The notes: a model not told the origin generated them from the letters alone. Counted from the stretch's first letter, positions 1-64,000 are shown. The stretch: 64,000 nt of DNA from Candidatus Pacebacteria bacterium CG_4_9_14_0_2_um_filter_40_15 (GCA_002788675.1 PFRS01000005.1:3731-67730); one strand, 5' to 3'. Program-made: numbers and translations.

Positions 1-624
1 CCAACCATATTTAGAAACTCCAAATTGTCTTTCATGATGACTAACTTCAATCTCACCGACTTTATAACCTCTCCATTTTAATAATGCTGGTATCATTCTA
101 TGAAGTTCACCGTACAGATCTAAATCTTCAAAACAATCTTGTTTATATATTCTCAGTGTGCATCCTGAATCATGGATACCGTCGTCTACAAGTATTCTTC
201 TAAGAACTCTCGCTCCATTTGAAATTATTCTTTTAGATGCAGTGTCTTTCCTTACTTTTCTCCATCCGCAAACAACATCAAGATCATCATTAATTAAGTA
301 CTCATACATTTTTGGTATATCCACTGGATCATTCTGGCCATCTCCATCTAGCGTAATGATGTAATCTCCAGTTGCAACTTTAATTCCAGCATCAAGTGCT
401 GATGATTGGCCAAAGTTTTTTCTGAAAATAATTATGATGTTCTTTTTTATCTTTTTAAGAATTTCAGTGCTACCATCTGTTGAACCATCATCAACCATAA
501 TCACTTCATAAGAAGTTTTCATTTTACGCATTGTAGAATGAATTCTTTCATTTAGTGGTAAGATATTTTCTTTCTCATTGTTTATAGGTATAACAATTGA
601 GAATAATGGTTTTTTATTCGTCAT
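1..624 (-). CDS. GT2 polyprenol-phosphate sugar synthase (DPM1/ArnC-like glycosyltransferase), C-terminus truncated by window edge
   Basis: My own minus-strand translation from the ATG at 624 gives MTNKKPLFSIVIPINNEKENI...VIMVDDGSTDGSTEIL...ITLDGDGQNDP. This is the classic GT2 N-terminal fold with DxD-type motifs. It is not in the ORF track because it runs off the window. Confidence 0.75.
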   Translation of the reverse strand, partial: MTNKKPLFSIVIPINNEKENILPLNERIHSTMRKMKTSYEVIMVDDGSTDGSTEILKKIKKNIIIIFRKNFGQSSALDAGIKVATGDYIITLDGDGQNDPVDIPKMYEYLINDDLDVVCGWRKVRKDTASKRIISNGARVLRRILVDDGIHDSGCTLRIYKQDCFEDLDLYGELHRMIPALLKWRGYKVGEIEVSHHERQFGVSKYGW

Positions 625-931
625 TTTTTTTATATAGTCTAATATTTCTAATATATACAAATAGTTGTAAAAATATACTTACAAAAAAAACAATATCTTT
701 TTTTTGAAAAACATATGCAAGTAACATAAGTGATCCTAAAAACCTTAAGTACCAGTAAAAACGTGGAACAACACTCTTTTTACTTTTTTCTGAAGCGTAC
801 CATTGTAAAATTATACTTGAGAAGAATACTGCTTGGGAAAGAAATCCCCAAAGAGTCCACAGATCAATTGTTGCAAATTCAGGAAAGGTCATAAACACCT
901 CTATATTTCTTAAAATAAGTATAAAATTCAT
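614..931 (-). CDS. small membrane protein with LAB_N (lipid-A-biosynthesis N-terminal) like domain; likely partner of the adjacent GT2
   Basis: 105 aa and hydrophobic. The motif LQWYASEKSKKSVVPRFYWYLRFLGSLMLLAY matches the LAB_N consensus (QW..SEK.kkSvvP..FW...S..G) as I remember it. The true start may be the internal Met (MTFPEF, ~892), which reduces the overlap with the upstream epimerase gene. Confidence 0.55.
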   Translation of the reverse strand: MNFILILRNIEVFMTFPEFATIDLWTLWGFLSQAVFFSSIILQWYASEKSKKSVVPRFYWYLRFLGSLMLLAYVFQKKDIVFFVSIFLQLFVYIRNIRLYKKNDE

Positions 932-1871
932 TTAATCCATCTTCTAACTTGATTTTTGGAGTATAGCCAATTAAGTTGTGAGACTTGTCGATATTTGCAA
1001 AAGTAATAGGTAATTCTTCACTACCTCTCTCTTTGTGTAGCACTGTTAAATCGAGGTTGAGTTTTTCACCAATAAGTTTTTTTGAAATGGAAATAAAATC
1101 TTCGATGCCAACAGGTGTATTATTTCCAAGATTAAATACTTCAAACGTCTTAAAACTCCATTTTTTTGTTAGTCCGGTAACTCCATCAACAAAATCATCA
1201 ATGTATGTCCAATCACGTTTATTCTCGTTAGTACCAAACTGGTAGAATGGTTTTCCTTGAATAGCAGCTTTAATAATTAAAAATGGTGCCATATCAACTC
1301 TTCCTCGAGGACCATAGATCGAAAAAGGTCTGACAATAGCTATCTTCATATCGTAATGATTTGAATACTCTTTTGCGAGTAGTTCCATTGCAAATTTTGA
1401 AACTCCGTATGGAGAACTAGGATTAGCTACCATGTTTTCAACAAAAGGTGTTTTTTCTTGAATTCCATAGACTGAGGATGAAGAGAGTAATACTATTTTG
1501 GTATCTAACTGGCTAATCCGAATTGCTTCTAAGATATTTTGGGTAGCTAGGATATTATTTTGAGTGTAGGTGAGCGGATTTTGAATACTATTTCTAACCC
1601 CGGCCATGCCTGCACAATGAATTATAAAGTCAGGTTTAATTCTCTTAATGAGTGCTTCTACCTTTTCAGTATTCTTTAAATCAATCTTGTGTAACTTAAA
1701 TTGAGTAGATGTAAGAAGTTTTTGAATATTAGATTCTTTAATTTTAGGTGAATAGTAATCATTAAAATTATCTATACCAATTACCGAGTTATTACGATCA
1801 GCTATGAGTGCTTCTGAAATATGGGATCCAATGAATCCAGCACAGCCGGTAACGATATACGTCTTTTTCAT
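879..1871 (-). CDS. NAD-dependent nucleotide-sugar epimerase, UDP-glucuronate 4-epimerase-like (SDR family)
   Basis: Rossmann motif TGCAGFIGSH and catalytic YGVSKFAMELLAKEY (YxxxK). VRPFSIYGPRGRVDMAPF resembles the RFFTVYGPWGRPDMA block of UDP-GlcA 4-epimerases. Confidence 0.7.
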   Translation of the reverse strand: MKKTYIVTGCAGFIGSHISEALIADRNNSVIGIDNFNDYYSPKIKESNIQKLLTSTQFKLHKIDLKNTEKVEALIKRIKPDFIIHCAGMAGVRNSIQNPLTYTQNNILATQNILEAIRISQLDTKIVLLSSSSVYGIQEKTPFVENMVANPSSPYGVSKFAMELLAKEYSNHYDMKIAIVRPFSIYGPRGRVDMAPFLIIKAAIQGKPFYQFGTNENKRDWTYIDDFVDGVTGLTKKWSFKTFEVFNLGNNTPVGIEDFISISKKLIGEKLNLDLTVLHKERGSEELPITFANIDKSHNLIGYTPKIKLEDGLNEFYTYFKKYRGVYDLS

Positions 1872-1874
1872 TAT

Positions 1875-2795
1875 TTAGTTTGAGATTCTGTTGTTTTGAA
1901 ACTGATACCTATACTGTTTTATATCATGAATGTGTTTTTGTGTCTGGAGTAATGAAAAGAAAACACTCTTTGTCATATTTTGTTTTATGGCTAACAACGC
2001 TAAAACTATCTGTCCCAACAAAATAAATGGAAATGTAACCACCAACTCAGTTGTCGATCGACTAATCAACGCCGTCCAAAGCAAATTCCTCACACTCATT
2101 TTATATCCAAACTCCGATTTTGCTCCAACAGTAGACGATTGCGCATGTTGTGCTTTTAAGTTTGTATCAACTAAGAGGGTGTAACCCCTAGACTTAATGC
2201 GAAGTGAGAGCTCAACATCTTCTGCATTAAAAAAGAAAAGCGGATTAAGCAGATACCCATAGACTGCAAATAGTTCTTTAACAACGAGTGTTTTTAGATA
2301 TAAACATGCTCCATTGAGTAATACATCGTTTGTGCGATTAGGATCTTTGTTTTGGAACGCCATTGCCGTTGGATAGTAGCGAACTCCAGCATTTTCTACT
2401 TTTGTAAGATCTGAATCTAAATAAAGAACAGGTTGAATGGCCGCCAATTTCTTATTTATAGACCATTGCTTCATTCTTTTTGGCAGTTCGGTCATCATGA
2501 TAGCGTTAACAAAAACATCATTATTGATCAAGCAAATATACTCTTGTGTAATGCCATCGAGATGCTTCTTCAGCCAAGTATTATAGCCTTCAGAGAATCC
2601 AAGGTTCTTTATGTGTTTAAAATACAAGACTCCAACCTTTTGAGCGATTGGTTCTAAAGAGTTTTTTGAGCCATTATCAATAAGGAGAATATTTTTCTTT
2701 GAAGTATACTTTTTAAGCTCAGTTACTGCTTTTTCCGTTACTTCAGGACTGTTGTAACCCATCATTATATAGAGACAGTTGTGATTAAGTTCCAT
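1875..2795 (-). CDS. GT2 family glycosyltransferase (WbbL/rhamnosyltransferase-like)
   Basis: LLIDNGSKNS, NLGFSEGYN and LINNDV are GT2 hallmarks. Hydrophobic C-terminal segment. Confidence 0.7.
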   Translation of the reverse strand: MELNHNCLYIMMGYNSPEVTEKAVTELKKYTSKKNILLIDNGSKNSLEPIAQKVGVLYFKHIKNLGFSEGYNTWLKKHLDGITQEYICLINNDVFVNAIMMTELPKRMKQWSINKKLAAIQPVLYLDSDLTKVENAGVRYYPTAMAFQNKDPNRTNDVLLNGACLYLKTLVVKELFAVYGYLLNPLFFFNAEDVELSLRIKSRGYTLLVDTNLKAQHAQSSTVGAKSEFGYKMSVRNLLWTALISRSTTELVVTFPFILLGQIVLALLAIKQNMTKSVFFSLLQTQKHIHDIKQYRYQFQNNRISN

Positions 2796-3891
2796 AAAAT
2801 GTTTCTAAAAGATCAGCAACCACTCTTTTGTATTTAAAAAATGTAATGGCGGTGTCGTTAGCAGTGTTGCTATTTTTATAAGTATTCTTAATGAGCTTGA
2901 TATCGTTACTGACTGAATGGGTAATTTCACTAAGATTTTTTTGAACTGTAAGATGATAGAGCTTCTTATTTCCAACCAAAACCCTCTTTCCAGCCGTAAT
3001 CGCCTCATACACAGGATACCCAAATCCCTCATAGATACTTGGCTGAATAACTAAAGCTGCATGTTTGTAGTAGCTTATCAGATCTGAGTACGATACTTTG
3101 GGAAAGTAGTGAACATCGGTAAGTATAGCTATTTTATCAAGAACTTTTTGTTTATCATTGCCGTTATTGCCAATCAAGACCAATGAATAGTCTTTAAAAT
3201 CAGGATGCTTTTTAAGTTCTTCAAAAAGATCAAGTACGTACGTGATCTTTTTATGCGGATAGAAAGCACTCACCGTAAGCAGATATTTTTTTATCTTAGG
3301 CTTTGGAGCAGTAGCTACTGCTTTTTTGAAACTTTCTTCAATACCTGGCCATACCACTTGAGTCTTTTTTGCGTAAAAAGGGAAGAAGTGTAACAAGCGT
3401 TGTTTAGCAAAATCTGAAGAAACAATTAATTGCGTAGCAAAGAGCATTGAAAACTCAGTTACTAGTTTGGTTGCCCAATAGGAAATGAATGAAAAATCTT
3501 CAGGATGGTCTTTCCAATTGGTGTCATGGACAGTAACTACTTTTCTAACACCTGGAACTAGAGCTGGCCCAATATATCCTGGCGAGTAACACACATCACA
3601 AGAGTATTTTAAGATTTCAAATGGAAATATGAGTTGCTCATAGAGAATCCGGGCTATCCTATTGCTGGCATGAATTGGTAAACAAACGATCTTAAACTTT
3701 TTTGAAAGATTCTTAAAACTGTGGCAATTTTCTTGGTTGCAGAAAAGTATATAATTATTGTTGGGATCGTGTGCATCAAGTGCAGAAAGTATGCTACGCG
3801 CATAATACTCAGTCCCGCCAACTTGATTTGGGATAAGGTAGAGTAAATTAATTCCAATGATCATACGAGTATTTCTGACTGGTTTCTTCAC
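2785..3891 (-). CDS. GT4 (GT1-fold) glycosyltransferase
   Basis: C-terminal EGFGYPVYEAITAGKRVLV is the retaining GT4 E-x7-E region. Overlaps the downstream GT2 by 11 nt. Confidence 0.75.
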   Translation of the reverse strand: MKKPVRNTRMIIGINLLYLIPNQVGGTEYYARSILSALDAHDPNNNYILFCNQENCHSFKNLSKKFKIVCLPIHASNRIARILYEQLIFPFEILKYSCDVCYSPGYIGPALVPGVRKVVTVHDTNWKDHPEDFSFISYWATKLVTEFSMLFATQLIVSSDFAKQRLLHFFPFYAKKTQVVWPGIEESFKKAVATAPKPKIKKYLLTVSAFYPHKKITYVLDLFEELKKHPDFKDYSLVLIGNNGNDKQKVLDKIAILTDVHYFPKVSYSDLISYYKHAALVIQPSIYEGFGYPVYEAITAGKRVLVGNKKLYHLTVQKNLSEITHSVSNDIKLIKNTYKNSNTANDTAITFFKYKRVVADLLETFYGT

Positions 3892-3934
3892 TACTCATAA
3901 TACACTACAGTAGCTATCTTAGACAGCCGAAACT

Positions 3935-6259
3935 ATGCTATTCTATATCAAGATGATGTCCTTTTTGAAACAAAAAAAATCACTTATTGTCTTACTTGCA
4001 CTCCTTCTTTTGAGTGTTGTTGTGGTTAATCTACCCAGAACCCTCACCTTCGCCGACAACGTCTCTCTCATGATCCCCGGCAAAATCTACACAGCCCACT
4101 GGCTGAAGCAAGGAGTACTTCCACTCTGGAACCCTACTATCTACGGAGGTCTACCTTGGCTAGCAGATATAAATCAATCAATCTTCTACCCCACCACCCT
4201 CCTCTTCCTCCTTTTTAAACCCTCCACAGCCCTCAATCTCACTATTCTGTTACACATACTCTTTTCAGCCTGGGGAATGTATCTGTTGGCAGACTTTTGG
4301 TTTAAGAAGCACAAAGCACACGCGGCTTTGGCAATAGTTGCAGCGTTGCTGTGGGTCGTCTCAGCTCAATTCGTGAACTCGTTTAATAACATCACCTTTT
4401 TGCAGTCGCTTACCTGGATGCCCTTTTTTGTGTACTTTGGCATGCGAATTTCAGAAGGAAGAAAGTATCTTTTGGGAATAGTAGGCATGGTGCTGTTACA
4501 ACTAGTTGGGGGCTATCCGGTACATGTGCTCTATAGCGGCCTGGCGGCCGCCGCCTTCTCCCTCTACACGCACCTCCAAACAAACAAAAACACGCCAAAA
4601 TCCCACCTCACTTGGCTCGTTCTCTGGCTTGGTGCTGTTGTAGTCTCAGTAGCAGTCTCAGCTTTTGTGTGGATGCCGTTTCTAGACGTCTTAGGTAACT
4701 CAACCAGAACCCTCCAATCAGACGCTCAGGCCGTTTCTGGATCGTTGCATCCGGTTGAGTTCAGTAAGTTTGTGGTTCCCTACTTCTTTGACAATCCTAA
4801 AGACGGAGTGCGGTGGGGCCCAGGCTGGAATGCCTTGCCAACGGTGTCACTCTATTTCCCTTGGATAACCTTTGTATTATTGGCAGGTGTGACACTATAT
4901 AAAAAAATGAGTCGTCGCATCCTCTTTTTATTGAGCCTGATTGTCGTACCAATACTTTTAGCCATGGGTGAGTACTTGCCGGGTTATGATGTGATCCGTA
5001 AATTTCCGTTATTCTCTTTTACCCGAGGACCGTCACTTATTTTAGTTGTCTCTGCCTTGGCACTCTCGTTACTTATTCCTGAATTACTTTCAGTCTTCCC
5101 TAAAAAAGTTTCTAAACTGCACAATAATGGTGTGTTAGTGTTGTCAGCTCTAGCTACACTCTTTTCTGGAGCACTGCTTTGGATCTCTCAATATAATTTC
5201 AGCCTAGTTTGGGATAGGATTCAGCCGTATGTGGCTGGTAGTCTGTTCCATACCTTTGAGCGCGATCAATTAATTCTGATTTCTATTGCTAAAAACATGT
5301 TTGTTTCAGCAGTTTTCCTAAGTATTGCCCTTGTGGCACTGTTCTATCTTAAAAAGCAACTAAAAATTATAGTGATTGCAGCGTGTCTGGTTTTAGACAT
5401 CGCCTACGGCTCCTCGGCCATGATTTGGATTGGCCCTGCCAGCATTTACGATTCACAAAGCACACTCATTCAGCAACTTCCCCAAGACAGCCAATCCCGC
5501 TACCTTATCCGCAACTACAACGCTCCCTACACAGAGTATGGTTCCTACTGGGAAGCCGTATACGTGCGAAAACCGTTCTCTGATTCGTACATTGATACAC
5601 AAGAGCTACAAGAGTTTAACCACCTGCAACGCATGGTAGATGGTGCCACACCGAACATGCACATGGCCCATGGGCTTAACTCGCTTAATGCGTATACGAC
5701 ACTTTTGCCAATTGATGTGAATGCACGCTGGAACACTACAGAGGTAGTCGGCATAAACAACGTGCCAGAAATTTCAGCCACTAGTTCTGCTTTGGCAGAT
5801 TGGGCAGTGAAGTACTACTTAGTTGATACCTTCTACCCAACCACAGAAGATTTTTCTATGCACACGTTGGTTTTGCAAGATGAGCTCTGGAAGCTGTATG
5901 AGCGCCGCGACGCACTGCCACGAATTCGCTATGAGGATGGTACTGCACTTGAGGGTGAAATATATGAAACGCCAAATACTATTACGCTGAAGCCGACAAA
6001 TGCTGCAGGACATACGGCGGTGATTATTGCGGATCGGTATGATGTGGATTGGAAGGCAATTAGTGATGGAACCACGGTTGAAATTGAAAACTATACTGGT
6101 ATGCGAAAAGTTACTCTGAAGCCGGATACTCAAATGCTTGTTTTGGAATATACACCGAGAAAGTTGTACCAGGGTTTGGGATTATCTGGGCTTACGGTAC
6201 TTATCATGGTAGTTTATATATGTGTTCAAAAGAAATTTTCAAAGTTATTTGAATCATAA
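3935..6259 (+). CDS. YfhO-family multi-pass membrane protein (GT-C type glycosyltransferase; LTA/WTA-glycosylation-like)
   Basis: 774 aa with an N-terminal TM helix and the YfhO-like motif WLKQGVLPLWNPTIYGGLPWLAD. Many TM segments, then a large C-terminal soluble domain followed by a final TM. Strikingly GC-rich segments lie inside an AT-rich genome. Confidence 0.65.
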   Translation: MLFYIKMMSFLKQKKSLIVLLALLLLSVVVVNLPRTLTFADNVSLMIPGKIYTAHWLKQGVLPLWNPTIYGGLPWLADINQSIFYPTTLLFLLFKPSTALNLTILLHILFSAWGMYLLADFWFKKHKAHAALAIVAALLWVVSAQFVNSFNNITFLQSLTWMPFFVYFGMRISEGRKYLLGIVGMVLLQLVGGYPVHVLYSGLAAAAFSLYTHLQTNKNTPKSHLTWLVLWLGAVVVSVAVSAFVWMPFLDVLGNSTRTLQSDAQAVSGSLHPVEFSKFVVPYFFDNPKDGVRWGPGWNALPTVSLYFPWITFVLLAGVTLYKKMSRRILFLLSLIVVPILLAMGEYLPGYDVIRKFPLFSFTRGPSLILVVSALALSLLIPELLSVFPKKVSKLHNNGVLVLSALATLFSGALLWISQYNFSLVWDRIQPYVAGSLFHTFERDQLILISIAKNMFVSAVFLSIALVALFYLKKQLKIIVIAACLVLDIAYGSSAMIWIGPASIYDSQSTLIQQLPQDSQSRYLIRNYNAPYTEYGSYWEAVYVRKPFSDSYIDTQELQEFNHLQRMVDGATPNMHMAHGLNSLNAYTTLLPIDVNARWNTTEVVGINNVPEISATSSALADWAVKYYLVDTFYPTTEDFSMHTLVLQDELWKLYERRDALPRIRYEDGTALEGEIYETPNTITLKPTNAAGHTAVIIADRYDVDWKAISDGTTVEIENYTGMRKVTLKPDTQMLVLEYTPRKLYQGLGLSGLTVLIMVVYICVQKKFSKLFES

Positions 6260-6371
6260 CATAATCCTATAACTATTGATTTCTTTTCATATTGAGTTAT
6301 AATACTCAAATAAACTGCTATAGATCATTAACTATCAAAGGTCAAACAGACAGGCTCACAGGAGCGATCAG

Positions 6372-6566
6372 ATGAATTTTGAAGAAATTGGTATAGTTCT
6401 GACGATTAGCATATTCTGGTTTTGCATAGTTGCACTTCCAGTATCTATCTCAACCTATGTTTTCTTTCGTGATTTTACAAGCGAAGAAAACGCAAGTTTG
6501 GGAGCGTTGATTGTCTTATTGGTAATGTTTATTGGATCCATAATCTACGGTCTTTGTACTGTATAG
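6372..6566 (+). CDS. small two-TM membrane protein, hypothetical
   Basis: 64 aa, preceded by SD AGGAG (6358-6362) and followed by a hairpin terminator. Confidence 0.45.
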   Translation: MNFEEIGIVLTISIFWFCIVALPVSISTYVFFRDFTSEENASLGALIVLLVMFIGSIIYGLCTV

Positions 6567-6577
6567 CAAGTTTAACA

Positions 6578-6608
6578 GCCCTCTGGACTTCCAGGGGGCT
6601 TATTTTTT
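6578..6608 (+). terminator. rho-independent terminator (partly bidirectional, between convergent genes)
   Basis: GCCCTCTGGA-loop-CCAGGGGGC stem of 9 bp including one G-U pair, followed by TTATTTTTT. Confidence 0.6.
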
Positions 6609-7196
6609 ACCCACAGCAAAATAGTCATTATAATATTTGGCGAAATTTGCGGTGATTTCTCGGCTATCCCGAAGTGGCCTATCAGTGAGTTCAGGCATTA
6701 ATCCAGAATCCTTTAAAGGAATTGGTTCTGATAATTCAGAACGAGTGTATCCAAATATTCTCAGCAACGCGATATTTATATCAGGATTTTTGAGGTAGGC
6801 TGCTCTGGCAATTTTGCCAACGCCACTTACCCAACGTTCCTGGGTATCTAAGTCCTTGTGAGCAAATCCTGCAGGTAAAATGAGCACGTTTCTGTGTTCA
6901 TCGGCTAGTTTGCTGGCAGCAGCTTCAATGGGTCTTTGGGGAACGGTGAGTGGTTGCTTTACAGAGTTGTGGACACCCAAAATTGTTTTAATAATTGCGT
7001 TACCAATTCTTGTACTTTCAAAATCTGTCGCACGTATAGGCATTATTTCCACTGCATTGGGAGCAATAAGATCAAAAAGACTTGCAATAAAGGGGACACT
7101 CAGGATAACAGGATTTTCGTCGCGAACTAATTTTGCAATTTGAACTGCGGCTTTAAGCGTTTCTGGATGGTTACCGATTATGAGTGTTTCTTTCAT
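6600..7196 (-). CDS. hypothetical protein (198 aa, soluble)
   Basis: Intact ORF with no recognisable family motif. Convergent with the small ORF and sharing its terminator. Confidence 0.5.
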   Translation of the reverse strand: MKETLIIGNHPETLKAAVQIAKLVRDENPVILSVPFIASLFDLIAPNAVEIMPIRATDFESTRIGNAIIKTILGVHNSVKQPLTVPQRPIEAAASKLADEHRNVLILPAGFAHKDLDTQERWVSGVGKIARAAYLKNPDINIALLRIFGYTRSELSEPIPLKDSGLMPELTDRPLRDSREITANFAKYYNDYFAVGKK

Positions 7197-7292
7197 TTTG
7201 ATATTTTTCTGATATCCACTACTCTAATGAGTTCGATGATATCTTAGGAATATACAATAGTTATTATATCCTATAATCATAGAATAACAAGT

Positions 7293-7320
7293 AAAAAGCC
7301 CCTCAAATGCATTGAAGGGC
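7293..7320 (-). terminator. rho-independent terminator for the lipoprotein gene
   Basis: GCCCCTCAA/TTGAAGGGC hairpin with one central mismatch. On the minus strand it is followed by TTTTT (7293-7297). Confidence 0.45.
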
Positions 7321-7335
7321 CTCGGTTGGTACACA

Positions 7336-7932
7336 CTATTCAAATTCTGCTAGTCGATTTTTTATAAATTGGTTATCAAAGGTATCATTTGAGTATACTG
7401 AGTTGCAGTACACTTTAGCAGTGGAAAATTCGCTGTTCGCGTCAGGACTGCCAATAACTTCAATATAGTGAAGTGGCTTGTACAGCTGTTTAAGCGCCGC
7501 TTGGGTAAGAAGCGCATTCAATTTATCGCTGTTAAGCCTTGTTTCAGTGAGGCTGGTTACAATTGGCCCATCGGCAGTTGCTTCTATGTTTACTGGGTAG
7601 GTATACCCATTTAACCAAACGTTAGCTGAATAATAGTCTGCATACTGCATACCATTCTCAGTTCTGCTGGCTTTCATCTCATATTGTGACCAGATCATCT
7701 GAGATTTGATTAAGCCATCATTTGGCGAATATGTTTGTGGATTGTAGCCACAAACTTTTTTCGCCGCATCTTGATAGTACTCAACAGAAAATGCGTTATC
7801 CGTCACCGCAACTTTTCTTCCATCCTGACTCCTGAAATCAAAATATTGAGCGCTTACCTGACAGCCAACTATCACACTTGCAATAGCAAGTATCCAAAAA
7901 ACTGCCCAAAAGAGTTGTTTAAGTCTTCTCAA
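7336..7932 (-). CDS. putative lipoprotein (signal peptide + lipobox), hypothetical function
   Basis: N-terminus MRRLKQLFWAVFWILAIASVIVGC: hydrophobic h-region ending in a VGC lipobox-like Cys. Confidence 0.55.
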   Translation of the reverse strand: MRRLKQLFWAVFWILAIASVIVGCQVSAQYFDFRSQDGRKVAVTDNAFSVEYYQDAAKKVCGYNPQTYSPNDGLIKSQMIWSQYEMKASRTENGMQYADYYSANVWLNGYTYPVNIEATADGPIVTSLTETRLNSDKLNALLTQAALKQLYKPLHYIEVIGSPDANSEFSTAKVYCNSVYSNDTFDNQFIKNRLAEFE

Positions 7933-8166
7933 TTTGAATGCTCCTGTAAACGGTAGTAATAGAAGCTCTATGCGAAGTGCAGTCAGATCCTCTACTCCTG
8001 AGTTTACAGGAATCTAGTGTGTGAAAGAGTGGATCACTTATTTCAAAAAATATATAAGCGATTAAGACTTATAGTATATCATGCAATATCAATACCTTTG
8101 AAAGGTTGCTAGATATACTTATTTTAGTGACTGTACGTTTGTATTCTTAAAGAATTAAAATGAAAG

Positions 8167-10452
8167 TTAGCTGCTTTTTGATCTATCCCAGTCCCGAAGA
8201 GTTACAATTGGAGTGAGTTGGCACTTTTGCTCTTTTGCCAGCCGAATAGCCTGATTTGCATCGAAAAGCACTTGCTTTTTTCCTTCTGAATCGACGAGTA
8301 AAAAACGAACATTCATGTTTCGGTCATGCGGATGTCCATGAACAATACCATGAGCTTTTAGTTCCAAGTTAATGTAGTAATATTGACTCGTTAAGTGATC
8401 TATCAGTGATTGTTCCTTGTAGTCAAGGTATTGATTAACCTGCGCTCCGCCAAATACCTCTCTAAAAGAAGTATCTTCAGAAAGGCCAGTTATAGGTTTT
8501 TCTAAAATACGTGGATTTTCTAGAATAGCTTTAGGGTTATCGTTAAGTTCTTGATAGAAACCCATATTGATAAATTCAGGTATGGCTTGGCAGGCCTCTT
8601 TATAGGAAGCTAGTTTCTCGTTTGATTGTCCAAACTGATATCTTTTCTCTCTCACATGCAAATCAGTTCTAAACTGTATTTTAGGCGGGAATGCTCCTTT
8701 TTTAATGTAAATATAGGCTATTGAATCTTCTTTTTTTAGCTCAAATCGTTGCCAACCAAACGCAAACTCTTTACGTGTCTCTTTTACAATGGGCAGCAAG
8801 GCAATTTGTTCATGAAGATATGGCCCAACTTGCGTGTTAGTCGAAATGGTATCAAGATCCAATGGTTTGCGAACCTCAGAGCGAAGATGTGAAAGTATTT
8901 CAGCCACTTTATCCTTAAATGAGGGATCATCTAATAATTTCCAACAAATCATAAACTCTGGCCCTGTAATTGGTGCTTTTGAGAGTGACTTAGAGAGTGA
9001 ATCGAAAACCTGCATTGTATTCTCAATTTTTGCTTCTTTGATGCACTCAGCAAGAAGAGAGGCTTGAAATTGGTTGAGGTTTTTTAAGTCTGTTGGGATT
9101 GTCAAAATAGTAGGAATTATTTCAGGCCGACTTATGCAAAACCCTTCAAGTAGCTTGGTTGCTCCATCGGAAAGATCTAAAATTGATGTGGGTTGTATAG
9201 TTGCAAGCATACTTTCGGTAAACTCTGAAGTAGTTTTCCTTAAAATAGTGTCGATGTTGTGTGGAATTTTAGTGAGATCAAGTGGACCTTGTAGTTTTTC
9301 TAGGAGTTCTGCTTTTTTTGAGAATCCTCTGTGTGACAAGATTGAATTCAGAACAAGCACACCACCAAGACTTAGTTCAGAAATGGGGAGTGTATTTGGT
9401 ATCGATGCTACAACTGTATCGGCAACGTTTTCATCATCAGTGTTTTTTTGGGAATACTCTGCCTCTCTTAATACGTTGAGTAAAAGTTCAGCACCTGCAC
9501 TTTCGATTGTGGTAAGATCTGTCAAAGCAAGGTATTGGTTCAAAAGTTTTGGAGCTTGCTCTGGTCTGTAGGGTAAGCAATTTGATATGACCTGTTTACA
9601 TCCTTCATTTGGAGCATTAAGTGAGCTCGGAAAGATCATCCTACTTGATATCTCTCGTATTGAAACACCATATATTGAGATTACAAAATCCCAGGCTGCT
9701 CGAGTTGGTCGCGAAAAGTCAAAAAGTTCGGGCAGTTTTTCGTAGAGTATCGATGAATTCCGTGTTCGTTGGGCAATCTTCCTGTCTTGAACTGCTAATT
9801 GAATGACAGTTTGGCTACTGCTCTCTGAGAGTTGAGCAATGTTAATGGGAGCTGACAGTTTTTCTAAGAATGTGGCGGCAATACTCGTGTCTTTGAGAGC
9901 GCTACTCCAAGCATAATCATCCATTTGTCGAAACCCGCCTAGATCAATGGAATCTATTTTAGCCAAAAATCTCTCAGTGTTTTGTAAAGAGCTTGAGTCT
10001 GCTTTAATAAAATGACCCAAAGCTGATACTTCTTCAGGAGATAGAGTGTCTGGGAGCAGAGAAAGTACGTGATCTGCGCAGGCTTCATCAATCCCAATAC
10101 AGTAGTTTAGGAGATTAAAACCCCACCGTGAAAGAGCAAGAAGATCTATCTTTGAAGGCAACGCAGCAATAACTTCAGACATTCGTTGCTCACCGAAATA
10201 TTGTTGAATGCTTTTTTGGTATCGCTCAATTATTGTGTAATTGGCAGTAAGGTCTAACTCCGCTGGAAGTTGCAGGTCTTCAGTTGTTGTGACTGGTTTA
10301 GTCGCTTCTAACTCAGTACTTTCTGAAGCCCATTCAGCAAGAACTGCTTGAGTCTTTGCTTGAATTTCGTTGTCAGTTAAAACAGCACCTTTGTCAACTT
10401 TGGGAAAAGCCATTCGTATGTCAAGTATTGTTGGTTGTGCTTCTTGCATCAC
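8167..10452 (-). CDS. large hypothetical protein (761 aa) with C-terminal protein-kinase-like/phosphotransferase-like motif
   Basis: No TM helix or signal peptide. The C-terminal 200 aa contain AYIYIKKG (VAIK-like strand) and HGIVHGHPHDRNMNV, resembling the HGDLHPGN(I/V)LV catalytic loop of APH/Kdo-kinase/RIO-type kinases with His in the Asp position. LVDSEG follows where DFG would sit. Confidence 0.6.
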   Translation of the reverse strand: MMQEAQPTILDIRMAFPKVDKGAVLTDNEIQAKTQAVLAEWASESTELEATKPVTTTEDLQLPAELDLTANYTIIERYQKSIQQYFGEQRMSEVIAALPSKIDLLALSRWGFNLLNYCIGIDEACADHVLSLLPDTLSPEEVSALGHFIKADSSSLQNTERFLAKIDSIDLGGFRQMDDYAWSSALKDTSIAATFLEKLSAPINIAQLSESSSQTVIQLAVQDRKIAQRTRNSSILYEKLPELFDFSRPTRAAWDFVISIYGVSIREISSRMIFPSSLNAPNEGCKQVISNCLPYRPEQAPKLLNQYLALTDLTTIESAGAELLLNVLREAEYSQKNTDDENVADTVVASIPNTLPISELSLGGVLVLNSILSHRGFSKKAELLEKLQGPLDLTKIPHNIDTILRKTTSEFTESMLATIQPTSILDLSDGATKLLEGFCISRPEIIPTILTIPTDLKNLNQFQASLLAECIKEAKIENTMQVFDSLSKSLSKAPITGPEFMICWKLLDDPSFKDKVAEILSHLRSEVRKPLDLDTISTNTQVGPYLHEQIALLPIVKETRKEFAFGWQRFELKKEDSIAYIYIKKGAFPPKIQFRTDLHVREKRYQFGQSNEKLASYKEACQAIPEFINMGFYQELNDNPKAILENPRILEKPITGLSEDTSFREVFGGAQVNQYLDYKEQSLIDHLTSQYYYINLELKAHGIVHGHPHDRNMNVRFLLVDSEGKKQVLFDANQAIRLAKEQKCQLTPIVTLRDWDRSKSS

Positions 10453-10520
10453 GCATAATCATAGCAAGTGGAGTGAGTAAAAACAATCTGGTTAGTGTTT
10501 TTGCAGCAGGGTTATTCTAG

Positions 10521-10555
10521 TCAATAAATAAAACACCCGCCGGTGAGGGCGGGTG
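10521..10555 (-). terminator. rho-independent terminator downstream of fcl
   Basis: 8-bp GC-rich stem CACCCGCC/GGCGGGTG with a 6-nt loop. On the minus strand it is followed by TTTTATTTATT. Confidence 0.65.
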
Positions 10556-10589
10556 TAGTATTTGTGTTAAAAATAATTCTTGGTGGGGA

Positions 10590-11567
10590 TTATTTAGCCT
10601 GGGAGCGATACCACTCTACAGTCTTCTTAAGACCTTTTGCGAAAGTAACTTCAGACACAAATCCAAAGCCTTGCTCAGCCCTGCTGGTATTTATTTTTCG
10701 ACGTGGTTGACCATCTGGTTTGCTGGTATCAAAAATGACTTTGCCAGAATATCCTACTGCATCTCCAATAGTGTGAGCCAGCTCGGCGATACTAATTTCA
10801 AAATTTGATCCTAAATTTACTGGTTCAGGGCTGTTGTAGTGCTTGGTTGCTAAGACTATGGCTCGAGCTGCATCTTCAACAAATAAAAATTCTCGTGTAG
10901 GAGCACCAGTACCCCAGACAGTAACCTCTGAAGCGTTAGCATCCTTAGCTTCAACAAATTTGCGAATAAGTGCAGGAATAACATGTGAAGATTCTGGGTT
11001 AAAGTTATCTTTTGGCCCATACAGATTTGTTGGCAGTAAGTAGATGGCTGGATAGTTGTATTGATCTTGATATGCCTGTGACTGTACTAGTAACATTTTC
11101 TTAGCCAGACCATAGGGTGCATTTGTTTCTTCTGGATAGCCATTCCAAAGGTCTTCTTCTTTAAAAGGTACAGGAGTGTACTTTGGGTATGCACAGATCG
11201 TACCAATACCAACGAATTTTTTAACACCGGCTTTGTAGGATTCATGAAGAACATGAGTTCCCATTAAAAGGTTGTCATAAAAAAGTTCAGCAGGATGTTC
11301 TTGATTGTAGCCAATACCACCTACATTTGCGGCTAAATGGATAACTACATCGGCATTTGCAACTACTTTGGCAGCATCTTGCTTTTTACGAAGATCAAAT
11401 TCACTGCTGCGAGGCACCACAATTTCTGCTGGTTTTTCTTTTTGAAGTTCGGCTACTAAGTGTGAGCCCAGAAAGCCTGCACCTCCGGTAACTACGATTC
11501 GTTTGTTTTTGAGTGAAAATTCTTTCATAATCCTTTTGCTTTTCTGCTTTATTCTAGAGAGAAACAA
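10590..11567 (-). CDS. fcl: GDP-L-fucose synthase (GDP-4-keto-6-deoxymannose 3,5-epimerase/4-reductase)
   Basis: Near-identical blocks to E. coli Fcl: PTNLYGPKDNFNPESSHVIPALIRKF, VWGTGAPTREFLFVED, KPDGQPRR. N-terminal GGAGFLGSH Rossmann motif. Confidence 0.85.
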   Translation of the reverse strand: MFLSRIKQKSKRIMKEFSLKNKRIVVTGGAGFLGSHLVAELQKEKPAEIVVPRSSEFDLRKKQDAAKVVANADVVIHLAANVGGIGYNQEHPAELFYDNLLMGTHVLHESYKAGVKKFVGIGTICAYPKYTPVPFKEEDLWNGYPEETNAPYGLAKKMLLVQSQAYQDQYNYPAIYLLPTNLYGPKDNFNPESSHVIPALIRKFVEAKDANASEVTVWGTGAPTREFLFVEDAARAIVLATKHYNSPEPVNLGSNFEISIAELAHTIGDAVGYSGKVIFDTSKPDGQPRRKINTSRAEQGFGFVSEVTFAKGLKKTVEWYRSQAK

Positions 11568-11723
11568 AGATTATTTCAACCTCAGCTCATATTTTTGACT
11601 TATTTGACAGAAAAGTCCATATAGAATATAATACCGGCTCATTGGCTCGTTGCTTTTGCAGTAACATTTTTTGCCAATGTGTTTATTAACAATTCAAATC
11701 ACAACAAAAAAATGGAGTGAACA

Positions 11724-13190
11724 GTGAAGAAAGAAAAAAAACCTTGGGTGCGCATTAGTGCATCAGTTTTCCTATTGGCAGTATACGGCATTTTTATGCT
11801 GTTATACATGCCACAGGCTCGCCTGTACCAAGCGGCCGCAAGCGTAGGTCAGTTTTCTGATTCTATCGCAGAAAATGCATGGGCCTTAACAATGGCCCAA
11901 AACAATATCCCAGCGATTATCGCTAATGTACTAGTCTTTGGAGGGCTAGCAATTATGTGGATTCCATTCTTCGTAAAGAAATGGCGAAATAGCCGTTCTT
12001 CAGGGACAACTACACTGTTGTCTTTAGTCTTACTCATTGTTGCAGTCGGATTAGCTAGCTGTAAACCATACAAAGGCACCTCAATTGTTGAGGTTCAACC
12101 GAATCAAACGGCCTACTTGTTACCCGCTCAGGGAGATACAAGTGCCCAAGAGCAATTTGATTCCGTGCAGTATCTGAGTGACAATCAGGTTGCCTCAAAA
12201 ATCATCGAAATACACTATTCCGAACACAAAATCGGTCGTATGTATTGGAATATTGATTTTGTTCCAAAAGAAATCGTTATCCTCGTTGATCGCTCGCCAG
12301 TATTTCGCCAATGGACATACGTCCCCGAAAACGGTGCAGTTAATGCTATTAACGATTCAAATCGAAAAACAGCGGCTATACCCTTAGAGAGCCAAGAAAG
12401 TATTGGCTTTTGGCATGGGGTAGTTATAAATGCAGTCATCGAAGAACAGAATTCCGCTAAGTTCTTGTACTACTTTGGTGGTGTCGGCCGTGACCCAGAC
12501 GAAATTGGCACGGGAGTTCATTTACAGGTAGGTCTAGAACAGGTCATAGATGAATTTGTCCGTGGCTGGGTCAGCGATCGTTTATATGCTGACTTCAAAG
12601 CACTTTCCCTGGAGGGTGGCCAAGCTGATGCGGGAACAATATTCGCAAATGTAGAGAGTGATGCCAAGGTTTACTTTGAGGATTACGGCATTACCATTTT
12701 ACAACTTGGTGGAATTGGTGGTCTAGTTTATGACAATCCTGACGTTCAGGATGTTATCGATGACAAGTTTGAGCGTGCGGCAGTTGCCACTGCTGCAGCT
12801 ATTACAAACAAGACCAATACCGATAGAGGCCAGGCCGAAGCAACGCAGACTGTAATTGCCGCGAACGCACAAGCTGAATCGCTGGCATTACAAGGTATTG
12901 AGTTGGGAAAATATCCCAGCTTGGTGGCATATGAAATTGCCACGCATGCTACAGGAGAAGTTCCAGACATGTTCTTTTACTCAGTGGGTGCAGATCAGGA
13001 TACCGGACAGTCAGTTGATGGCGGCTTACTACCCTTCCCGTTCTTCTTGAACTATCCAGTTGGAGATGGCACCACGGGTGTTGATGCTTCTCTACTTCCT
13101 GAGGCATTACAGCCGGAAGGACCAGTGGAGCCAACATCAGCTCCATCACCTTCGGCTATGCCTGTTGAAACAGAAACACCAACACCGTAG
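11724..13190 (+). CDS. membrane-anchored hypothetical protein, possible SPFH/band-7-like domain, Pro/Thr/Glu-rich C-terminal tail
   Basis: Two N-terminal TM helices. The C-terminal region AESLALQGIELGKYPSLVAYEIATHATGEVPDMF resembles the C-terminal segment of YqiK/flotillin-like SPFH proteins. It ends in PVETETPTP. Confidence 0.45.
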   Translation: MKKEKKPWVRISASVFLLAVYGIFMLLYMPQARLYQAAASVGQFSDSIAENAWALTMAQNNIPAIIANVLVFGGLAIMWIPFFVKKWRNSRSSGTTTLLSLVLLIVAVGLASCKPYKGTSIVEVQPNQTAYLLPAQGDTSAQEQFDSVQYLSDNQVASKIIEIHYSEHKIGRMYWNIDFVPKEIVILVDRSPVFRQWTYVPENGAVNAINDSNRKTAAIPLESQESIGFWHGVVINAVIEEQNSAKFLYYFGGVGRDPDEIGTGVHLQVGLEQVIDEFVRGWVSDRLYADFKALSLEGGQADAGTIFANVESDAKVYFEDYGITILQLGGIGGLVYDNPDVQDVIDDKFERAAVATAAAITNKTNTDRGQAEATQTVIAANAQAESLALQGIELGKYPSLVAYEIATHATGEVPDMFFYSVGADQDTGQSVDGGLLPFPFFLNYPVGDGTTGVDASLLPEALQPEGPVEPTSAPSPSAMPVETETPTP

Positions 13191-13237
13191 CCATAGTTGA
13201 AAATTTAAGCTAAAAATAGTGTGATTTGAATTGATTT

Positions 13238-13270
13238 AACCCCTGCACTCTGTGTAGGGGTTATTCATTT
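13238..13270 (+). terminator. rho-independent terminator
   Basis: 11-bp stem AACCCCTGCAC/GTGTAGGGGTT with one G-U pair and a 3-nt loop, followed by a T-rich tract. Lies between convergent genes. Confidence 0.55.
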
Positions 13271-14046
13271 TACTTCATCACCCTATACGCCATCACAATA
13301 AGCGTGGCATGAATCTTATGAATGAATCGTATTACAGGTGATTTCACATATTTCACAACAAGTTCATGCTCTTCATTGAACTGCTTTTCGTAGAGTGCAC
13401 CACCTTTTGAGCTCCCGTGGATTCTAAACAGTGAGAAGTGAGAATTAAGCACATGGAGTGGATACTTTGCCATGGCACGCATCCAATAATCAAAATCCAT
13501 GCAAAAATGCAAATTTTCATCAAACATGCCGATATCTTCCATCAGCTCTTTACGCCAAAAAGTACTTGGTTGAATAATATAGTTTGCAATCGATAAACGC
13601 ATCATTGTTGGCTTTTGACGTAACCATGTTTTGTAATTAGCTACAAAGCTTTGTATTTTATTGCCATCAGCATCAATAATAAAGTAGTCACCAGTAGCCC
13701 ACATTGCTTCAGGATGTTGCATGAAGTATTCAGCCACTGTATTTAGAGTATTTGGCAAAAAAACATCATCACTATTAAGGTAACAAATAATGTCGCCAGT
13801 AGACTTTATAATTCCCTGATTTATTGCGTCTGTTTGGCCTTTGTCCTTTTTTGAAACCCAAGTAAACTTTTTGCCATATGATTTTAGAATCTTAACAGTG
13901 CCGTCTGTTGATCCACCATCCATAACGATGTACTCTAGATTTGGATAATTCTGGTTGAGCACACTCTCAATAGTTTCTTTAATGAAGTGGCCTTGGTTGT
14001 AGCTTGGGGTGATGACAGTAATTTTGGGGAAAGTTATTTTTTTCAT
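13270..14046 (-). CDS. GT2 family glycosyltransferase
   Basis: ITVITPSYNQGHFIKETIESVLNQNYPNLEYIVMDGGSTDGT, then DDV (NSDDVFL). Confidence 0.85.
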   Translation of the reverse strand: MKKITFPKITVITPSYNQGHFIKETIESVLNQNYPNLEYIVMDGGSTDGTVKILKSYGKKFTWVSKKDKGQTDAINQGIIKSTGDIICYLNSDDVFLPNTLNTVAEYFMQHPEAMWATGDYFIIDADGNKIQSFVANYKTWLRQKPTMMRLSIANYIIQPSTFWRKELMEDIGMFDENLHFCMDFDYWMRAMAKYPLHVLNSHFSLFRIHGSSKGGALYEKQFNEEHELVVKYVKSPVIRFIHKIHATLIVMAYRVMK

Positions 14047-14117
14047 AACTATTATTCTACTACAGGGCAGTATTATTTGTTCAAGTAGTCTAAATATTAG
14101 AATTACGATATACTAAG

Positions 14118-15677
14118 TTGGTGAATAAAATAGCAAAAATACTCTCAACATATATACTTTTCAAAACAATTAAAAAGTACTGGTTCCTCATTTCTTTTCT
14201 CTGTCTCACCACTTTAGCAATTATTCTTCGCTGGTACCCAATTCACGGCGGTCTGTTTACTTTTGAATATGATATGGCCAAAGATTCATTAATCATGCTT
14301 GAAATGTATCAATATAAAGATCCAAGTCTGGTTGGTCCAACTACCAGTATCCCTGGTTTATTTTATGGTCCTGCATGGTACTACATTGCTCTGATTCCAA
14401 ATATTCTTATGAACTTTACACCCTTTGCTGGGGTTATTGTTGTTTGGCTTGGTGTTGCGATAAATATATATCTCTTCAAAAAGTATGTGGGCACCTTTGA
14501 GGCGTTCTTGTATGCCGTTTCGAGTGGGCTTATTGGAGCACAACAAAATGCTTGGACTCCGTATATGACTACACTCATTATTGGGCCATTACTGATAGTA
14601 CTTACCAAAATAAAAAGTAATAAAAAAATCGACACTGTACAATTGGAGCTTGTTGCGGCACTGACGTCACTGCTTTTCCATTTTCAACCTGCTTATGGAA
14701 TTGTAGCAATTCCAGTTGTATTAGCCTCTCTTGTAGTTAAAAAAATACGTCCATCAATGAAACAAATAGGTATAGCACTCGGTGTCTTTTCTGCCTCTTT
14801 TGTCCCGTTCGTATTGTTTGAAATTAAAAATAACTTTATTCAATCAAAGTCATTACTCGCCTTTATTCAGAACTTTGGTACTGAGTCTAGTGTTATCGAA
14901 CCAAATGCAACGGGTATTGGTCGATTGGGTGAAGTTGCTTCAGAAATTGTTACAACTGCAGGTCAGGCGCTTTCACCCATTCATCCTAACTTCTGGTATG
15001 GCCTACTTATAGTCCTGATTACACTTCTCTATCTTAAACATCACAAAAATAGAGATGAATCTCTTCCTGTTCTCTATTTCATAGTTGGAACATTCCTTTT
15101 ATACCTTGTTTTACCAGTTAAAGCGTACTATCTCGTTGCTTTGATGCCTGTGTGGATCTATGCAGTTGGTGGTTATTTCACAGGAATTAAAAGTATATTT
15201 AAACCTGCAATTATGTTCTTTTTTCTTGTTTTAGCAATCTTGCATGCTGGATGGCAACGACAAACCTATCTTGATTTGGCAAACAGAACAGCGGATTTAT
15301 ACCAGCCTAAACAAATTGCAGTTGATACTGTCTATGACATGGCAAATGGGGCTGAATTTAGTTCGTATCAATTTGTGCCACAAGTGTATGACTATACCTA
15401 TCAATACATCTTCTTAAATAAAATTCGTCAGGGAGCTCAGATTCCAGCTGAATTTAGTTATGCTCCAGAAAAGACTGACTACAATACGTATAAACATATT
15501 GACGCAATCCAAACTGATTCAGAGTTAGTTTTCTTGATAGTTGAAAAACCGCACTATCAAAATGTACAAGACGAGTGGTGGGATGCTATTACCTCAGAGC
15601 TAACTATTGTTGATACAGTCAATATCTCGGACGCCATAACCGTGTATAAAGCATATAAGAATGAGAGCTCAAGATGA
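14118..15677 (+). CDS. multi-pass membrane protein, putative GT-C-type glycosyltransferase (uncharacterised family), paralog A
   Basis: At least 10 TM helices. After TM1 comes an acidic loop FEYDMAKDS and VGPTTSIPGLFYGPAWYY, both shared with the next ORF. C-terminal soluble domain. Confidence 0.5.
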   Translation: MVNKIAKILSTYILFKTIKKYWFLISFLCLTTLAIILRWYPIHGGLFTFEYDMAKDSLIMLEMYQYKDPSLVGPTTSIPGLFYGPAWYYIALIPNILMNFTPFAGVIVVWLGVAINIYLFKKYVGTFEAFLYAVSSGLIGAQQNAWTPYMTTLIIGPLLIVLTKIKSNKKIDTVQLELVAALTSLLFHFQPAYGIVAIPVVLASLVVKKIRPSMKQIGIALGVFSASFVPFVLFEIKNNFIQSKSLLAFIQNFGTESSVIEPNATGIGRLGEVASEIVTTAGQALSPIHPNFWYGLLIVLITLLYLKHHKNRDESLPVLYFIVGTFLLYLVLPVKAYYLVALMPVWIYAVGGYFTGIKSIFKPAIMFFFLVLAILHAGWQRQTYLDLANRTADLYQPKQIAVDTVYDMANGAEFSSYQFVPQVYDYTYQYIFLNKIRQGAQIPAEFSYAPEKTDYNTYKHIDAIQTDSELVFLIVEKPHYQNVQDEWWDAITSELTIVDTVNISDAITVYKAYKNESSR

Positions 15678-17281
15678 GACAAATACTAGTTGTTATTTCA
15701 AATACATTTTCATATTTTCAAAAGCTCTCACTTCGTGACTGGATTCTTATTGGATTGATTTCATTGTTCGGATTATATTTAAGAGTATGGCCTGGAACTG
15801 ATCACCTAATCTGGGATTATGATCAAGCTCGAGATTCTATTGTAATTAGAAGTATTATTGGAGAAAGAAACCCAATTATTGTTGGTCCACAAACAGAGTT
15901 TTTTGGACTGAACCATGGTCCACTCTATTATTACTTTGCAGCACCTTTCTATCATTTTGCTCAGTGGAATCCAAACATCCTAATGTATGCAATGATTGTC
16001 TTAAATTTAAGTACTATTATTCCGCTAGCTTTATTAGTTCATGAGCTGTTTAAGGATAAACGACTTACTCTTTTGGCGGTGTTTCTCTTTGCTCTTGCCT
16101 ATCAACAGGTTGAGTATGCTCGCTGGTTATCAAATGTTTCCATCACTATCCCAATGCTTGGCTGGATGTACTACTTTCTTTGGAAAACTCTTGCAGATAA
16201 TAAAAGAGCACTTTTTACAGGTCTGTTCACTGGTTTAGCAATTCAAGGTGAATTCTTTTTAATTTTTCTTATCGCTCTCTGTTATGTGCTTTTTTATTTG
16301 TATGGTGTTTCATTTAAATCAATACTTAAGTATCATATTGGATTAGCCTTGGGCATGAGTTCATTCATTATTGCTGAAATCAAGTTTGGCTTCTTAGGCA
16401 GTAGTACTTTTCTTTCTCAATTTGTAGGTAGTCATTCTGACAGAATCAATTTAGCAGGTCAGGCTTTTTCAAAATATCTCGATCATCTAGGTATGACAAT
16501 TAGCCAGAATGTATTCGGAGTTACTCCTGCTATGGGTCTGTGGGGTTTAATTGCGGGAGGTGTAGTCTTACTATTCTTATGGAAACATATTGTGCAACGA
16601 AACAATCAAAAACAAATATATTACGTTTTAGCACTTTTGTTTGCACACAGCTTTTTAATGACCTTTCACTTTGTTGATGCAGTCTTTTTGAATCTTTCTA
16701 TTATTCTGCCAATAATTATTTTCTTTGCTGTGATCATATGGATTCTCTATGTTGATGGCTACACATTTGCTGCTTTTGGACTTGTGGCGGTGATTATTTT
16801 TTCTCAGCTCTTTCAGCTAAAATCTAACGTTGAAAAGAATGCACCATTACAACTGTACAACTTCCATCAATCAGCGATATTACTTTCACAAAAGAAGGAG
16901 CTTGTTAAGAAAGTATATGAGCTCGGTGGTGATTCATTTACTTTTGGCGTTATGGGAACGCCGTACGGTGTGCAGACTGTATGGGCAACTACATTTGAAA
17001 ACTATCTTTCGGAAAATCCTTCACTCATTAAACCTAATTGGTATGGATATTTAGCTGAAGGCTATCCAGCAGATGGATATTTTACCAAAGTTGATCATCC
17101 CGGTAGTAATCACATCTTGGTGATCGAGAACAATTCAGATGTATTTATTAGTCCTTTCATATATACTCAATATATGGAAACGGTTAATGAATCCACTGTC
17201 CTTATCCGTGAAGAAGAATTAGATGGATTTAAAATTCAGCTTAGAAAACCTAAACAAGCAGTAATTCAAATAGAAAGATAA
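15674..17281 (+). CDS. multi-pass membrane protein, putative GT-C-type glycosyltransferase, paralog B (tandem to 14118..15677)
   Basis: Shares WDYDQARDS and VGPQTEFFGLNHGPLYYY with the upstream ORF. Start overlaps the upstream stop by 4 nt (ATGA). Confidence 0.5.
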   Translation: MRQILVVISNTFSYFQKLSLRDWILIGLISLFGLYLRVWPGTDHLIWDYDQARDSIVIRSIIGERNPIIVGPQTEFFGLNHGPLYYYFAAPFYHFAQWNPNILMYAMIVLNLSTIIPLALLVHELFKDKRLTLLAVFLFALAYQQVEYARWLSNVSITIPMLGWMYYFLWKTLADNKRALFTGLFTGLAIQGEFFLIFLIALCYVLFYLYGVSFKSILKYHIGLALGMSSFIIAEIKFGFLGSSTFLSQFVGSHSDRINLAGQAFSKYLDHLGMTISQNVFGVTPAMGLWGLIAGGVVLLFLWKHIVQRNNQKQIYYVLALLFAHSFLMTFHFVDAVFLNLSIILPIIIFFAVIIWILYVDGYTFAAFGLVAVIIFSQLFQLKSNVEKNAPLQLYNFHQSAILLSQKKELVKKVYELGGDSFTFGVMGTPYGVQTVWATTFENYLSENPSLIKPNWYGYLAEGYPADGYFTKVDHPGSNHILVIENNSDVFISPFIYTQYMETVNESTVLIREEELDGFKIQLRKPKQAVIQIER

Positions 17282-17283
17282 AT

Positions 17284-18015
17284 ATGGGAGAATTTACATC
17301 GCAAGCAGAAGCATTTAATCCAAAAACAGAAAATACTACAGCTAGAGCAGAATTATCACTCGATGAGGAAATGGCTGATGCACTTTCCTTATTTGATTCA
17401 GCTAAAAATTTGACTGAACTAATGGGACTGTTTAACACACTATCTGTAAAAAAAGCCTTTTATGACTTAACGCTTTCTCATCGCTCAATTCTTAGTCGAC
17501 TGAACACTACTATAGGAAATATGCAACGAGGGGATACCATTAACCATGATGCAACTGCAGCTATGTTTCCACAATTTATGCAACCTTTAGTAAAGTCCTG
17601 CATTCATGGTGAGGCAGTATTAATAGCTGAACAAAATGTTGAAGCTGAGAGGAATAAACAAAAACTTGAATTAAATTTTCAACAGTTGGTCAATATCGTT
17701 ACAGGCCAAAATACAGATGAAAGCGCTCTGATTACTGCAATAGGTTTGCTAAAAAATATGGGTGATTACAGAGGTCCAAATAACGGCGTTGCGTATTCAA
17801 TGCCAAGATTAGCAACAGTTGTTGAAGAACAAATGAGGATAGCACTTACTAATGAAATGAGAGGTGATGCAAACACAGTTGAAAATGTGAGGAGAAATCT
17901 TTTAAATGAAATTCCTGAATTACGGGACCCTAAATTAGGAGATAAGGCGTCACTGCTATTCTTTTCTAGTGCAATATCAACCTATGGACGTCTTAGAGCA
18001 AACGGCAGAACTTAA
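17284..18015 (+). CDS. hypothetical soluble protein (243 aa)
   Basis: Starts 2 nt after the upstream stop, so translational coupling is plausible. No recognisable motif. Confidence 0.45.
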   Translation: MGEFTSQAEAFNPKTENTTARAELSLDEEMADALSLFDSAKNLTELMGLFNTLSVKKAFYDLTLSHRSILSRLNTTIGNMQRGDTINHDATAAMFPQFMQPLVKSCIHGEAVLIAEQNVEAERNKQKLELNFQQLVNIVTGQNTDESALITAIGLLKNMGDYRGPNNGVAYSMPRLATVVEEQMRIALTNEMRGDANTVENVRRNLLNEIPELRDPKLGDKASLLFFSSAISTYGRLRANGRT

Positions 18016-18732
18016 TTACAAGAGTTTTAACCCAACACCATACTTCACAATCACCCAAACAGCACGGAAGGCATCCTTAAGTCCAATCTTCTTGCCTTCT
18101 TCGTAGGTTCGACCGTGGTATGAAATACCAACTTCGTAAATGCGTGCTTTTTTGTGAGCAATTTTGGCGGTAATTTCTGGTTCAATTCCAAATGAATTTT
18201 CAGTGATTACAATCTCTTGGAGTAACTCACGTCTAAACATCTTATACCCTGTTTCCATGTCAGATAAGTTTAAGTTATTAAAAATATTTGAGAGTGTTGT
18301 CAGACTCATGTTGGCTAAGTAATGCCAAAAATACACAACTCTATGTGCTGCACTGCCCATAAACCGTGATCCATACACAACATCTGCTCGATTATCGAGT
18401 AATGGTTGGAGCACTGCCGGAAGATCCTCGGGGTCATACTCAAGGTCAGCATCTTGAATCACAACAAACTCACCGGTTGCTTTGGCGATACCATCTCTGA
18501 GGGCTGCCCCTTTGCCTCCATTCTTTTCTCGAAGTATAAGAATGTCGATGTACTTCTTTTCATTTTTCTTTAATATTTCTCGAGTGTTGTCTTGAGATCC
18601 ATCATCAACCACAATAATTTCTAATTGAGGAAGTGGTGCTGCCATCAAAGCTTTGAGTGTTGCCTCAATTGTATTTTCTTCGTTATATGCTGGGATAACG
18701 ACGCTAAGTACCGGTTGCTTACTTTTTGCCAT
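18016..18732 (-). CDS. GT2 polyprenol-phosphate sugar synthase (DPM1/CsbB/ArnC-like)
   Basis: VLSVVIPAYNEENTIEATLKAL...IIVVDDGSQDNT...VIQDADLEYDP: the classic DPM1-like architecture. Confidence 0.8.
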   Translation of the reverse strand: MAKSKQPVLSVVIPAYNEENTIEATLKALMAAPLPQLEIIVVDDGSQDNTREILKKNEKKYIDILILREKNGGKGAALRDGIAKATGEFVVIQDADLEYDPEDLPAVLQPLLDNRADVVYGSRFMGSAAHRVVYFWHYLANMSLTTLSNIFNNLNLSDMETGYKMFRRELLQEIVITENSFGIEPEITAKIAHKKARIYEVGISYHGRTYEEGKKIGLKDAFRAVWVIVKYGVGLKLL

Positions 18733-19084
18733 GAGCGTTTTTCTTTCCTGTTGCTATTGCTTCATTGCGAATAGCTTCTTCTAATTTCTTTTGTAGGGTC
18801 TTAACAGTAAAGTAACTCATAAAGACAACTACTGAAAGTATCATAAAGGCTACAACAATGAGTAAATCAAATACTCGTGCAAAATTGAGTAGACCGGTAA
18901 CTCCCAGTAAGAGATGAGGGAACAATGCGATGACTATAAACCCAATCCAAACTGAGTTCCATGCCCACACTTCTGGCTTCGATAAGTTCTTCTTTTTGCC
19001 GTGAATTGTTACTACGTACATCATAAAGAGCGCAAAGAGAGCTGAAATTATTTGAAAAATGGTCATAATGTTATCCTCCACCAC
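18719..19084 (-). CDS. small 4-TM membrane protein (GtrA/DUF2304-like partner of polyprenol-P-sugar synthases; candidate flippase/accessory subunit)
   Basis: 121 aa with four hydrophobic segments. It overlaps both flanking GT2 genes and is sandwiched between two DPM1-like genes. Confidence 0.45.
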   Translation of the reverse strand: MVEDNIMTIFQIISALFALFMMYVVTIHGKKKNLSKPEVWAWNSVWIGFIVIALFPHLLLGVTGLLNFARVFDLLIVVAFMILSVVVFMSYFTVKTLQKKLEEAIRNEAIATGKKNAHGKK

Positions 19085-19758
19085 AGTATACTATGAAATA
19101 AATCGAGCGTATTGAGTACTGTCATACCTTTATCATGATCGTGATAGATAGTATCTATGGTAATACTTGTAAAAGGAAGTGCTTGTTTTGTAACTCTACA
19201 TGCTATTTCCATTTCAACTTGGTATCCTAATGAGTTCCATTTTATTTTGGAATATGCTTTTTTTGTAAATGCTTTGTAGCCAGATGGAATATCGGGAATT
19301 ATTGTTCCACCAAAGAGCAAATGAATGCTATAAGAGGCCATCTTGTTAAAAAAACGCTTAAAAAAGGGCATCTGAGCGTCTACACGCCTGGCACCAAACA
19401 CGACTTCTGACTTTGTTTTGGTTAGAGCTTCTAAAAACCTAGGTAATTCTGCTGGATTGTGTTGATCATCGCTATCCATAAGAATTACAACATCGGCACC
19501 TAAAGAGTTAAATGCATACTCGCAACCTGTCTTTAGCGCAGCTCCTTTTCCAAGATTTACTTTGTGCCTAAGCACATGTGTTAGTTCTTGTTTTGCTTGT
19601 TCTGCTGTATCATCTGTAGAACCATCATCAATGAAAATAATATTGTTCGTGTGACTCTTAACTTTTTTAAGCACCGTTCTTAAGTAAGCAGCTTCATTGA
19701 AACCTGGCATCACAATCCAGACATTTTTGGGTAACTGAGTGTTACTTTGCTTCATCAA
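19063..19758 (-). CDS. GT2 polyprenol-phosphate sugar synthase (DPM1/ArnC-like), second copy
   Basis: VWIVMPGFNEAAYLRTVLKKV...IIFIDDGSTDDTAEQA...ILMDSDDQHNP. Confidence 0.8.
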   Translation of the reverse strand: MMKQSNTQLPKNVWIVMPGFNEAAYLRTVLKKVKSHTNNIIFIDDGSTDDTAEQAKQELTHVLRHKVNLGKGAALKTGCEYAFNSLGADVVILMDSDDQHNPAELPRFLEALTKTKSEVVFGARRVDAQMPFFKRFFNKMASYSIHLLFGGTIIPDIPSGYKAFTKKAYSKIKWNSLGYQVEMEIACRVTKQALPFTSITIDTIYHDHDKGMTVLNTLDLFHSILWWRITL

Positions 19759-20680
19759 AATTTTCTTCCCAATAGTTCATAAAGTACTCCACGACTCCTT
19801 TTACTCCTTCAGAAAATGCGACTTTAGCCTCCCAGTCCAACTCTTTTCGAGCTTTTGACGCGTCAGCATACAGTTTGAGTGGATCTCCTGGTCTGGCAGG
19901 AAAATGTTTGACCGTAGCTTTTTTATGCATTGTTTCTTCAATAATTGAAACAAGATCAAGCACAGATGAAGGTTTTTCTGTTGAAAGATTAAAGTAATGA
20001 TATTTCTCTGGATTACTCCATGCATAGTCAAGCGCTTTAAGATGAGCGTCAACTATGTCTGAGATATGAATGTAATCTCGAAGATGTTCACCACTTCCCC
20101 AAACGGTCACTTCTTTATCTTGGTAGATCTGTTTAATGAATCTTGGCAGTGCATGCGATTCTGGCTCATGATGCTCTTCTGGTCCATATAAATTAAAGTA
20201 CCGCAGAGCTACTCCTGTAAATTTATGAGCCTGCACATAGCTTGAAAGTAAACCTTCAATAGCTAACTTTGTCATGCCATACGGATTAATAGGAATTGTT
20301 CGATCATCTTCTTTAATAGGAATATGGAGTGGTTCACCATAGACGGCAGCACTGGAACTAAAAATAAATGTGTTAATGCCATTTTCTCTCATTGCATCTA
20401 ACACAGAAAGTGTTCCATCAATATTATTATCAATGAATTTTTGTGGTTCTTTTACTGATTCTCCTGCCTCTATTAAACTAGCGAGGTGAAAAACAGCATC
20501 AGCATCTTTAATTTCTACAAGCATTCTTTTTTTATCTTGAACATCTGCTAAGACTGTTTCGAATTCTTTACTTTGTCGAAGATCAATATTCTTAACTTCA
20601 TATCCTGCTTGTATAAGCGCTCGGAGTAAATGAGTTCCTAAAAAACCAGATCCTCCGGTAACAATAATTCTTTTTTTCAT
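19742..20680 (-). CDS. galE: UDP-glucose 4-epimerase
   Basis: TGGSGFLGTHL, FSSSAAVYGEP, NPYGMTKLAIE (YxxxK), ALRYFNLYGP, RDYIHISDIVDAH and HFPARPGDPLKLYADASKARKELDW align block-by-block with E. coli GalE. Confidence 0.8.
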   Translation of the reverse strand: MKKRIIVTGGSGFLGTHLLRALIQAGYEVKNIDLRQSKEFETVLADVQDKKRMLVEIKDADAVFHLASLIEAGESVKEPQKFIDNNIDGTLSVLDAMRENGINTFIFSSSAAVYGEPLHIPIKEDDRTIPINPYGMTKLAIEGLLSSYVQAHKFTGVALRYFNLYGPEEHHEPESHALPRFIKQIYQDKEVTVWGSGEHLRDYIHISDIVDAHLKALDYAWSNPEKYHYFNLSTEKPSSVLDLVSIIEETMHKKATVKHFPARPGDPLKLYADASKARKELDWEAKVAFSEGVKGVVEYFMNYWEENFDEAK

Positions 20681-20690
20681 CTTAGACCTC

Positions 20691-21863
20691 CTAGGCTATC
20701 CAGTACCCTTGAATAAAGAGTACTGTGTTGAGTATCAAAAGTATACTTGATATCCCGTACCAGGCAAAGCGCAATTTGGGTTTATCCTCCAACCACTTCG
20801 CAATAACGAGAAACATTGGGAAACATACCAGAATATAGCGTGGCATACTAGAAAATGTCCCTGTAAGGGTTGGTAACAGAAAAGCTAAAGACGAAAAGAC
20901 TAAGTATGATGGACGAAGCTTCTTGATCCAGCCTACAATGAGAGTTGTGAGTGCTAGTATACTGAGTGCAAATTCTTGAGTATATGCAAAGAACTTCCAA
21001 TTTTGCCAGTCTACCGTTACAAATATTTTTATGTAGCGGACAAGTACCTGTGGTAGTAGTATGAGTGATTCAGATCGTCCACCTCCAAATTCTTCTTGGA
21101 CATGAAAGAAATACAGCGGATCACGGAATTCAATCCATAAAAATATCATGTACAGCAGTAAGCCACCAGCAGACAAGAAAATAGTTATAAGTTTTGTGAA
21201 ATCTGTGAAATTAATTTCGTGAAGCAACTTTTTGGGATGTGAAATAAATTGACTTTGCAACAAGTTTCTTTGATACAAGTACTCAATCACAAGGGCTGGG
21301 AGTAGCGCAATTCCAATTACTTTTGTTCCGCTAGCTACAGCTGCCAGAATAATCGCATACATCCATTGTTTTTTTTTGGCAAAATAGAATGAAGAAAGAA
21401 TTAAAAGTAAAAAGAGCGACTCAGTGTAGACTGCAGCAAAGAAAAAACTGGTTGGAAAAAGTAGGAGTAGGCCGAGTGAAATATGTGAAATACTTTTTGT
21501 GAATTCTTTTTCAAACAACTTACTCCAAATAAGTAAGACACCAAAGAAAGAGACAAGTGAGATGATCTGGCCAGATATGATTGCGTTGATATGAAAGAGG
21601 CCATCAAGCCAAATCAATCCTGGATACACCGGAAAGAAGGCTTGTATCAGACCAGTTCCTATATACCCATGAGACACAATCGTAAGATAGTGAACGCCAT
21701 CAAAATTGGCCCAAGAGTATATCCAGCGTGGAAGATTATAGTTTGGCAAGATTGCGTCTGCATATGGGAATGTAGGCGCATAGAGCAAGAACAAATCAGC
21801 TAAGAAAGATAGGCAGTACAAACCAAGTAACCAAAGACTAAATTGTACTAAAAGTCTTTTCAT
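20691..21863 (-). CDS. multi-pass membrane protein, PIG-V/GT87 (DUF2029)-like mannosyltransferase-type GT-C
   Basis: WANFDGVHYLTIVSHGY resembles the W..WDG.WYL.IAE.GY motif of PIG-V/PimE-type GT-C enzymes. At least 9 TM helices. Confidence 0.5.
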   Translation of the reverse strand: MKRLLVQFSLWLLGLYCLSFLADLFLLYAPTFPYADAILPNYNLPRWIYSWANFDGVHYLTIVSHGYIGTGLIQAFFPVYPGLIWLDGLFHINAIISGQIISLVSFFGVLLIWSKLFEKEFTKSISHISLGLLLLFPTSFFFAAVYTESLFLLLILSSFYFAKKKQWMYAIILAAVASGTKVIGIALLPALVIEYLYQRNLLQSQFISHPKKLLHEINFTDFTKLITIFLSAGGLLLYMIFLWIEFRDPLYFFHVQEEFGGGRSESLILLPQVLVRYIKIFVTVDWQNWKFFAYTQEFALSILALTTLIVGWIKKLRPSYLVFSSLAFLLPTLTGTFSSMPRYILVCFPMFLVIAKWLEDKPKLRFAWYGISSILLILNTVLFIQGYWIA

Positions 21864-23521
21864 ACTTTTTTCTTATATCCTAATCCTAAATAGAAAACAA
21901 CAAATAATGTAATGAAAAATGCAGCATTTCCAATGAGCCTGGGCCAGGTGCGTTGTGTGAATTCTGTAGCAATTGCGTACTCACCAGGGGCTAATGTGAA
22001 GGCCACTCTCCCTTTAATCTCATCAGAATTGGTGTATTCAACAAGCGTCCCATTCACTCTTGTTTCCCAACCAGGGAAGTACATAACTGGTTCAACAATA
22101 GTAATATCTTCAGTTGTAGCCACAGTATAGACGTGTTCTCTTCCCGTCCAAAGCTGTGTAAGTAGTGTTGTATCTGTATTTTTTGTTAGAGTTATAGCTG
22201 AAGGTGCCCAAGAACCTATGGCAGAATAAGTAAAATCTTTAGCCATATTTTCATTTTGTGTTGAGGTTGTAAGCGTAAAGTTTTCGTAGTCTACATTTTT
22301 TTTTGTAAACGTATCGGCTGGTGCTAATTTTACTAACGGTACAATCGAAAACAACCAAACTACAGACAGTACTATAAATATCTTCTTTGAGATTCTTCCC
22401 AAAAGTGTTGCAGCTAGTGGAACACTAAAGGTGAAAAAGAAGAGTGCCCATCGCCAAGGAAATTGCATAAATCGCATAAATGGAAGCGTTCGCCAAATTG
22501 CTTGAGAACTATCCAGCTGCATAAACAAGGCAAGTAAAGCCGAGAATGATACAAAAAGGCTAAGTAACCATTTTTTAGCTTCTTTCGTTTTACTGTTCTT
22601 AATACTCAAGACCAAAGATAAAATCAACGTTAGCATTGGCAGCACCATAGAGGTAAAGCCTATTTTGAAGCCTAGAGAGTCTATAGTACCAATAAGAGAA
22701 TATCCAAATTGTTGTGGTGCTGAGAATAATTCTTTTAAGGTTACAAAATGTTGTGTGTACTCTCTTTGATTATCAGTTTGACCAATAACCGTGGCGTTCA
22801 TTTCTGTTAATGCAGGTAACCAAAACCAAAGTGTTGCACCCAGTGCAATACTACCAACTAAGGCTGCCCGCTTCCAACTTGCAAGCTGTTTCCTAAAGAC
22901 AATAGCTGCATACACAAAAAGAAATGGTACAGCAAAAACTACAGTAATATTATGTGAAAGCAAGAAAGCAGCAACTGCAGCGCCCATAAGTACTAATTGC
23001 CTGCCGGATTTTTTTAAATTGAGCCAATGAATAAGTGTAAACATCCAAGGTAACAGTGCATATGCAAGTATTTCTCCTATATTTCCTCTATATGCTAAAA
23101 GTGAAACTACATAAGGTGTCGTAAGCCAGACTAGTGCAGTAAAGACACGTATTTCTCGTTTAGAAGTGAAAAAGCCTGACCAAGAAAATACTCCAATACT
23201 TCCACCAAATAGTCCTGAGAGAACTAAGATGCTAAACGTTGTTTCGTAAGAAACTTTAGCAAAAGAAAAAGGCAACGACAAAATATTTGCCAATGGATAA
23301 TTATAATTAAAAACAGGATACCCAAAGTGATTATGCAGTACCGGAGCGATTCTAGGTGGAATTTGGAGTTCTCTAACGGCAATTTTATAGTTTGCAAAAC
23401 GAGCAAGATGATTTTCACCGTCGTGTGTGTAAGGAAACTGTGGAGCTACATAGAATCGAGCAACAAAAAAAGTAAAACCCAATAATAGCAATCCAATTTT
23501 TAAAAGCCCACTTTTTTTCAT
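21860..23521 (-). CDS. YfhO-like variant GT-C membrane protein (paralog 1 of 3)
   Basis: N-terminal motif HDGENHLARFANYKIAVRELQIPPR...FGYPVFNYNYPL is shared with the ORFs at 30567 and 49746. Many TM helices, a C-terminal soluble domain and a terminal TM. Has an ATGA overlap with the downstream gene. Confidence 0.55.
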   Translation of the reverse strand: MKKSGLLKIGLLLLGFTFFVARFYVAPQFPYTHDGENHLARFANYKIAVRELQIPPRIAPVLHNHFGYPVFNYNYPLANILSLPFSFAKVSYETTFSILVLSGLFGGSIGVFSWSGFFTSKREIRVFTALVWLTTPYVVSLLAYRGNIGEILAYALLPWMFTLIHWLNLKKSGRQLVLMGAAVAAFLLSHNITVVFAVPFLFVYAAIVFRKQLASWKRAALVGSIALGATLWFWLPALTEMNATVIGQTDNQREYTQHFVTLKELFSAPQQFGYSLIGTIDSLGFKIGFTSMVLPMLTLILSLVLSIKNSKTKEAKKWLLSLFVSFSALLALFMQLDSSQAIWRTLPFMRFMQFPWRWALFFFTFSVPLAATLLGRISKKIFIVLSVVWLFSIVPLVKLAPADTFTKKNVDYENFTLTTSTQNENMAKDFTYSAIGSWAPSAITLTKNTDTTLLTQLWTGREHVYTVATTEDITIVEPVMYFPGWETRVNGTLVEYTNSDEIKGRVAFTLAPGEYAIATEFTQRTWPRLIGNAAFFITLFVVFYLGLGYKKKV

Positions 23522-23527
23522 ATCAGG

Positions 23528-24574
23528 TTAATGACTAGCAACTTGCTCATACACTTTCTTTGTTTCTTGTGCAGTTTTTTTCCAAGTAAATGTCTTCTGC
23601 CAAGAAGAAGCTGATGCCACCCACCTCTCTCTTTTTGATTTAGACCATTCATTAATAGATAGAACTGCTTGCGCAAAGGCTTCAGCAGTGGGTTCTACCA
23701 ACAAAGCATGATCTCCTGCTACTTCAGTAAGTGATGATGTGTTGCTGCTAATAACAGGCACTCTGCATTTCATTGCTTCAAGCAGTGGTAACCCAAAACC
23801 TTCATACAATGATGGCTGTATGTAAGCAATCGCACCTGAATAGAGAGCTGAGAGTTCATCGGTTGCGTCAACAAGAACATCAGTCAAAAAGTGGACTCTT
23901 TCTCCAACATTTGAAAGTGCAAGCTGCTGTTCAACCCATTTCCATTCAGGAATAGGTTCTGGAGTGAAGTTTTTGCCCACGCAAACTAGATGAATCGACT
24001 CAGGTAAGAACTTAAGTGTTTTAATTAGTTGTGGAATATTTTTATTATAGTTAATGTCACCCACATATAACACATATTGTTTGGGGAGTGCGTATTTTTT
24101 ACGAACTTTTGCAATGGCATATTCACTTTGAGGTTCTAAAGAAGGATTAGATGCTAAATATATAACGTGAATCTTACTTTCAGGAACTCCCAAATGCTTA
24201 ATAATATCTTTTTTTGAACTTTCTGAATCAGTTATCACTGCAGACACGAACTTTAGTGCAAGTTTTTGCTTATTAAATCGCAACTTACCTTTCACTCCTG
24301 CCGGATAGAATTCTGGGAAAATAAGCGGAATAACATCATGAATAGTAACTACGGTCTTAACTTTTCTGATAACTGAAAGTGTATCAAAAAATAAATCAAA
24401 AAAAGGATAATGTACTACATCTATATGCTTTGGTTGATCTTCAGCCGAAGATTTAACAACAGAAATATCATTAAATTCTTCTAATTCGTGTAGTAAATTA
24501 CGCGTATAACTACCAATCCCTCTGGCAGCGTGTCCGGTTCCAAGTGGGAGGGTATCAATAAGTACAGTTAACAT
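23528..24574 (-). CDS. GT4 (GT1-fold) glycosyltransferase
   Basis: PSLYEGFGLPLLEAMKCRVPVISS is the E-x7-E motif. Confidence 0.8.
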   Translation of the reverse strand: MLTVLIDTLPLGTGHAARGIGSYTRNLLHELEEFNDISVVKSSAEDQPKHIDVVHYPFFDLFFDTLSVIRKVKTVVTIHDVIPLIFPEFYPAGVKGKLRFNKQKLALKFVSAVITDSESSKKDIIKHLGVPESKIHVIYLASNPSLEPQSEYAIAKVRKKYALPKQYVLYVGDINYNKNIPQLIKTLKFLPESIHLVCVGKNFTPEPIPEWKWVEQQLALSNVGERVHFLTDVLVDATDELSALYSGAIAYIQPSLYEGFGLPLLEAMKCRVPVISSNTSSLTEVAGDHALLVEPTAEAFAQAVLSINEWSKSKRERWVASASSWQKTFTWKKTAQETKKVYEQVASH

Positions 24575-24578
24575 AGAT

Positions 24579-25352
24579 TTACTTTTCTGAAAGTTCCCAT
24601 AATTTTATATATGCAATTGGAAAATGTAAGGAACTCATTAGGGCAAACATAAAACCTGGAATGCCATCAACGTATCCTCTATGTCGAGCGTAGATGCTAA
24701 AAAAAGTTACTAATGGTTTTTTGACCAAATAATCCAGACTTGTAGTAAAAGAAATTGTAGTGTGCTTCTTATGCAACTTTTCAGCTGTGAATGAAGTGTA
24801 TGTATTGAATTTTCGTAAATAGTCAGCAAAAGTAGGGTTACTATAATGAATGAGATGGCCATTGGCTGTGCCAATAGATCCTTCAACTTCCATTTGTTCG
24901 TGCACATCTTTTTGAGGAAGTCTTGCTTTTCCTTTGAGGTACAATCTAATTACTGAATCAGGATATTGGCCACCCTTTGTAAGATAACTGCCTAAGAAAA
25001 GATTCTTACGTGGAATCCACCAGGCAGAATCAGTTGGTGTAGTACCTTCTTTAATATCATTTTTTAGTTGTTTAATATAGTTTGCTAGATCATCATCAAC
25101 AACCTCGTCTGCATCTAACTGTAAAACTATATCGCCGGTTGCAGCATCCATAGCCATTTGTTTGTTGATATGAAAGTTGGATTTATTTGTTGTTTCGATG
25201 ATTTTCTTAGTGTATTTCTTTGCAATCTCTACCGAGTTATCAGTCGAGCTACCATCAACAACAACTATTTCATCAGCAATCAGTTTCACTGAATCTAAAC
25301 ACCGCGCCAGATTCTGTTCTTCGTTATATATAGCTAAAACTACAGATAGCAT
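24579..25352 (-). CDS. GT2 family glycosyltransferase (WaaE/KdtX-like short GT2)
   Basis: LSVVLAIYNEEQNLARCLDSV...IVVVDGSSTDNS...LQLDADE. Confidence 0.75.
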   Translation of the reverse strand: MLSVVLAIYNEEQNLARCLDSVKLIADEIVVVDGSSTDNSVEIAKKYTKKIIETTNKSNFHINKQMAMDAATGDIVLQLDADEVVDDDLANYIKQLKNDIKEGTTPTDSAWWIPRKNLFLGSYLTKGGQYPDSVIRLYLKGKARLPQKDVHEQMEVEGSIGTANGHLIHYSNPTFADYLRKFNTYTSFTAEKLHKKHTTISFTTSLDYLVKKPLVTFFSIYARHRGYVDGIPGFMFALMSSLHFPIAYIKLWELSEK

Positions 25353-25438
25353 ATGACTTTCTTTGTAAACTACATAAGCATTGTATCAAACCCAGAGAAA
25401 AGAGTATAACGAAAGTCTTATCTTGAGCATTCTTGTTA

Positions 25439-27283
25439 CTACCAGTCCAAGTCTTTGATCCAAAGTGAACAAAATTCATCAATACTCTGAGTATCAATTG
25501 AAAGTTGCTGACTTTTCTGAACATGAACAAATGTGGTTGCGTATGCTGCACAGAGAGAATCTCCATAGATATCTATCTTTCCCCCGCTATCTAATATTGC
25601 AGAGATAGATAATACTTTTTGATTTGCATCAGCTATCGCTTCATCGTGATTTGCTTCGAGACTAGGTTTAGGGCAAGAATCATGATTTGTGTGAACAATT
25701 ATTAACTCATCTGAAGAAGCTACTCTAGACTTTATCTCATTAGATTGTGGAGCACATGCTGATTTGAAGCTAATATGTTCAAAGTCATACTCTGCATTTG
25801 TACTTGTATATGCTGGGTATAGTTGCATTTGCTCAGCAACTGCATCTTTAGTATTTGTTGATAACAAGTCTTCATACAACAGATAACTCCAAAAATCGAA
25901 TTCTGGCTCGTTGCTATACACAACAATTCTTTTCTGTGGATTTTCAGTAACAGTATGATGGATGTACTTTGCAAGTATTCTTTCGTCAAAATTGCTCCAG
26001 TCTAAACTCATAATTGGATATCTGTACCAATAGTTATAAGTGAAATTTAAAATGCTCAACATATATACTGCTATAAAAATATATTTTACATACTTCTTTG
26101 AATTAATAAGCGCTAATCCCCATCCCAAAACTACAATAATTAACAGATAGCTATACATACTTCTAAGTAAATACCAGTCTGAACCTGTATTAATAAGTGT
26201 TGGTAAACAAAGCGTCAGGATTCCTCCTATAAGTACTAACCCACTCGTTCTGGTTTTTCTTGAGATACACAAGGCAGACACGCCAATGAAGAATAAGACT
26301 ATATCCATCCAATAGAAGACTCCGTGAGTCCAAACACTAAAACCACTTACATTGGGTTCGATAGTTAAAAACAAAGTATGTAGATTAAAAACTCCTAGTA
26401 ACTTCTCTAACATGAAAAAAAGTATTGCCGTAAACTTATTGCTCAAAAGATTCAAAAGTGGATTTGTCAGAGTTAACCTTCTTTCAGAATTCACCACATT
26501 CGTTAAATATGACAAGTCATTAAATATTAGATCAGACAATCTTGCTGAAGCTGATTGTTGAGGCAATAAAATGAATCCATATAATGCAACGCCAATTAAT
26601 CCCAGTAACACAACAAGTAGGTGTATTCTTTTATTTTTAATTATCTGAATAATTTCGGAATACTTCCATTTTTTTATTTCTGCACTTATTTTTAAGGCAA
26701 GAAAGAAAATAATAAGAGGTACTAACAATAATTTAAACCCTTGATATTGAAAGAAACCTAAAATATAGAAGGGAATGCTTAACAAAACAAATTTTAATTT
26801 TGGTTGAATAAAGAGTGATCCGGCCAACATATAAAACCAGATACTATAGAAAACATCATAACTTAATCTACTCATTTGCCAAAATAATGGGCTGAAAACA
26901 AAGAGAATCCATACTGCTTTTGTGACATCCTCTCTTTTCCAGATTCCATGTACAAATGCAGCTAAAACGAATGGAAGTGTTATCCCCATTAATGCAGATA
27001 CTAAGTGTGTGGAAAATAATGGATTTCTGCCAAAGTGAAATCCCAAACTCATGATTTGGGCAGACCACTCAGCATACATTGGATGAATAGGCTGTATGGA
27101 ATAATAGCTTTGCTTTTGGTCGAGTGACTTTCCTTGTACTACAAACGACTTAGCTTGAATAGCATAGACCATTTCATCATGCGTTAATGTTGCAGGCACT
27201 TGACCTAATTTCCACAGACGAGACCACATTAGAAATAAGAGAACCGCTATAAAAATAAGTTTTTCTGCAGTAGAAAGTTTCAT
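25439..27283 (-). CDS. PMT_2/ArnT-like GT-C membrane glycosyltransferase
   Basis: THDEMVYAIQAKSFVVQGKS...IHPMYAEW after TM1, about 11 TM helices, and a C-terminal soluble domain. Confidence 0.6.
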   Translation of the reverse strand: MKLSTAEKLIFIAVLLFLMWSRLWKLGQVPATLTHDEMVYAIQAKSFVVQGKSLDQKQSYYSIQPIHPMYAEWSAQIMSLGFHFGRNPLFSTHLVSALMGITLPFVLAAFVHGIWKREDVTKAVWILFVFSPLFWQMSRLSYDVFYSIWFYMLAGSLFIQPKLKFVLLSIPFYILGFFQYQGFKLLLVPLIIFFLALKISAEIKKWKYSEIIQIIKNKRIHLLVVLLGLIGVALYGFILLPQQSASARLSDLIFNDLSYLTNVVNSERRLTLTNPLLNLLSNKFTAILFFMLEKLLGVFNLHTLFLTIEPNVSGFSVWTHGVFYWMDIVLFFIGVSALCISRKTRTSGLVLIGGILTLCLPTLINTGSDWYLLRSMYSYLLIIVVLGWGLALINSKKYVKYIFIAVYMLSILNFTYNYWYRYPIMSLDWSNFDERILAKYIHHTVTENPQKRIVVYSNEPEFDFWSYLLYEDLLSTNTKDAVAEQMQLYPAYTSTNAEYDFEHISFKSACAPQSNEIKSRVASSDELIIVHTNHDSCPKPSLEANHDEAIADANQKVLSISAILDSGGKIDIYGDSLCAAYATTFVHVQKSQQLSIDTQSIDEFCSLWIKDLDW

Positions 27284-27466
27284 ATATTTATATCGAGTAT
27301 ACAGTATTTTTATTACAAAAGTATGACTTAGTTATTGATTCTCATTGTGCATTTGAGAAATCGTTTTGTTCTTTATTATCTAAAAGCCTGAGTATACAAT
27401 GAACTCAAGACATTTAATTTGAATGATTAGATACTCTGATATATATTTTGTTTTGATGCAGACAAC

Positions 27467-28858
27467 ATGAAGAAACTTAAATCGGCTCTTCCTTATATTC
27501 TTATTATTTTTGTAGCCTTTTTTTTACGTTCCTGGAGATACTGGGAATTCCCCAATACGATGGAAACAGCAGATGAGTATGCTTGGACTTGGCTTGGATC
27601 GAGCATCTTAGCTGATGGGCAGCCTACATCCTGGTCCTATTTTGCCCCTTACGGCGAAGGGTACATTTATAAACAAGGACCTGTCCATGCCCCACTGGTA
27701 AGACCAGCAGTTGATCATCCTCCTTTATTCGCTTTTATTCCTGGAATTGCTCATCTCATTGCAACTAATAACTGGGAAACTCTTCCGGATCACAGAGTAA
27801 TTCGCATACCTATGCTGTTTTTAGGTACTCTTGCAGTTGCACTGCTTGGTTACTGGACATCTCTAGTGTTAGAAAAGAAGTGGAGTTTAGTCGCAACCGC
27901 AATCTATGCCATGGTCCCAGTATTTGTTTTCTCAAGTCGTCTTGTTGTATCAGAGAATTTTCTTATACTCCTTCTCCTCATCTTGGGGATACTTGTTCAT
28001 AGATGGGAAAATCTCTCTCAGAAAGAAAAACAGAAGCAAAATAGAATACGAATCGCTTTTCTGTTATTAGGAGTTGCTGCCCTCCTTACCAAGATTTCGG
28101 GTATTCTCATTCCAGGTATTTTAGTTTCATATGCTTTAGTCAGAAAAGATTTTCCCTTATTTAAACTCGGTATATTAGTTACTATTGCTTCAATTACTTC
28201 CTTACTTCTCTACGCAAGTTATACAAATTTCCCTCTCTTTATGGCTATACAGAAACAGCAAACCTTATTACCAATAGGTTTGTCTACGTTGTATAACAGA
28301 TTTTTCATTTATCCAAATATTGCAAATGATATTTATTATGATGGGTGGCTTTTACTTGGATTTTTTGGATTTGTATATGCACTCATAAAAAAAGACATTT
28401 CAAAAATTCAACCATTCTGGTTGTTCTCAATTTTAAGCACAGTAGTTATTCTCGGATTTATCGGAATAACAGGAGGTGAGTATACTTTCTTTGGCTGGTA
28501 TAGTTATCCAATACTACCCTTTTTTGCCCTATTTATCACTCTTTTACTCAAAGAGGCTTATGAAGAAAAGTATCTGCTAACAATTCTTTTATGGTTTTTC
28601 TTACTGCCTACAATAAATAATGTTTTTGTACATGCAACACGGACTCAACTCTTAACCAGAACGACTATCAGAATGATATATTTCTTAGGAGCTCTTCCAC
28701 TTCTCATCTCATTAACACCTCTAAAGAAATACACAAAATATGCACAACTCTTGCTATTTGTTACGATACTCTCTGCAAGCATTCTCTCAGTTATGACTAT
28801 TGATTACACTGCTAGAGATTTATTCCAACGTTCCTTTTGGAGTGAAGTAAGAAGATAA
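27467..28858 (+). CDS. PMT-family-like GT-C membrane glycosyltransferase
   Basis: ADEYAWTWLGSSILADGQPTSWSYF and VDHPPLFAFIPG resemble the PMT DE loop and the HPPL(G) motif. Confidence 0.55.
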   Translation: MKKLKSALPYILIIFVAFFLRSWRYWEFPNTMETADEYAWTWLGSSILADGQPTSWSYFAPYGEGYIYKQGPVHAPLVRPAVDHPPLFAFIPGIAHLIATNNWETLPDHRVIRIPMLFLGTLAVALLGYWTSLVLEKKWSLVATAIYAMVPVFVFSSRLVVSENFLILLLLILGILVHRWENLSQKEKQKQNRIRIAFLLLGVAALLTKISGILIPGILVSYALVRKDFPLFKLGILVTIASITSLLLYASYTNFPLFMAIQKQQTLLPIGLSTLYNRFFIYPNIANDIYYDGWLLLGFFGFVYALIKKDISKIQPFWLFSILSTVVILGFIGITGGEYTFFGWYSYPILPFFALFITLLLKEAYEEKYLLTILLWFFLLPTINNVFVHATRTQLLTRTTIRMIYFLGALPLLISLTPLKKYTKYAQLLLFVTILSASILSVMTIDYTARDLFQRSFWSEVRR

Positions 28859-28860
28859 CT

Positions 28861-30555
28861 ATGAAGAAAATTCTTTTAACCCTAAGTATACTTTGTGCAC
28901 TTATATTAGGAAGTTATCTGCGATTGCATCAGCTTGGATCAATTCCGTGGGCATTAAATAGAGATGAAGCTTCAATTGGATATAATGCATACAGTATTTT
29001 AAAAACTGGACATGATGAACATGGAGTATTTTGGCCAATAAATGTTGAGTCCTTTGGCGATTGGAAACTTCCTATCTACATGTACGCTTCCATTCCCTTT
29101 ATTTCTCTTTTTGGACTTAACGCCTGGGCTGTGAGATTACCTTCAGCACTAGCAGGAATAGCGCTTATTCCTGCTGCATACTACTTTTTTTTGTCGTTTA
29201 ACAACAAGAAAAATAATACTTCAGTAGCTATTGCTCATGTCTTTTCCTGGTTAGTGGCAATTTCTCCTTGGTCACTCAGACTCTCTCGTATTGCATATGA
29301 GGCAAATTTGGCATTGTTACTCGCTGTTTTAGGTGCAGCTTTTATAGTACGAGGCATTCTTAGTAAGAAAGCAAGCTATCTTATTCCAGGTCTCTTTTTA
29401 GCTTTTAGCACCATGCTCACGTATCATGCCTATCAAGTATTTATGCCGCTTTTTCTTGTGGTGTTACTGATCACATACAGAATCGAAATACTAACTATTT
29501 TGAAACAACAGAGAGGTCTTGTGGTCAGCTCCGTGTTTGTAGCAGTTCTTTTTGGTCTTGTGTTGCTTGTTGGGAATACTTCCGATGCAAATCAAACCAA
29601 ATATTCTGGATTATCTGCATTTTCAGAAGAAACATATCACTTTAGACTTTTTGATAAAAGAATGGCTTTTGGAGATCCAACGAGCTTACAAGCAAAAATC
29701 TATGCAAACTCAGTTAGTATGATTGTCGAGAATCTCACTCAAAATGTTGCGGCAATTCTCTCGCCTGAGTTTCTTGTAATAAACGGAGGAAGTCATGGCT
29801 CTCATGATATTCAAGGAATTGGAAATATGTATGTAATTACAGGACTTCTTGTCATTATTGGAATATTTTATACATTTAGAAATCCTTCAGTTTCCCGTAA
29901 GACAAGAGTCTCAACAGTTCTAATTGGATGGCTTTGCGTTGGATTTGTTGCTCCCGTTATAACTACTGAAGCTGCGCATTCAATACGATTTTCACCTGCA
30001 TTGTTTGCATTTGAGGGTTTAGCAGCCTACGCCATTGTTACCTTACTCCAGAACTTGCAGAAGCCGGTACTTCGATTTTCTGTAGTAGGTTTTATTTCAC
30101 TTTCTCTTATCTATTCGCTTATACAAACAACTGGCACCTATTTTGTTATTTTTCCTCAAAGAGATCATCATAAATGGCCATGGTACAGTCAACAAGTATC
30201 TTTAGACATACTCACTCTTCAATCAAACTATAAGCAAATTATTTTCCCACAAATTGATAGCTCACCATATATTTTCTTACTGTTTGATTGGCAGTATGAT
30301 CCAACTCAACTAGCAGAAAATTTGGAATACTATACTACCGACAGTGGTGGATTTAAACATGCCTCACGGCTTGAAAATATATACTTCATTCCAATGGATT
30401 GGAAAGCATTTGTTTCTTCTTCGGAACCTTTACTTACCTTCAGTGAAGCTCAAGAGTTTGAAAAACAAAACCTACGGGCAGATGACTACAAAATTCTTAA
30501 GAAATATGAATCAAACAATGCAGAAAGCACCTTTTATCTTATTTCTAACGAATAA
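28861..30555 (+). CDS. ArnT/PMT_2-like (COG1807-type) GT-C membrane glycosyltransferase
   Basis: LNRDEASIGYNAYSILKTGHDEHGVFWPINVESFGDWKLPIYMY. Start is 2 nt after the upstream stop. Confidence 0.7.
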   Translation: MKKILLTLSILCALILGSYLRLHQLGSIPWALNRDEASIGYNAYSILKTGHDEHGVFWPINVESFGDWKLPIYMYASIPFISLFGLNAWAVRLPSALAGIALIPAAYYFFLSFNNKKNNTSVAIAHVFSWLVAISPWSLRLSRIAYEANLALLLAVLGAAFIVRGILSKKASYLIPGLFLAFSTMLTYHAYQVFMPLFLVVLLITYRIEILTILKQQRGLVVSSVFVAVLFGLVLLVGNTSDANQTKYSGLSAFSEETYHFRLFDKRMAFGDPTSLQAKIYANSVSMIVENLTQNVAAILSPEFLVINGGSHGSHDIQGIGNMYVITGLLVIIGIFYTFRNPSVSRKTRVSTVLIGWLCVGFVAPVITTEAAHSIRFSPALFAFEGLAAYAIVTLLQNLQKPVLRFSVVGFISLSLIYSLIQTTGTYFVIFPQRDHHKWPWYSQQVSLDILTLQSNYKQIIFPQIDSSPYIFLLFDWQYDPTQLAENLEYYTTDSGGFKHASRLENIYFIPMDWKAFVSSSEPLLTFSEAQEFEKQNLRADDYKILKKYESNNAESTFYLISNE

Positions 30556-30566
30556 TTGAAAGTAAC

Positions 30567-32252
30567 TTATCTCTGTGTAACAACTTGAGTGGTTCTATGA
30601 ATCGCATAGAGTATCATGAAAACAGCGGTGATAACAGAAATCCATTCTGCAGTCTTTTGTGTTTGAGTCTTTTCTAAAACGACTTGAATTTGTGTAGTGT
30701 TTTCAGGGATTTCTATGGTCAGCAATCCAGATTCAGTAGTTGGATAGATAGGCAACTTGGTTAATCCCGAATAAGCTGTCCAGCCGGGAAAGTAGTACTT
30801 TGAAAGAATAATTGTTCCCGGTTCAGCATTTAATTCAATGAGAATTCTATTTCGCTCAGAAAGACTCTGGGAAACAACTTCTGTGCCGTTCATACCTTGA
30901 GCTAAAGGGAGTGAATCTTTAATGATACATTCTTTAGTTGCCACAGGTAGATACTCCTGTTGCCATGTTGTAGTTGTACAACTATCCTCAGCTGCAAACC
31001 TATCTGAAAAATAATAGCTGGAAGGAACGGCAAAGTAGCGAGTCTGATAACTGGCAATAAGTATAAGTACAACGACAGTGGCTGTCATTGGTCGATTTAA
31101 ATACTGGGCGCTTGTTTTTAAGACAAATGCAATGCTTAAGACCGTCAAAAGTGACAAAAAACGATACGGGAATTGCAGCGTTTGTAAAATTGATGAGTGC
31201 TCCCAAAATATCCAGCTGAGTGGAGTTTGCAGAAAAAGTATGGTTAGTAATACAGCAGCATATGAAACAAGCGCCGAACTTACAGCAGAGAATCTTGATT
31301 TGTTGTTCATTTTGAAGTACTTTTGTATAAGAACACACAAACTCATTGCTACTAATAGTGAAAGACCTATACCCAGAGTGATAGGTTTAATTTCAGGATT
31401 AATTGATGTAAAGCCTAAGATTTCTTTGAGTGAAACTGCAGCATCCTTAAAACCAGTCTGTACAAAACCAACCTGCGAGTATCGGACATAGTTTTTTTCA
31501 AGCAAGACTGGTAAAAGATATGCTGCCGATAACAGTCCTGAGAGGCCAAAAAAGGCAGAAAGAGATGATACCTGAGCAACAATAGCTTCTTTTCGTATAG
31601 CTAATCTCACGACCACCAAAACGGAAAGAAGTAAAACAGCAATTATGCCCGTTATTGCGTGGAAAAAGAAAATCAATGAAAGAAATAGTGCAGATCCAAA
31701 TAGGTAATACCATTTTTTCTTTGTATACAAAAGTTCAAAAAGACCTAACAAACTAGGTAATAACGCAAATCCAAGTAATTCAGCCAACGCCCCGCGAGTA
31801 TACGCATCATAATTAAAATATGCGCTAAAAATAGCCGCTACAGCACCTGCCAATGCAAGTTTCTTAGATACTTTTATCCCTGAACGTAAGTAAAAATACA
31901 TCCCTACTGCTAGAAGTACATACGCTCCTTGAAACAACAGTTTCACACTATTGAGTGGATTTATGCCAATATATATCAAACCAGCTGAAAGATAGTATGT
32001 TAAAGGAGAGTAATAGTTAAAAAGTGGGTAGCCTCCCCCATTTCCAAATGATTGCAACATTCTAACGGGGAACTGTCCTGCTTGTAGTTCTTCAAGCAAT
32101 GCTTCTGAACGCGCAATATGTACATCGTCAAACACTCTCCACATGCCTTCATTTGCACGCATCGGTTTAACAACTAAAAGTACAGCAAAGCCAAGTATAC
32201 CTAAGGCAACTGCATCAAAAAAGTATTTTTTTGCGAAGGCTTGTATCTTCAT
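30567..32252 (-). CDS. YfhO-like variant GT-C membrane protein (paralog 2 of 3)
   Basis: DDVHIARSEALLEELQAGQFPVRMLQSFGNGGGYPLFNYYSPLTYY. Called from the internal Met (MKIQAF), which gives an ATGA overlap with the upstream gene. The ORF track extends it to 32303. Confidence 0.55.
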   Translation of the reverse strand: MKIQAFAKKYFFDAVALGILGFAVLLVVKPMRANEGMWRVFDDVHIARSEALLEELQAGQFPVRMLQSFGNGGGYPLFNYYSPLTYYLSAGLIYIGINPLNSVKLLFQGAYVLLAVGMYFYLRSGIKVSKKLALAGAVAAIFSAYFNYDAYTRGALAELLGFALLPSLLGLFELLYTKKKWYYLFGSALFLSLIFFFHAITGIIAVLLLSVLVVVRLAIRKEAIVAQVSSLSAFFGLSGLLSAAYLLPVLLEKNYVRYSQVGFVQTGFKDAAVSLKEILGFTSINPEIKPITLGIGLSLLVAMSLCVLIQKYFKMNNKSRFSAVSSALVSYAAVLLTILFLQTPLSWIFWEHSSILQTLQFPYRFLSLLTVLSIAFVLKTSAQYLNRPMTATVVVLILIASYQTRYFAVPSSYYFSDRFAAEDSCTTTTWQQEYLPVATKECIIKDSLPLAQGMNGTEVVSQSLSERNRILIELNAEPGTIILSKYYFPGWTAYSGLTKLPIYPTTESGLLTIEIPENTTQIQVVLEKTQTQKTAEWISVITAVFMILYAIHRTTQVVTQR

Positions 32253-33685
32253 CGGATGAATTCTTTCAAAAGTACTGTAGTTGTAATCGTTGGTATAGGA
32301 CACTTAATATGTTGGCACTGCGCATCATAAAAGGAATCAGCTAAATAGAGTGATTGCACTGCATACACAGATCCAATAATAGCAATTGCTACATATACAA
32401 ACTTCTTTTGAAATTGTTTTGACATGAAGACGTAGCCAATTACAGGAATCAGTACTAATGAGCTAACAACTAAGCGAAGTTTTTCTGTAGTTGGATAGGG
32501 ATGCTCAACAAATCTCACTAACCCAAAATTATTTGTAACAACCAATGAGCCAAGCATCGCTATAACTGCAAGACTGAGTTTTTCTAAAACATATCCTACT
32601 GAGATAGCTAACAAAGTGAAAAAAGGGAGTTTGTACCAACCCAAAGCATCCTGCTCAGCACTTGTGCTCCATAGTAGCAAAAGTGCACCCAATGAGGCGA
32701 ATTGTAACAAGAGCGCTTGTTTATTTTTTGGAGCAACAAGGAGCCCCGCAATTCCTAGGAATAAAAAGACATAGTATGAAAGATCATAAAACAAGTAATG
32801 ATGAAATCCTGGAGTTGCCATTATGAACGCCGGATTTACCCATCCGAGTAATCTAAATGACTGTTTGCTAGTAATAGCTATAAATTCATTCCAACCAAGA
32901 CTATATACAAAGGGAAGATAGAATACTAAAAACAACAGTAGTGAACTTGCTACCACTGTTACAAGGCGTTTCCAGTCTCTTTTTAGTAAAAATGCCAATC
33001 CTAGAACCAGAAGCACAATAATACCAGTCATTTTTGCTAGCAAAGCTGCTGCTGCAAGAAATGGTAAATAACCATAGTATTTCTCTTTTTGTTTTACTAA
33101 GATCAATACAGCCGCTAACAAAAGAGGTACAACAATATTTTCGCCAATAACCATTCTTTGTCCAAGTATGATTGAAGGACTTAAGGCAAACAGAAAATAG
33201 GTAATTACTGCAGTCCTTTCAGAGTAAAGTTCTGAAACAATTTTCCAAAAAAGAAAGAGCGTGATCATTGCTATTGCTAACATTGGTAGCCTTAGAATTA
33301 AGCTTGGTGGTGTACTTGGAAATCTATATCCCAGTGCTTCTGTCCATGCTCCCTCAATTAAGGAGAGTAAATAGGGATGATCAAACCAGGGTTTAATAAG
33401 AGTAATTGTACCGTCAGTATTGAATTCTGGATCTCCGATTTCTTCATTTGAATAGATATATGTATCATCATACTCAAAGCTGGACCAGGATATTGGCACT
33501 CCTTCTTCGATAAGACTTTGTCCGGCAAAGACAAATGCTAATTCATCAGCATCGTTCTGAAAGGGAACAAACTCAATCTTCCAAAATCGTGCAAAGAAAG
33601 CCAACACGGTAATGAAAATAACGAGTGATTTTTTAGAAAAGAATAGTTTTAAAATGTTTCTACCTGCCATGATCCAGCCTTCCAT
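32249..33685 (-). CDS. PMT-family-like GT-C membrane glycosyltransferase
   Basis: NDADELAFVFAGQSLIEEGVPISWSSF and FDHPYL form a paralogous motif set with 27467..28858. Confidence 0.55.
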   Translation of the reverse strand: MEGWIMAGRNILKLFFSKKSLVIFITVLAFFARFWKIEFVPFQNDADELAFVFAGQSLIEEGVPISWSSFEYDDTYIYSNEEIGDPEFNTDGTITLIKPWFDHPYLLSLIEGAWTEALGYRFPSTPPSLILRLPMLAIAMITLFLFWKIVSELYSERTAVITYFLFALSPSIILGQRMVIGENIVVPLLLAAVLILVKQKEKYYGYLPFLAAAALLAKMTGIIVLLVLGLAFLLKRDWKRLVTVVASSLLLFLVFYLPFVYSLGWNEFIAITSKQSFRLLGWVNPAFIMATPGFHHYLFYDLSYYVFLFLGIAGLLVAPKNKQALLLQFASLGALLLLWSTSAEQDALGWYKLPFFTLLAISVGYVLEKLSLAVIAMLGSLVVTNNFGLVRFVEHPYPTTEKLRLVVSSLVLIPVIGYVFMSKQFQKKFVYVAIAIIGSVYAVQSLYLADSFYDAQCQHIKCPIPTITTTVLLKEFIR

Positions 33686-35211
33686 TCGACTACTGTTTTT
33701 TCAGAATCTGTGCGGTCAGTTGATTGACCTATAAAGTGGTATCTATCTAACTGTTGTCCATACTTAAAACCATATGAATTGGGAAGTTGTTTAACTATCG
33801 TAGTAAAAAAGAGATCAGGAGGAGTTTGTAAGTACCAAGCCGTCAAAATATATTGAAATCCATCTCCATCTACAACAGCCACTGGTCCGATTGTTGTTGA
33901 TTCTACATCTCTAATCACAGTATCAAATCCCACATGCAAAATATCTGGCTGAGATAGTGGATATTCGGTAAAGTATTTTGTTAGGTACTGAGAAAATAAT
34001 AAAATGCTAACAACAATGAATAATGTACCAATGTTTCCTTTAAGTTGTTTCAGAGCATACACTGAAGCGACTGAGAGGCAAAAGAAAAAGAGTAAGCTCC
34101 TGGTTGCATGAGGAGCATCTACTGTAACAATTGATGGAGCCAGAGAAATTACGGTTGTGTACAAGAGAAGTAATTCAAAACTACAGTATGCAATAATTTT
34201 TTTCCATTTCAGTGTTTTTTGCATGCGTTTTATACAGGTAACTAGAGCTAAGATAAGCCCAAGAATTCCAAAAAGATACACCGTTACTAATACATGACCG
34301 GACCCAGGAAGTTGATGGAGTGGGTGTGAGCCACCTCGACTCATTAAGAATGAAGGTGAAAAAGTTGCCACTGTGTTTTTAAACATCAATGTCGAATAAT
34401 AGAAATATTTATTCCCAAAAAGTTTTTGATTTGCACCTGAAAAGGATCCATACCAGAGATCAGCAGCTTCTCTCGTAGTTTCATCATTAAATAGAGTAAT
34501 ACCACTTTTTTGTGAAGTGAGAGTAACTTGACTAAAAAACAATCCAATAAAAATTGTCGAAAGTGCAAATATTGGCAATAACCATTTTTTATACGATTCA
34601 ATGCCTCTACTCAAAACAACCACTGGTAAAAAGAATGGGATTAAAAGTAGCGGCGTATTGTAGGTAATTGCAGCAAAAAGCCACAGAAATATTCCTAATA
34701 TATCTTGAGTTGTGCGAGTAAATTTCCCAAATGGTTTCCCAAATAGTAACAACAGTGCGTTTAATAAGAGAGCTAAGCCAACCATGGCCTCAAATGCAAT
34801 TCGTGAATAAAAAAAGAATACTGGAGTTGTAGCAACTACTACAGCTAACATAAGCGAATAAGGTTCACCCCATTTACTTTGTTTTGCAATAGAGTAAGCC
34901 AAAATAATCAAAGAAATTCCTGCTAACAGGGATGGAAGTCTCACCACAGCATCACTTGTGCCTAACACTGAAAAGAGTGCCACCAACAATACTGGGTATC
35001 CTGGTAACTTATAATCACCAAAAGACTCAAGCGTTATCGGCCAAGATTTTCCCCATTCATCTCTACCTGTTTCCTTGAGTAGTAGAGCATTATATGCTAA
35101 TCCAGCTTCATCCCTATTTAATATCTGTGGGAGTGTATCAAGCTTGTATAATCGAGCACCAAAAGAAAGAAATATAATAAGAACTAAGAAACTGGTGCCT
35201 AATCTTTTCAT
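33649..35211 (-). CDS. ArnT/PMT_2-like GT-C membrane glycosyltransferase
   Basis: LNRDEAGLAYNALLLKETGRDEWGKSWPITLESFGDYKLPGYPV. Confidence 0.7.
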   Translation of the reverse strand: MKRLGTSFLVLIIFLSFGARLYKLDTLPQILNRDEAGLAYNALLLKETGRDEWGKSWPITLESFGDYKLPGYPVLLVALFSVLGTSDAVVRLPSLLAGISLIILAYSIAKQSKWGEPYSLMLAVVVATTPVFFFYSRIAFEAMVGLALLLNALLLLFGKPFGKFTRTTQDILGIFLWLFAAITYNTPLLLIPFFLPVVVLSRGIESYKKWLLPIFALSTIFIGLFFSQVTLTSQKSGITLFNDETTREAADLWYGSFSGANQKLFGNKYFYYSTLMFKNTVATFSPSFLMSRGGSHPLHQLPGSGHVLVTVYLFGILGLILALVTCIKRMQKTLKWKKIIAYCSFELLLLYTTVISLAPSIVTVDAPHATRSLLFFFCLSVASVYALKQLKGNIGTLFIVVSILLFSQYLTKYFTEYPLSQPDILHVGFDTVIRDVESTTIGPVAVVDGDGFQYILTAWYLQTPPDLFFTTIVKQLPNSYGFKYGQQLDRYHFIGQSTDRTDSEKTVVEWKAGSWQVETF

Positions 35212-35226
35212 TGTGTATATCTCACG

Positions 35227-36960
35227 TTAGTCTGTTGTTTGAACGGTCAGCAGTGTAAATCTCTTTCCGTTCGAGAGTGTAATTTCTTGAGTTACCCTTG
35301 ATTGTATACTATTTGTCTCGTCAAAGTGCTCAGAATACTCTTCTGAAGGTAGCAAAAGGTGTTGCTGATCTACATACTTTTCTGAAACTTTGAATGATAC
35401 GTTGTCCATTTCACTAAATTGATACTGTTCTGTTGACCAGTTTGCAAATTCAGTGCCAGAGTAAGGCCCATATGCAAGTAACCATAAATAAAATTTATCA
35501 GGAGTGCCTAAAAGTGTCAGTGACTGTTCTGGTGAAATATACGATGAAACAGCTGTCGCAAGTTCACTCTGAGATCTAAACCAAGCATCATCACTGACCT
35601 TTGGATACACTGAAAAATAGTAACAACTAAAAGCTGCTGCATAAAAAACGGCAATCAATCCAAATAAACCCACAAGTGACCTTTTGACTGTACGATGTGT
35701 CTTCGTATTCCAAAAAAGAGTGAAACCTTCATATATTCCTATAGAAATTATCACAGAAAAAGGGATGAGTGCATTTAAAAAGCGCAGCGCATGTGGAACT
35801 GTAAGTGGTACGGCAGCAGGTAGTGCTGCACTTACAATCCAAGTAATCAAGATTGCTAACATCCATTTTCTTTTTCTAGCCAAGACATACAAGCCTAGAC
35901 AAAAGGGAAGCATAAATGGAAACAGGAACAGTCCATATTTCCCAGTACCATGTCGAAGATTTGTATCACCCGTGATAAAGATAAATCTTGGTGAAAGTTG
36001 TTCACTCAGATTATGCGCTAAGACCTGACCTGTAAAATATATTCTGTGAAAGAGAACTCTATCTAGCAGTGAATCTCCAGCTATGGTTCTATACTCATTG
36101 GCCTGTACTACTTGCTCATGATTTTGCAAAATCGATGGCGTACTTAATCTAAACTGCATACTGGCTTCATACAACGCTGATTTGAATAATGGAAGTAATA
36201 AGATAAGAAAAACAAGTAGATACAGTCCTAACTTTAGACCGAGAAAAATGTTATTTTTCACTCTCATCCACGCTTTGGGATCTGTAATAAAGTTACTTTG
36301 AGAAACCATCCAAACTAGGTATATTGGAATCCACACATATCTGACGGAAAAATAAGTGTAAGTAGCTAGAGCCGCTAAACCCATTGCCAACACAAGCATC
36401 TGAAATCGCTTCTTTGATCTTAGAAGCACGAGAACTGCCAGCCCTAAAATAAACTGTCCCAAATAAGCTTCAAATCCAGTTCTAGAAAACTGTATTGCCC
36501 AAGGACTAAATCCCAGAGTAACTACCGTTGCAATTCCAGCACCTATTGCTGAAATCCTGAAAGTGTCATGTTTGGGTGTTTTGTTCGTATAGAGAGTTCG
36601 TAACAGAGCATACACAATAACAAACGTTCCAAAACCCGCCATCAAACTCGGTAATCTCACAGAAAAAGCTGAGGGGGTAAAAAGTAACGATGCTAAATAT
36701 ACAGCCCAAAGGTACACGGGCATTTTATAATCACCATACGAAGGATACAGTGACTGTAGCCAACTATTCCCATGCATGTCATGCCCCGTTGTTACCAATG
36801 CTTTTGCATCTACAAGCATTGCTATTTCATCAATATAGAGGCTTGCAGGATGGTTCGGAAATGCACCTATTCGAAGAAAGAAAGCCCATACCACAATGCC
36901 TAGTAACGCTAGTACGGTCAGCAACATTCGAGTTGTGAGTTTATTTTTTTTCATATCCAA
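35227..36960 (-). CDS. ArnT/PMT_2-like GT-C membrane glycosyltransferase
   Basis: LYIDEIAMLVDAKALVTTGHDMHGNSWLQSLYPSYGDYKMPVYLW. Confidence 0.7.
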   Translation of the reverse strand: MDMKKNKLTTRMLLTVLALLGIVVWAFFLRIGAFPNHPASLYIDEIAMLVDAKALVTTGHDMHGNSWLQSLYPSYGDYKMPVYLWAVYLASLLFTPSAFSVRLPSLMAGFGTFVIVYALLRTLYTNKTPKHDTFRISAIGAGIATVVTLGFSPWAIQFSRTGFEAYLGQFILGLAVLVLLRSKKRFQMLVLAMGLAALATYTYFSVRYVWIPIYLVWMVSQSNFITDPKAWMRVKNNIFLGLKLGLYLLVFLILLLPLFKSALYEASMQFRLSTPSILQNHEQVVQANEYRTIAGDSLLDRVLFHRIYFTGQVLAHNLSEQLSPRFIFITGDTNLRHGTGKYGLFLFPFMLPFCLGLYVLARKRKWMLAILITWIVSAALPAAVPLTVPHALRFLNALIPFSVIISIGIYEGFTLFWNTKTHRTVKRSLVGLFGLIAVFYAAAFSCYYFSVYPKVSDDAWFRSQSELATAVSSYISPEQSLTLLGTPDKFYLWLLAYGPYSGTEFANWSTEQYQFSEMDNVSFKVSEKYVDQQHLLLPSEEYSEHFDETNSIQSRVTQEITLSNGKRFTLLTVQTTD

Positions 36961-38707
36961 TCCAAAGTGGAATTCCCGTTGGGCTCGACAGTGTATACAC
37001 TTGAGTCATATCTCTTTGATCGTTTATATCTGTAACTACTTTACTCTTTGGTGAAGCAAAAATTACGTCAGAATCTTTAACTTGGTCAGCAGTATCAAAA
37101 AAGACAATATTCTTATAGGTAATGAATTCTGACTGATCCATAACCTCTGTGCTATCTTGTGCCTGAACCTGTCGTGGATCGATACTATTCATAAAGAAAT
37201 AGTACATTGCAGGGCGACCATACTCCCTAGATACTGCAACTTTTTTATCCATTTCAACATATTTTTGAACTTCAGTCATAACATCCTGATACCCATACTG
37301 CCATTCCAAAGCGCTCTCCTTCGGATAGATAACGGTATAATAGCGCCAGAATGCACCCACTTGCAGTAGATACACACTCGCTAAAGAAATAACTGAAATA
37401 CGAAACAGGTTAGTCTTCATATTGTTCTTAAGAAGAAGGTAGCCTTCACTCATGCCTATCGCGACAATAAACAGCACTAGTGGTGCCATAGGTACTATGC
37501 GAAGTGCATGAGGAGTTGCCAATGAAATACTCGCCGGTAACACACCAATTACTAACCATATAAGTAAAAAAGCACCAAGCAGTTTATATCTTCGAACTAA
37601 AACATATATACCAAATGAGATAAAGACTGCATCTAAGAAGTACAAAATACCCATATATCCAGTTGAATGACGTTTGTTTACATCACCATGGATAAATAAG
37701 AAATCTAAACTGAAGTGAGAAAGTGCATTTGTAAGCACTTCACGACTAAAGAGTACATATCTATGGAAAAATACTCGCGCTCCAGGTGTTCCAGCTGCAG
37801 CAATAGAAGCATTGCTTTCAGTAATTATATCTAATCGAGAAAATATACTCGTTTCAGCAAATCTTTGAGATACTTCAGGAGAACGCAGCGTCGCAATAAG
37901 TGGTAAAAGAAGGAGTAAAAAGAAACACCCAATGAGTACTTCACTTTTTGGAAGCTTTTGTATATGAGTAAGTACCCCTTTCTTGAACACTGACCAAATA
38001 TTTTCAAAAAAAGTGCTTGCTAGAATGCTTAAAAAAATGAGTGGCGCAATTACTCTGGTGGCATGATAGGTATAGACGCTAACTGCAAAAAACACTGCTG
38101 ATATAAGCAAAAATCTACACTTTCGATTCCGAGCAAATTGTAGACTGAAGATTATTCCCCAAAGTAAGAATGCAGTGGCAAGATTTACTTCCCATGCAGC
38201 TCGTGAAAACATAATCAGCCAAGAAGATACTGCCGTCACAAACACACTCAGGAGTTGGATCAGTGCAACTTGAGTTTTCGGCATTCTTGATGCAAAGCGG
38301 AGTAATAGTAGTTCTGAGAAGAAGTACATGCCTACTACAATTAAGAGACCAGCTAACATACTTGGCAATCTAATAGAAAAAACTGTAAGACCAAAAAGTT
38401 TAATGCTTGCAGCAGCAAAATAAAAATATCCAGATGGTTTCCAGTCACCAAAAGATTCAAATGCGACAAGTGGCCATGGAGTACCGTGATGGTCGGCGCC
38501 AGTTTGACCTATTGAGTAAGCATCATACCCAAGGGCAACCTCCTCCCAATAAGGAGAAATTAAGCTCCCCAAATTGAAGCCTCTCAGAAACAGTGCTAAG
38601 ATAACTACAGTGAAAAGGGCTAGAGTTGTAAGGTTCTTCTTCATACGCTTGTAACAACAGTATATAGCCTGGCATGAAAAAATTGAACAAGACATTTTTA
38701 CTTTCAC
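36941..38707 (-). CDS. ArnT/PMT_2-like GT-C membrane glycosyltransferase
   Basis: YWEEVALGYDAYSIGQTGADHHGTPWPLVAFESFGDWKPSGYFY. A more likely start is the internal Met at 38644 (MKKNLTTL), which removes the overlap with the divergent gene at 38674. Confidence 0.65.
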   Translation of the reverse strand: MKVKMSCSIFSCQAIYCCYKRMKKNLTTLALFTVVILALFLRGFNLGSLISPYWEEVALGYDAYSIGQTGADHHGTPWPLVAFESFGDWKPSGYFYFAAASIKLFGLTVFSIRLPSMLAGLLIVVGMYFFSELLLLRFASRMPKTQVALIQLLSVFVTAVSSWLIMFSRAAWEVNLATAFLLWGIIFSLQFARNRKCRFLLISAVFFAVSVYTYHATRVIAPLIFLSILASTFFENIWSVFKKGVLTHIQKLPKSEVLIGCFFLLLLLPLIATLRSPEVSQRFAETSIFSRLDIITESNASIAAAGTPGARVFFHRYVLFSREVLTNALSHFSLDFLFIHGDVNKRHSTGYMGILYFLDAVFISFGIYVLVRRYKLLGAFLLIWLVIGVLPASISLATPHALRIVPMAPLVLFIVAIGMSEGYLLLKNNMKTNLFRISVISLASVYLLQVGAFWRYYTVIYPKESALEWQYGYQDVMTEVQKYVEMDKKVAVSREYGRPAMYYFFMNSIDPRQVQAQDSTEVMDQSEFITYKNIVFFDTADQVKDSDVIFASPKSKVVTDINDQRDMTQVYTLSSPTGIPLWIGYEKK

Positions 38708-39804
38708 TTAGCGTGCTTATTGCATTATTAGTTACTTTACCAGTGCTGTCCTTTCCAAGTTTCTTTCTGCAGAAATCAAATATGGATTCGTTTGGTCAAC
38801 TGTACGCTAATTCACAGTATGTAAAAGGAGAGGCTACACAACAACGAATTGATGATGCCACACTGTATATTTATGCTGGATATGCGTATGTTAAGGGCGA
38901 GGATCCAACAACCATTAACTTTGAACATCCTCCCCTAGGAAAATATATTTTAGGACTCTCTAACCTCCTCTTTGGGAATTCGTTACTACTCAATTTAGTC
39001 ATTTATGCTGCTTTTCTGGCCACATTTGCTTCGCTCGCACGACTTTTTACACAAAAGAACCTACTTATTCTTGGATCAGTTCTGTTTCTAGGAACAACTC
39101 GACTGATTTACGTTAATGTGGGCCAAGGGATGCTTGATATTTTTTCGACACTATTATTAATGCTGATTTTACGGCTACTTTTTTCATCAGTTGGTAGTTT
39201 TAAAAAATATGTTCTGACTGGTGTGCTTATCGGTGCGATTGCAGCCACCAAGTATGCATTTCCCTCAATTGGTCTCCCAATACTGCTTACTTTAGTTTGG
39301 GCAGCACTGTCAAAAGAGCTACTTATCAGTTTAGTTTCATTACCCATTGGAGCTCTGACATACTTAGCTAGTTATGTAGTGTATTTTTTAAATCATTCTT
39401 TAGTGGATTTTATAAGATTTGAATGGTTTCGACTCAAATGGTGGGTAGTTGATAGAAATATTCCACCTTTTTTAATTTTAAAAACATTATTTGTTGGTCA
39501 ATTTCAGGATTGGAGAATGCTGACTACTGTTAGATCATCTGTTTGGTCAATGAGCTGGCCTATTTTATTTGTTTCTCATTTCATCGGCCTTCTCTATGCT
39601 AAATTTGATAAAAGAATACTAATAATTATGGGGTATGCTTCTATCCAACTAGCAGTATATGCTGTCGGTTCAGCCTCGTATGATCGTTACTTAATTGGTC
39701 TCATTCCGCTCTGGTTGCTCGTTGTGGTTGCAGGTTTAGATAACTATTCGAAGAAACAGACAGTCTACTCTGCACTAAGCAAAAGTGTTAACAAAAAAAA
39801 GTAG
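38674..39804 (+). CDS. PMT-family-like GT-C membrane glycosyltransferase (short form)
   Basis: FEHPPLGKYILGLSN matches the PMT (GT39) DVHPPLGK motif. Multiple TM helices. Confidence 0.55.
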   Translation: MKKLNKTFLLSLSVLIALLVTLPVLSFPSFFLQKSNMDSFGQLYANSQYVKGEATQQRIDDATLYIYAGYAYVKGEDPTTINFEHPPLGKYILGLSNLLFGNSLLLNLVIYAAFLATFASLARLFTQKNLLILGSVLFLGTTRLIYVNVGQGMLDIFSTLLLMLILRLLFSSVGSFKKYVLTGVLIGAIAATKYAFPSIGLPILLTLVWAALSKELLISLVSLPIGALTYLASYVVYFLNHSLVDFIRFEWFRLKWWVVDRNIPPFLILKTLFVGQFQDWRMLTTVRSSVWSMSWPILFVSHFIGLLYAKFDKRILIIMGYASIQLAVYAVGSASYDRYLIGLIPLWLLVVVAGLDNYSKKQTVYSALSKSVNKKK

Positions 39805-41457
39805 TTACCATTTAGTCTTTGTACTGTCAAATATATAGAATTTTGGCTGTCTATCACTGCCGTACACAACGTAAACAGCCTTATCAAATGGCATAATGTC
39901 CTCAGGCGAAGTGACTAAGATTGTGTTTTCTCTTAGTAGATCACCTTCAACAAATGAATCCTGGAATAAGTACTTAATGAGTGAACCTCCATGATAATAT
40001 ATTGGACTCGTTTTTCGAGCAAAGAGTGCATATATGTATGGCTGACCATATTTTGAGGTAAAAATGATATTTTGCACTTCATGCTTTCCGTCTTTACCCG
40101 TTTCGTATGGAATCACATAGTTAAAAGCATCAATATATCCATCCTTAAAATCGTCAGCACTGTTTCGTGCAAAATTCTTAAAATAGTAACTGGAGTACTC
40201 GATGGTAAACAATGCATGCAATAAAATGAATGTTCCTACTATGAGTTGGAAGAATATCGTTTTTCTATTTCTAGAATCACGGAGCTTTTTAACCACAGCA
40301 TGATTTCCCGCAAAGCGGAGTAATTCTGCAATACCCAGTGTGGAAAACAATAGAAACCCAATTATAGCTGTTAAAGCTCTATTACTGTGTGGAACCTCTG
40401 TTGCCACTGCTGCTGGTAAAATTCCAAAAACAATACAGGCGCTTGCCAGACTAAACACCTGAAAAACATATTTTGGCAAAGTATTTTTTTTGAGTAGATT
40501 CCAGAGTATCCAAGAGACTACTCCTAAAACGAGCGCATATGTTGTTGGATAGAGCACTCCATGTACCCCATCACCATGTCGTTGCGTTGTTGTTTCGCCA
40601 AAAAGTAGAAAGTCGGGATGCAAATGAAGAAAGAATTGCTGAAGAGTAACCCATACACTTGTAAAAAATCCATAGCCTTGTGCAAATACCGTCACCCCGG
40701 CTCTCTCTAAACCATTTCTAAAGAGTAAGTCAAAAACCAACGGAATTAACATCACTGCACTAATCACAGAAGGAACAACTAAACGTGTAATATCTGAAAA
40801 AAATGTTTTGCGATGTTGCCACACTAAATAGAAACCCAAAAGTGGAACCGTAATCTTTGTACTATGGTAGGTATATAAAGATAAAATAAATAAAGCTACG
40901 CTTAAAGAAAGTAGTACAACAGTTCGATTTGTTTTTTTCCATGCTGTTAGAAAGAGATACACTCCCCAAATAACCATAGTAAGTGCTAAGCCAGATTCAA
41001 AACCCGTACGAGTAAAATGAATATGCCAAGGAGACACGGCTAAACTAAGTCCAAAGATCAGTGCTAATGCGGATCTATATTTACTCTCTTCAAAAAGGGA
41101 TCGTCCAAGGAGTATTGCACCGAACACAGCCATAATTCCTGAAAGAGCAAAAGGCAATCTGACTGCCCAAAGATTCATACCGAAAAGAACTGTAAAAAAT
41201 CCATTTAAGTAGATTGCAAAAGGAGCTTTATAGTCACCAAATGAACGAAAAGATATAGGTAAACGTGTTAACCACTCATCACGTCTAGTAGTCAAAACAG
41301 CATGCCCGTTATATCCAATTGCGGCTTCATCCCAAGTCATACCATGTGGAACTTCACCTAATTTATATGTACGGAGAAATGCAGCAATCAAAAGTATGCT
41401 TACAAAGCCTACTACATACCAATTTTTTCTTACAAACTGTTCTAGTGCTTTAATCAT
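39805..41457 (-). CDS. ArnT/PMT_2-like GT-C membrane glycosyltransferase
   Basis: MTWDEAAIGYNGHAVLTTRRDEWLTRLPISFRSFGDYKAPFAIY. Confidence 0.7.
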   Translation of the reverse strand: MIKALEQFVRKNWYVVGFVSILLIAAFLRTYKLGEVPHGMTWDEAAIGYNGHAVLTTRRDEWLTRLPISFRSFGDYKAPFAIYLNGFFTVLFGMNLWAVRLPFALSGIMAVFGAILLGRSLFEESKYRSALALIFGLSLAVSPWHIHFTRTGFESGLALTMVIWGVYLFLTAWKKTNRTVVLLSLSVALFILSLYTYHSTKITVPLLGFYLVWQHRKTFFSDITRLVVPSVISAVMLIPLVFDLLFRNGLERAGVTVFAQGYGFFTSVWVTLQQFFLHLHPDFLLFGETTTQRHGDGVHGVLYPTTYALVLGVVSWILWNLLKKNTLPKYVFQVFSLASACIVFGILPAAVATEVPHSNRALTAIIGFLLFSTLGIAELLRFAGNHAVVKKLRDSRNRKTIFFQLIVGTFILLHALFTIEYSSYYFKNFARNSADDFKDGYIDAFNYVIPYETGKDGKHEVQNIIFTSKYGQPYIYALFARKTSPIYYHGGSLIKYLFQDSFVEGDLLRENTILVTSPEDIMPFDKAVYVVYGSDRQPKFYIFDSTKTKW

Positions 41458-41502
41458 ACAATTGCCATCGTTACTGTTTACAGATACTATACAGTATATA
41501 GT

Positions 41503-43317
41503 ATGTTAAAGAAATTGACTTCTCTAGTTAGAACAAAAAATAGATTCTATTCTTCAAAGAAAGAAATATTTTTTTACGTTTTAGGCTTCTTTTTTTTTCT
41601 AGCAATTCGTACTGTTTCCATTCACAGCATTCCTAGCGTCATAAGTCATGATGAAATATACTACCCAGCTGAAGCTCGGGCTCTTGCTGTATCTGGACAT
41701 GATCCTTCAGGAATGTGGAATCCATGGTCATTAACTTCAGCACATCCTTTGTACGCAGAATTACCCGGTGTCGTAATGACTCCAGCGGCACTATTATTTA
41801 AAGATCCTATTCTCGCTGCCAAAGCAACACACATTTTTCTTGGTACATTGTTATGTCTCGTTATAGCTGCATTCGCCTATCAAGTTACAAAGAATAAACA
41901 AATTGCTGGAATTGCGTTTATCTTGGCAGGTATTAATCCATGGCTCTTTCAATTCTCAAGAATGGGATTTGATGCAGTATTTAGCCTCTTCTTTTTACTC
42001 AGTGGTGTTACTGTCTATCTCGCTAGCTCTTCAACTAGAAAAATCTGGTCTCTTCCTTTCTTTTTTATTGGTTTTTTCCAATATCAGGGATTCAAAGTAC
42101 TTTTTGTTCCTCTGATTTTTGCTACAGTTCTATTTGACCTCTATTCTCAAGATCCTAAATCTATATGGAGAACACTTAAAAAGAAGTTTTTAACACGAGA
42201 TATATCTTCGCTCATTCCCGCTATAGTTGTGATCACTTTTACTTTGGCGCTTTTTGGCACGTATATGGTCAGATTATCATCACAAGCCGCTGGTCAACGG
42301 AGTGCTGACCTCATTTTTACCGACATAGATTATATATCCACCCAAACTAATATTGATCGCCAACAAACTTTTAGTTCGCCTGTCACATCATATTTTATTA
42401 ATAAGGGAACTGCAATTTTTGATCGTTTTATTTCTCAATACTTTGAATCATTTTCATGGCATCATCTTTTTATTACTGGTGAACCACTACGGAATCCATT
42501 CTCCGTTTGGAAACACGGTATGTTCTACCTACTTGATATTGTCCTTATTATTATGGGTGCGACGTACATTGCCATTCAAAAGAAAGTGTCCTATTCCGGG
42601 GTCTTTTTAGGGTTCTTAGTTTTAATAGCACCCCTAGCTGGGGCACTAAACGCTAAAGGCTCATGGATCATGTTCCGATCAAGTCTGTTAATTCCATTAT
42701 TTATTGTTTTCGCTGCATCTGGATTGTGGTGGCTTAATCGATTAGTTCCCAAAATGCTTACTGTATTATTTGTATGTATGTACATAGTTTTTGTAGCCAG
42801 ATTCTTTTTTATGTACTTTTTTAGCTATCCCATCATCGGCACTCAAGGCGAGTACTTTAGTGAACGACTTATTGCTAGCTATATTCAAAGAAATCCTGAA
42901 AATCAAATTCTAGTCTATGCAAGTGAACCAAGATTTATGTTCGAATCAATTTTGGTGTATACAAACGCAATTAGTAAAAATTCAATAGATAATGTGCACG
43001 CAGCTTATATTGGAGAAGACTTCTCACATAACAATTTTAAAGTCCTTAACAAATGCTACGAGCCCAGCAATGATCCAAATGTAATCTCAATTGTAAATCA
43101 AGCAACACAGCCATGTAACAATCAGCAAAATGAAAAGAGTACTACAACAACATCTATACCTTCACTAATAGATAGTGGTGCTCTGTTCACTATTCATAAT
43201 GATACTCTCTGTTCACAATATCCATTGAATACTTTTAGCCATGTGACTAAAAATCTTTTTAATGTCGAATCATTAACTGATCAAATGTATTGTTCAACAT
43301 TTATTATTCGAAATTAA
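41503..43317 (+). CDS. PMT_2/ArnT-like GT-C membrane glycosyltransferase
   Basis: ISHDEIYYPAEARALAVSGHDPSGMWNP...AHPLYAELPG is a motif paralogous to 25439..27283. C-terminal soluble domain. Confidence 0.6.
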   Translation: MLKKLTSLVRTKNRFYSSKKEIFFYVLGFFFFLAIRTVSIHSIPSVISHDEIYYPAEARALAVSGHDPSGMWNPWSLTSAHPLYAELPGVVMTPAALLFKDPILAAKATHIFLGTLLCLVIAAFAYQVTKNKQIAGIAFILAGINPWLFQFSRMGFDAVFSLFFLLSGVTVYLASSSTRKIWSLPFFFIGFFQYQGFKVLFVPLIFATVLFDLYSQDPKSIWRTLKKKFLTRDISSLIPAIVVITFTLALFGTYMVRLSSQAAGQRSADLIFTDIDYISTQTNIDRQQTFSSPVTSYFINKGTAIFDRFISQYFESFSWHHLFITGEPLRNPFSVWKHGMFYLLDIVLIIMGATYIAIQKKVSYSGVFLGFLVLIAPLAGALNAKGSWIMFRSSLLIPLFIVFAASGLWWLNRLVPKMLTVLFVCMYIVFVARFFFMYFFSYPIIGTQGEYFSERLIASYIQRNPENQILVYASEPRFMFESILVYTNAISKNSIDNVHAAYIGEDFSHNNFKVLNKCYEPSNDPNVISIVNQATQPCNNQQNEKSTTTTSIPSLIDSGALFTIHNDTLCSQYPLNTFSHVTKNLFNVESLTDQMYCSTFIIRN

Positions 43318-43584
43318 TCTGAGTTTTTGAACTCGCGATAGTTTTTTTATTTCAGCTTCTCTTATAGTAGCTGCTGAACGATCTGTTGCATCTTCAGTGT
43401 AAACAACAGTAACTGGCAAATGACTCCGTGTATATTTTGCTCCTTTTGCAGTCCTATGTTGTAATAACCTACGCTCAACATTTGTGGTGATCCCTGTATA
43501 AAGTGACCCATCTCCACATTGAAGTATATAGACTACCCAAACTGATGATGTAGCATTTTTTTTAGTTGATACAGCTAAAACCAT
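43294..43584 (-). CDS. GIY-YIG nuclease family protein (small stand-alone, COG2827-type)
   Basis: WVVYILQCGDGSLYTGITTNVERRLLQHRTAKGAKYTRSH...VVYTE...REAEIKKLSRVQK is the canonical short GIY-YIG/UPF0213 sequence. Confidence 0.8.
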   Translation of the reverse strand: MVLAVSTKKNATSSVWVVYILQCGDGSLYTGITTNVERRLLQHRTAKGAKYTRSHLPVTVVYTEDATDRSAATIREAEIKKLSRVQKLRLISNNKC

Positions 43585-44444
43585 AAATGTGAAAGTTTAA
43601 AAAACCAATATGGTTTCCAAAGAAGATAGAGTAAATATTGATGAAAAGTAACGTGTTTTAGTAAGAATTTCGTACCATTTTTAAGAGACATTGTATCAAT
43701 TCGAGTTTGACCAAAAACATCGAGATTAGTTGACTCGTGTTTGTGAAAAACTACGGCCTGTTCTTCAAAAAGAACTTTCCAACCCTTTTTTCGAGCTCTG
43801 AAGGACAAGTCTATATCTTCCCAATATGCTGGATAGAATCGTTTGTCAAATCCACCAAGTAATATCCATTTATCTTTATCAAAGAGACCACTTCCCCCGC
43901 TTACCCAGGCAGTCTCACCCGATGTCATTTGCCTTGCTTTTGAATGGATAAATCGTCCTCGTTCAAACCATAAGTTATTTCTACCACTCACCTCGCCATC
44001 TTCGTTCTGTTCAAACTCTTTACAACCAACGGCAAAACATTCAGCATCATCAAAGTAAGGTAACAAAAAATCTAATACGTTACTTTTGGGAGATACGTCA
44101 TTATTTAGCAGAAAAATAACATCTTTCGAAGCTAAAAGTACGCCTAAGTTGCAAGCCCCAGCAAAACGTACATTTTCTTCTGTAGATATTACCTTCATCA
44201 CAGGTGAATTGCTTTTTCCCACAGTTCCTGTAAGCACATTTTTTTCATCGGATTCTGATAGTGCATATTCATTACTGAGATATTCAAGTGTTTGATCTGC
44301 ACTACAATCATTGACTATAATCAGTTCATCCGTAGGACGCATGCAAGCGATCACAGCTGGTAGGTGTTTTTGTAATAAATGTTTCCCATTATATGTTGGA
44401 ATAACAATGCTTACTGTTTTGGTTGGTAGTTCAAGCTCTGTCAT
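43575..44444 (-). CDS. GT2 family glycosyltransferase
   Basis: VSIVIPTYNGKHLL...LIIVNDCSADQT...LLNNDV. Confidence 0.8.
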   Translation of the reverse strand: MTELELPTKTVSIVIPTYNGKHLLQKHLPAVIACMRPTDELIIVNDCSADQTLEYLSNEYALSESDEKNVLTGTVGKSNSPVMKVISTEENVRFAGACNLGVLLASKDVIFLLNNDVSPKSNVLDFLLPYFDDAECFAVGCKEFEQNEDGEVSGRNNLWFERGRFIHSKARQMTSGETAWVSGGSGLFDKDKWILLGGFDKRFYPAYWEDIDLSFRARKKGWKVLFEEQAVVFHKHESTNLDVFGQTRIDTMSLKNGTKFLLKHVTFHQYLLYLLWKPYWFFKLSHLWF

Positions 44445-45520
44445 GAGAAAAGCTCTTTCACTTTAGCGCTAAATACTTCTTCAGAAAATCGTTCAGCTTC
44501 GATACGCACTTTGTCTTTAAGAGTATCAAGTTTTTTTTGATCCTTTAATACCTCAGCCGTTAAAGCAATACACTGTTCTTTTGTTGACCAGGATAGTTCT
44601 TTGACTAATGTACCCAGTACTTCAGGCTGACCACCTTTTGAATGCACAAATGGAACCGCTCCATAAGCCATAGCCTCGACTGTTGTAATACCAAAGTGTT
44701 CAACTTTTTCAGGATGAGTAGTTTCATCTATCTCAAATCCTGTAGCATGCCAATAAATACTGGCTTGCTTATATGCATCTTTTAACTCTTTGAGTGATGC
44801 ATTAGGAACAAACTCAATAGGTAGATCTTTTGCTTCTACTTTTAATGAATCAAAATACTCCTGGTCCTCAACTTGACCAATCAAAACAAGTTTCCACCCC
44901 TTAGTTCTAGTTGGATGTCTTCGTAATAACTCTTTAAAGATATCAATAATCACATCCTGACGTTTAGCATGTAATTGCTTAAAGAATCGACCAACATGCA
45001 GAATAATTTTTTCTTTTTGTTTTGGAATACGCGAAGGCACACTAACTTTTGGATTCAGAACTAAATCAATATGGGTATTCCACGATGCTTCAATAATCTT
45101 TTTAGTAAACTCAGAATTAGTGTTTTTGCTCTGCCAATTAGCTAACTTCAGACGCTCAATAAGTATTGATTTATCAAGCAATAATGGAACTTGAATGTGT
45201 AAGTAGTTTTTTTTGGCAAAACTAAAAAAAAGGCTTCCATCTGTTACATAGTACAAACTATCAAACCGTGAAGTCCAGGCAAGTTTTTCCAAAAATCCAC
45301 CAGCATATAAAGGAGAACTGATAAACTCAAGTGCTGATAAACTCTCACCTATGAATGATTCATATTTTTGAATGATTGTTGATCTGTCTTCCAGGGTTTC
45401 TGGTGGCAGTGCTATAGCAACAGAATGTGACTTGGATGCCTCTAGAGCTACATCAAAGAAATGTTTTTCGCCACCACCTCGGTGTTTGGGCACATATGGT
45501 GAGAAAAAACAAATTTTCAT
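44441..45520 (-). CDS. GT4 (GT1-fold) glycosyltransferase
   Basis: MKICFFSPYVPKHRGGGEKH at the N-terminus. The E-x7-E region is FGITTVEAMAYGAVPFV. Confidence 0.75.
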   Translation of the reverse strand: MKICFFSPYVPKHRGGGEKHFFDVALEASKSHSVAIALPPETLEDRSTIIQKYESFIGESLSALEFISSPLYAGGFLEKLAWTSRFDSLYYVTDGSLFFSFAKKNYLHIQVPLLLDKSILIERLKLANWQSKNTNSEFTKKIIEASWNTHIDLVLNPKVSVPSRIPKQKEKIILHVGRFFKQLHAKRQDVIIDIFKELLRRHPTRTKGWKLVLIGQVEDQEYFDSLKVEAKDLPIEFVPNASLKELKDAYKQASIYWHATGFEIDETTHPEKVEHFGITTVEAMAYGAVPFVHSKGGQPEVLGTLVKELSWSTKEQCIALTAEVLKDQKKLDTLKDKVRIEAERFSEEVFSAKVKELFS

Positions 45521-46344
45521 GAATCATTCTTCCATTTTTTTGAAATTTCTTCTTCTAGATGTGCATATCGCTCAGGAATTGATGGTTTTTGTTGAAACTC
45601 CCAAATTTGAATGTATATCCACATTCGATTAATAGCCTGCACAAGTGATTCAATTAGTCCTGCAGTACCATCTTTATATCCTTGATCTCGAATTGCTCGG
45701 CGCCAAAATTCCATGACTCCTTTTCTGAGTATTGTTTTAAAGAATACAGGTGCTGTTTTTGCCTCTATAAATGCAGTAGCTTCTTTTGGAGTCCATTCAG
45801 CACTTTTTTTAAGGTTGTCTACGACTGACCTATGAGTAAGGTGTATTAAAGGAGAAACAATCCTCAGTTCTTCTCCATTCCATTCTGCACTTTCATGAAT
45901 ATCACCAGACCAACCAGTAAGAGCTGAACGTTTAAAAGCTCGCGTAACTTGATCGTGTTGCCAACCTCCATGTGCAAATGCATGTCCAAAGAAATAGTTT
46001 TTGCGTTGCAAAGTAAGTGCTGAAGCAGTTCCAGTCTCAATAGTAACCAATAACTCTTTTGCTAACGTTGGGGTAACTCTCTCATCAGCATCTATATACA
46101 AAATCCAGTCTGTCTCGACATGCTTTATGGCTTCTTCTCTAACACGAGCAAATGAAGATGAAGTAAATAGAATAACCTTAGCTCCAGCTGTTTCTGCTAT
46201 TTTATTTGTGCTATCTGTGGAGCCATTATTAATGACGAGAATCTCATCACACCATCTAAGTGTTTCAATACAGGCAGCAATCATCTTTTCTTCATTGCGA
46301 GCAATGATTACAGCTGTGACTGATGGTTTTTTTAGGGTACTCAT
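45517..46344 (-). CDS. GT2 family glycosyltransferase (WaaE/KdtX-like)
   Basis: VTAVIIARNEEKMIAACIETL...ILVINNGSTDST...LYIDADE. Confidence 0.75.
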   Translation of the reverse strand: MSTLKKPSVTAVIIARNEEKMIAACIETLRWCDEILVINNGSTDSTNKIAETAGAKVILFTSSSFARVREEAIKHVETDWILYIDADERVTPTLAKELLVTIETGTASALTLQRKNYFFGHAFAHGGWQHDQVTRAFKRSALTGWSGDIHESAEWNGEELRIVSPLIHLTHRSVVDNLKKSAEWTPKEATAFIEAKTAPVFFKTILRKGVMEFWRRAIRDQGYKDGTAGLIESLVQAINRMWIYIQIWEFQQKPSIPERYAHLEEEISKKWKNDS

Positions 46345-47255
46345 ACAATTGGTTGCTTTCCAAACCTTCTAAACAAGAAGTGCAAAACTGCTGTTTTTTG
46401 GTAGTTTGTACCAGTTAGTAAATACTGAAGTAACACTCTAAGTCCCACAAGCTTACTTTTGTTTCCACCATGTTTAAACGCAAACAAAAGTCTGTTTCTA
46501 GCTATATAATAATTGTGCACACTGGATCCTGCTCCACCACTTGATCCAGCATTTTTATGCCACACAACAGCTTCTGGACAGAACCCTATGCCATACCTTG
46601 CATCATGTGCTCGAACACTCAGATCAACATCTTCAAAGTAAAGAAAGTATCGTTTGTCAAATGTACCAACTTTTTCAAGCACTTCTCGCTTGATAAGAAC
46701 ACAGCAACCTGTAGCAAAATCTGAATCAGAAAATGTATCAAATTGACCTCTATCAACTTCATCCACTCCTCTATGGAAAGCAGCTAAGTTGGGCCAATCA
46801 ATGCTCCCACCGGCATACCACAAAACACTTCCCAGTTGAGATCTGGAATAGCTCTTCTTATGATACTCATTTCCTTTATAAAAATAGATTTTAGGGCAAA
46901 TAAGACCATACTCTGAATGGTCTTCGCTACAATCAATCAATTTTTGTAAAAAATGAGGTTCAACAACAGTATCATTGTTAAGCAACAGTGTGTAATCAGA
47001 ATTATATTTTTCAATGGCGTAATAAATACCCAAATTATTTCCACCAGTAAATCCTAGATTAGCTTCACTTCTCACAACCTCAAATTTTTTATTAGAGGTA
47101 AGAGTTCTTGGTAATGAGTACGACTCCATTGAGCCATTGTCAACGACAACAACATTATATGAAAAACCCTTTGTTTTGAGCACACTCAAAGACTTGAGGC
47201 ACTCATCTGTGTCACTCTTGGTATTATAATTTATAAGTATTAAACTAATGTGCAT
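46341..47255 (-). CDS. GT2 family glycosyltransferase (WbbL-type rhamnosyltransferase-like)
   Basis: ISLILINYNTKSDTDECL...VVVVDNGS...ANLGFTGGNN...LLLNNDT. Confidence 0.75.
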   Translation of the reverse strand: MHISLILINYNTKSDTDECLKSLSVLKTKGFSYNVVVVDNGSMESYSLPRTLTSNKKFEVVRSEANLGFTGGNNLGIYYAIEKYNSDYTLLLNNDTVVEPHFLQKLIDCSEDHSEYGLICPKIYFYKGNEYHKKSYSRSQLGSVLWYAGGSIDWPNLAAFHRGVDEVDRGQFDTFSDSDFATGCCVLIKREVLEKVGTFDKRYFLYFEDVDLSVRAHDARYGIGFCPEAVVWHKNAGSSGGAGSSVHNYYIARNRLLFAFKHGGNKSKLVGLRVLLQYLLTGTNYQKTAVLHFLFRRFGKQPIV

Positions 47256-47266
47256 ATAAATGCGTA

Positions 47267-48172
47267 CTATATTCCTATTTTTCTTTTAATTCTCGCTATT
47301 ACTTTTTGAATTGGTGAACCATGTTCGATTTCGTAAGCATACGTCCAGTATACGAGTGAACGTTGAAATTCTTTAAGTGCTGTAAGCGTTTCTTTTTCAG
47401 TTGCAGAGTGTTGCTTAAAACCTCGTTGTTCCCATTTTTTCAGGATAACTAACACTTGGTAAAAACTTTGCAGAAAACTGAGTCCTACACCATGCATACC
47501 TTCTTGGATGCCATCATGTGAAAATAATCTTCTGAGCAGTTCATCTCTAAAAGAAGTGATCACCATGGCAGTAGTCATGGGCACATCACTATCGTTATTT
47601 GCTTCAATATCAGTATATCGATTCATACGATCAACAAATTGTGAAACGCTCTGATAATTATGATGTTTAATTGCAATTTCCGGCATTGCTTGGAGATACT
47701 CACTTGTTCCTGCAACTGTAGGTACAGAATGAATTTTATCACTCCAAGTAACCACACCTTTTTTAAAAAGCCTAAGTTGATGATCTGGCCACCAACCCGT
47801 TTTTCTCATTTCATACCCAAAAACTTCATTTGAACGAGGGATGTAGTACGCATCAAAGGTAGGCTCAGTCAAAATATCCTTGATCTTTAATTGGAGTCCA
47901 TTGGGAATCTCCTCGTCTGCATCTAAGATCAGAATCCAGTCAGAAGTTGCTTTTTCAATTGCAAAGTTTCTTGCTGGTTCAACATAGCCAATATCTTCAA
48001 ACATAAAAATTTTATTTGTAAACTTCTTGGCAATTTTTTGCGTAGCATCGGTACTATGCATGTCAACAATAATGATCTCGTCAGCAAAGGCAGCAGATGC
48101 TAAAGCTAACTCTAAGAACTTTTCTGAGTTCATTGTGTTAACCACTACCGAAAGTGATGGTGTGTTTTGCAT
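47267..48172 (-). CDS. GT2 family glycosyltransferase (WaaE/KdtX-like)
   Basis: LSVVVNTMNSEKFLELAL...IIIVDMHSTDAT...LILDADE. Confidence 0.75.
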   Translation of the reverse strand: MQNTPSLSVVVNTMNSEKFLELALASAAFADEIIIVDMHSTDATQKIAKKFTNKIFMFEDIGYVEPARNFAIEKATSDWILILDADEEIPNGLQLKIKDILTEPTFDAYYIPRSNEVFGYEMRKTGWWPDHQLRLFKKGVVTWSDKIHSVPTVAGTSEYLQAMPEIAIKHHNYQSVSQFVDRMNRYTDIEANNDSDVPMTTAMVITSFRDELLRRLFSHDGIQEGMHGVGLSFLQSFYQVLVILKKWEQRGFKQHSATEKETLTALKEFQRSLVYWTYAYEIEHGSPIQKVIARIKRKIGI

Positions 48173-48174
48173 AC

Positions 48175-49746
48175 TTACCTTAAACTTTTCAATTCACCTA
48201 TAAGTTTATCATGACCAATAATAAGAAGTGCGGCAATATAACTAAGACCAACTATAAATGCACCCAATGCCAAGTTTGTTATACTCTGTCCCCAATACGG
48301 CATTCCTAGATACCCAACACCAGCCATGACACAAGCTGCAACCAGTTGGCGCCAAACTGAATCTACAAAGTTAATCGGTACAAATTTTTTAACATAATAT
48401 GCAGGCAGGAGTGAAGTGAAAGAAATTATAAACGCTGCAACAGCAACCGCTTCATAGCCAATATAGCGAAGTAAGATTGGCGTAATTACCCAAGTGAGAG
48501 AAGTCCACATAATCATTAATTTAAGTGTGATATCAATCTTTCCTACTGCATTGAGCGTATTGGATAGTGGTGTTGATACTGCACTCCAGCCAATACTCAT
48601 AGTGAAGAAAATTAGACTAATAACAGCTGGTTGCCACTTTTGGTAGACAGGAAAAACTTGGAGCACTGGATTAATAAAGACCACCATGCCGACCAAAATA
48701 GGAAAAATTGCCGTAGTAATAAAGAACAAAGATTTTTCGATTGCCTTTTTAAGAGCCTGAGTGTGACCTTGTAATCGCGAAAAAGCAGGAAAGGTAATGG
48801 ACATGACATTTTGGACAGTGAGTGTGTACGGATACATTGACCACTGTTTTGCCCAGTTAATATAGCCAAATTCTTTTGCTGGTAAAAAAGCCGCCAATAC
48901 AAAATAAAAGAGTTGATCTTTAATTCTAGCTAAGAAATCATTCAGTTGAAACTTAGCACCGTAGCCAAATAGACCTTTAAGTGCCTTACGTTGAATATCC
49001 AAACCAACTCCCCACGGTTGCAGTATGGTCATACTTACAGCACCAATTACGGATCTAAAAAGAATTGCATACGCATATGAAATTAATCCATATCCTTGTA
49101 GCACCATATAAATTAAGGTACCTTGAAAAACAATTTGTTCTAAGATTTGTGGAACCACCAATTTTGAGAAATCAAGTTTTCTCTCCAAAATTACAGATGG
49201 AATAGTTTTAATAGTTGCCAATGGGAATGAAATACCCATTGCAAGAAGTATCCACATGCCAGCATCACCAGCTTTAGCTTGGAATGCCCCATTCATACTG
49301 ACGAGAACTGTGGTTCCTACTATAAGCCAGCTCAATATTTGTTGCACAGTAAAGGCCGTACGATAATCTGCTTTTGTAGGTTCTTCTTTTTTCTGAATAA
49401 GGGCTGCTGCTAGACCAATATCTGCAAAGAAAGTGAGTAATCCAACTACTTGTACAACTAGTCCATAAATTCCATAGTCTTCAGGTGAAAGATATGCACT
49501 CAAAAGAGTATTAGCAACTAGGCCAATCACTTGAAGTAGCCCAGTTCTCACAAAATAGGATGCTGCACCAGTCACTGATCGCTTTTTTATTGACTGAAGC
49601 ATTTCTGCTTGAGTCTCGTCAATAAGTTCATCTTGTTCTGGAAATCCCTCTTCAGTAGCACTCTGCACTTCTTGTTCAAAAATGGGTTTGCCCTGTTTTC
49701 TAACAAGTTTTTGTAAAGCTCGTTTTTTAAAAAAAAATGCAAACAC
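48175..49746 (-). CDS. wzx: Wzx-type oligosaccharide/polysaccharide flippase (MOP superfamily)
   Basis: About 14 TM helices. LSPEDYGIYGLVVQVVGLLTFFADIGLAAALIQKK is the typical Wzx N-terminal signature. Apparent GTG start whose codon overlaps the TAG of the upstream gene by 1 nt. Confidence 0.7.
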   Translation of the reverse strand: MFAFFFKKRALQKLVRKQGKPIFEQEVQSATEEGFPEQDELIDETQAEMLQSIKKRSVTGAASYFVRTGLLQVIGLVANTLLSAYLSPEDYGIYGLVVQVVGLLTFFADIGLAAALIQKKEEPTKADYRTAFTVQQILSWLIVGTTVLVSMNGAFQAKAGDAGMWILLAMGISFPLATIKTIPSVILERKLDFSKLVVPQILEQIVFQGTLIYMVLQGYGLISYAYAILFRSVIGAVSMTILQPWGVGLDIQRKALKGLFGYGAKFQLNDFLARIKDQLFYFVLAAFLPAKEFGYINWAKQWSMYPYTLTVQNVMSITFPAFSRLQGHTQALKKAIEKSLFFITTAIFPILVGMVVFINPVLQVFPVYQKWQPAVISLIFFTMSIGWSAVSTPLSNTLNAVGKIDITLKLMIMWTSLTWVITPILLRYIGYEAVAVAAFIISFTSLLPAYYVKKFVPINFVDSVWRQLVAACVMAGVGYLGMPYWGQSITNLALGAFIVGLSYIAALLIIGHDKLIGELKSLR

Positions 49747-51545
49747 TAGACTACTTCCTTTCTGAAGAATGAAGCTCGATGTTGTATCATGTACAAACCT
49801 GCTAATGTTACTACACTTATAAGCGAAACAATATCACTAACATCTCTCACCTGTGTCCCTTGAAACTGAATACCAACCTGTTGAGTACCTGCTGGAAGGG
49901 TGGCTAAAATGGTACCAGATTTGCTCTGCGAATGTGCAACGGCAACAGCATCAGCAAAAACAATCCACCCTGGGTAGTCAGCTATGGCAAACTCAATGAC
50001 GGTAGGCTCAGTGATTTTTTGATCAATTGTGTAGAGCCTCTCATGACCTCGCTCTACAAGTGGGTGCATGGAACACGCAATGGTTACACATTTCACAGTG
50101 AAATCTGGTGGTTGTATTCCATCTAGGTTGACACCCAGTGGAATATAATCTGGCAAAATGTCACTCATATGAGCAGCAACTCTAGTAGGATTATCATAAT
50201 AGAGTCCAGAAGCATCTAAATACTGTTCTTCTGGTTGAAAATAAGCAACTGTGCTTGTTTGTAAAATAAGATACAGCACAACTAAGTACATTCTTGTTTG
50301 TCTACCCTTTACAAAAAGGAAAGGCACCCCAGTAAGTAAGGCTAACCCTAATGAAGCAACAGACAGGTATCTCCAAGGGAATTGAATATATGAGAGAATT
50401 TCAATTCCTCTCCAAATGGAAATAGAGCGCTGCAGAGACATAAAGAGTGCTCCAATTGTGACTGCAAAAAGTGTGACAACTAAAAATGATTTTTTGTCTG
50501 ATACAAGGTTCCCCATTTTTTTCTTTTTAATTATTCTTGCACTGTTCCAAGCAAAATATCCCAAAGCAATTACTACAGCTATCAACTGACCAGTGCCTAA
50601 GTAGAAGGAAATTGGATCACCTGGACCCCATTCAGACCCACCATATCCCCAGTTAGCTGAAAAAAATTGTCGAATATATAAAAAGTGAAGTGAGAAATCA
50701 AAATATCCAGATAAAATAGTTGCCTCAATTTGCGTATAACTCTTTTCCAAAAATGCTGGAAACACATAAAATGCAGAAAGACCAAGAGACAACACGGCTG
50801 CCCCTCCTAGACTACCAATACGTAAAATGAAATCCTCACTCTTACCAGATTTTGTAAAGTGATCAGCTAAAAGCACACCAATCGCAAAAAATATAATAAA
50901 TGGTGCCGCAATGAGAGCTGTTAAATTATGGCTCAAAAGAAGAATAACTGAACCAAATACAGTTGCATAAAATCCTCTCCACTTATTGGATTTACTTTCA
51001 ACAATGCCATACAGAATCCAAGGCAATGCCATCATTCCCCAAGCTTCGCTGAGTGCGCCTCTAACAAAAAGATTAAGCGCTCGATATGGGGCCAAAGTAT
51101 ATGCAGCAGAAACAAGAATGCCAGCTGCCTTATGTGCAAAAAGGGATTTACCTAACTGATATGCTCCCAAAGCTGTTCCTATAGTACACAATAAAAATAG
51201 GAGCTTAACAGATGTTACCAAAGGTATGCCATTCGAGTAGAAAAAAGAACCAACATAATAAGGTAGCGGAGCATAAAACTCATAAAGTGGCATACCGAAC
51301 CCAAAGCCAAAGTTTTCTGTCCACCGCACCGGAAACTGGCCTTCTTGGAGTGCTCTAGTCATTTCTGCTATGCGCACACCATGAATAAAATCATGAACCT
51401 TGAACATTCCAGGTTTAAGTAATGCCCAACTAGAACCCAAAATTATCAAACAAAGTGTAAAAAAGACAAGTATTTTTCTTTTCATTGATCTTATTCTAGC
51501 AGGGAAAACAGACAAGTTACAATCTGATTTGTATGCAATACTCAT
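49746..51545 (-). CDS. YfhO-like variant GT-C membrane protein (paralog 3 of 3)
   Basis: HDFIHGVRIAEMTRALQEGQFPVRWTENFGFGFGMPLYEFYAPLPYY. Many TM helices and a C-terminal soluble domain. Confidence 0.55.
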   Translation of the reverse strand: MSIAYKSDCNLSVFPARIRSMKRKILVFFTLCLIILGSSWALLKPGMFKVHDFIHGVRIAEMTRALQEGQFPVRWTENFGFGFGMPLYEFYAPLPYYVGSFFYSNGIPLVTSVKLLFLLCTIGTALGAYQLGKSLFAHKAAGILVSAAYTLAPYRALNLFVRGALSEAWGMMALPWILYGIVESKSNKWRGFYATVFGSVILLLSHNLTALIAAPFIIFFAIGVLLADHFTKSGKSEDFILRIGSLGGAAVLSLGLSAFYVFPAFLEKSYTQIEATILSGYFDFSLHFLYIRQFFSANWGYGGSEWGPGDPISFYLGTGQLIAVVIALGYFAWNSARIIKKKKMGNLVSDKKSFLVVTLFAVTIGALFMSLQRSISIWRGIEILSYIQFPWRYLSVASLGLALLTGVPFLFVKGRQTRMYLVVLYLILQTSTVAYFQPEEQYLDASGLYYDNPTRVAAHMSDILPDYIPLGVNLDGIQPPDFTVKCVTIACSMHPLVERGHERLYTIDQKITEPTVIEFAIADYPGWIVFADAVAVAHSQSKSGTILATLPAGTQQVGIQFQGTQVRDVSDIVSLISVVTLAGLYMIQHRASFFRKEVV

Positions 51546-51550
51546 AAGAC

Positions 51551-52738
51551 ATGGTATACAATTGTATACATACCAAAAATATTTGGCTCAATATGGCAAC
51601 AACACAGCATAAAAAAATAACTAAAAACCCAACACATGTACTTGAAACTGAGTCAACAATGCAAACTGATCAAGCAGTAGAAATTCCATCAGCTGCGAGC
51701 ATTTTTATTAAGGCTACGCTCCTCGCTCTCTCTTTTGCATTTGTAATGTTACTTATAACCGGTGTAGGAATAGGTATCTGGGGATACACAAAAGTACAAA
51801 CACTTTTCACTGAATCTGGCATCTCATATCAAGAAATGAAAACTCTTGTATCAGAGGGTCTAGCAAATGAACCTAAACAAACAAATGGCGTAACAACAGT
51901 ACTCCTTCTTGGTCTTGATTCACTTGAAACTCGTCCAGGAAGTCCCCAACTCACTGATACCATCATGCTAATTTTCATAAATTATGCTGATGGCACCATT
52001 TCAACACTTCCGCTTCCCAGAGACATTTGGAGTACTGAATTCAAAACTAAAATTAATGCTCTCTATTTCTATGGTCAAGAACGATATCCTGACGAACCAG
52101 AAAGGTTTAGCCGAGAGGTGATTGCTGAACTGACAGGCACTTCGATCGACTACACCGTAGTTATTACTATGGACCAAGTAAGTACTATTATCGATACACT
52201 TGGTGGAGTCAACGTTGATGTTCCACATGCATTTACCGATACCCAATTTCCACGCCCTGATGTTGATGTTACACAAGTAACTGATCCCAATCTTCTCTAT
52301 CAAACAATTTCATTTAAGACTGGACCCCAAATACTGTCGGGAGAACAAGCATTGCAATACATGAGAAGCCGTAAAAGTGGCGATGACGAAGGTGACGACA
52401 ATGCTCGAGGTGCCCGCCAACAACTTATAATTCAATCACTTGCAAATACAGCACAATCTAAAGCAGTACTCACCAATCTAAAACTTATTGGCACACTTCT
52501 CCGATACTACCAAGAAACATACAGTCAATATATGTCTTTATCTGAAGGTATATCTATAGCCACAAAATTATTTGAACAACCAGAGGGTATTAGTTTTGTA
52601 TCACGCTCACTGCCAATCCTACCTGAAAATCAAGATGGAGTACTTATAAATCCTCCAATCAAGAAATATTCTGTATGGGTCTATGAGATAGTAGACAAAA
52701 CTGCATTTCAAAATTATATTCATTCGTTAGTTAAATAA
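51551..52738 (+). CDS. LytR-CpsA-Psr (LCP) family cell-wall glycopolymer ligase
   Basis: Single N-terminal TM helix. VLLLGLDSLETRPGSPQLTDTIMLIFIN...TLPLPRDIW...IDYTVVITMDQVSTIIDTLGGVNVDVP matches the LCP core. An alternative start is 51593. Confidence 0.8.
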   Translation: MVYNCIHTKNIWLNMATTQHKKITKNPTHVLETESTMQTDQAVEIPSAASIFIKATLLALSFAFVMLLITGVGIGIWGYTKVQTLFTESGISYQEMKTLVSEGLANEPKQTNGVTTVLLLGLDSLETRPGSPQLTDTIMLIFINYADGTISTLPLPRDIWSTEFKTKINALYFYGQERYPDEPERFSREVIAELTGTSIDYTVVITMDQVSTIIDTLGGVNVDVPHAFTDTQFPRPDVDVTQVTDPNLLYQTISFKTGPQILSGEQALQYMRSRKSGDDEGDDNARGARQQLIIQSLANTAQSKAVLTNLKLIGTLLRYYQETYSQYMSLSEGISIATKLFEQPEGISFVSRSLPILPENQDGVLINPPIKKYSVWVYEIVDKTAFQNYIHSLVK

Positions 52739-52740
52739 TC

Positions 52741-52956
52741 ATGATTAAAAAAATATCTCTAGAAATCTCAGATAAATCAATTATTAGAATACTCATCATT
52801 TTAGTAATTGTTCTCTCAATAAGTAGTGGTATGTTGGCTGAAGAACTCAGACAACAACAAAAATTATATGATAAAGTTGAAGATATGTTCGTACGAGTAA
52901 GAACACAACTTGGACGAGATCAAACGCAACGATTAATTGACCAAAGTTATGAATAA
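52741..52956 (+). CDS. small single-TM protein, hypothetical
   Basis: 71 aa with a TM helix and a charged coiled segment. Starts 3 nt after the LCP stop. Confidence 0.35.
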   Translation: MIKKISLEISDKSIIRILIILVIVLSISSGMLAEELRQQQKLYDKVEDMFVRVRTQLGRDQTQRLIDQSYE

Positions 52957-52977
52957 CACCTACGCAAGGAGTGCAAA

Positions 52978-54000
52978 ATGGCAAATCAAACAATTTTAGT
53001 TACGGGTGGAGCAGGATTTATTGGAAGTAACTTTATTCTCTATTGGATGAATAATCATCCAGAAGACAAAATAATCAACCTGGATGCCCTCACATACGCA
53101 GGTAATACAAAAAATCTTGCTTCAGTCTCTGATTTGCCAAACTACATTTTTGTAGAAGGAAATATTACCGACAGAGAGCTTGTAGACCGACTTATGGCAA
53201 GTTGTGATATTGTCGTACATTTCGCTGCAGAATCTCATGTGGACCGCTCTATTCTTAACCCTGATACATTTATTCAAACAAATATCATAGGAACTCATGT
53301 GCTGCTCGAATCTGCACTCCATAATGACATTAAGCATTTTCACCATATTTCTACCGATGAGGTCTTTGGTTCACTAAAATTAGGCAGTGACACACAATTT
53401 TCCGAACACACACCATATGATCCACGTAGTCCATACTCTGCCAGTAAGGCATCCTCCGATCATTTGGTAAGAGCGTATGGAGAAACATACGGCTTGAACT
53501 ACACAATAACCAACTGCTCAAATAACTACGGAGAGTATCAATTCCCAGAAAAACTTATTCCCCTCGCTATATCCCATATTCTTGCTGATAAACCTGTTCC
53601 AGTCTATGGAGATGGCTTACAAGTAAGAGATTGGTTATATGTCCAAGATCACTGCACAGCCATTGAAAAAGTACTCCAGAGTGGTAAATCACAGGAAACA
53701 TACGTTGTTGGTGGCCTCACAGAAGATATTCCCAATATCGAAGTAGTCAAAACAATTTTACGTATCATGAAGAAACCTGAAGATATGCTTATTCATGTGA
53801 CCGACAGAGCTGGTCATGATGTCCGCTATAGTGTTAATTGGTCCAAGATTGAATCCGACCTTGGCTGGAAACCATCTGTTTCATTCGAGGAAGGCATGCA
53901 GAAGACAGTAGCCTGGTACCTTGCTAACGAAGCATGGTGGAAACCATTAGTATCAGCAAATGCTGCATATTTCAAAAAAAATTACCAAGGAAGAGAATAA
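52978..54000 (+). CDS. rfbB: dTDP-glucose 4,6-dehydratase
   Basis: ILVTGGAGFIGSNF and YSASKASSDHLVRAY. SD AAGGAG upstream. Confidence 0.85.
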   Translation: MANQTILVTGGAGFIGSNFILYWMNNHPEDKIINLDALTYAGNTKNLASVSDLPNYIFVEGNITDRELVDRLMASCDIVVHFAAESHVDRSILNPDTFIQTNIIGTHVLLESALHNDIKHFHHISTDEVFGSLKLGSDTQFSEHTPYDPRSPYSASKASSDHLVRAYGETYGLNYTITNCSNNYGEYQFPEKLIPLAISHILADKPVPVYGDGLQVRDWLYVQDHCTAIEKVLQSGKSQETYVVGGLTEDIPNIEVVKTILRIMKKPEDMLIHVTDRAGHDVRYSVNWSKIESDLGWKPSVSFEEGMQKTVAWYLANEAWWKPLVSANAAYFKKNYQGRE

Positions 54001-54612
54001 TTGAAAGAAGCGACTATGTTTACCCCTACGAAAGATTTAGAAGTAGCTCATGGAATTTTTCGAACCCAACTTGCAGGTCTGTATTTTATTGCCAGCACCA
54101 AACAGAGTGATGACCGTGGTTACTATTCAGAATTAGTACGGCTTCCTGAACTAGATGCTATTAGAAACACGCCTTTTGTGGTTGCACAAGTAAATATTGC
54201 TCGATCACTTGAAAACGTGGCTCGAGGGATACATGCTGAAAATTGGAATAAGCTTGTCACAGTTACCAATGGCACCGCTTTTTGTGCATTTGCCGATATT
54301 AGACCTGAATCTCAGACATTTGGTCAAGTTGAAACGGTGTTATTAGGACAAAGTACTGAAGCTCTCCATGGTTCTTTCTTTATCGAAAAAGGCATTGGAA
54401 ACTCACTCTGTGTTACTGCTGGACCTGTTGATTATATCTACTATGTTGACGCATTATATAAAGATAGAGATACGACTTATGATCGAGCAGTATCACTATT
54501 TGATCCAGATTTAGCTATTAATTGGCCGCTTTCTAAGGAAGAAATGATTATCTCTGATCGAGATAAAGATGCAGTAACTGTACAAGAACTATTCCCGGAG
54601 AAATATGTCTAA
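54001..54612 (+). CDS. rfbC: dTDP-4-dehydrorhamnose 3,5-epimerase
   Basis: DDRGYYSEL, RGIHAE, KLVTV and DIRPESQTFG with a C-terminal WP: the RmlC cupin blocks. TTG start with SD AAGGAAGAG; the alternative ATG is at 54016. Confidence 0.75.
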   Translation: MKEATMFTPTKDLEVAHGIFRTQLAGLYFIASTKQSDDRGYYSELVRLPELDAIRNTPFVVAQVNIARSLENVARGIHAENWNKLVTVTNGTAFCAFADIRPESQTFGQVETVLLGQSTEALHGSFFIEKGIGNSLCVTAGPVDYIYYVDALYKDRDTTYDRAVSLFDPDLAINWPLSKEEMIISDRDKDAVTVQELFPEKYV

Positions 54613-55480
54613 TTCACTGTTTGCAACAGGTATTAATGGTCTTGTCGGATCTGAGTTTGCAACTCAGTTTGCCAATTCCTATACTATTCACTCACTCGAT
54701 ATTGCAAATCCTCTAAATCCAGTTGATATTACAGATAAGGCAAGTGTCGTGACAGCACTTTCAGCTGATCCAACTGCAAAATTTGTGCTCCACCTGGCCG
54801 CATTTACTAACGTAACTGATGCCTGGAATCAAAATGGAGATACTTCAGGTATTGCCTACAAAGTTAACGTGACTGGTACACGAAACATTGTTGAAGCTTG
54901 CCAAGAACTTGGCTTACACCTTATTCATATCTCAACAGCGTATGTCTTTGATGGCGAAAAGGATGACCTCTATACCGAAGATGACGCAGTCTCACCAATT
55001 GAGTGGTATGGCCAGACCAAAGCGGATGCTGAGGCTGTTGTGCAAGAAAGTGCTATTGACTGGACCATTTTAAGAATTGATCAGCCATTTAGGAGCGATT
55101 CTTTTCCCAGACTTGATATAGCTCATAGAATCATCGATGGTTTAAATACTGACATGTTGTATCCTCAGTTTGAAAACCACTACTTTGGACCCACCTACAT
55201 CAACGATTTTTCTAAAGTTGTCGATTGGGTCATTCGCACCAAAACAACCGGACTCTTTAATGCTTCAAGTGGAGAAAAGTGGTCAGATTTTGAGTTTGCT
55301 ACTGCAATTGCAAACAACAAGGGCTTCACTACGGAAATTCAAAGGAGTAATTTAGATGAGTATCTTAAAACACTTGACCGTCCCTACCAGCGAAATACTG
55401 CTATGAATACTGAAAAGTTACAATCGGTTATAGACTTTGAGTTAACGCCGATTAGTAAAGCGTTGGCTGAAATTGTATAG
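54605..55480 (+). CDS. rfbD: dTDP-4-dehydrorhamnose reductase
   Basis: GINGLVGSEF and YGQTKADAE (YxxxK). Overlaps rfbC by 8 nt. Completes rfbBCD; rfbA is not in the window. Confidence 0.75.
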   Translation: MSNSLFATGINGLVGSEFATQFANSYTIHSLDIANPLNPVDITDKASVVTALSADPTAKFVLHLAAFTNVTDAWNQNGDTSGIAYKVNVTGTRNIVEACQELGLHLIHISTAYVFDGEKDDLYTEDDAVSPIEWYGQTKADAEAVVQESAIDWTILRIDQPFRSDSFPRLDIAHRIIDGLNTDMLYPQFENHYFGPTYINDFSKVVDWVIRTKTTGLFNASSGEKWSDFEFATAIANNKGFTTEIQRSNLDEYLKTLDRPYQRNTAMNTEKLQSVIDFELTPISKALAEIV

Positions 55481-55508
55481 CTTTTCCCCTCAGGCGCTAG
55501 CATATATC

Positions 55509-55537
55509 TTGCTTTTTATAGGTCTAAGTAGTATAAT
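55509..55537 (+). promoter_or_regulatory. sigma70-type promoter for 55580..56026
   Basis: TTGCTT, a 17-nt spacer, then TATAAT. SD AGGAG lies 5 nt before the ATG. Confidence 0.5.
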
Positions 55538-55579
55538 CTTGCTTGTTCTTTAACTTGTCACACAAAAAAAGGAGCAACA

Positions 55580-56026
55580 ATGAACATTTTGTGGTACCTT
55601 CAGCAATTCTCAAAATTTTTGCGGAAGGCAAATGTAAACCCAGAAACACAGTATGCACTGGCTGCGCTAACTGCGCCGGCCTGTATTCAGCTTTTTTTAG
55701 GATTTGATGTACTGTTTCTTGTTATTGCTGCAGTTGCAGCATTTGTATTGGTATACACGGCAAATTCGTCGGTATTCCCACTATATCTACTTGCATCAAT
55801 TGTTTTGATGTCAGTAGCCATATTTAATATTCAAAATAATGCCATAGCCACTGCAGTTATTTTTGCCTCAATAGGCTTCGGTCTATTTTGGCAATTAATG
55901 TTCTTTTATGCAAAGAGAGAAATTGGCGTTGGATTATCAGTGGTATTTACAACACTGATGAATATCATCCATTTATTAGTTTTCGGCTATTATAGCTACG
56001 CGGTGATTACCGCGTTGGTGTTTTAG
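55580..56026 (+). CDS. hypothetical 4-TM membrane protein
   Basis: Promoter, strong SD and terminator are all present; the protein is hydrophobic. Confidence 0.6.
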   Translation: MNILWYLQQFSKFLRKANVNPETQYALAALTAPACIQLFLGFDVLFLVIAAVAAFVLVYTANSSVFPLYLLASIVLMSVAIFNIQNNAIATAVIFASIGFGLFWQLMFFYAKREIGVGLSVVFTTLMNIIHLLVFGYYSYAVITALVF

Positions 56027-56045
56027 CCAAATTCTGTGACAAGTT

Positions 56046-56076
56046 AAAAAAATCCCGTCCATGTGGCGGGATTTTG
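56046..56076. terminator. bidirectional rho-independent terminator between convergent genes
   Basis: A7 - ATCCCG(T)CC - ATGT - GGCGGGAT - TTTT. Confidence 0.6.
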
Positions 56077-56097
56077 ACGTCCGTAACTGTAAAAGTC

Positions 56098-56757
56098 TTA
56101 CTTTTCAGATTTTCGATGTTCTTCTCTCCATGCTTCAATATCTTTATGATTCCCCGAAAGCAATACATCTGGGACAAGCATACCCCTAAACTCTTGAGGT
56201 CGAGTATACTGAGGATAGCCAAGAACTCCAGGCTGGTCATGTGATTCCCCCATAATGCTTTCTTCATTTCCCAAAACCCCAGGAAGCAAACGAATAAGAC
56301 TATCAGCCAGTACCGCTGCTGCAGGCTCTCCACCAGATAAAACAAAATCACCAATACGCACTTCATGATCAACAAACTGCTGCACTACTCGCTCATCAAC
56401 GCCTTCATAGTGCCCGCAAATAATAATAACCACATCCTGTGTAGCAAATTCTCGAGCATCCTGTTGTGTGTACATTTTTCCTTGAGCTGAAGTAAGTAAG
56501 ACTATGACCTTTTGATCCGTAGGAATGCTTGCTTTAACTGACTCAAGAGCCAATGCAATTGGTTCAACTTTCATTACCATTCCAGGGCCACCGCCAAACG
56601 GTCGGTCATCAGTGGTGCGTTGCGTATCATGGGCAAAATCTCTAATTTGTACGATATCAACATTCGCTTTGCCTGAAGCAATTGCTTTACCAATAAGTGA
56701 AACCGAAAAGAGGTTAGCAAAATAGTCTGGAAATAACGTTAGAATAACAATTCTCAT
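56098..56757 (-). CDS. trmD: tRNA (guanine37-N1)-methyltransferase
   Basis: MRIVILTLFPDYF, GGGPGMVMK and VIIICGHYEGVDERV are the TrmD SPOUT signature blocks. Confidence 0.9.
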   Translation of the reverse strand: MRIVILTLFPDYFANLFSVSLIGKAIASGKANVDIVQIRDFAHDTQRTTDDRPFGGGPGMVMKVEPIALALESVKASIPTDQKVIVLLTSAQGKMYTQQDAREFATQDVVIIICGHYEGVDERVVQQFVDHEVRIGDFVLSGGEPAAAVLADSLIRLLPGVLGNEESIMGESHDQPGVLGYPQYTRPQEFRGMLVPDVLLSGNHKDIEAWREEHRKSEK

Positions 56758-56850
56758 AGTAGTTGTATTCTAACATCTTGCGCCTAGGATCCAAAATAGA
56801 ATACCAGCGCGTTATTGTGCTGAGTGCAATGGAAATGGTAGTATTACGCT

Positions 56851-57936
56851 ATGCCGCAAATGAATTCAGCAGGTCCTAATTTGACCTACATCACTTTTAT
56901 AGCAAGGAAAGCTGTTATTTTCGGCTCTGTTGGTCTGGTAACCTTAATTGTAGGAAGAGTTGTTATAACCACGGCAGTTGCATGGTGGAAGACCATGAAT
57001 CCTCCACCTCCACCTCCACCAACAGTTGGTTTTGGTATCCTGCCAGCACTTACCTTTCCAGAACAAGATGCCGAAGACAAACCGCTGTCGTACAAACTTG
57101 AAACACCTAATGGAACTACACCTTACTTTTCTGATAGAGCCAAGGTCTTCTTAGTCCAACATGCTGCCCCAAATCTTCTAGCTGATGAAAACGCAAAAAA
57201 ACAAGCAGCCACCTATGGATACGTATTTGAACCAGATAAACTTCCAGGTAATATTTACCGTTGGTCAAAAACAACGCCAATTCAATCCACCTTTGAATAC
57301 AACATCTTATCTGGACACATGCGTCTTACTACAGACTATTTATCAAGACCTGAACTCCTTACTAATCCAGATCTTCCCACCGGTTTTGATGCTGTCAAAA
57401 AAGTAAAAGACTTTCTTAAAAAGGGGAGCCTGCTTGGTGCAGATATGGCAACTGCCTCAGGTGAGATTAGTTACTTAAAAGCGCTTGGTGATGACCTAGA
57501 AACTGCTGTATCTCCATCAGATGCAGATTTCATACAGGTTGACCTCAATCGCACTCCTATTGATTCTCAATACAGAATGTACACTCCCAATGGATTTGAA
57601 GGTATCGTCACAGCTATTCTTACAGGCAGTCTGCCTGATCAAGATATGATTGTGTATCTTAAGTCTGGCTACCACGTCATCGATTACTCGATTGTGCATA
57701 CGTATCCACTCAGATCATCGGCTGATGCATGGAAGCTGTTAAAAGCAGGCGAAGGGTATATTGCTGATCCTGGAGATGACGAGAATGTTGTGATTAGAGA
57801 TATACAACTTGGATATTTTGACACAAACGAGACACAAGATTACTTGCAACCCGTGTACGTTTTTTATAATCCTGAAGACGGATTCCTGGGATATGTTCCA
57901 GCACTCGATCCTCAATTCACCCAATCAGAACAATAG
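56851..57936 (+). CDS. membrane-anchored hypothetical protein with poly-proline linker
   Basis: N-terminal TM anchor, then a PPPPPPPT run, then a soluble domain of about 290 aa with no recognisable motif. Confidence 0.5.
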   Translation: MPQMNSAGPNLTYITFIARKAVIFGSVGLVTLIVGRVVITTAVAWWKTMNPPPPPPPTVGFGILPALTFPEQDAEDKPLSYKLETPNGTTPYFSDRAKVFLVQHAAPNLLADENAKKQAATYGYVFEPDKLPGNIYRWSKTTPIQSTFEYNILSGHMRLTTDYLSRPELLTNPDLPTGFDAVKKVKDFLKKGSLLGADMATASGEISYLKALGDDLETAVSPSDADFIQVDLNRTPIDSQYRMYTPNGFEGIVTAILTGSLPDQDMIVYLKSGYHVIDYSIVHTYPLRSSADAWKLLKAGEGYIADPGDDENVVIRDIQLGYFDTNETQDYLQPVYVFYNPEDGFLGYVPALDPQFTQSEQ

Positions 57937-57961
57937 TTTAAGGTGTAGTATAATTGCATTC

Positions 57962-59398
57962 ATGAAAAATACAGACGTTAGAACTCGAATGGCCCCTAGT
58001 CCAACAGGCGATATGCATGTAGGTAGTATGGGTGTACTCCTCAAAAATTACGCTTTTGCTAAAAAAAATGGTGGAAAATTTATTTTACGCATTGAAGATA
58101 CCGATAAGGAACGTGAGGTTCCAGGAGCCATTGGCAGAATTCAAGATATTATAACGGCCTATGGTTTAGATTGGGATGAAGGACCAGGAAAAGGCGGTGC
58201 GTACGGTCCGTATATTCAATCTGAACGCATGCAGTTATATACAGACATGGCTAACGATTTAATCAAAAAAGGTAAAGCGTACTACTGCACCTGTTCAAGA
58301 GAGAGACTTGAAACACTCAGAGATTCTCAACGTGCCGCAAAAGTACCACCAAAATACGACAAATTCTGTCGAGATCGTCAGGATGAGGTTTCTCGGGAAA
58401 TTGCAGCTGGCAAAGATTACGTTATCCGTTTAAAGACACCAGACAATCAAGATGTTACTTTCACCGATCTGCTTAGAGGTAAAATTACCTTTAATACAGC
58501 CTCAATCGATGATCAAGTACTCCTTAAGTCTGATGGCTACCCAACCTATCACTTAGCTGTGGTTGTAGATGATCATAGTATGAATATCTCTCACATCATG
58601 CGTGGAGAAGAATGGATTAGTTCTACCCCAAAACATGTTCTTCTCTATCATGCATTCGAGTGGGATATGCCAGTGTTTGCCCATATGCCAATCTATTTAA
58701 ATCCAGATGGCAAGGGAAAGATGAGTAAACGAAAAGGCACCGTTTCTGCACAATCGTTCCTTGATAGAGGGTATCTTCCTGAAGCACTCTTAAATTTCTT
58801 CATGATCCTTGGCTGGGCACATCCAGAAGAAAAAGAAATTTTGACACTCGACGAGTACATTCAACACTTTGATCCCAAAGATGTCAGTTCAAAATCAGTT
58901 GTGTTTGATCTTAAAAAACTTGACTGGATAAATGGAATGTATATTCGCCAGTTATCACTCTCTGAACTTGAAACCAAAATAGCACCTTTTGTCCCAAATA
59001 CTTTCCCAACTGAAATGGTAAGTGGAGTTTTGCCTCTGATTCATGAAAGACTTGAAAAACTTTCAGACTTTGAAGAATTGACCACCTTCTTTATAGGTGA
59101 CATTGAAATACCAACGGACTTGTTACTTAAAAAAAGTACTGCTTCTGATGTTGCCCAACAGTTAGAACAGACAATTACAGGTCTTGAAGAATCAACAGAT
59201 TGGACCATAGAGTCAATTGAGACAGTAATTCGATCATTACAAGAAAAACACAACTGGAAACGAAATCAGTACTTTATGATGATCAGAGTCGCAACTACTG
59301 GTAAAAAAGCAACACCTCCATTGTTTGAAACTATGCAGCTTATAGGAAAACCAGGTATACTGGAACGATTAAGAACTGCTTTGCAAAACTGCAATTAG
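57962..59398 (+). CDS. gltX: glutamyl-tRNA synthetase
   Basis: PSPTGDMHVGS (HIGH-class motif) and KMSKRKG (KMSKS). The start is taken at the internal Met (MKNTDV); the ORF track begins at 57809. Confidence 0.85.
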   Translation: MKNTDVRTRMAPSPTGDMHVGSMGVLLKNYAFAKKNGGKFILRIEDTDKEREVPGAIGRIQDIITAYGLDWDEGPGKGGAYGPYIQSERMQLYTDMANDLIKKGKAYYCTCSRERLETLRDSQRAAKVPPKYDKFCRDRQDEVSREIAAGKDYVIRLKTPDNQDVTFTDLLRGKITFNTASIDDQVLLKSDGYPTYHLAVVVDDHSMNISHIMRGEEWISSTPKHVLLYHAFEWDMPVFAHMPIYLNPDGKGKMSKRKGTVSAQSFLDRGYLPEALLNFFMILGWAHPEEKEILTLDEYIQHFDPKDVSSKSVVFDLKKLDWINGMYIRQLSLSELETKIAPFVPNTFPTEMVSGVLPLIHERLEKLSDFEELTTFFIGDIEIPTDLLLKKSTASDVAQQLEQTITGLEESTDWTIESIETVIRSLQEKHNWKRNQYFMMIRVATTGKKATPPLFETMQLIGKPGILERLRTALQNCN

Positions 59399-59414
59399 CA
59401 GTAAATAACAAATT

Positions 59415-60323
59415 ATGCCTGCCAACATATCAAAAGTCCAGCTTCTACTAGACCGAGAGCTTGAGAAAAAGATTACTGAAGCCCCATTAGAGCTCCGAAG
59501 CATTGAAGAACTCTTTTCCGAAGAAGGTGTTTTTAGGGGACCTGATGTCTTTATTCAAGATGATAGAGACGAGCCAGGCAATGTGCCGCCAAATACAGGT
59601 GAACCTAGTCCAAATCAACCAACTACTGTAAGTGATTCAGTAAATTCAATACTACAACAAGAAAAGAAAAATTCGCACCTTTTTTCACAAATATCTAAAG
59701 AGGAAACGGAAGATATCCTCGCTAAACTGTCAGATCTAGTGAGAATGCCACCCGGCCAGTTAGATTCAGAATCAGAACTCTATTTAGAACAACAACTCAG
59801 TGAGGTACTTGGTTTTCAGGTTAGCAGCGAATTAGAGGGACATCGCTTACTTTATAACACTGGAAAAGTCACAGCCATGCCACACATTAAACTGCACCCC
59901 ACAGATACTCTCCAGTCACATGCTCACCCATACGCTGGGCTCAGTAAACACAGAGGGGCTTACGGCTGGTTCCTCGAGCAAGGCAAAGTAAGTGATGAAT
60001 CTGAAAAACTAGAAAAATACTACTGTGCTCTACCTCTCTACTACTTTCCAGAATGGCAAACTGATTCTAAAGCAGTTAAAAAATGGTACAAACATACAAA
60101 AATTATCATACTAAATCCAATTGAAAACACTGCTGTAATCTGTGCTGTAGGTACTATCGGGCCCCTGACACAATCCCGATATCAATTTGGAGCATCACCT
60201 GAGACAATAATTGCTGGCAAAATCTGGAGTCCGCAAGCAGCTGGTAGAGTTCTAATCTTATTTATTGAAGACACTGAAAATACAATTCCACTTGGACCAA
60301 GAAAACTATTTAAAGAAATATAA
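59415..60323 (+). CDS. hypothetical protein, possible C-terminal RlpA/3D-like double-psi beta-barrel domain
   Basis: The C-terminal AVICAVGTIGPLTQSRYQFGASPETIIAGKIW loosely resembles V.V.DrGP......D.S......LG of DPBB proteins. Confidence 0.4.
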   Translation: MPANISKVQLLLDRELEKKITEAPLELRSIEELFSEEGVFRGPDVFIQDDRDEPGNVPPNTGEPSPNQPTTVSDSVNSILQQEKKNSHLFSQISKEETEDILAKLSDLVRMPPGQLDSESELYLEQQLSEVLGFQVSSELEGHRLLYNTGKVTAMPHIKLHPTDTLQSHAHPYAGLSKHRGAYGWFLEQGKVSDESEKLEKYYCALPLYYFPEWQTDSKAVKKWYKHTKIIILNPIENTAVICAVGTIGPLTQSRYQFGASPETIIAGKIWSPQAAGRVLILFIEDTENTIPLGPRKLFKEI

Positions 60324-60327
60324 AGCT

Positions 60328-60657
60328 ATGAATACCCGAATACTGAGCACCACATTCATAGGAGAAGCCCTTGAAATTTCATTATTGGAAGATATTCTTG
60401 ATGCATACCCAGATGAGAATGAATCAGAACTACTCAAAAAAGTAATCGCCATTATAAGTTTAAGTACACTCAGTCTAGCTTTTGAAAGTATCGAAGATAT
60501 GCATCAAAAAGCTGCTTTTCTCTCAGCTGTACCCCAATTACTCTCACTAGAATTAACACTTTCAAACGTATCAAGATTTAGACCTGAATTACCACAAATC
60601 TTAACAGAACATATTACCCGGTCTTTGCTTTCACTCCGTACTAAACTTATCACCTAG
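60328..60657 (+). CDS. hypothetical protein (109 aa)
   Basis: An internal Met start 5 nt after the upstream stop avoids the 59-nt overlap implied by the track ORF 60265..60657. Confidence 0.35.
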   Translation: MNTRILSTTFIGEALEISLLEDILDAYPDENESELLKKVIAIISLSTLSLAFESIEDMHQKAAFLSAVPQLLSLELTLSNVSRFRPELPQILTEHITRSLLSLRTKLIT

Positions 60658-60713
60658 CTGCAGATCCTCATCTAGAATCTCTTGTAAAAATATAATAGAA
60701 TGACATTCGTGCT

Positions 60714-61103
60714 ATGATTCAAATTAATCTCTATATAGGCTCAAGATATCCCGTTAACCGTGCTAAACTTCGTGCTGCTGCAAAAGCGGTGCTTGCAAAC
60801 AATGGCATTTCGCATGCCCAAGTTGATATATCAGTTGTCGGAAAACGAAAAATTAAAGCACTGAACGAATCAAAGCTTAAACATGAAGGCACTACCGATG
60901 TGCTCTCTTTTCCAATTCATGAAAAACATAAATTAGATGATTTTCCACTTCCAGAAGGTATTCCGCCACATCTGGGCGACATTATGATTAGTTTTCCAGA
61001 AGCAGTAAACACAGCAAAAAAGTATGGCAAGATGGTTGATGACCAAATTTGTTTCTATCTCCAACACGGGATGATGCACTTGCTCGGGTACCATCACGAT
61101 TAA
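60714..61103 (+). CDS. ybeY: rRNA maturation endoribonuclease YbeY
   Basis: HGMMHLLGYHHD at the C-terminus is the H..HLLGYDH zinc motif. Confidence 0.8.
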   Translation: MIQINLYIGSRYPVNRAKLRAAAKAVLANNGISHAQVDISVVGKRKIKALNESKLKHEGTTDVLSFPIHEKHKLDDFPLPEGIPPHLGDIMISFPEAVNTAKKYGKMVDDQICFYLQHGMMHLLGYHHD

Positions 61104-61104
61104 T

Positions 61105-62742
61105 ATGTCATGGAATAGAAAATATCGACCTCAAAAAATTGCAGACTTACACCTAACAAGCGTAAGAGATAATTTACAATCACTCATAAATCAAAAGAAT
61201 ATTCCGCAGGTATTTCTCTTTGCAGGTCCAAAAGGCACGGGCAAAACAAGTTCTTCAAGAATTCTTGGGGCCGTACTTAATTGGTATAAAAATGCGGAAA
61301 TAGTAGAAAAAATTTTTGAGAAAAAAATAAATGGCTCTGATATAGCTGGCAACATTACCGATGATTACTCACTTGAAGATAATCCTAAAAAAGATACTGA
61401 TCAAAAAGCCTTCATTCAAAAGATTCTTAAAGGTAACTCGTTTGTTGTCCAAGAAATGGATGCAGCCTCAAATCGCGGTATAGACAACATACGTGAACTT
61501 AAAGAACGCATTGCTCTACCACCTCAAGAAGGAAATATGACAGTGTATATTCTTGATGAAGCTCACATGCTCACCACAGAAGCCTTTAATGCACTCTTAA
61601 AAGTGCTAGAAGAGCCTCCTGCACATGTTATTTTTATTCTTGCCACTACCGAACTTCATAAAATACCAGAAACCATCGTTTCAAGGTGTCATGTAGTTAC
61701 TTTCACCAAAGCTTCAACCAAAGAAATTATTGACTCTCTAGATAAAATACTAACATTGGAAAAAATAGTGGCAGACAAAGAGGCACTCCAAATAATTGCT
61801 GAGCATGCCGATGGGAGTTTTCGGGACGGTATTAAGTTGCTAGAAATGCTCACCAAAAATGGCAAACTAACTCTTGAATCTGTGACTACTGGCCTAGCAG
61901 CAACCTCTAAAGCGCAATTTATTGAACTCATCACTGCGATTACTTCAAAAGATGCAGAATCTGTTGTTACTCTATTTCAAAGCCTGAGAATGCAAGGAAC
62001 AAACGAGAAATACTTCCATACACAATTGGTCTCACTCTTACACCAAACACTACTATCACACCATGGCATTGGTTCTGCTCCATTCACACTTTCTGAAGCA
62101 GCCACCATCTTTTTACTTAAAGAATTTGTTTCATCAGATCTCTCTAGCATGAGTATCATTCCACTCTTACAGCTTGAACTTGCGTCATTAGAAATAATTT
62201 CACGAGCAAAGCAACAAAAATCAGCAAAAAAAGTACAATCAAAAGCCGAGCTTATGGGCCAGGTGCCAACCATCACACTTCCCATTGCATACTCAGATCA
62301 AGACAGTAATACGACCCCGACAAAAAAAGAAATTAAATCAAGGCAAACAATTGAGAAGGAATTGATAACATCGCAACCAGTCTCAGTTGCCACAGATAGT
62401 TCACTCCCACAAGGGGATGCACAAAAGATATATTCTGATTGGCATGGATTTGTTGATGAGGTATCAAAAGACAACTCTACAATTGGAGCACTACTCAGAT
62501 CAGCTCGCCCACTTTCAGCTCAGAAACATACCCTAGTAGTTGGTGTTTACTATACCTTCCATAAAGAGCAACTTTCAGAACATAAGTTTTTAACAAAAAT
62601 TCAGGATACCGTGACTGAATTCACCGGTGGTGTGATCGAATTCATTTTTGAACTGGTCTCTCCACCTCAAGTTGCTGAATTACACAACCCTTCGTCAGAG
62701 GTAAAAGACCTTGCCCAACTAGCCAGTGAGAGCTTGATGTAG
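61105..62742 (+). CDS. dnaX: DNA polymerase III subunit gamma/tau
   Basis: KYRPQKIADL, GPKGTGKTS (Walker A), MDAASNRGIDNIRE, ILDEAHML and SRC (sensor). Atypical: it has no Cys-rich Zn module. Confidence 0.85.
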   Translation: MSWNRKYRPQKIADLHLTSVRDNLQSLINQKNIPQVFLFAGPKGTGKTSSSRILGAVLNWYKNAEIVEKIFEKKINGSDIAGNITDDYSLEDNPKKDTDQKAFIQKILKGNSFVVQEMDAASNRGIDNIRELKERIALPPQEGNMTVYILDEAHMLTTEAFNALLKVLEEPPAHVIFILATTELHKIPETIVSRCHVVTFTKASTKEIIDSLDKILTLEKIVADKEALQIIAEHADGSFRDGIKLLEMLTKNGKLTLESVTTGLAATSKAQFIELITAITSKDAESVVTLFQSLRMQGTNEKYFHTQLVSLLHQTLLSHHGIGSAPFTLSEAATIFLLKEFVSSDLSSMSIIPLLQLELASLEIISRAKQQKSAKKVQSKAELMGQVPTITLPIAYSDQDSNTTPTKKEIKSRQTIEKELITSQPVSVATDSSLPQGDAQKIYSDWHGFVDEVSKDNSTIGALLRSARPLSAQKHTLVVGVYYTFHKEQLSEHKFLTKIQDTVTEFTGGVIEFIFELVSPPQVAELHNPSSEVKDLAQLASESLM

Positions 62743-62790
62743 TAGAATTGACACCACAAGCAGTAGTAATGAAGTGTATAAAAGGAATAT

Positions 62791-63075
62791 ATGGCAAATC
62801 CATTTAAAGCATTAGGAGATATCAACAATCTTCGTAAACAGGCAAAACAAATGCAGGATGAACTTTCAGCTGAGACAATTCGTGTTGAAGAAGGTGACAT
62901 CGTTGTTGAAATAACTGGAGCACAAGAAATTAAAACTTTTTCTGTTCAAGGCATTTCGAGTGATGAAGCAGTAAACGTGCTTAATAAAGCAATTAAAAAG
63001 TCTCAAGAGTTAGCTGCAAAAAAACTTCAGTCAATGACAGGTGGACTTGGTGGGATGCTCGGAGGAGGAAATTAA
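62791..63075 (+). CDS. ybaB: nucleoid-associated protein YbaB/EbfC
   Basis: 94 aa. Has the QAKQMQDEL motif and a Gly-rich GGLGGMLGG tail. Confidence 0.8.
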   Translation: MANPFKALGDINNLRKQAKQMQDELSAETIRVEEGDIVVEITGAQEIKTFSVQGISSDEAVNVLNKAIKKSQELAAKKLQSMTGGLGGMLGGGN

Positions 63076-63079
63076 CCTC

Positions 63080-63661
63080 GTGGAACTTTTGCTTGCGACA
63101 GCTAACAAAGGAAAAATCGCCGAGTTACAAACTCTGTGCAAATCTGCAAATATCATAGTTTACTCAATTAATGACGTCAATGTCCCTAATCTTGACGTAG
63201 AAGAAACAGGTAAGACATTTGCTGAAAATGCAGAGCTAAAAGCTCGTGCTTTTGCACAAGCTACCCAATTACCCGTTTTAGCAGATGATTCTGGACTCGA
63301 AGTCGATGCTCTTGGCGGCGCACCAGGTGTCAAGAGTGCTCGCTGGGTTGCGGGTAGTGATGAAGACAGAAATGCGGCACTTCTTACAGAACTAAGTGGT
63401 AGTACTAACAGAAATGCACGATTTAAAACGGTAGTTTGTTACCTCGCTACACCAGACTCAAATCCCCTCTTTTTTGATGGTGAAATATCTGGTACTATTG
63501 CTACCACGCCAACCGGTTCAGAAGGCTTTGGATATGATCCAATTTTCATTCCAAAAGGCTTTACAGAGTCATTTGCACAGTTAGGTGTAGAAACAAAGAA
63601 TCGACTCTCTCATAGAGCCAAAGCATTTGCCAAGGTGGTTGCTCACCTTCAAAAAAAATAA
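63080..63661 (+). CDS. rdgB: non-canonical purine NTP pyrophosphatase (RdgB/HAM1)
   Basis: LLLATANKGKIAEL, FKTVVCY and GFGYDPIF. GTG start with a GGAGGAGGA SD; the track ORF begins at 63041. Confidence 0.75.
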   Translation: MELLLATANKGKIAELQTLCKSANIIVYSINDVNVPNLDVEETGKTFAENAELKARAFAQATQLPVLADDSGLEVDALGGAPGVKSARWVAGSDEDRNAALLTELSGSTNRNARFKTVVCYLATPDSNPLFFDGEISGTIATTPTGSEGFGYDPIFIPKGFTESFAQLGVETKNRLSHRAKAFAKVVAHLQKK

Positions 63662-63673
63662 TAGGAAGAGTTC

Positions 63674-64000
63674 ATGAAACAGGTTTATACTCCTTCAAAA
63701 AAGGTACTGGAAAATTACGCTAACGTGCTGGTTAATTTTGCACTAGGTGGCGGTCGTGGCATTAGCACTGGAGATGTAGTACAACTTGCAGTACCTGATA
63801 TTGCCACTCCTCTCGCACTTGAACTTCAGAATGCTGTGTTAAAAGCGGGTGGTCATCCGTTAGTAAGAATTGTACCGAGTAATTTTGATAAAGACTTCTT
63901 TGCCTATGCAGATACTGCCCAACTCACCTTTTTTCCAGAAGATTATCTAAGAGAAAAAGCTAAAATGCTTGACCACACCGTAAGCATCATAGCTGACATA
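63674..64000 (+). CDS. M29 family aminopeptidase (AmpS/PepS-like), N-terminal fragment
   Basis: LENYANVLVNFAL...VQLAVPDIATPLALELQNAVLKAGGHPLV follows the M29 N-terminal pattern. Truncated by the window end. Confidence 0.5.
   Translation, partial: MKQVYTPSKKVLENYANVLVNFALGGGRGISTGDVVQLAVPDIATPLALELQNAVLKAGGHPLVRIVPSNFDKDFFAYADTAQLTFFPEDYLREKAKMLDHTVSIIADI

Follow-up and report, generated by a model that had tools for sequence, protein, structure and literature searches.

The stretch between positions 20,691 and 43,317 of a 64,000-nucleotide window (the whole stretch of DNA analysed here) from Candidatus Pacebacteria bacterium CG_4_9_14_0_2_um_filter_40_15 carries a genuine battery of GT-C-family glycosyltransferases, as is shown by gene content, family, and fold. 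We propose, with a probability of roughly 0.55, that this array represents an extracytoplasmic glycan assembly line with one enzyme per linkage and with a wall-anchored heteropolysaccharide as the acceptor; under this explanation the array enzymes would be functional and are predicted, from homology, to use polyprenyl-phosphate sugars, and we infer donor identity, order of action, and acceptor.

ORF listing and hydropathy reproduced both counts given in the original prediction, i.e., 13 multi-pass membrane proteins within the array, with 7 to 13 predicted TM segments each, and 17 in the window, including four GT-C genes located elsewhere (Table 1; genes are named below by their start coordinate). 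One further membrane protein of the window is the Wzx flippase. The 13 genes account for 20,490 of the 22,627 bases of the array (91%) and all 17 GT-C genes for 43% of the window, in a Pacebacteria-type (CPR) host genome of ~1.2 Mb. Junctions between array genes include overlaps of 4, 4, and 37 nt, while most others are gaps of 0 to 30 nt, in agreement with the near back-to-back packing that had been claimed. Two cytoplasmic enzymes, a GT4 and a GT2 that were absent from the earlier count, interrupt the array. The two GtrB/DPM1-like GT2 genes 18016 and 19063 are contiguous with the array on the same strand; across 18016-27283, the genes for the GalE-like epimerase, the PpgS-like GT2, the DUF2304 protein, and the AglJ-like GT2 are co-stranded and close-packed with five array genes.

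Table 1. GT-C genes and glycan-related neighbours in the 64-kb window
Coordinates	Strand	Feature	Size and matches	Retained residues and relatives
1..624	-	ArnC/GtrB-like GT2, polyprenyl-P-sugar synthase	window-edge partial; NCBIfam ArnC 3.9e-38	full 308-aa form, with two C-terminal TMs, in another genome
614..931	-	LAB_N small membrane partner	105 aa; PF07578 E=2.5e-21	
3935..6259	+	large YfhO-related GT-C	774 aa; hhalign 99.6% to YfhO/PTPS family; DUF6044 E=1.3e-3 (below threshold)	D41
14118..15677	+	GT-C, family without Pfam model	519 aa; hhalign 98.5% to core family	D52, D56
15674..17281	+	GT-C, same Pfam-less family as 14118	535 aa; 24% identical to 14118	D50, D54
18016..18732	-	AglJ/DPM1-like GT2	238 aa; best NCBIfam AglJ (1.1e-32), Dol-P hexose transferase, PpgS	
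18719..19084	-	DUF2304 small membrane partner	121 aa; PF10066 E=2.3e-15	
19063..19758	-	PpgS-like GT2	231 aa; polyprenyl-phospho-GalNAc synthase PpgS 4.6e-33 (NCBIfam), 2-215 of 226	
19742..20680	-	GalE-like UDP-hexose 4-epimerase	TIGR01179 E=5e-67	
20691..21863	-	PIG-V/Gpi18-like GT-C	390 aa, ~11 TM	D55, E148 (family-invariant)
21860..23521	-	YfhO/PTPS_related-type GT-C	553 aa; PF10131 E=5e-14	D34, R41, E150, E240 (invariant); 41% identical ortholog in two other genomes
23528..24574	-	cytoplasmic GT4 glycosyltransferase in array	PF00534 E=5.5e-26; no TM	
24579..25352	-	cytoplasmic GT2 glycosyltransferase in array	PF00535 E=1e-21; no TM	
25439..27283	-	divergent ArnT/PMT_2-like GT-C	614 aa; 4-Cys C-terminal domain; no Pfam match; hhalign 99.9% to core family	D36-E37; 29% identical to 41503 (BLAST E=8e-84)
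27467..28858	+	PMT_2-type GT-C, DE...DHPPL subgroup	463 aa; PF13231 E=1.2e-6	D36-E37, D83; orthologs 34-40% identical
28861..30555	+	core ArnT-like GT-C	564 aa; motif DE...SFGDWKLP; homologs with PF02366/PF13231	
30567..32252	-	YfhO/PTPS_related-type GT-C	561 aa as called, ORF to 32303; PF10131 E=1.7e-13	D59, E175, E269
32249..33685	-	PMT_2-type GT-C	478 aa; PF13231 E=1.3e-9	D47-E48, D102
33649..35211	-	core ArnT-like GT-C	520 aa; PMT_2 E=4.9e-4; motif DE...SFGDYKLP	44% identical ortholog in another genome
35227..36960	-	core ArnT-like GT-C	566-577 aa, start uncertain; PMT_2 E=1.1e-3; motif DE...SYGDYKMP	orthologs 34-42% identical
36941..38644	-	core ArnT-like GT-C	567 aa as called, ORF to 38707; PMT_2 E=1.1e-3	EE for DE, remaining invariants retained; orthologs 38-46% identical
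38674..39804	+	short PMT-like GT-C	376 aa; motif DD...EHPPLGKY; no Pfam match; hhalign 94.7% to PMT_2 subgroup	D61, D77 (invariant); orthologs 40-42% identical
39805..41457	-	core ArnT-like GT-C	550 aa; PF13231 E=4.2e-8; motif DE...SFGDYKAP	orthologs 49-51% identical
41503..43317	+	divergent ArnT/PMT_2-like GT-C, partner of 25439	604 aa; BLAST to core members down to 1e-12	D50-E51
43575..48172	-	five cytoplasmic GT2/GT4 glycosyltransferases	Pfam matches	
48175..49746	-	Wzx/MOP flippase	PF13440 E=3e-47; NCBIfam MOP flippase 4.7e-29	
49746..51485	-	YfhO/PTPS_related-type GT-C adjoining Wzx	579 aa as called, ORF to 51545; PF10131 E=6.9e-7	
51551..52738	+	LCP (LytR-CpsA-Psr) ligase	PF03816 E=1.5e-27	
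52978..55480	+	rmlB, rmlC, rmlD (dTDP-rhamnose)	PF16363 4.6e-81, PF00908 2.8e-29, PF04321 2.4e-45	

The 17 GT-C proteins belong to five lineages: nine are ArnT/PMT_2-like, one is a short PMT-like protein, three are YfhO/PTPS_related-like with a distant 774-aa relative, one is PIG-V/Gpi18-like, and two (14118 and 15674) form a Pfam-less lineage related to PIG-M and TMEM260. All three classes named in the original prediction were recovered, but the last pair adds a fourth that had gone unnamed, and the members do not constitute one paralog family. Pfam gathering thresholds were reached by only six of the 17 proteins; PMT_2 scored above its cutoff of 26.1 bits for 27467, 32249, and 39805 (29-39 bits) and below it for 33649, 35227, 36941, and 28861 (16-21 bits), 3935, 33649, 35227, and 36941 were classed as sub-threshold, and 14118, 15674, 20691, 25439, 28861, 38674, and 41503 had no match at E up to 0.01. 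Homologs of the GT-C proteins carry PMT, PMT_2, YfhO, AftD-N, and Mannosyl_trans2 domains, and some sources label homologs "ArnT family". The YfhO-type proteins of the window match PF10131 and not PF09586, with homologs of 49746 (41-48% identity) matching both; 20691 is itself Pfam-negative, with many homologs (45-53% identity) in which PF04188 is found under the name "Gpi18-like mannosyltransferase". No match satisfied an NCBIfam equivalog model, and neither ArnT nor the other NCBIfam glycosyltransferase models matched 28861, 25439, or 41503. Searched as sequence profiles against PDB, the core family and the PIG-V-like and short PMT-like ones returned no match. The profile of the 14118 family matched GPI mannosyltransferase 1 (7e-5) and TMEM260 (0.048), and profile-profile comparison linked every GT-C family except the PIG-V-like one with probabilities of 87-99.9%.

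Structure comparison covered two representatives, with other families joined by profiles only. The AF2 model of 28861 (pLDDT 89.2) matched ArnT, AglB, STT3, and PglB at E~3e-7 in Foldseek as well as Pmt4, Pmt1-2, and Emb, and that of 49746 (pLDDT 85.2) matched STT3 (E~6e-5) and AftD (3e-4), along with PglB and AftA; ALG9 was also among the solved GT-C structures matched. In the 49746 model, the last two helices are separated by a large outside domain, a beta-sandwich (464-541) after which comes the terminal helix (545-568); this beta-sandwich weakly resembles glycosidase accessory modules. Both models are helix bundles, and all 17 proteins show 7 to 13 hydropathy peaks (GT-C enzymes have 8-13 TM helices).

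All 17 proteins retain the acidic loop-1 residues that are invariant in their families, whose loss from most copies had been put forward as grounds for rejecting the prediction; the invariant D/E follow TM1 in each case, in keeping with the DxD-type or modified (DEx, DDx, ExD) motif of GT-C enzymes, and short Lys-rich N-termini suggest that the loop faces outward. The core family additionally retains D52, D67, K69, E147, H315, H373, and R376. The loop motif that had been described as common to the PMT/ArnT-like members, DE..(G)Y.A.S....G.D.HG..WP...SFGD.K.P, was found in five of them (28861, 33649, 35227, 36941 with EE for DE, and 39805), but four other PMT_2-like members keep only its DE; an HPPL-like motif occurs in three members. 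In ArnT, the RYA and YFEKP motifs of loop 1 are functionally required, and DE..Y.A and FGD[WY]K.P of the core family lie at similar positions, analogous and not identical (PMC5377068).

For 15 of the 17 genes, reciprocal-best orthologs were found in other Pacebacteria at 27-51% identity, as compared to 23-29% among in-window paralogs; since orthologs are closer than in-window paralogs, the duplications are old, as the original prediction had held. By contrast, its description of the array as hyper-expanded holds only in part. Within the same 21.6-kb frame, 12 GT-C genes are found here, the highest count, as compared to a median of 7 (range 1-9) in 55 other Microgenomates-type genomes, but such arrays are normal across Microgenomates-type CPR (5-9 GT-C genes per 21.6 kb) and not unique to this genome. 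Array composition and gene order vary between genomes. In 48 of 80 other genomes, a DPM1-like GT2 is encoded no more than 10 kb from the array; LCP genes were found near 6 and rml genes near 0 of the 80 arrays, a count of low power with a scope of +-10 kb, outside of which the LCP and rml genes of the present window, >10 kb from the anchor gene, would themselves fall. We found no description of such GT-C arrays in the literature.

The DPM1-like synthases, small membrane partners, nucleotide-sugar enzymes, Wzx flippase, and LCP ligase that had been reported around the array were all located in the window, which also encodes an Fcl-like enzyme, further SDR sugar enzymes, and some 10 cytoplasmic GT2/GT4 proteins. 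A complete glycosylation system, as had been claimed, is at most putative: the 64-kb window yielded no priming phosphoglycosyl transferase and neither a Wzy polymerase nor a GtrA/GtcA-type small flippase, and its small membrane proteins are DUF2304 and LAB_N. In the proposed assembly line, three DPM1/GtrB-like GT2s, two of them paired with these small membrane proteins, would charge polyprenyl phosphate with sugars from nucleotide sugars on the inner side of the membrane; the lipid-linked sugars would then reach the outer face, where the 17 GT-C enzymes would pass them onto a growing envelope glycan. As each GT-C represents a distinct, anciently diverged ortholog group, each is presumably specific to one sugar, linkage, or acceptor position. 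The most likely acceptor would be a wall-anchored heteropolysaccharide. Its lipid-linked core may be begun on the cytoplasmic side by the adjacent GT2/GT4 enzymes, which would draw on rhamnose and further nucleotide sugars; Wzx would then export it, and the LCP ligase would last join it to peptidoglycan. Such a line would follow the same logic as mycobacterial arabinogalactan/LAM synthesis, here fitted into a genome of ~1.2 Mb.

Besides the genes not identified in the window and the PDB-profile and equivalog searches without a match, points that speak against the proposal include the scarcity of LCP and rml genes beside the arrays of other genomes (within +-10 kb only) and the similarity to PMT_2/PMT, which is equally compatible with protein acceptors. 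GT-C enzymes with secreted or surface proteins as acceptors (pilins, S-layer, or Ser/Thr/Pro-rich membrane proteins), with paralogs serving different substrates or successive sugars, are the best of the alternatives, if an unlikely one: ten members resemble PMT_2/PMT and have DE or DD as loop-1 motif, the Pfam-less family weakly matches the protein O-mannosyltransferase TMEM260, and a membrane protein encoded near the array (11724-13190) has a Pro/Thr/Ser-rich C-terminal tail. However, Pfam scans of the GT-C proteins detected neither MIR nor TPR domains for acceptor binding, the window contains no recognisable pilin or S-layer gene, the nearby Wzx, LCP, rml, and many GT2/GT4 genes are those of a polysaccharide locus, and known bacterial PMT systems consist of one enzyme rather than 10-17. 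We consider it somewhat less probable still that the enzymes make lipoglycans or glycolipids (LTA- or lipomannan-like) that stay anchored in the membrane, where they are extended or decorated on the outside, and are not attached to peptidoglycan. While YfhO-type enzymes glycosylate LTA via C55-P-sugars (PMC5836110), PIG-V and PIG-M relatives work on lipid-anchored glycans, and LCP is seldom near other arrays, no LTA synthase or glycolipid-anchor gene was recognised in the window, and LCP and Wzx directly flank a YfhO-type gene (49746) here.

That the array provides switchable alternative surface decorations, against phages or for host recognition, instead of one fixed pathway appears improbable. 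Two assemblies that are 99.99% identical apart from this site differ in a T9/T8 homopolymer (22296-22304), with a frameshift in the YfhO-type gene 21860. This difference, like the variable make-up and order of arrays, would fit such switching; however, it is the only variant of its kind in 21.7 kb and may be an assembly error, the array is 100% identical in three independent assemblies, the genes have conserved orthologs in other genera, and none of the 17 copies is disrupted. Finally, that many copies are pseudo-enzymes, transporters, or structural membrane proteins, as the sparse Pfam matches might suggest, is already largely refuted by the profile-profile links, the domains of homologs, two confident GT-C models, the full retention of invariant acidic and basic residues, and transporter folds at noise level in Foldseek (probability <=0.23).

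One may further speculate, although we regard this reading as doubtful, that Microgenomates-class CPR share an ancient class-wide line of 7 to >17 GT-C enzymes that builds a complex envelope glycan nearly all outside the membrane, an independent invention parallel to arabinogalactan/LAM. Such a line would take up at least ~2% of a ~1.2-Mb genome, and its glycan may be the basis on which these presumed episymbionts attach or achieve surface recognition.

Among known systems, protein O-mannosyltransferases (GT39; TMEM260) resemble the array in PMT_2 Pfam matches and the loop-1 DE; three members also have an HPPL-like motif, and Pmt4 and Pmt1-2 are among the Foldseek matches. The present proteins, however, lack MIR, are much shorter or have other C-terminal domains, and sit in a gene context that gives no sign of protein acceptors. 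Kinship with the GPI mannosyltransferases PIG-V/Gpi18 (GT76) and PIG-M (GT50), seen in the PF04188-bearing homologs of 20691 and the match of the 14118/15674 profile to solved PIG-M, is at the family or fold level only, in a bacterial host without a GPI pathway. With ArnC-ArnT (GT83), the window shares an ArnC-like GT2, and 28861 has ArnT as one of its best structural matches (TM 0.53-0.55), but at an identity of about 12% and with no match to the NCBIfam ArnT model. CPR bacteria are generally considered to be without LPS, and lipid A would therefore not be the acceptor here. In the CsbB-GtcA-YfhO and GtlA-GtlB systems of Firmicutes teichoic acids, a GT2 makes a C55-P-sugar that a YfhO-type GT-C transfers outside, and YfhO has a large outside domain between its last two helices (PMC5836110), which the 49746 model reproduces; those systems have one GT-C each, unlike the 17 here, the window yielded no GtrA/GtcA-type flippase and no recognisable teichoic acid genes, and the direct match here is to PF10131 in place of PF09586.

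The arabinogalactan and LM/LAM systems of mycobacteria and corynebacteria combine the GT-C enzymes Emb, Aft, Mpt, PimE, and Rv3779 with the donor synthases Ppm1 and PpgS-Rv3632 and an LCP ligase; LM/LAM arises through GT-C enzymes that use polyprenyl-P-mannose, and the decoration of arabinogalactan involves PpgS together with Rv3632, a small membrane protein, and the GT-C Rv3779 (PMC3485146). They differ from the array in phylum and in having scattered genes, as opposed to one clustered locus in a ~1.2-Mb genome; the families here are ArnT/PMT_2-, YfhO-, and PIG-V-like, with no Emb/Aft orthologs and no decaprenyl-P-arabinose pathway seen. The GT-C orthogroups of the window are non-redundant, and their functional link to the LCP gene is putative, LCP lying near few other loci in the low-power count. 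As in those systems, many GT-C enzymes are proposed here to act outside with polyprenyl-P-sugars, one per linkage type (PMC3485146, PMC5389812), and an LCP gene is present; Foldseek recovers Emb, AftA, and AftD, and the locus includes rhamnose genes and a PpgS-like GT2 that adjoins a small membrane protein and a GalE-like epimerase.

The stretch 20691-43317 contains 15 ORFs in the ORF listing, 13 of which show 7-13 hydropathy peaks and the other two of which are cytoplasmic; four further proteins of the same membrane kind (3935, 14118, 15674, and 49746; proteins are named by their lowest window coordinate) lie outside it, and the 13 and 17 proteins counted in the original prediction are hence exact. 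The 13 genes occupy 91% of the stretch, while all 17 (27.7 kb) occupy 43% of the window, within a glycan locus of at least 65 kb. The predicted back-to-back and overlapping arrangement was found at most junctions (neighbouring genes overlap by 4-37 nt or lie 0-30 nt apart), but the array is not a single operon, as its genes change strand six times. An unbroken minus-strand run (18016-27283) encodes, 5' to 3', an ArnT-like GT-C (25439), a GT2, a GT4, a YfhO-like GT-C, a PIG-V-like GT-C, a GalE-like epimerase, a PpgS-like GT2, DUF2304, and an AglJ-like GT2. G+C content is 36-46% across the entire window; an ENA metagenome contig is 100% identical to it and PFDF01000014.1 (GCA_002772875.1) is 99.99% identical. 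Named relatives of the window proteins are from "Candidatus Pacebacteria" and other Microgenomates-type CPR bacteria, and one window protein was found on a 1.19-Mb contig, indicating a genome of at least 1.19 Mb.

Features of the window and its left extension (GT-C proteins by lowest coordinate; percentages are hhalign values unless stated)
Position	Strand	Feature	Detail
28861, 33649, 35227, 36941, 39805		Core ArnT-like GT-C family	Motif DE..Y.A...D..G..P...SFGD[WY]K.P
25439-27283, 41503-43317		Divergent GT-C pair	29% mutual identity; 99.9% to core
27467, 32249		PMT_2 subgroup with DE...DHPPL	98.7% to core
38674		Short PMT-like, DD...EHPPLGKY	94.7% to PMT_2 DE...DHPPL subgroup
21860-23521, 30567, 49746; 3935		YfhO/PTPS_related type	3935: distant 774-aa relative (99.6%)
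14118, 15674		Family without Pfam model	98.5% to core, 96.5% to YfhO type
20691		PIG-V-like	Linked through Pfam domains of its homologs
1-624		GT2, cut by window edge	Best match ArnC 3.9e-38; full form has two C-terminal helices
614-931		LAB_N	Small membrane protein
6600-7196, 7336-7932		Two 198-aa orphans	Adjoin the 761-aa protein gene
8167-10452	-	761-aa soluble protein	Within glycan locus
10590-11567	-	GDP-L-fucose synthase-like	NCBIfam Fcl E=7.6e-90, below equivalog cutoff
11724-13190	+	488-aa membrane-anchored protein	No family match
13270-14046		GT2	Ordinary, not DPM1-like
17284-18015	+	243-aa soluble orphan	Between GT-C and DPM1-like GT2
18016-18732	-	GT2	Best match AglJ 1.1e-32
18719-19084	-	DUF2304	Small membrane protein
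19063-19758	-	GT2	Best match PpgS 4.6e-33
22296-22304		T9 tract	Within 21860-23521
23528-24574	-	GT4	Cytoplasmic
24579-25352	-	GT2	Cytoplasmic
L084 10308-20318 (GCA_002772875.1, PFDF01000014.1)		Left extension of glycan locus	Full ArnC-like GT2 (308 aa, 2 TM), GT4, methyltransferase, hexapeptide acetyltransferase, second flippase (Polysacc_synt), three multi-pass orphans (394 aa; 548 aa, PMT_2 E=0.014; 469 aa, DUF8201 in precomputed hits)

The 17 proteins were sorted into families by BLAST and profile comparisons (hhalign), with Pfam PMT_2 and PTPS_related matches in window proteins as outside anchors; within the core family, PMT_2 exceeds the Pfam threshold only in 39805 and falls below it in the other four members. 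Close homologs carry precomputed PMT, PMT_2, YfhO, and AftD-N domains, homologs 45-53% identical to 20691 carry PF04188 and the name "Gpi18-like mannosyltransferase", and the profile of 14118 and 15674 matches the solved GPI mannosyltransferase 1 (E=7e-5) as well as TMEM260. Relaxing the Pfam cutoff to E<=10 gave no further match for 20691, 38674, or 15674, NCBIfam returned nothing useful for the membrane proteins, and sequence-profile searches against the PDB gave no match for the core, PIG-V-like, and short PMT-like families; structure prediction and Foldseek were needed in place of these profile searches. The AlphaFold model of core member 28861 (pLDDT 89.2) matched AglB, ArnT (TM 0.53-0.55), STT3, PglB, ALG9, Pmt4, Emb, and AftD, with transporter folds reaching only noise-level scores, and the model of the YfhO-type protein 49746 (pLDDT 85.2) matched STT3, AftD, PglB, AftA, and DPY19. 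In the latter model, a predicted beta-sandwich (residues 464-541) between the last two helices corresponds to the YfhO architecture (PMC5836110). The window proteins are most safely described as GT-C superfamily proteins akin to the ArnT, PMT, YfhO, and PIG-V families rather than as members of those families proper.

Three local features of these proteins were also observed. The beta-sandwich of the 49746 model is weakly similar in Foldseek (probability ~0.9 over about 100-140 columns) to accessory domains of fucosidases and an agarase and may be a glycan-binding module. The divergent pair shares a C-terminal domain of ~110 residues with four conserved cysteines (C510, C537, C578, and C605 in 25439), a pattern that would fit a disulfide-bonded, extracellular domain. 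Finally, the T9 tract in 21860 is T8 in a JGI 3300008094 contig that is otherwise 99.99% identical; the T8 form frameshifts this YfhO-type GT-C into pieces of 128 and 409 aa, and the difference could represent either phase variation or an assembly error.

Conservation of the catalytic acidic residues in loop 1, proposed as a check on the original prediction, was found in all copies: in family alignments built from 80 related loci, the first-loop acidic residues that are invariant in each family are kept by 17/17 window proteins. D52, D67, K69, E147, H315, H373, and R376 are likewise kept in all five core members, although EE replaces DE in 36941. ArnT needs its RYA and YFEKP motifs for function (PMC5377068), and two analogous but not identical core-family motifs (DE..Y.A and FGD[WY]K.P) occupy similar positions. 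With the invariant loop residues intact in this alignment test, the possibility that the copies are pseudo-enzymes was rejected at the sequence level for all 17. Recent tandem duplication was also rejected, as identities between paralogs in the window are only 23-29% while orthologs elsewhere are closer; for 15 of the 17 (all but the 25439/41503 pair), reciprocal-best orthologs at 27-51% identity exist in other Pacebacteria. As had been predicted, the paralogs are thus old, with duplications preceding the split of these genera and retention of each copy since, which argues for distinct roles.

When 28861 alone was searched against genome contigs, no relative was recovered. An alignment-based pattern scan covering one genome for each GTDB species was used instead and identified at least 587 core-family relatives; the best 80 of these are all from Microgenomates-type CPR bacteria (Pace-, Levy-, Gottesman-, Woese-, Davies-, and Shapirobacteria). 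Where both 10-kb flanks are complete (55 loci), a 21.6-kb frame around the core-family gene holds a median of 7 GT-C-like ORFs (range, 1-9; ~51% of bases), compared to 12 (82% of bases) for the same frame in the present genome, and all five GT-C families recur beside the core family elsewhere. The predicted hyper-expansion therefore stands in that this genome tops the range, but not as a one-off, since such arrays are a trait of the whole class. A search of 1.84 billion protein clusters gave 13,614 core-family representatives at E<=1e-10, and no characterised member was found. Microgenomates-type GT-C arrays are also carried by many MAGs with third-party annotation whose titles read "uncultured Gammaproteobacteria" or "Pseudomonadales" (L006, L009, L012, L013, L017, L020, and other loci); as these are most closely related to Pacebacteria and Levybacteria, the record titles look taxonomically wrong.

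On the donor side, three GT2 enzymes (1-624, 18016-18732, and 19063-19758) resemble DPM1-like synthases and are putative polyprenyl-phosphate-sugar synthases, although all three score far under the equivalog cutoffs, too low to name the sugar. Their number agrees with the original prediction, and small membrane proteins (LAB_N and DUF2304) adjoin two of them. Of 80 other genomes, 48 have a DPM1-like GT2 within 10 kb of the array. In the window, a GalE-like epimerase, a PpgS-like GT2, and a small membrane protein form a trio reminiscent of M. tuberculosis Rv3634c, Rv3631, and Rv3632, which supply the GT-C Rv3779 (PMC3485146, PMC5389812). The Fcl-like gene suggests that fucose or another 6-deoxyhexose may be among the sugars used; next to this gene, no GDP-mannose dehydratase was recognised.

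With regard to the acceptor, five cytoplasmic GT2/GT4 genes, the predicted Wzx flippase, a YfhO-type GT-C, the likewise predicted LCP ligase (a divergent gene), and rmlBCD lie to the right of the array, and the glycan locus runs at least 10 kb past the left window edge. This gene content is that of a wall-polysaccharide locus and, with moderate weight, favours a heteropolysaccharide joined to peptidoglycan by LCP; the window yielded neither a priming transferase nor a polymerase. Alternatively, the PMT-like enzymes could act on proteins, and the YfhO- and PIG-like enzymes on lipoglycans. Within +-10 kb of the arrays of other genomes, LCP, Wzx, and rml were found in 6, 19, and 0 of 80, respectively, and the test for LCP/rml co-location is hence negative but underpowered: loci of this size would miss all three in the present window too, and the result is not counted against the wall-polymer model.

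Several proteins in the locus are without clear assignment. Neither Pfam nor NCBIfam assigns the 761-aa protein to a family, and its C-terminus, HGIVHGHPHDRN, resembles by eye a kinase-type catalytic loop. The sole match of the 243-aa orphan is a weak one to Pesticin/lysozyme-like (E=1.4e-3, below threshold). The 488-aa protein ends in a Pro/Thr/Ser-rich tail (...PEGPVEPTSAPSPSAMPVETETPTP), the kind of region modified by O-glycosylation systems.

Most biosynthetic pathways have been lost in CPR bacteria, which are presumed to live attached to other cells and whose surface chemistry is, to our knowledge, hardly characterised. The large outlay on GT-C enzymes despite these losses, in the present genome and its relatives alike, suggests that their envelope glycan is both complex and important. 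The array is a solid observation about an unstudied envelope and a source of hypotheses, and such arrays offer a delimited set of genes that can be reconstituted in a heterologous host and used to predict from genomes how complex the glycans are. No publication on GT-C arrays of CPR bacteria came up in our literature search, which was of limited coverage, though such papers may exist. As databases already name many homologs "ArnT family", "GT39", "Gpi18-like", or "YfhO", the novelty lies in a class-wide, ancient, multi-family array and its implications rather than in a new kind of enzyme. Every part falls within the known GT-C superfamily and within the established scheme in which a GT2 makes a lipid-linked sugar that a GT-C transfers outside, as in ArnC/ArnT, CsbB/YfhO, and Dpm1/PMT, and in mycobacteria with Ppm1 or PpgS and their GT-Cs. 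The present locus differs from these systems in number, with 17 GT-C transferases in 64 kb of a ~1.2-Mb genome, as well as in tight clustering, family mix, and lineage.
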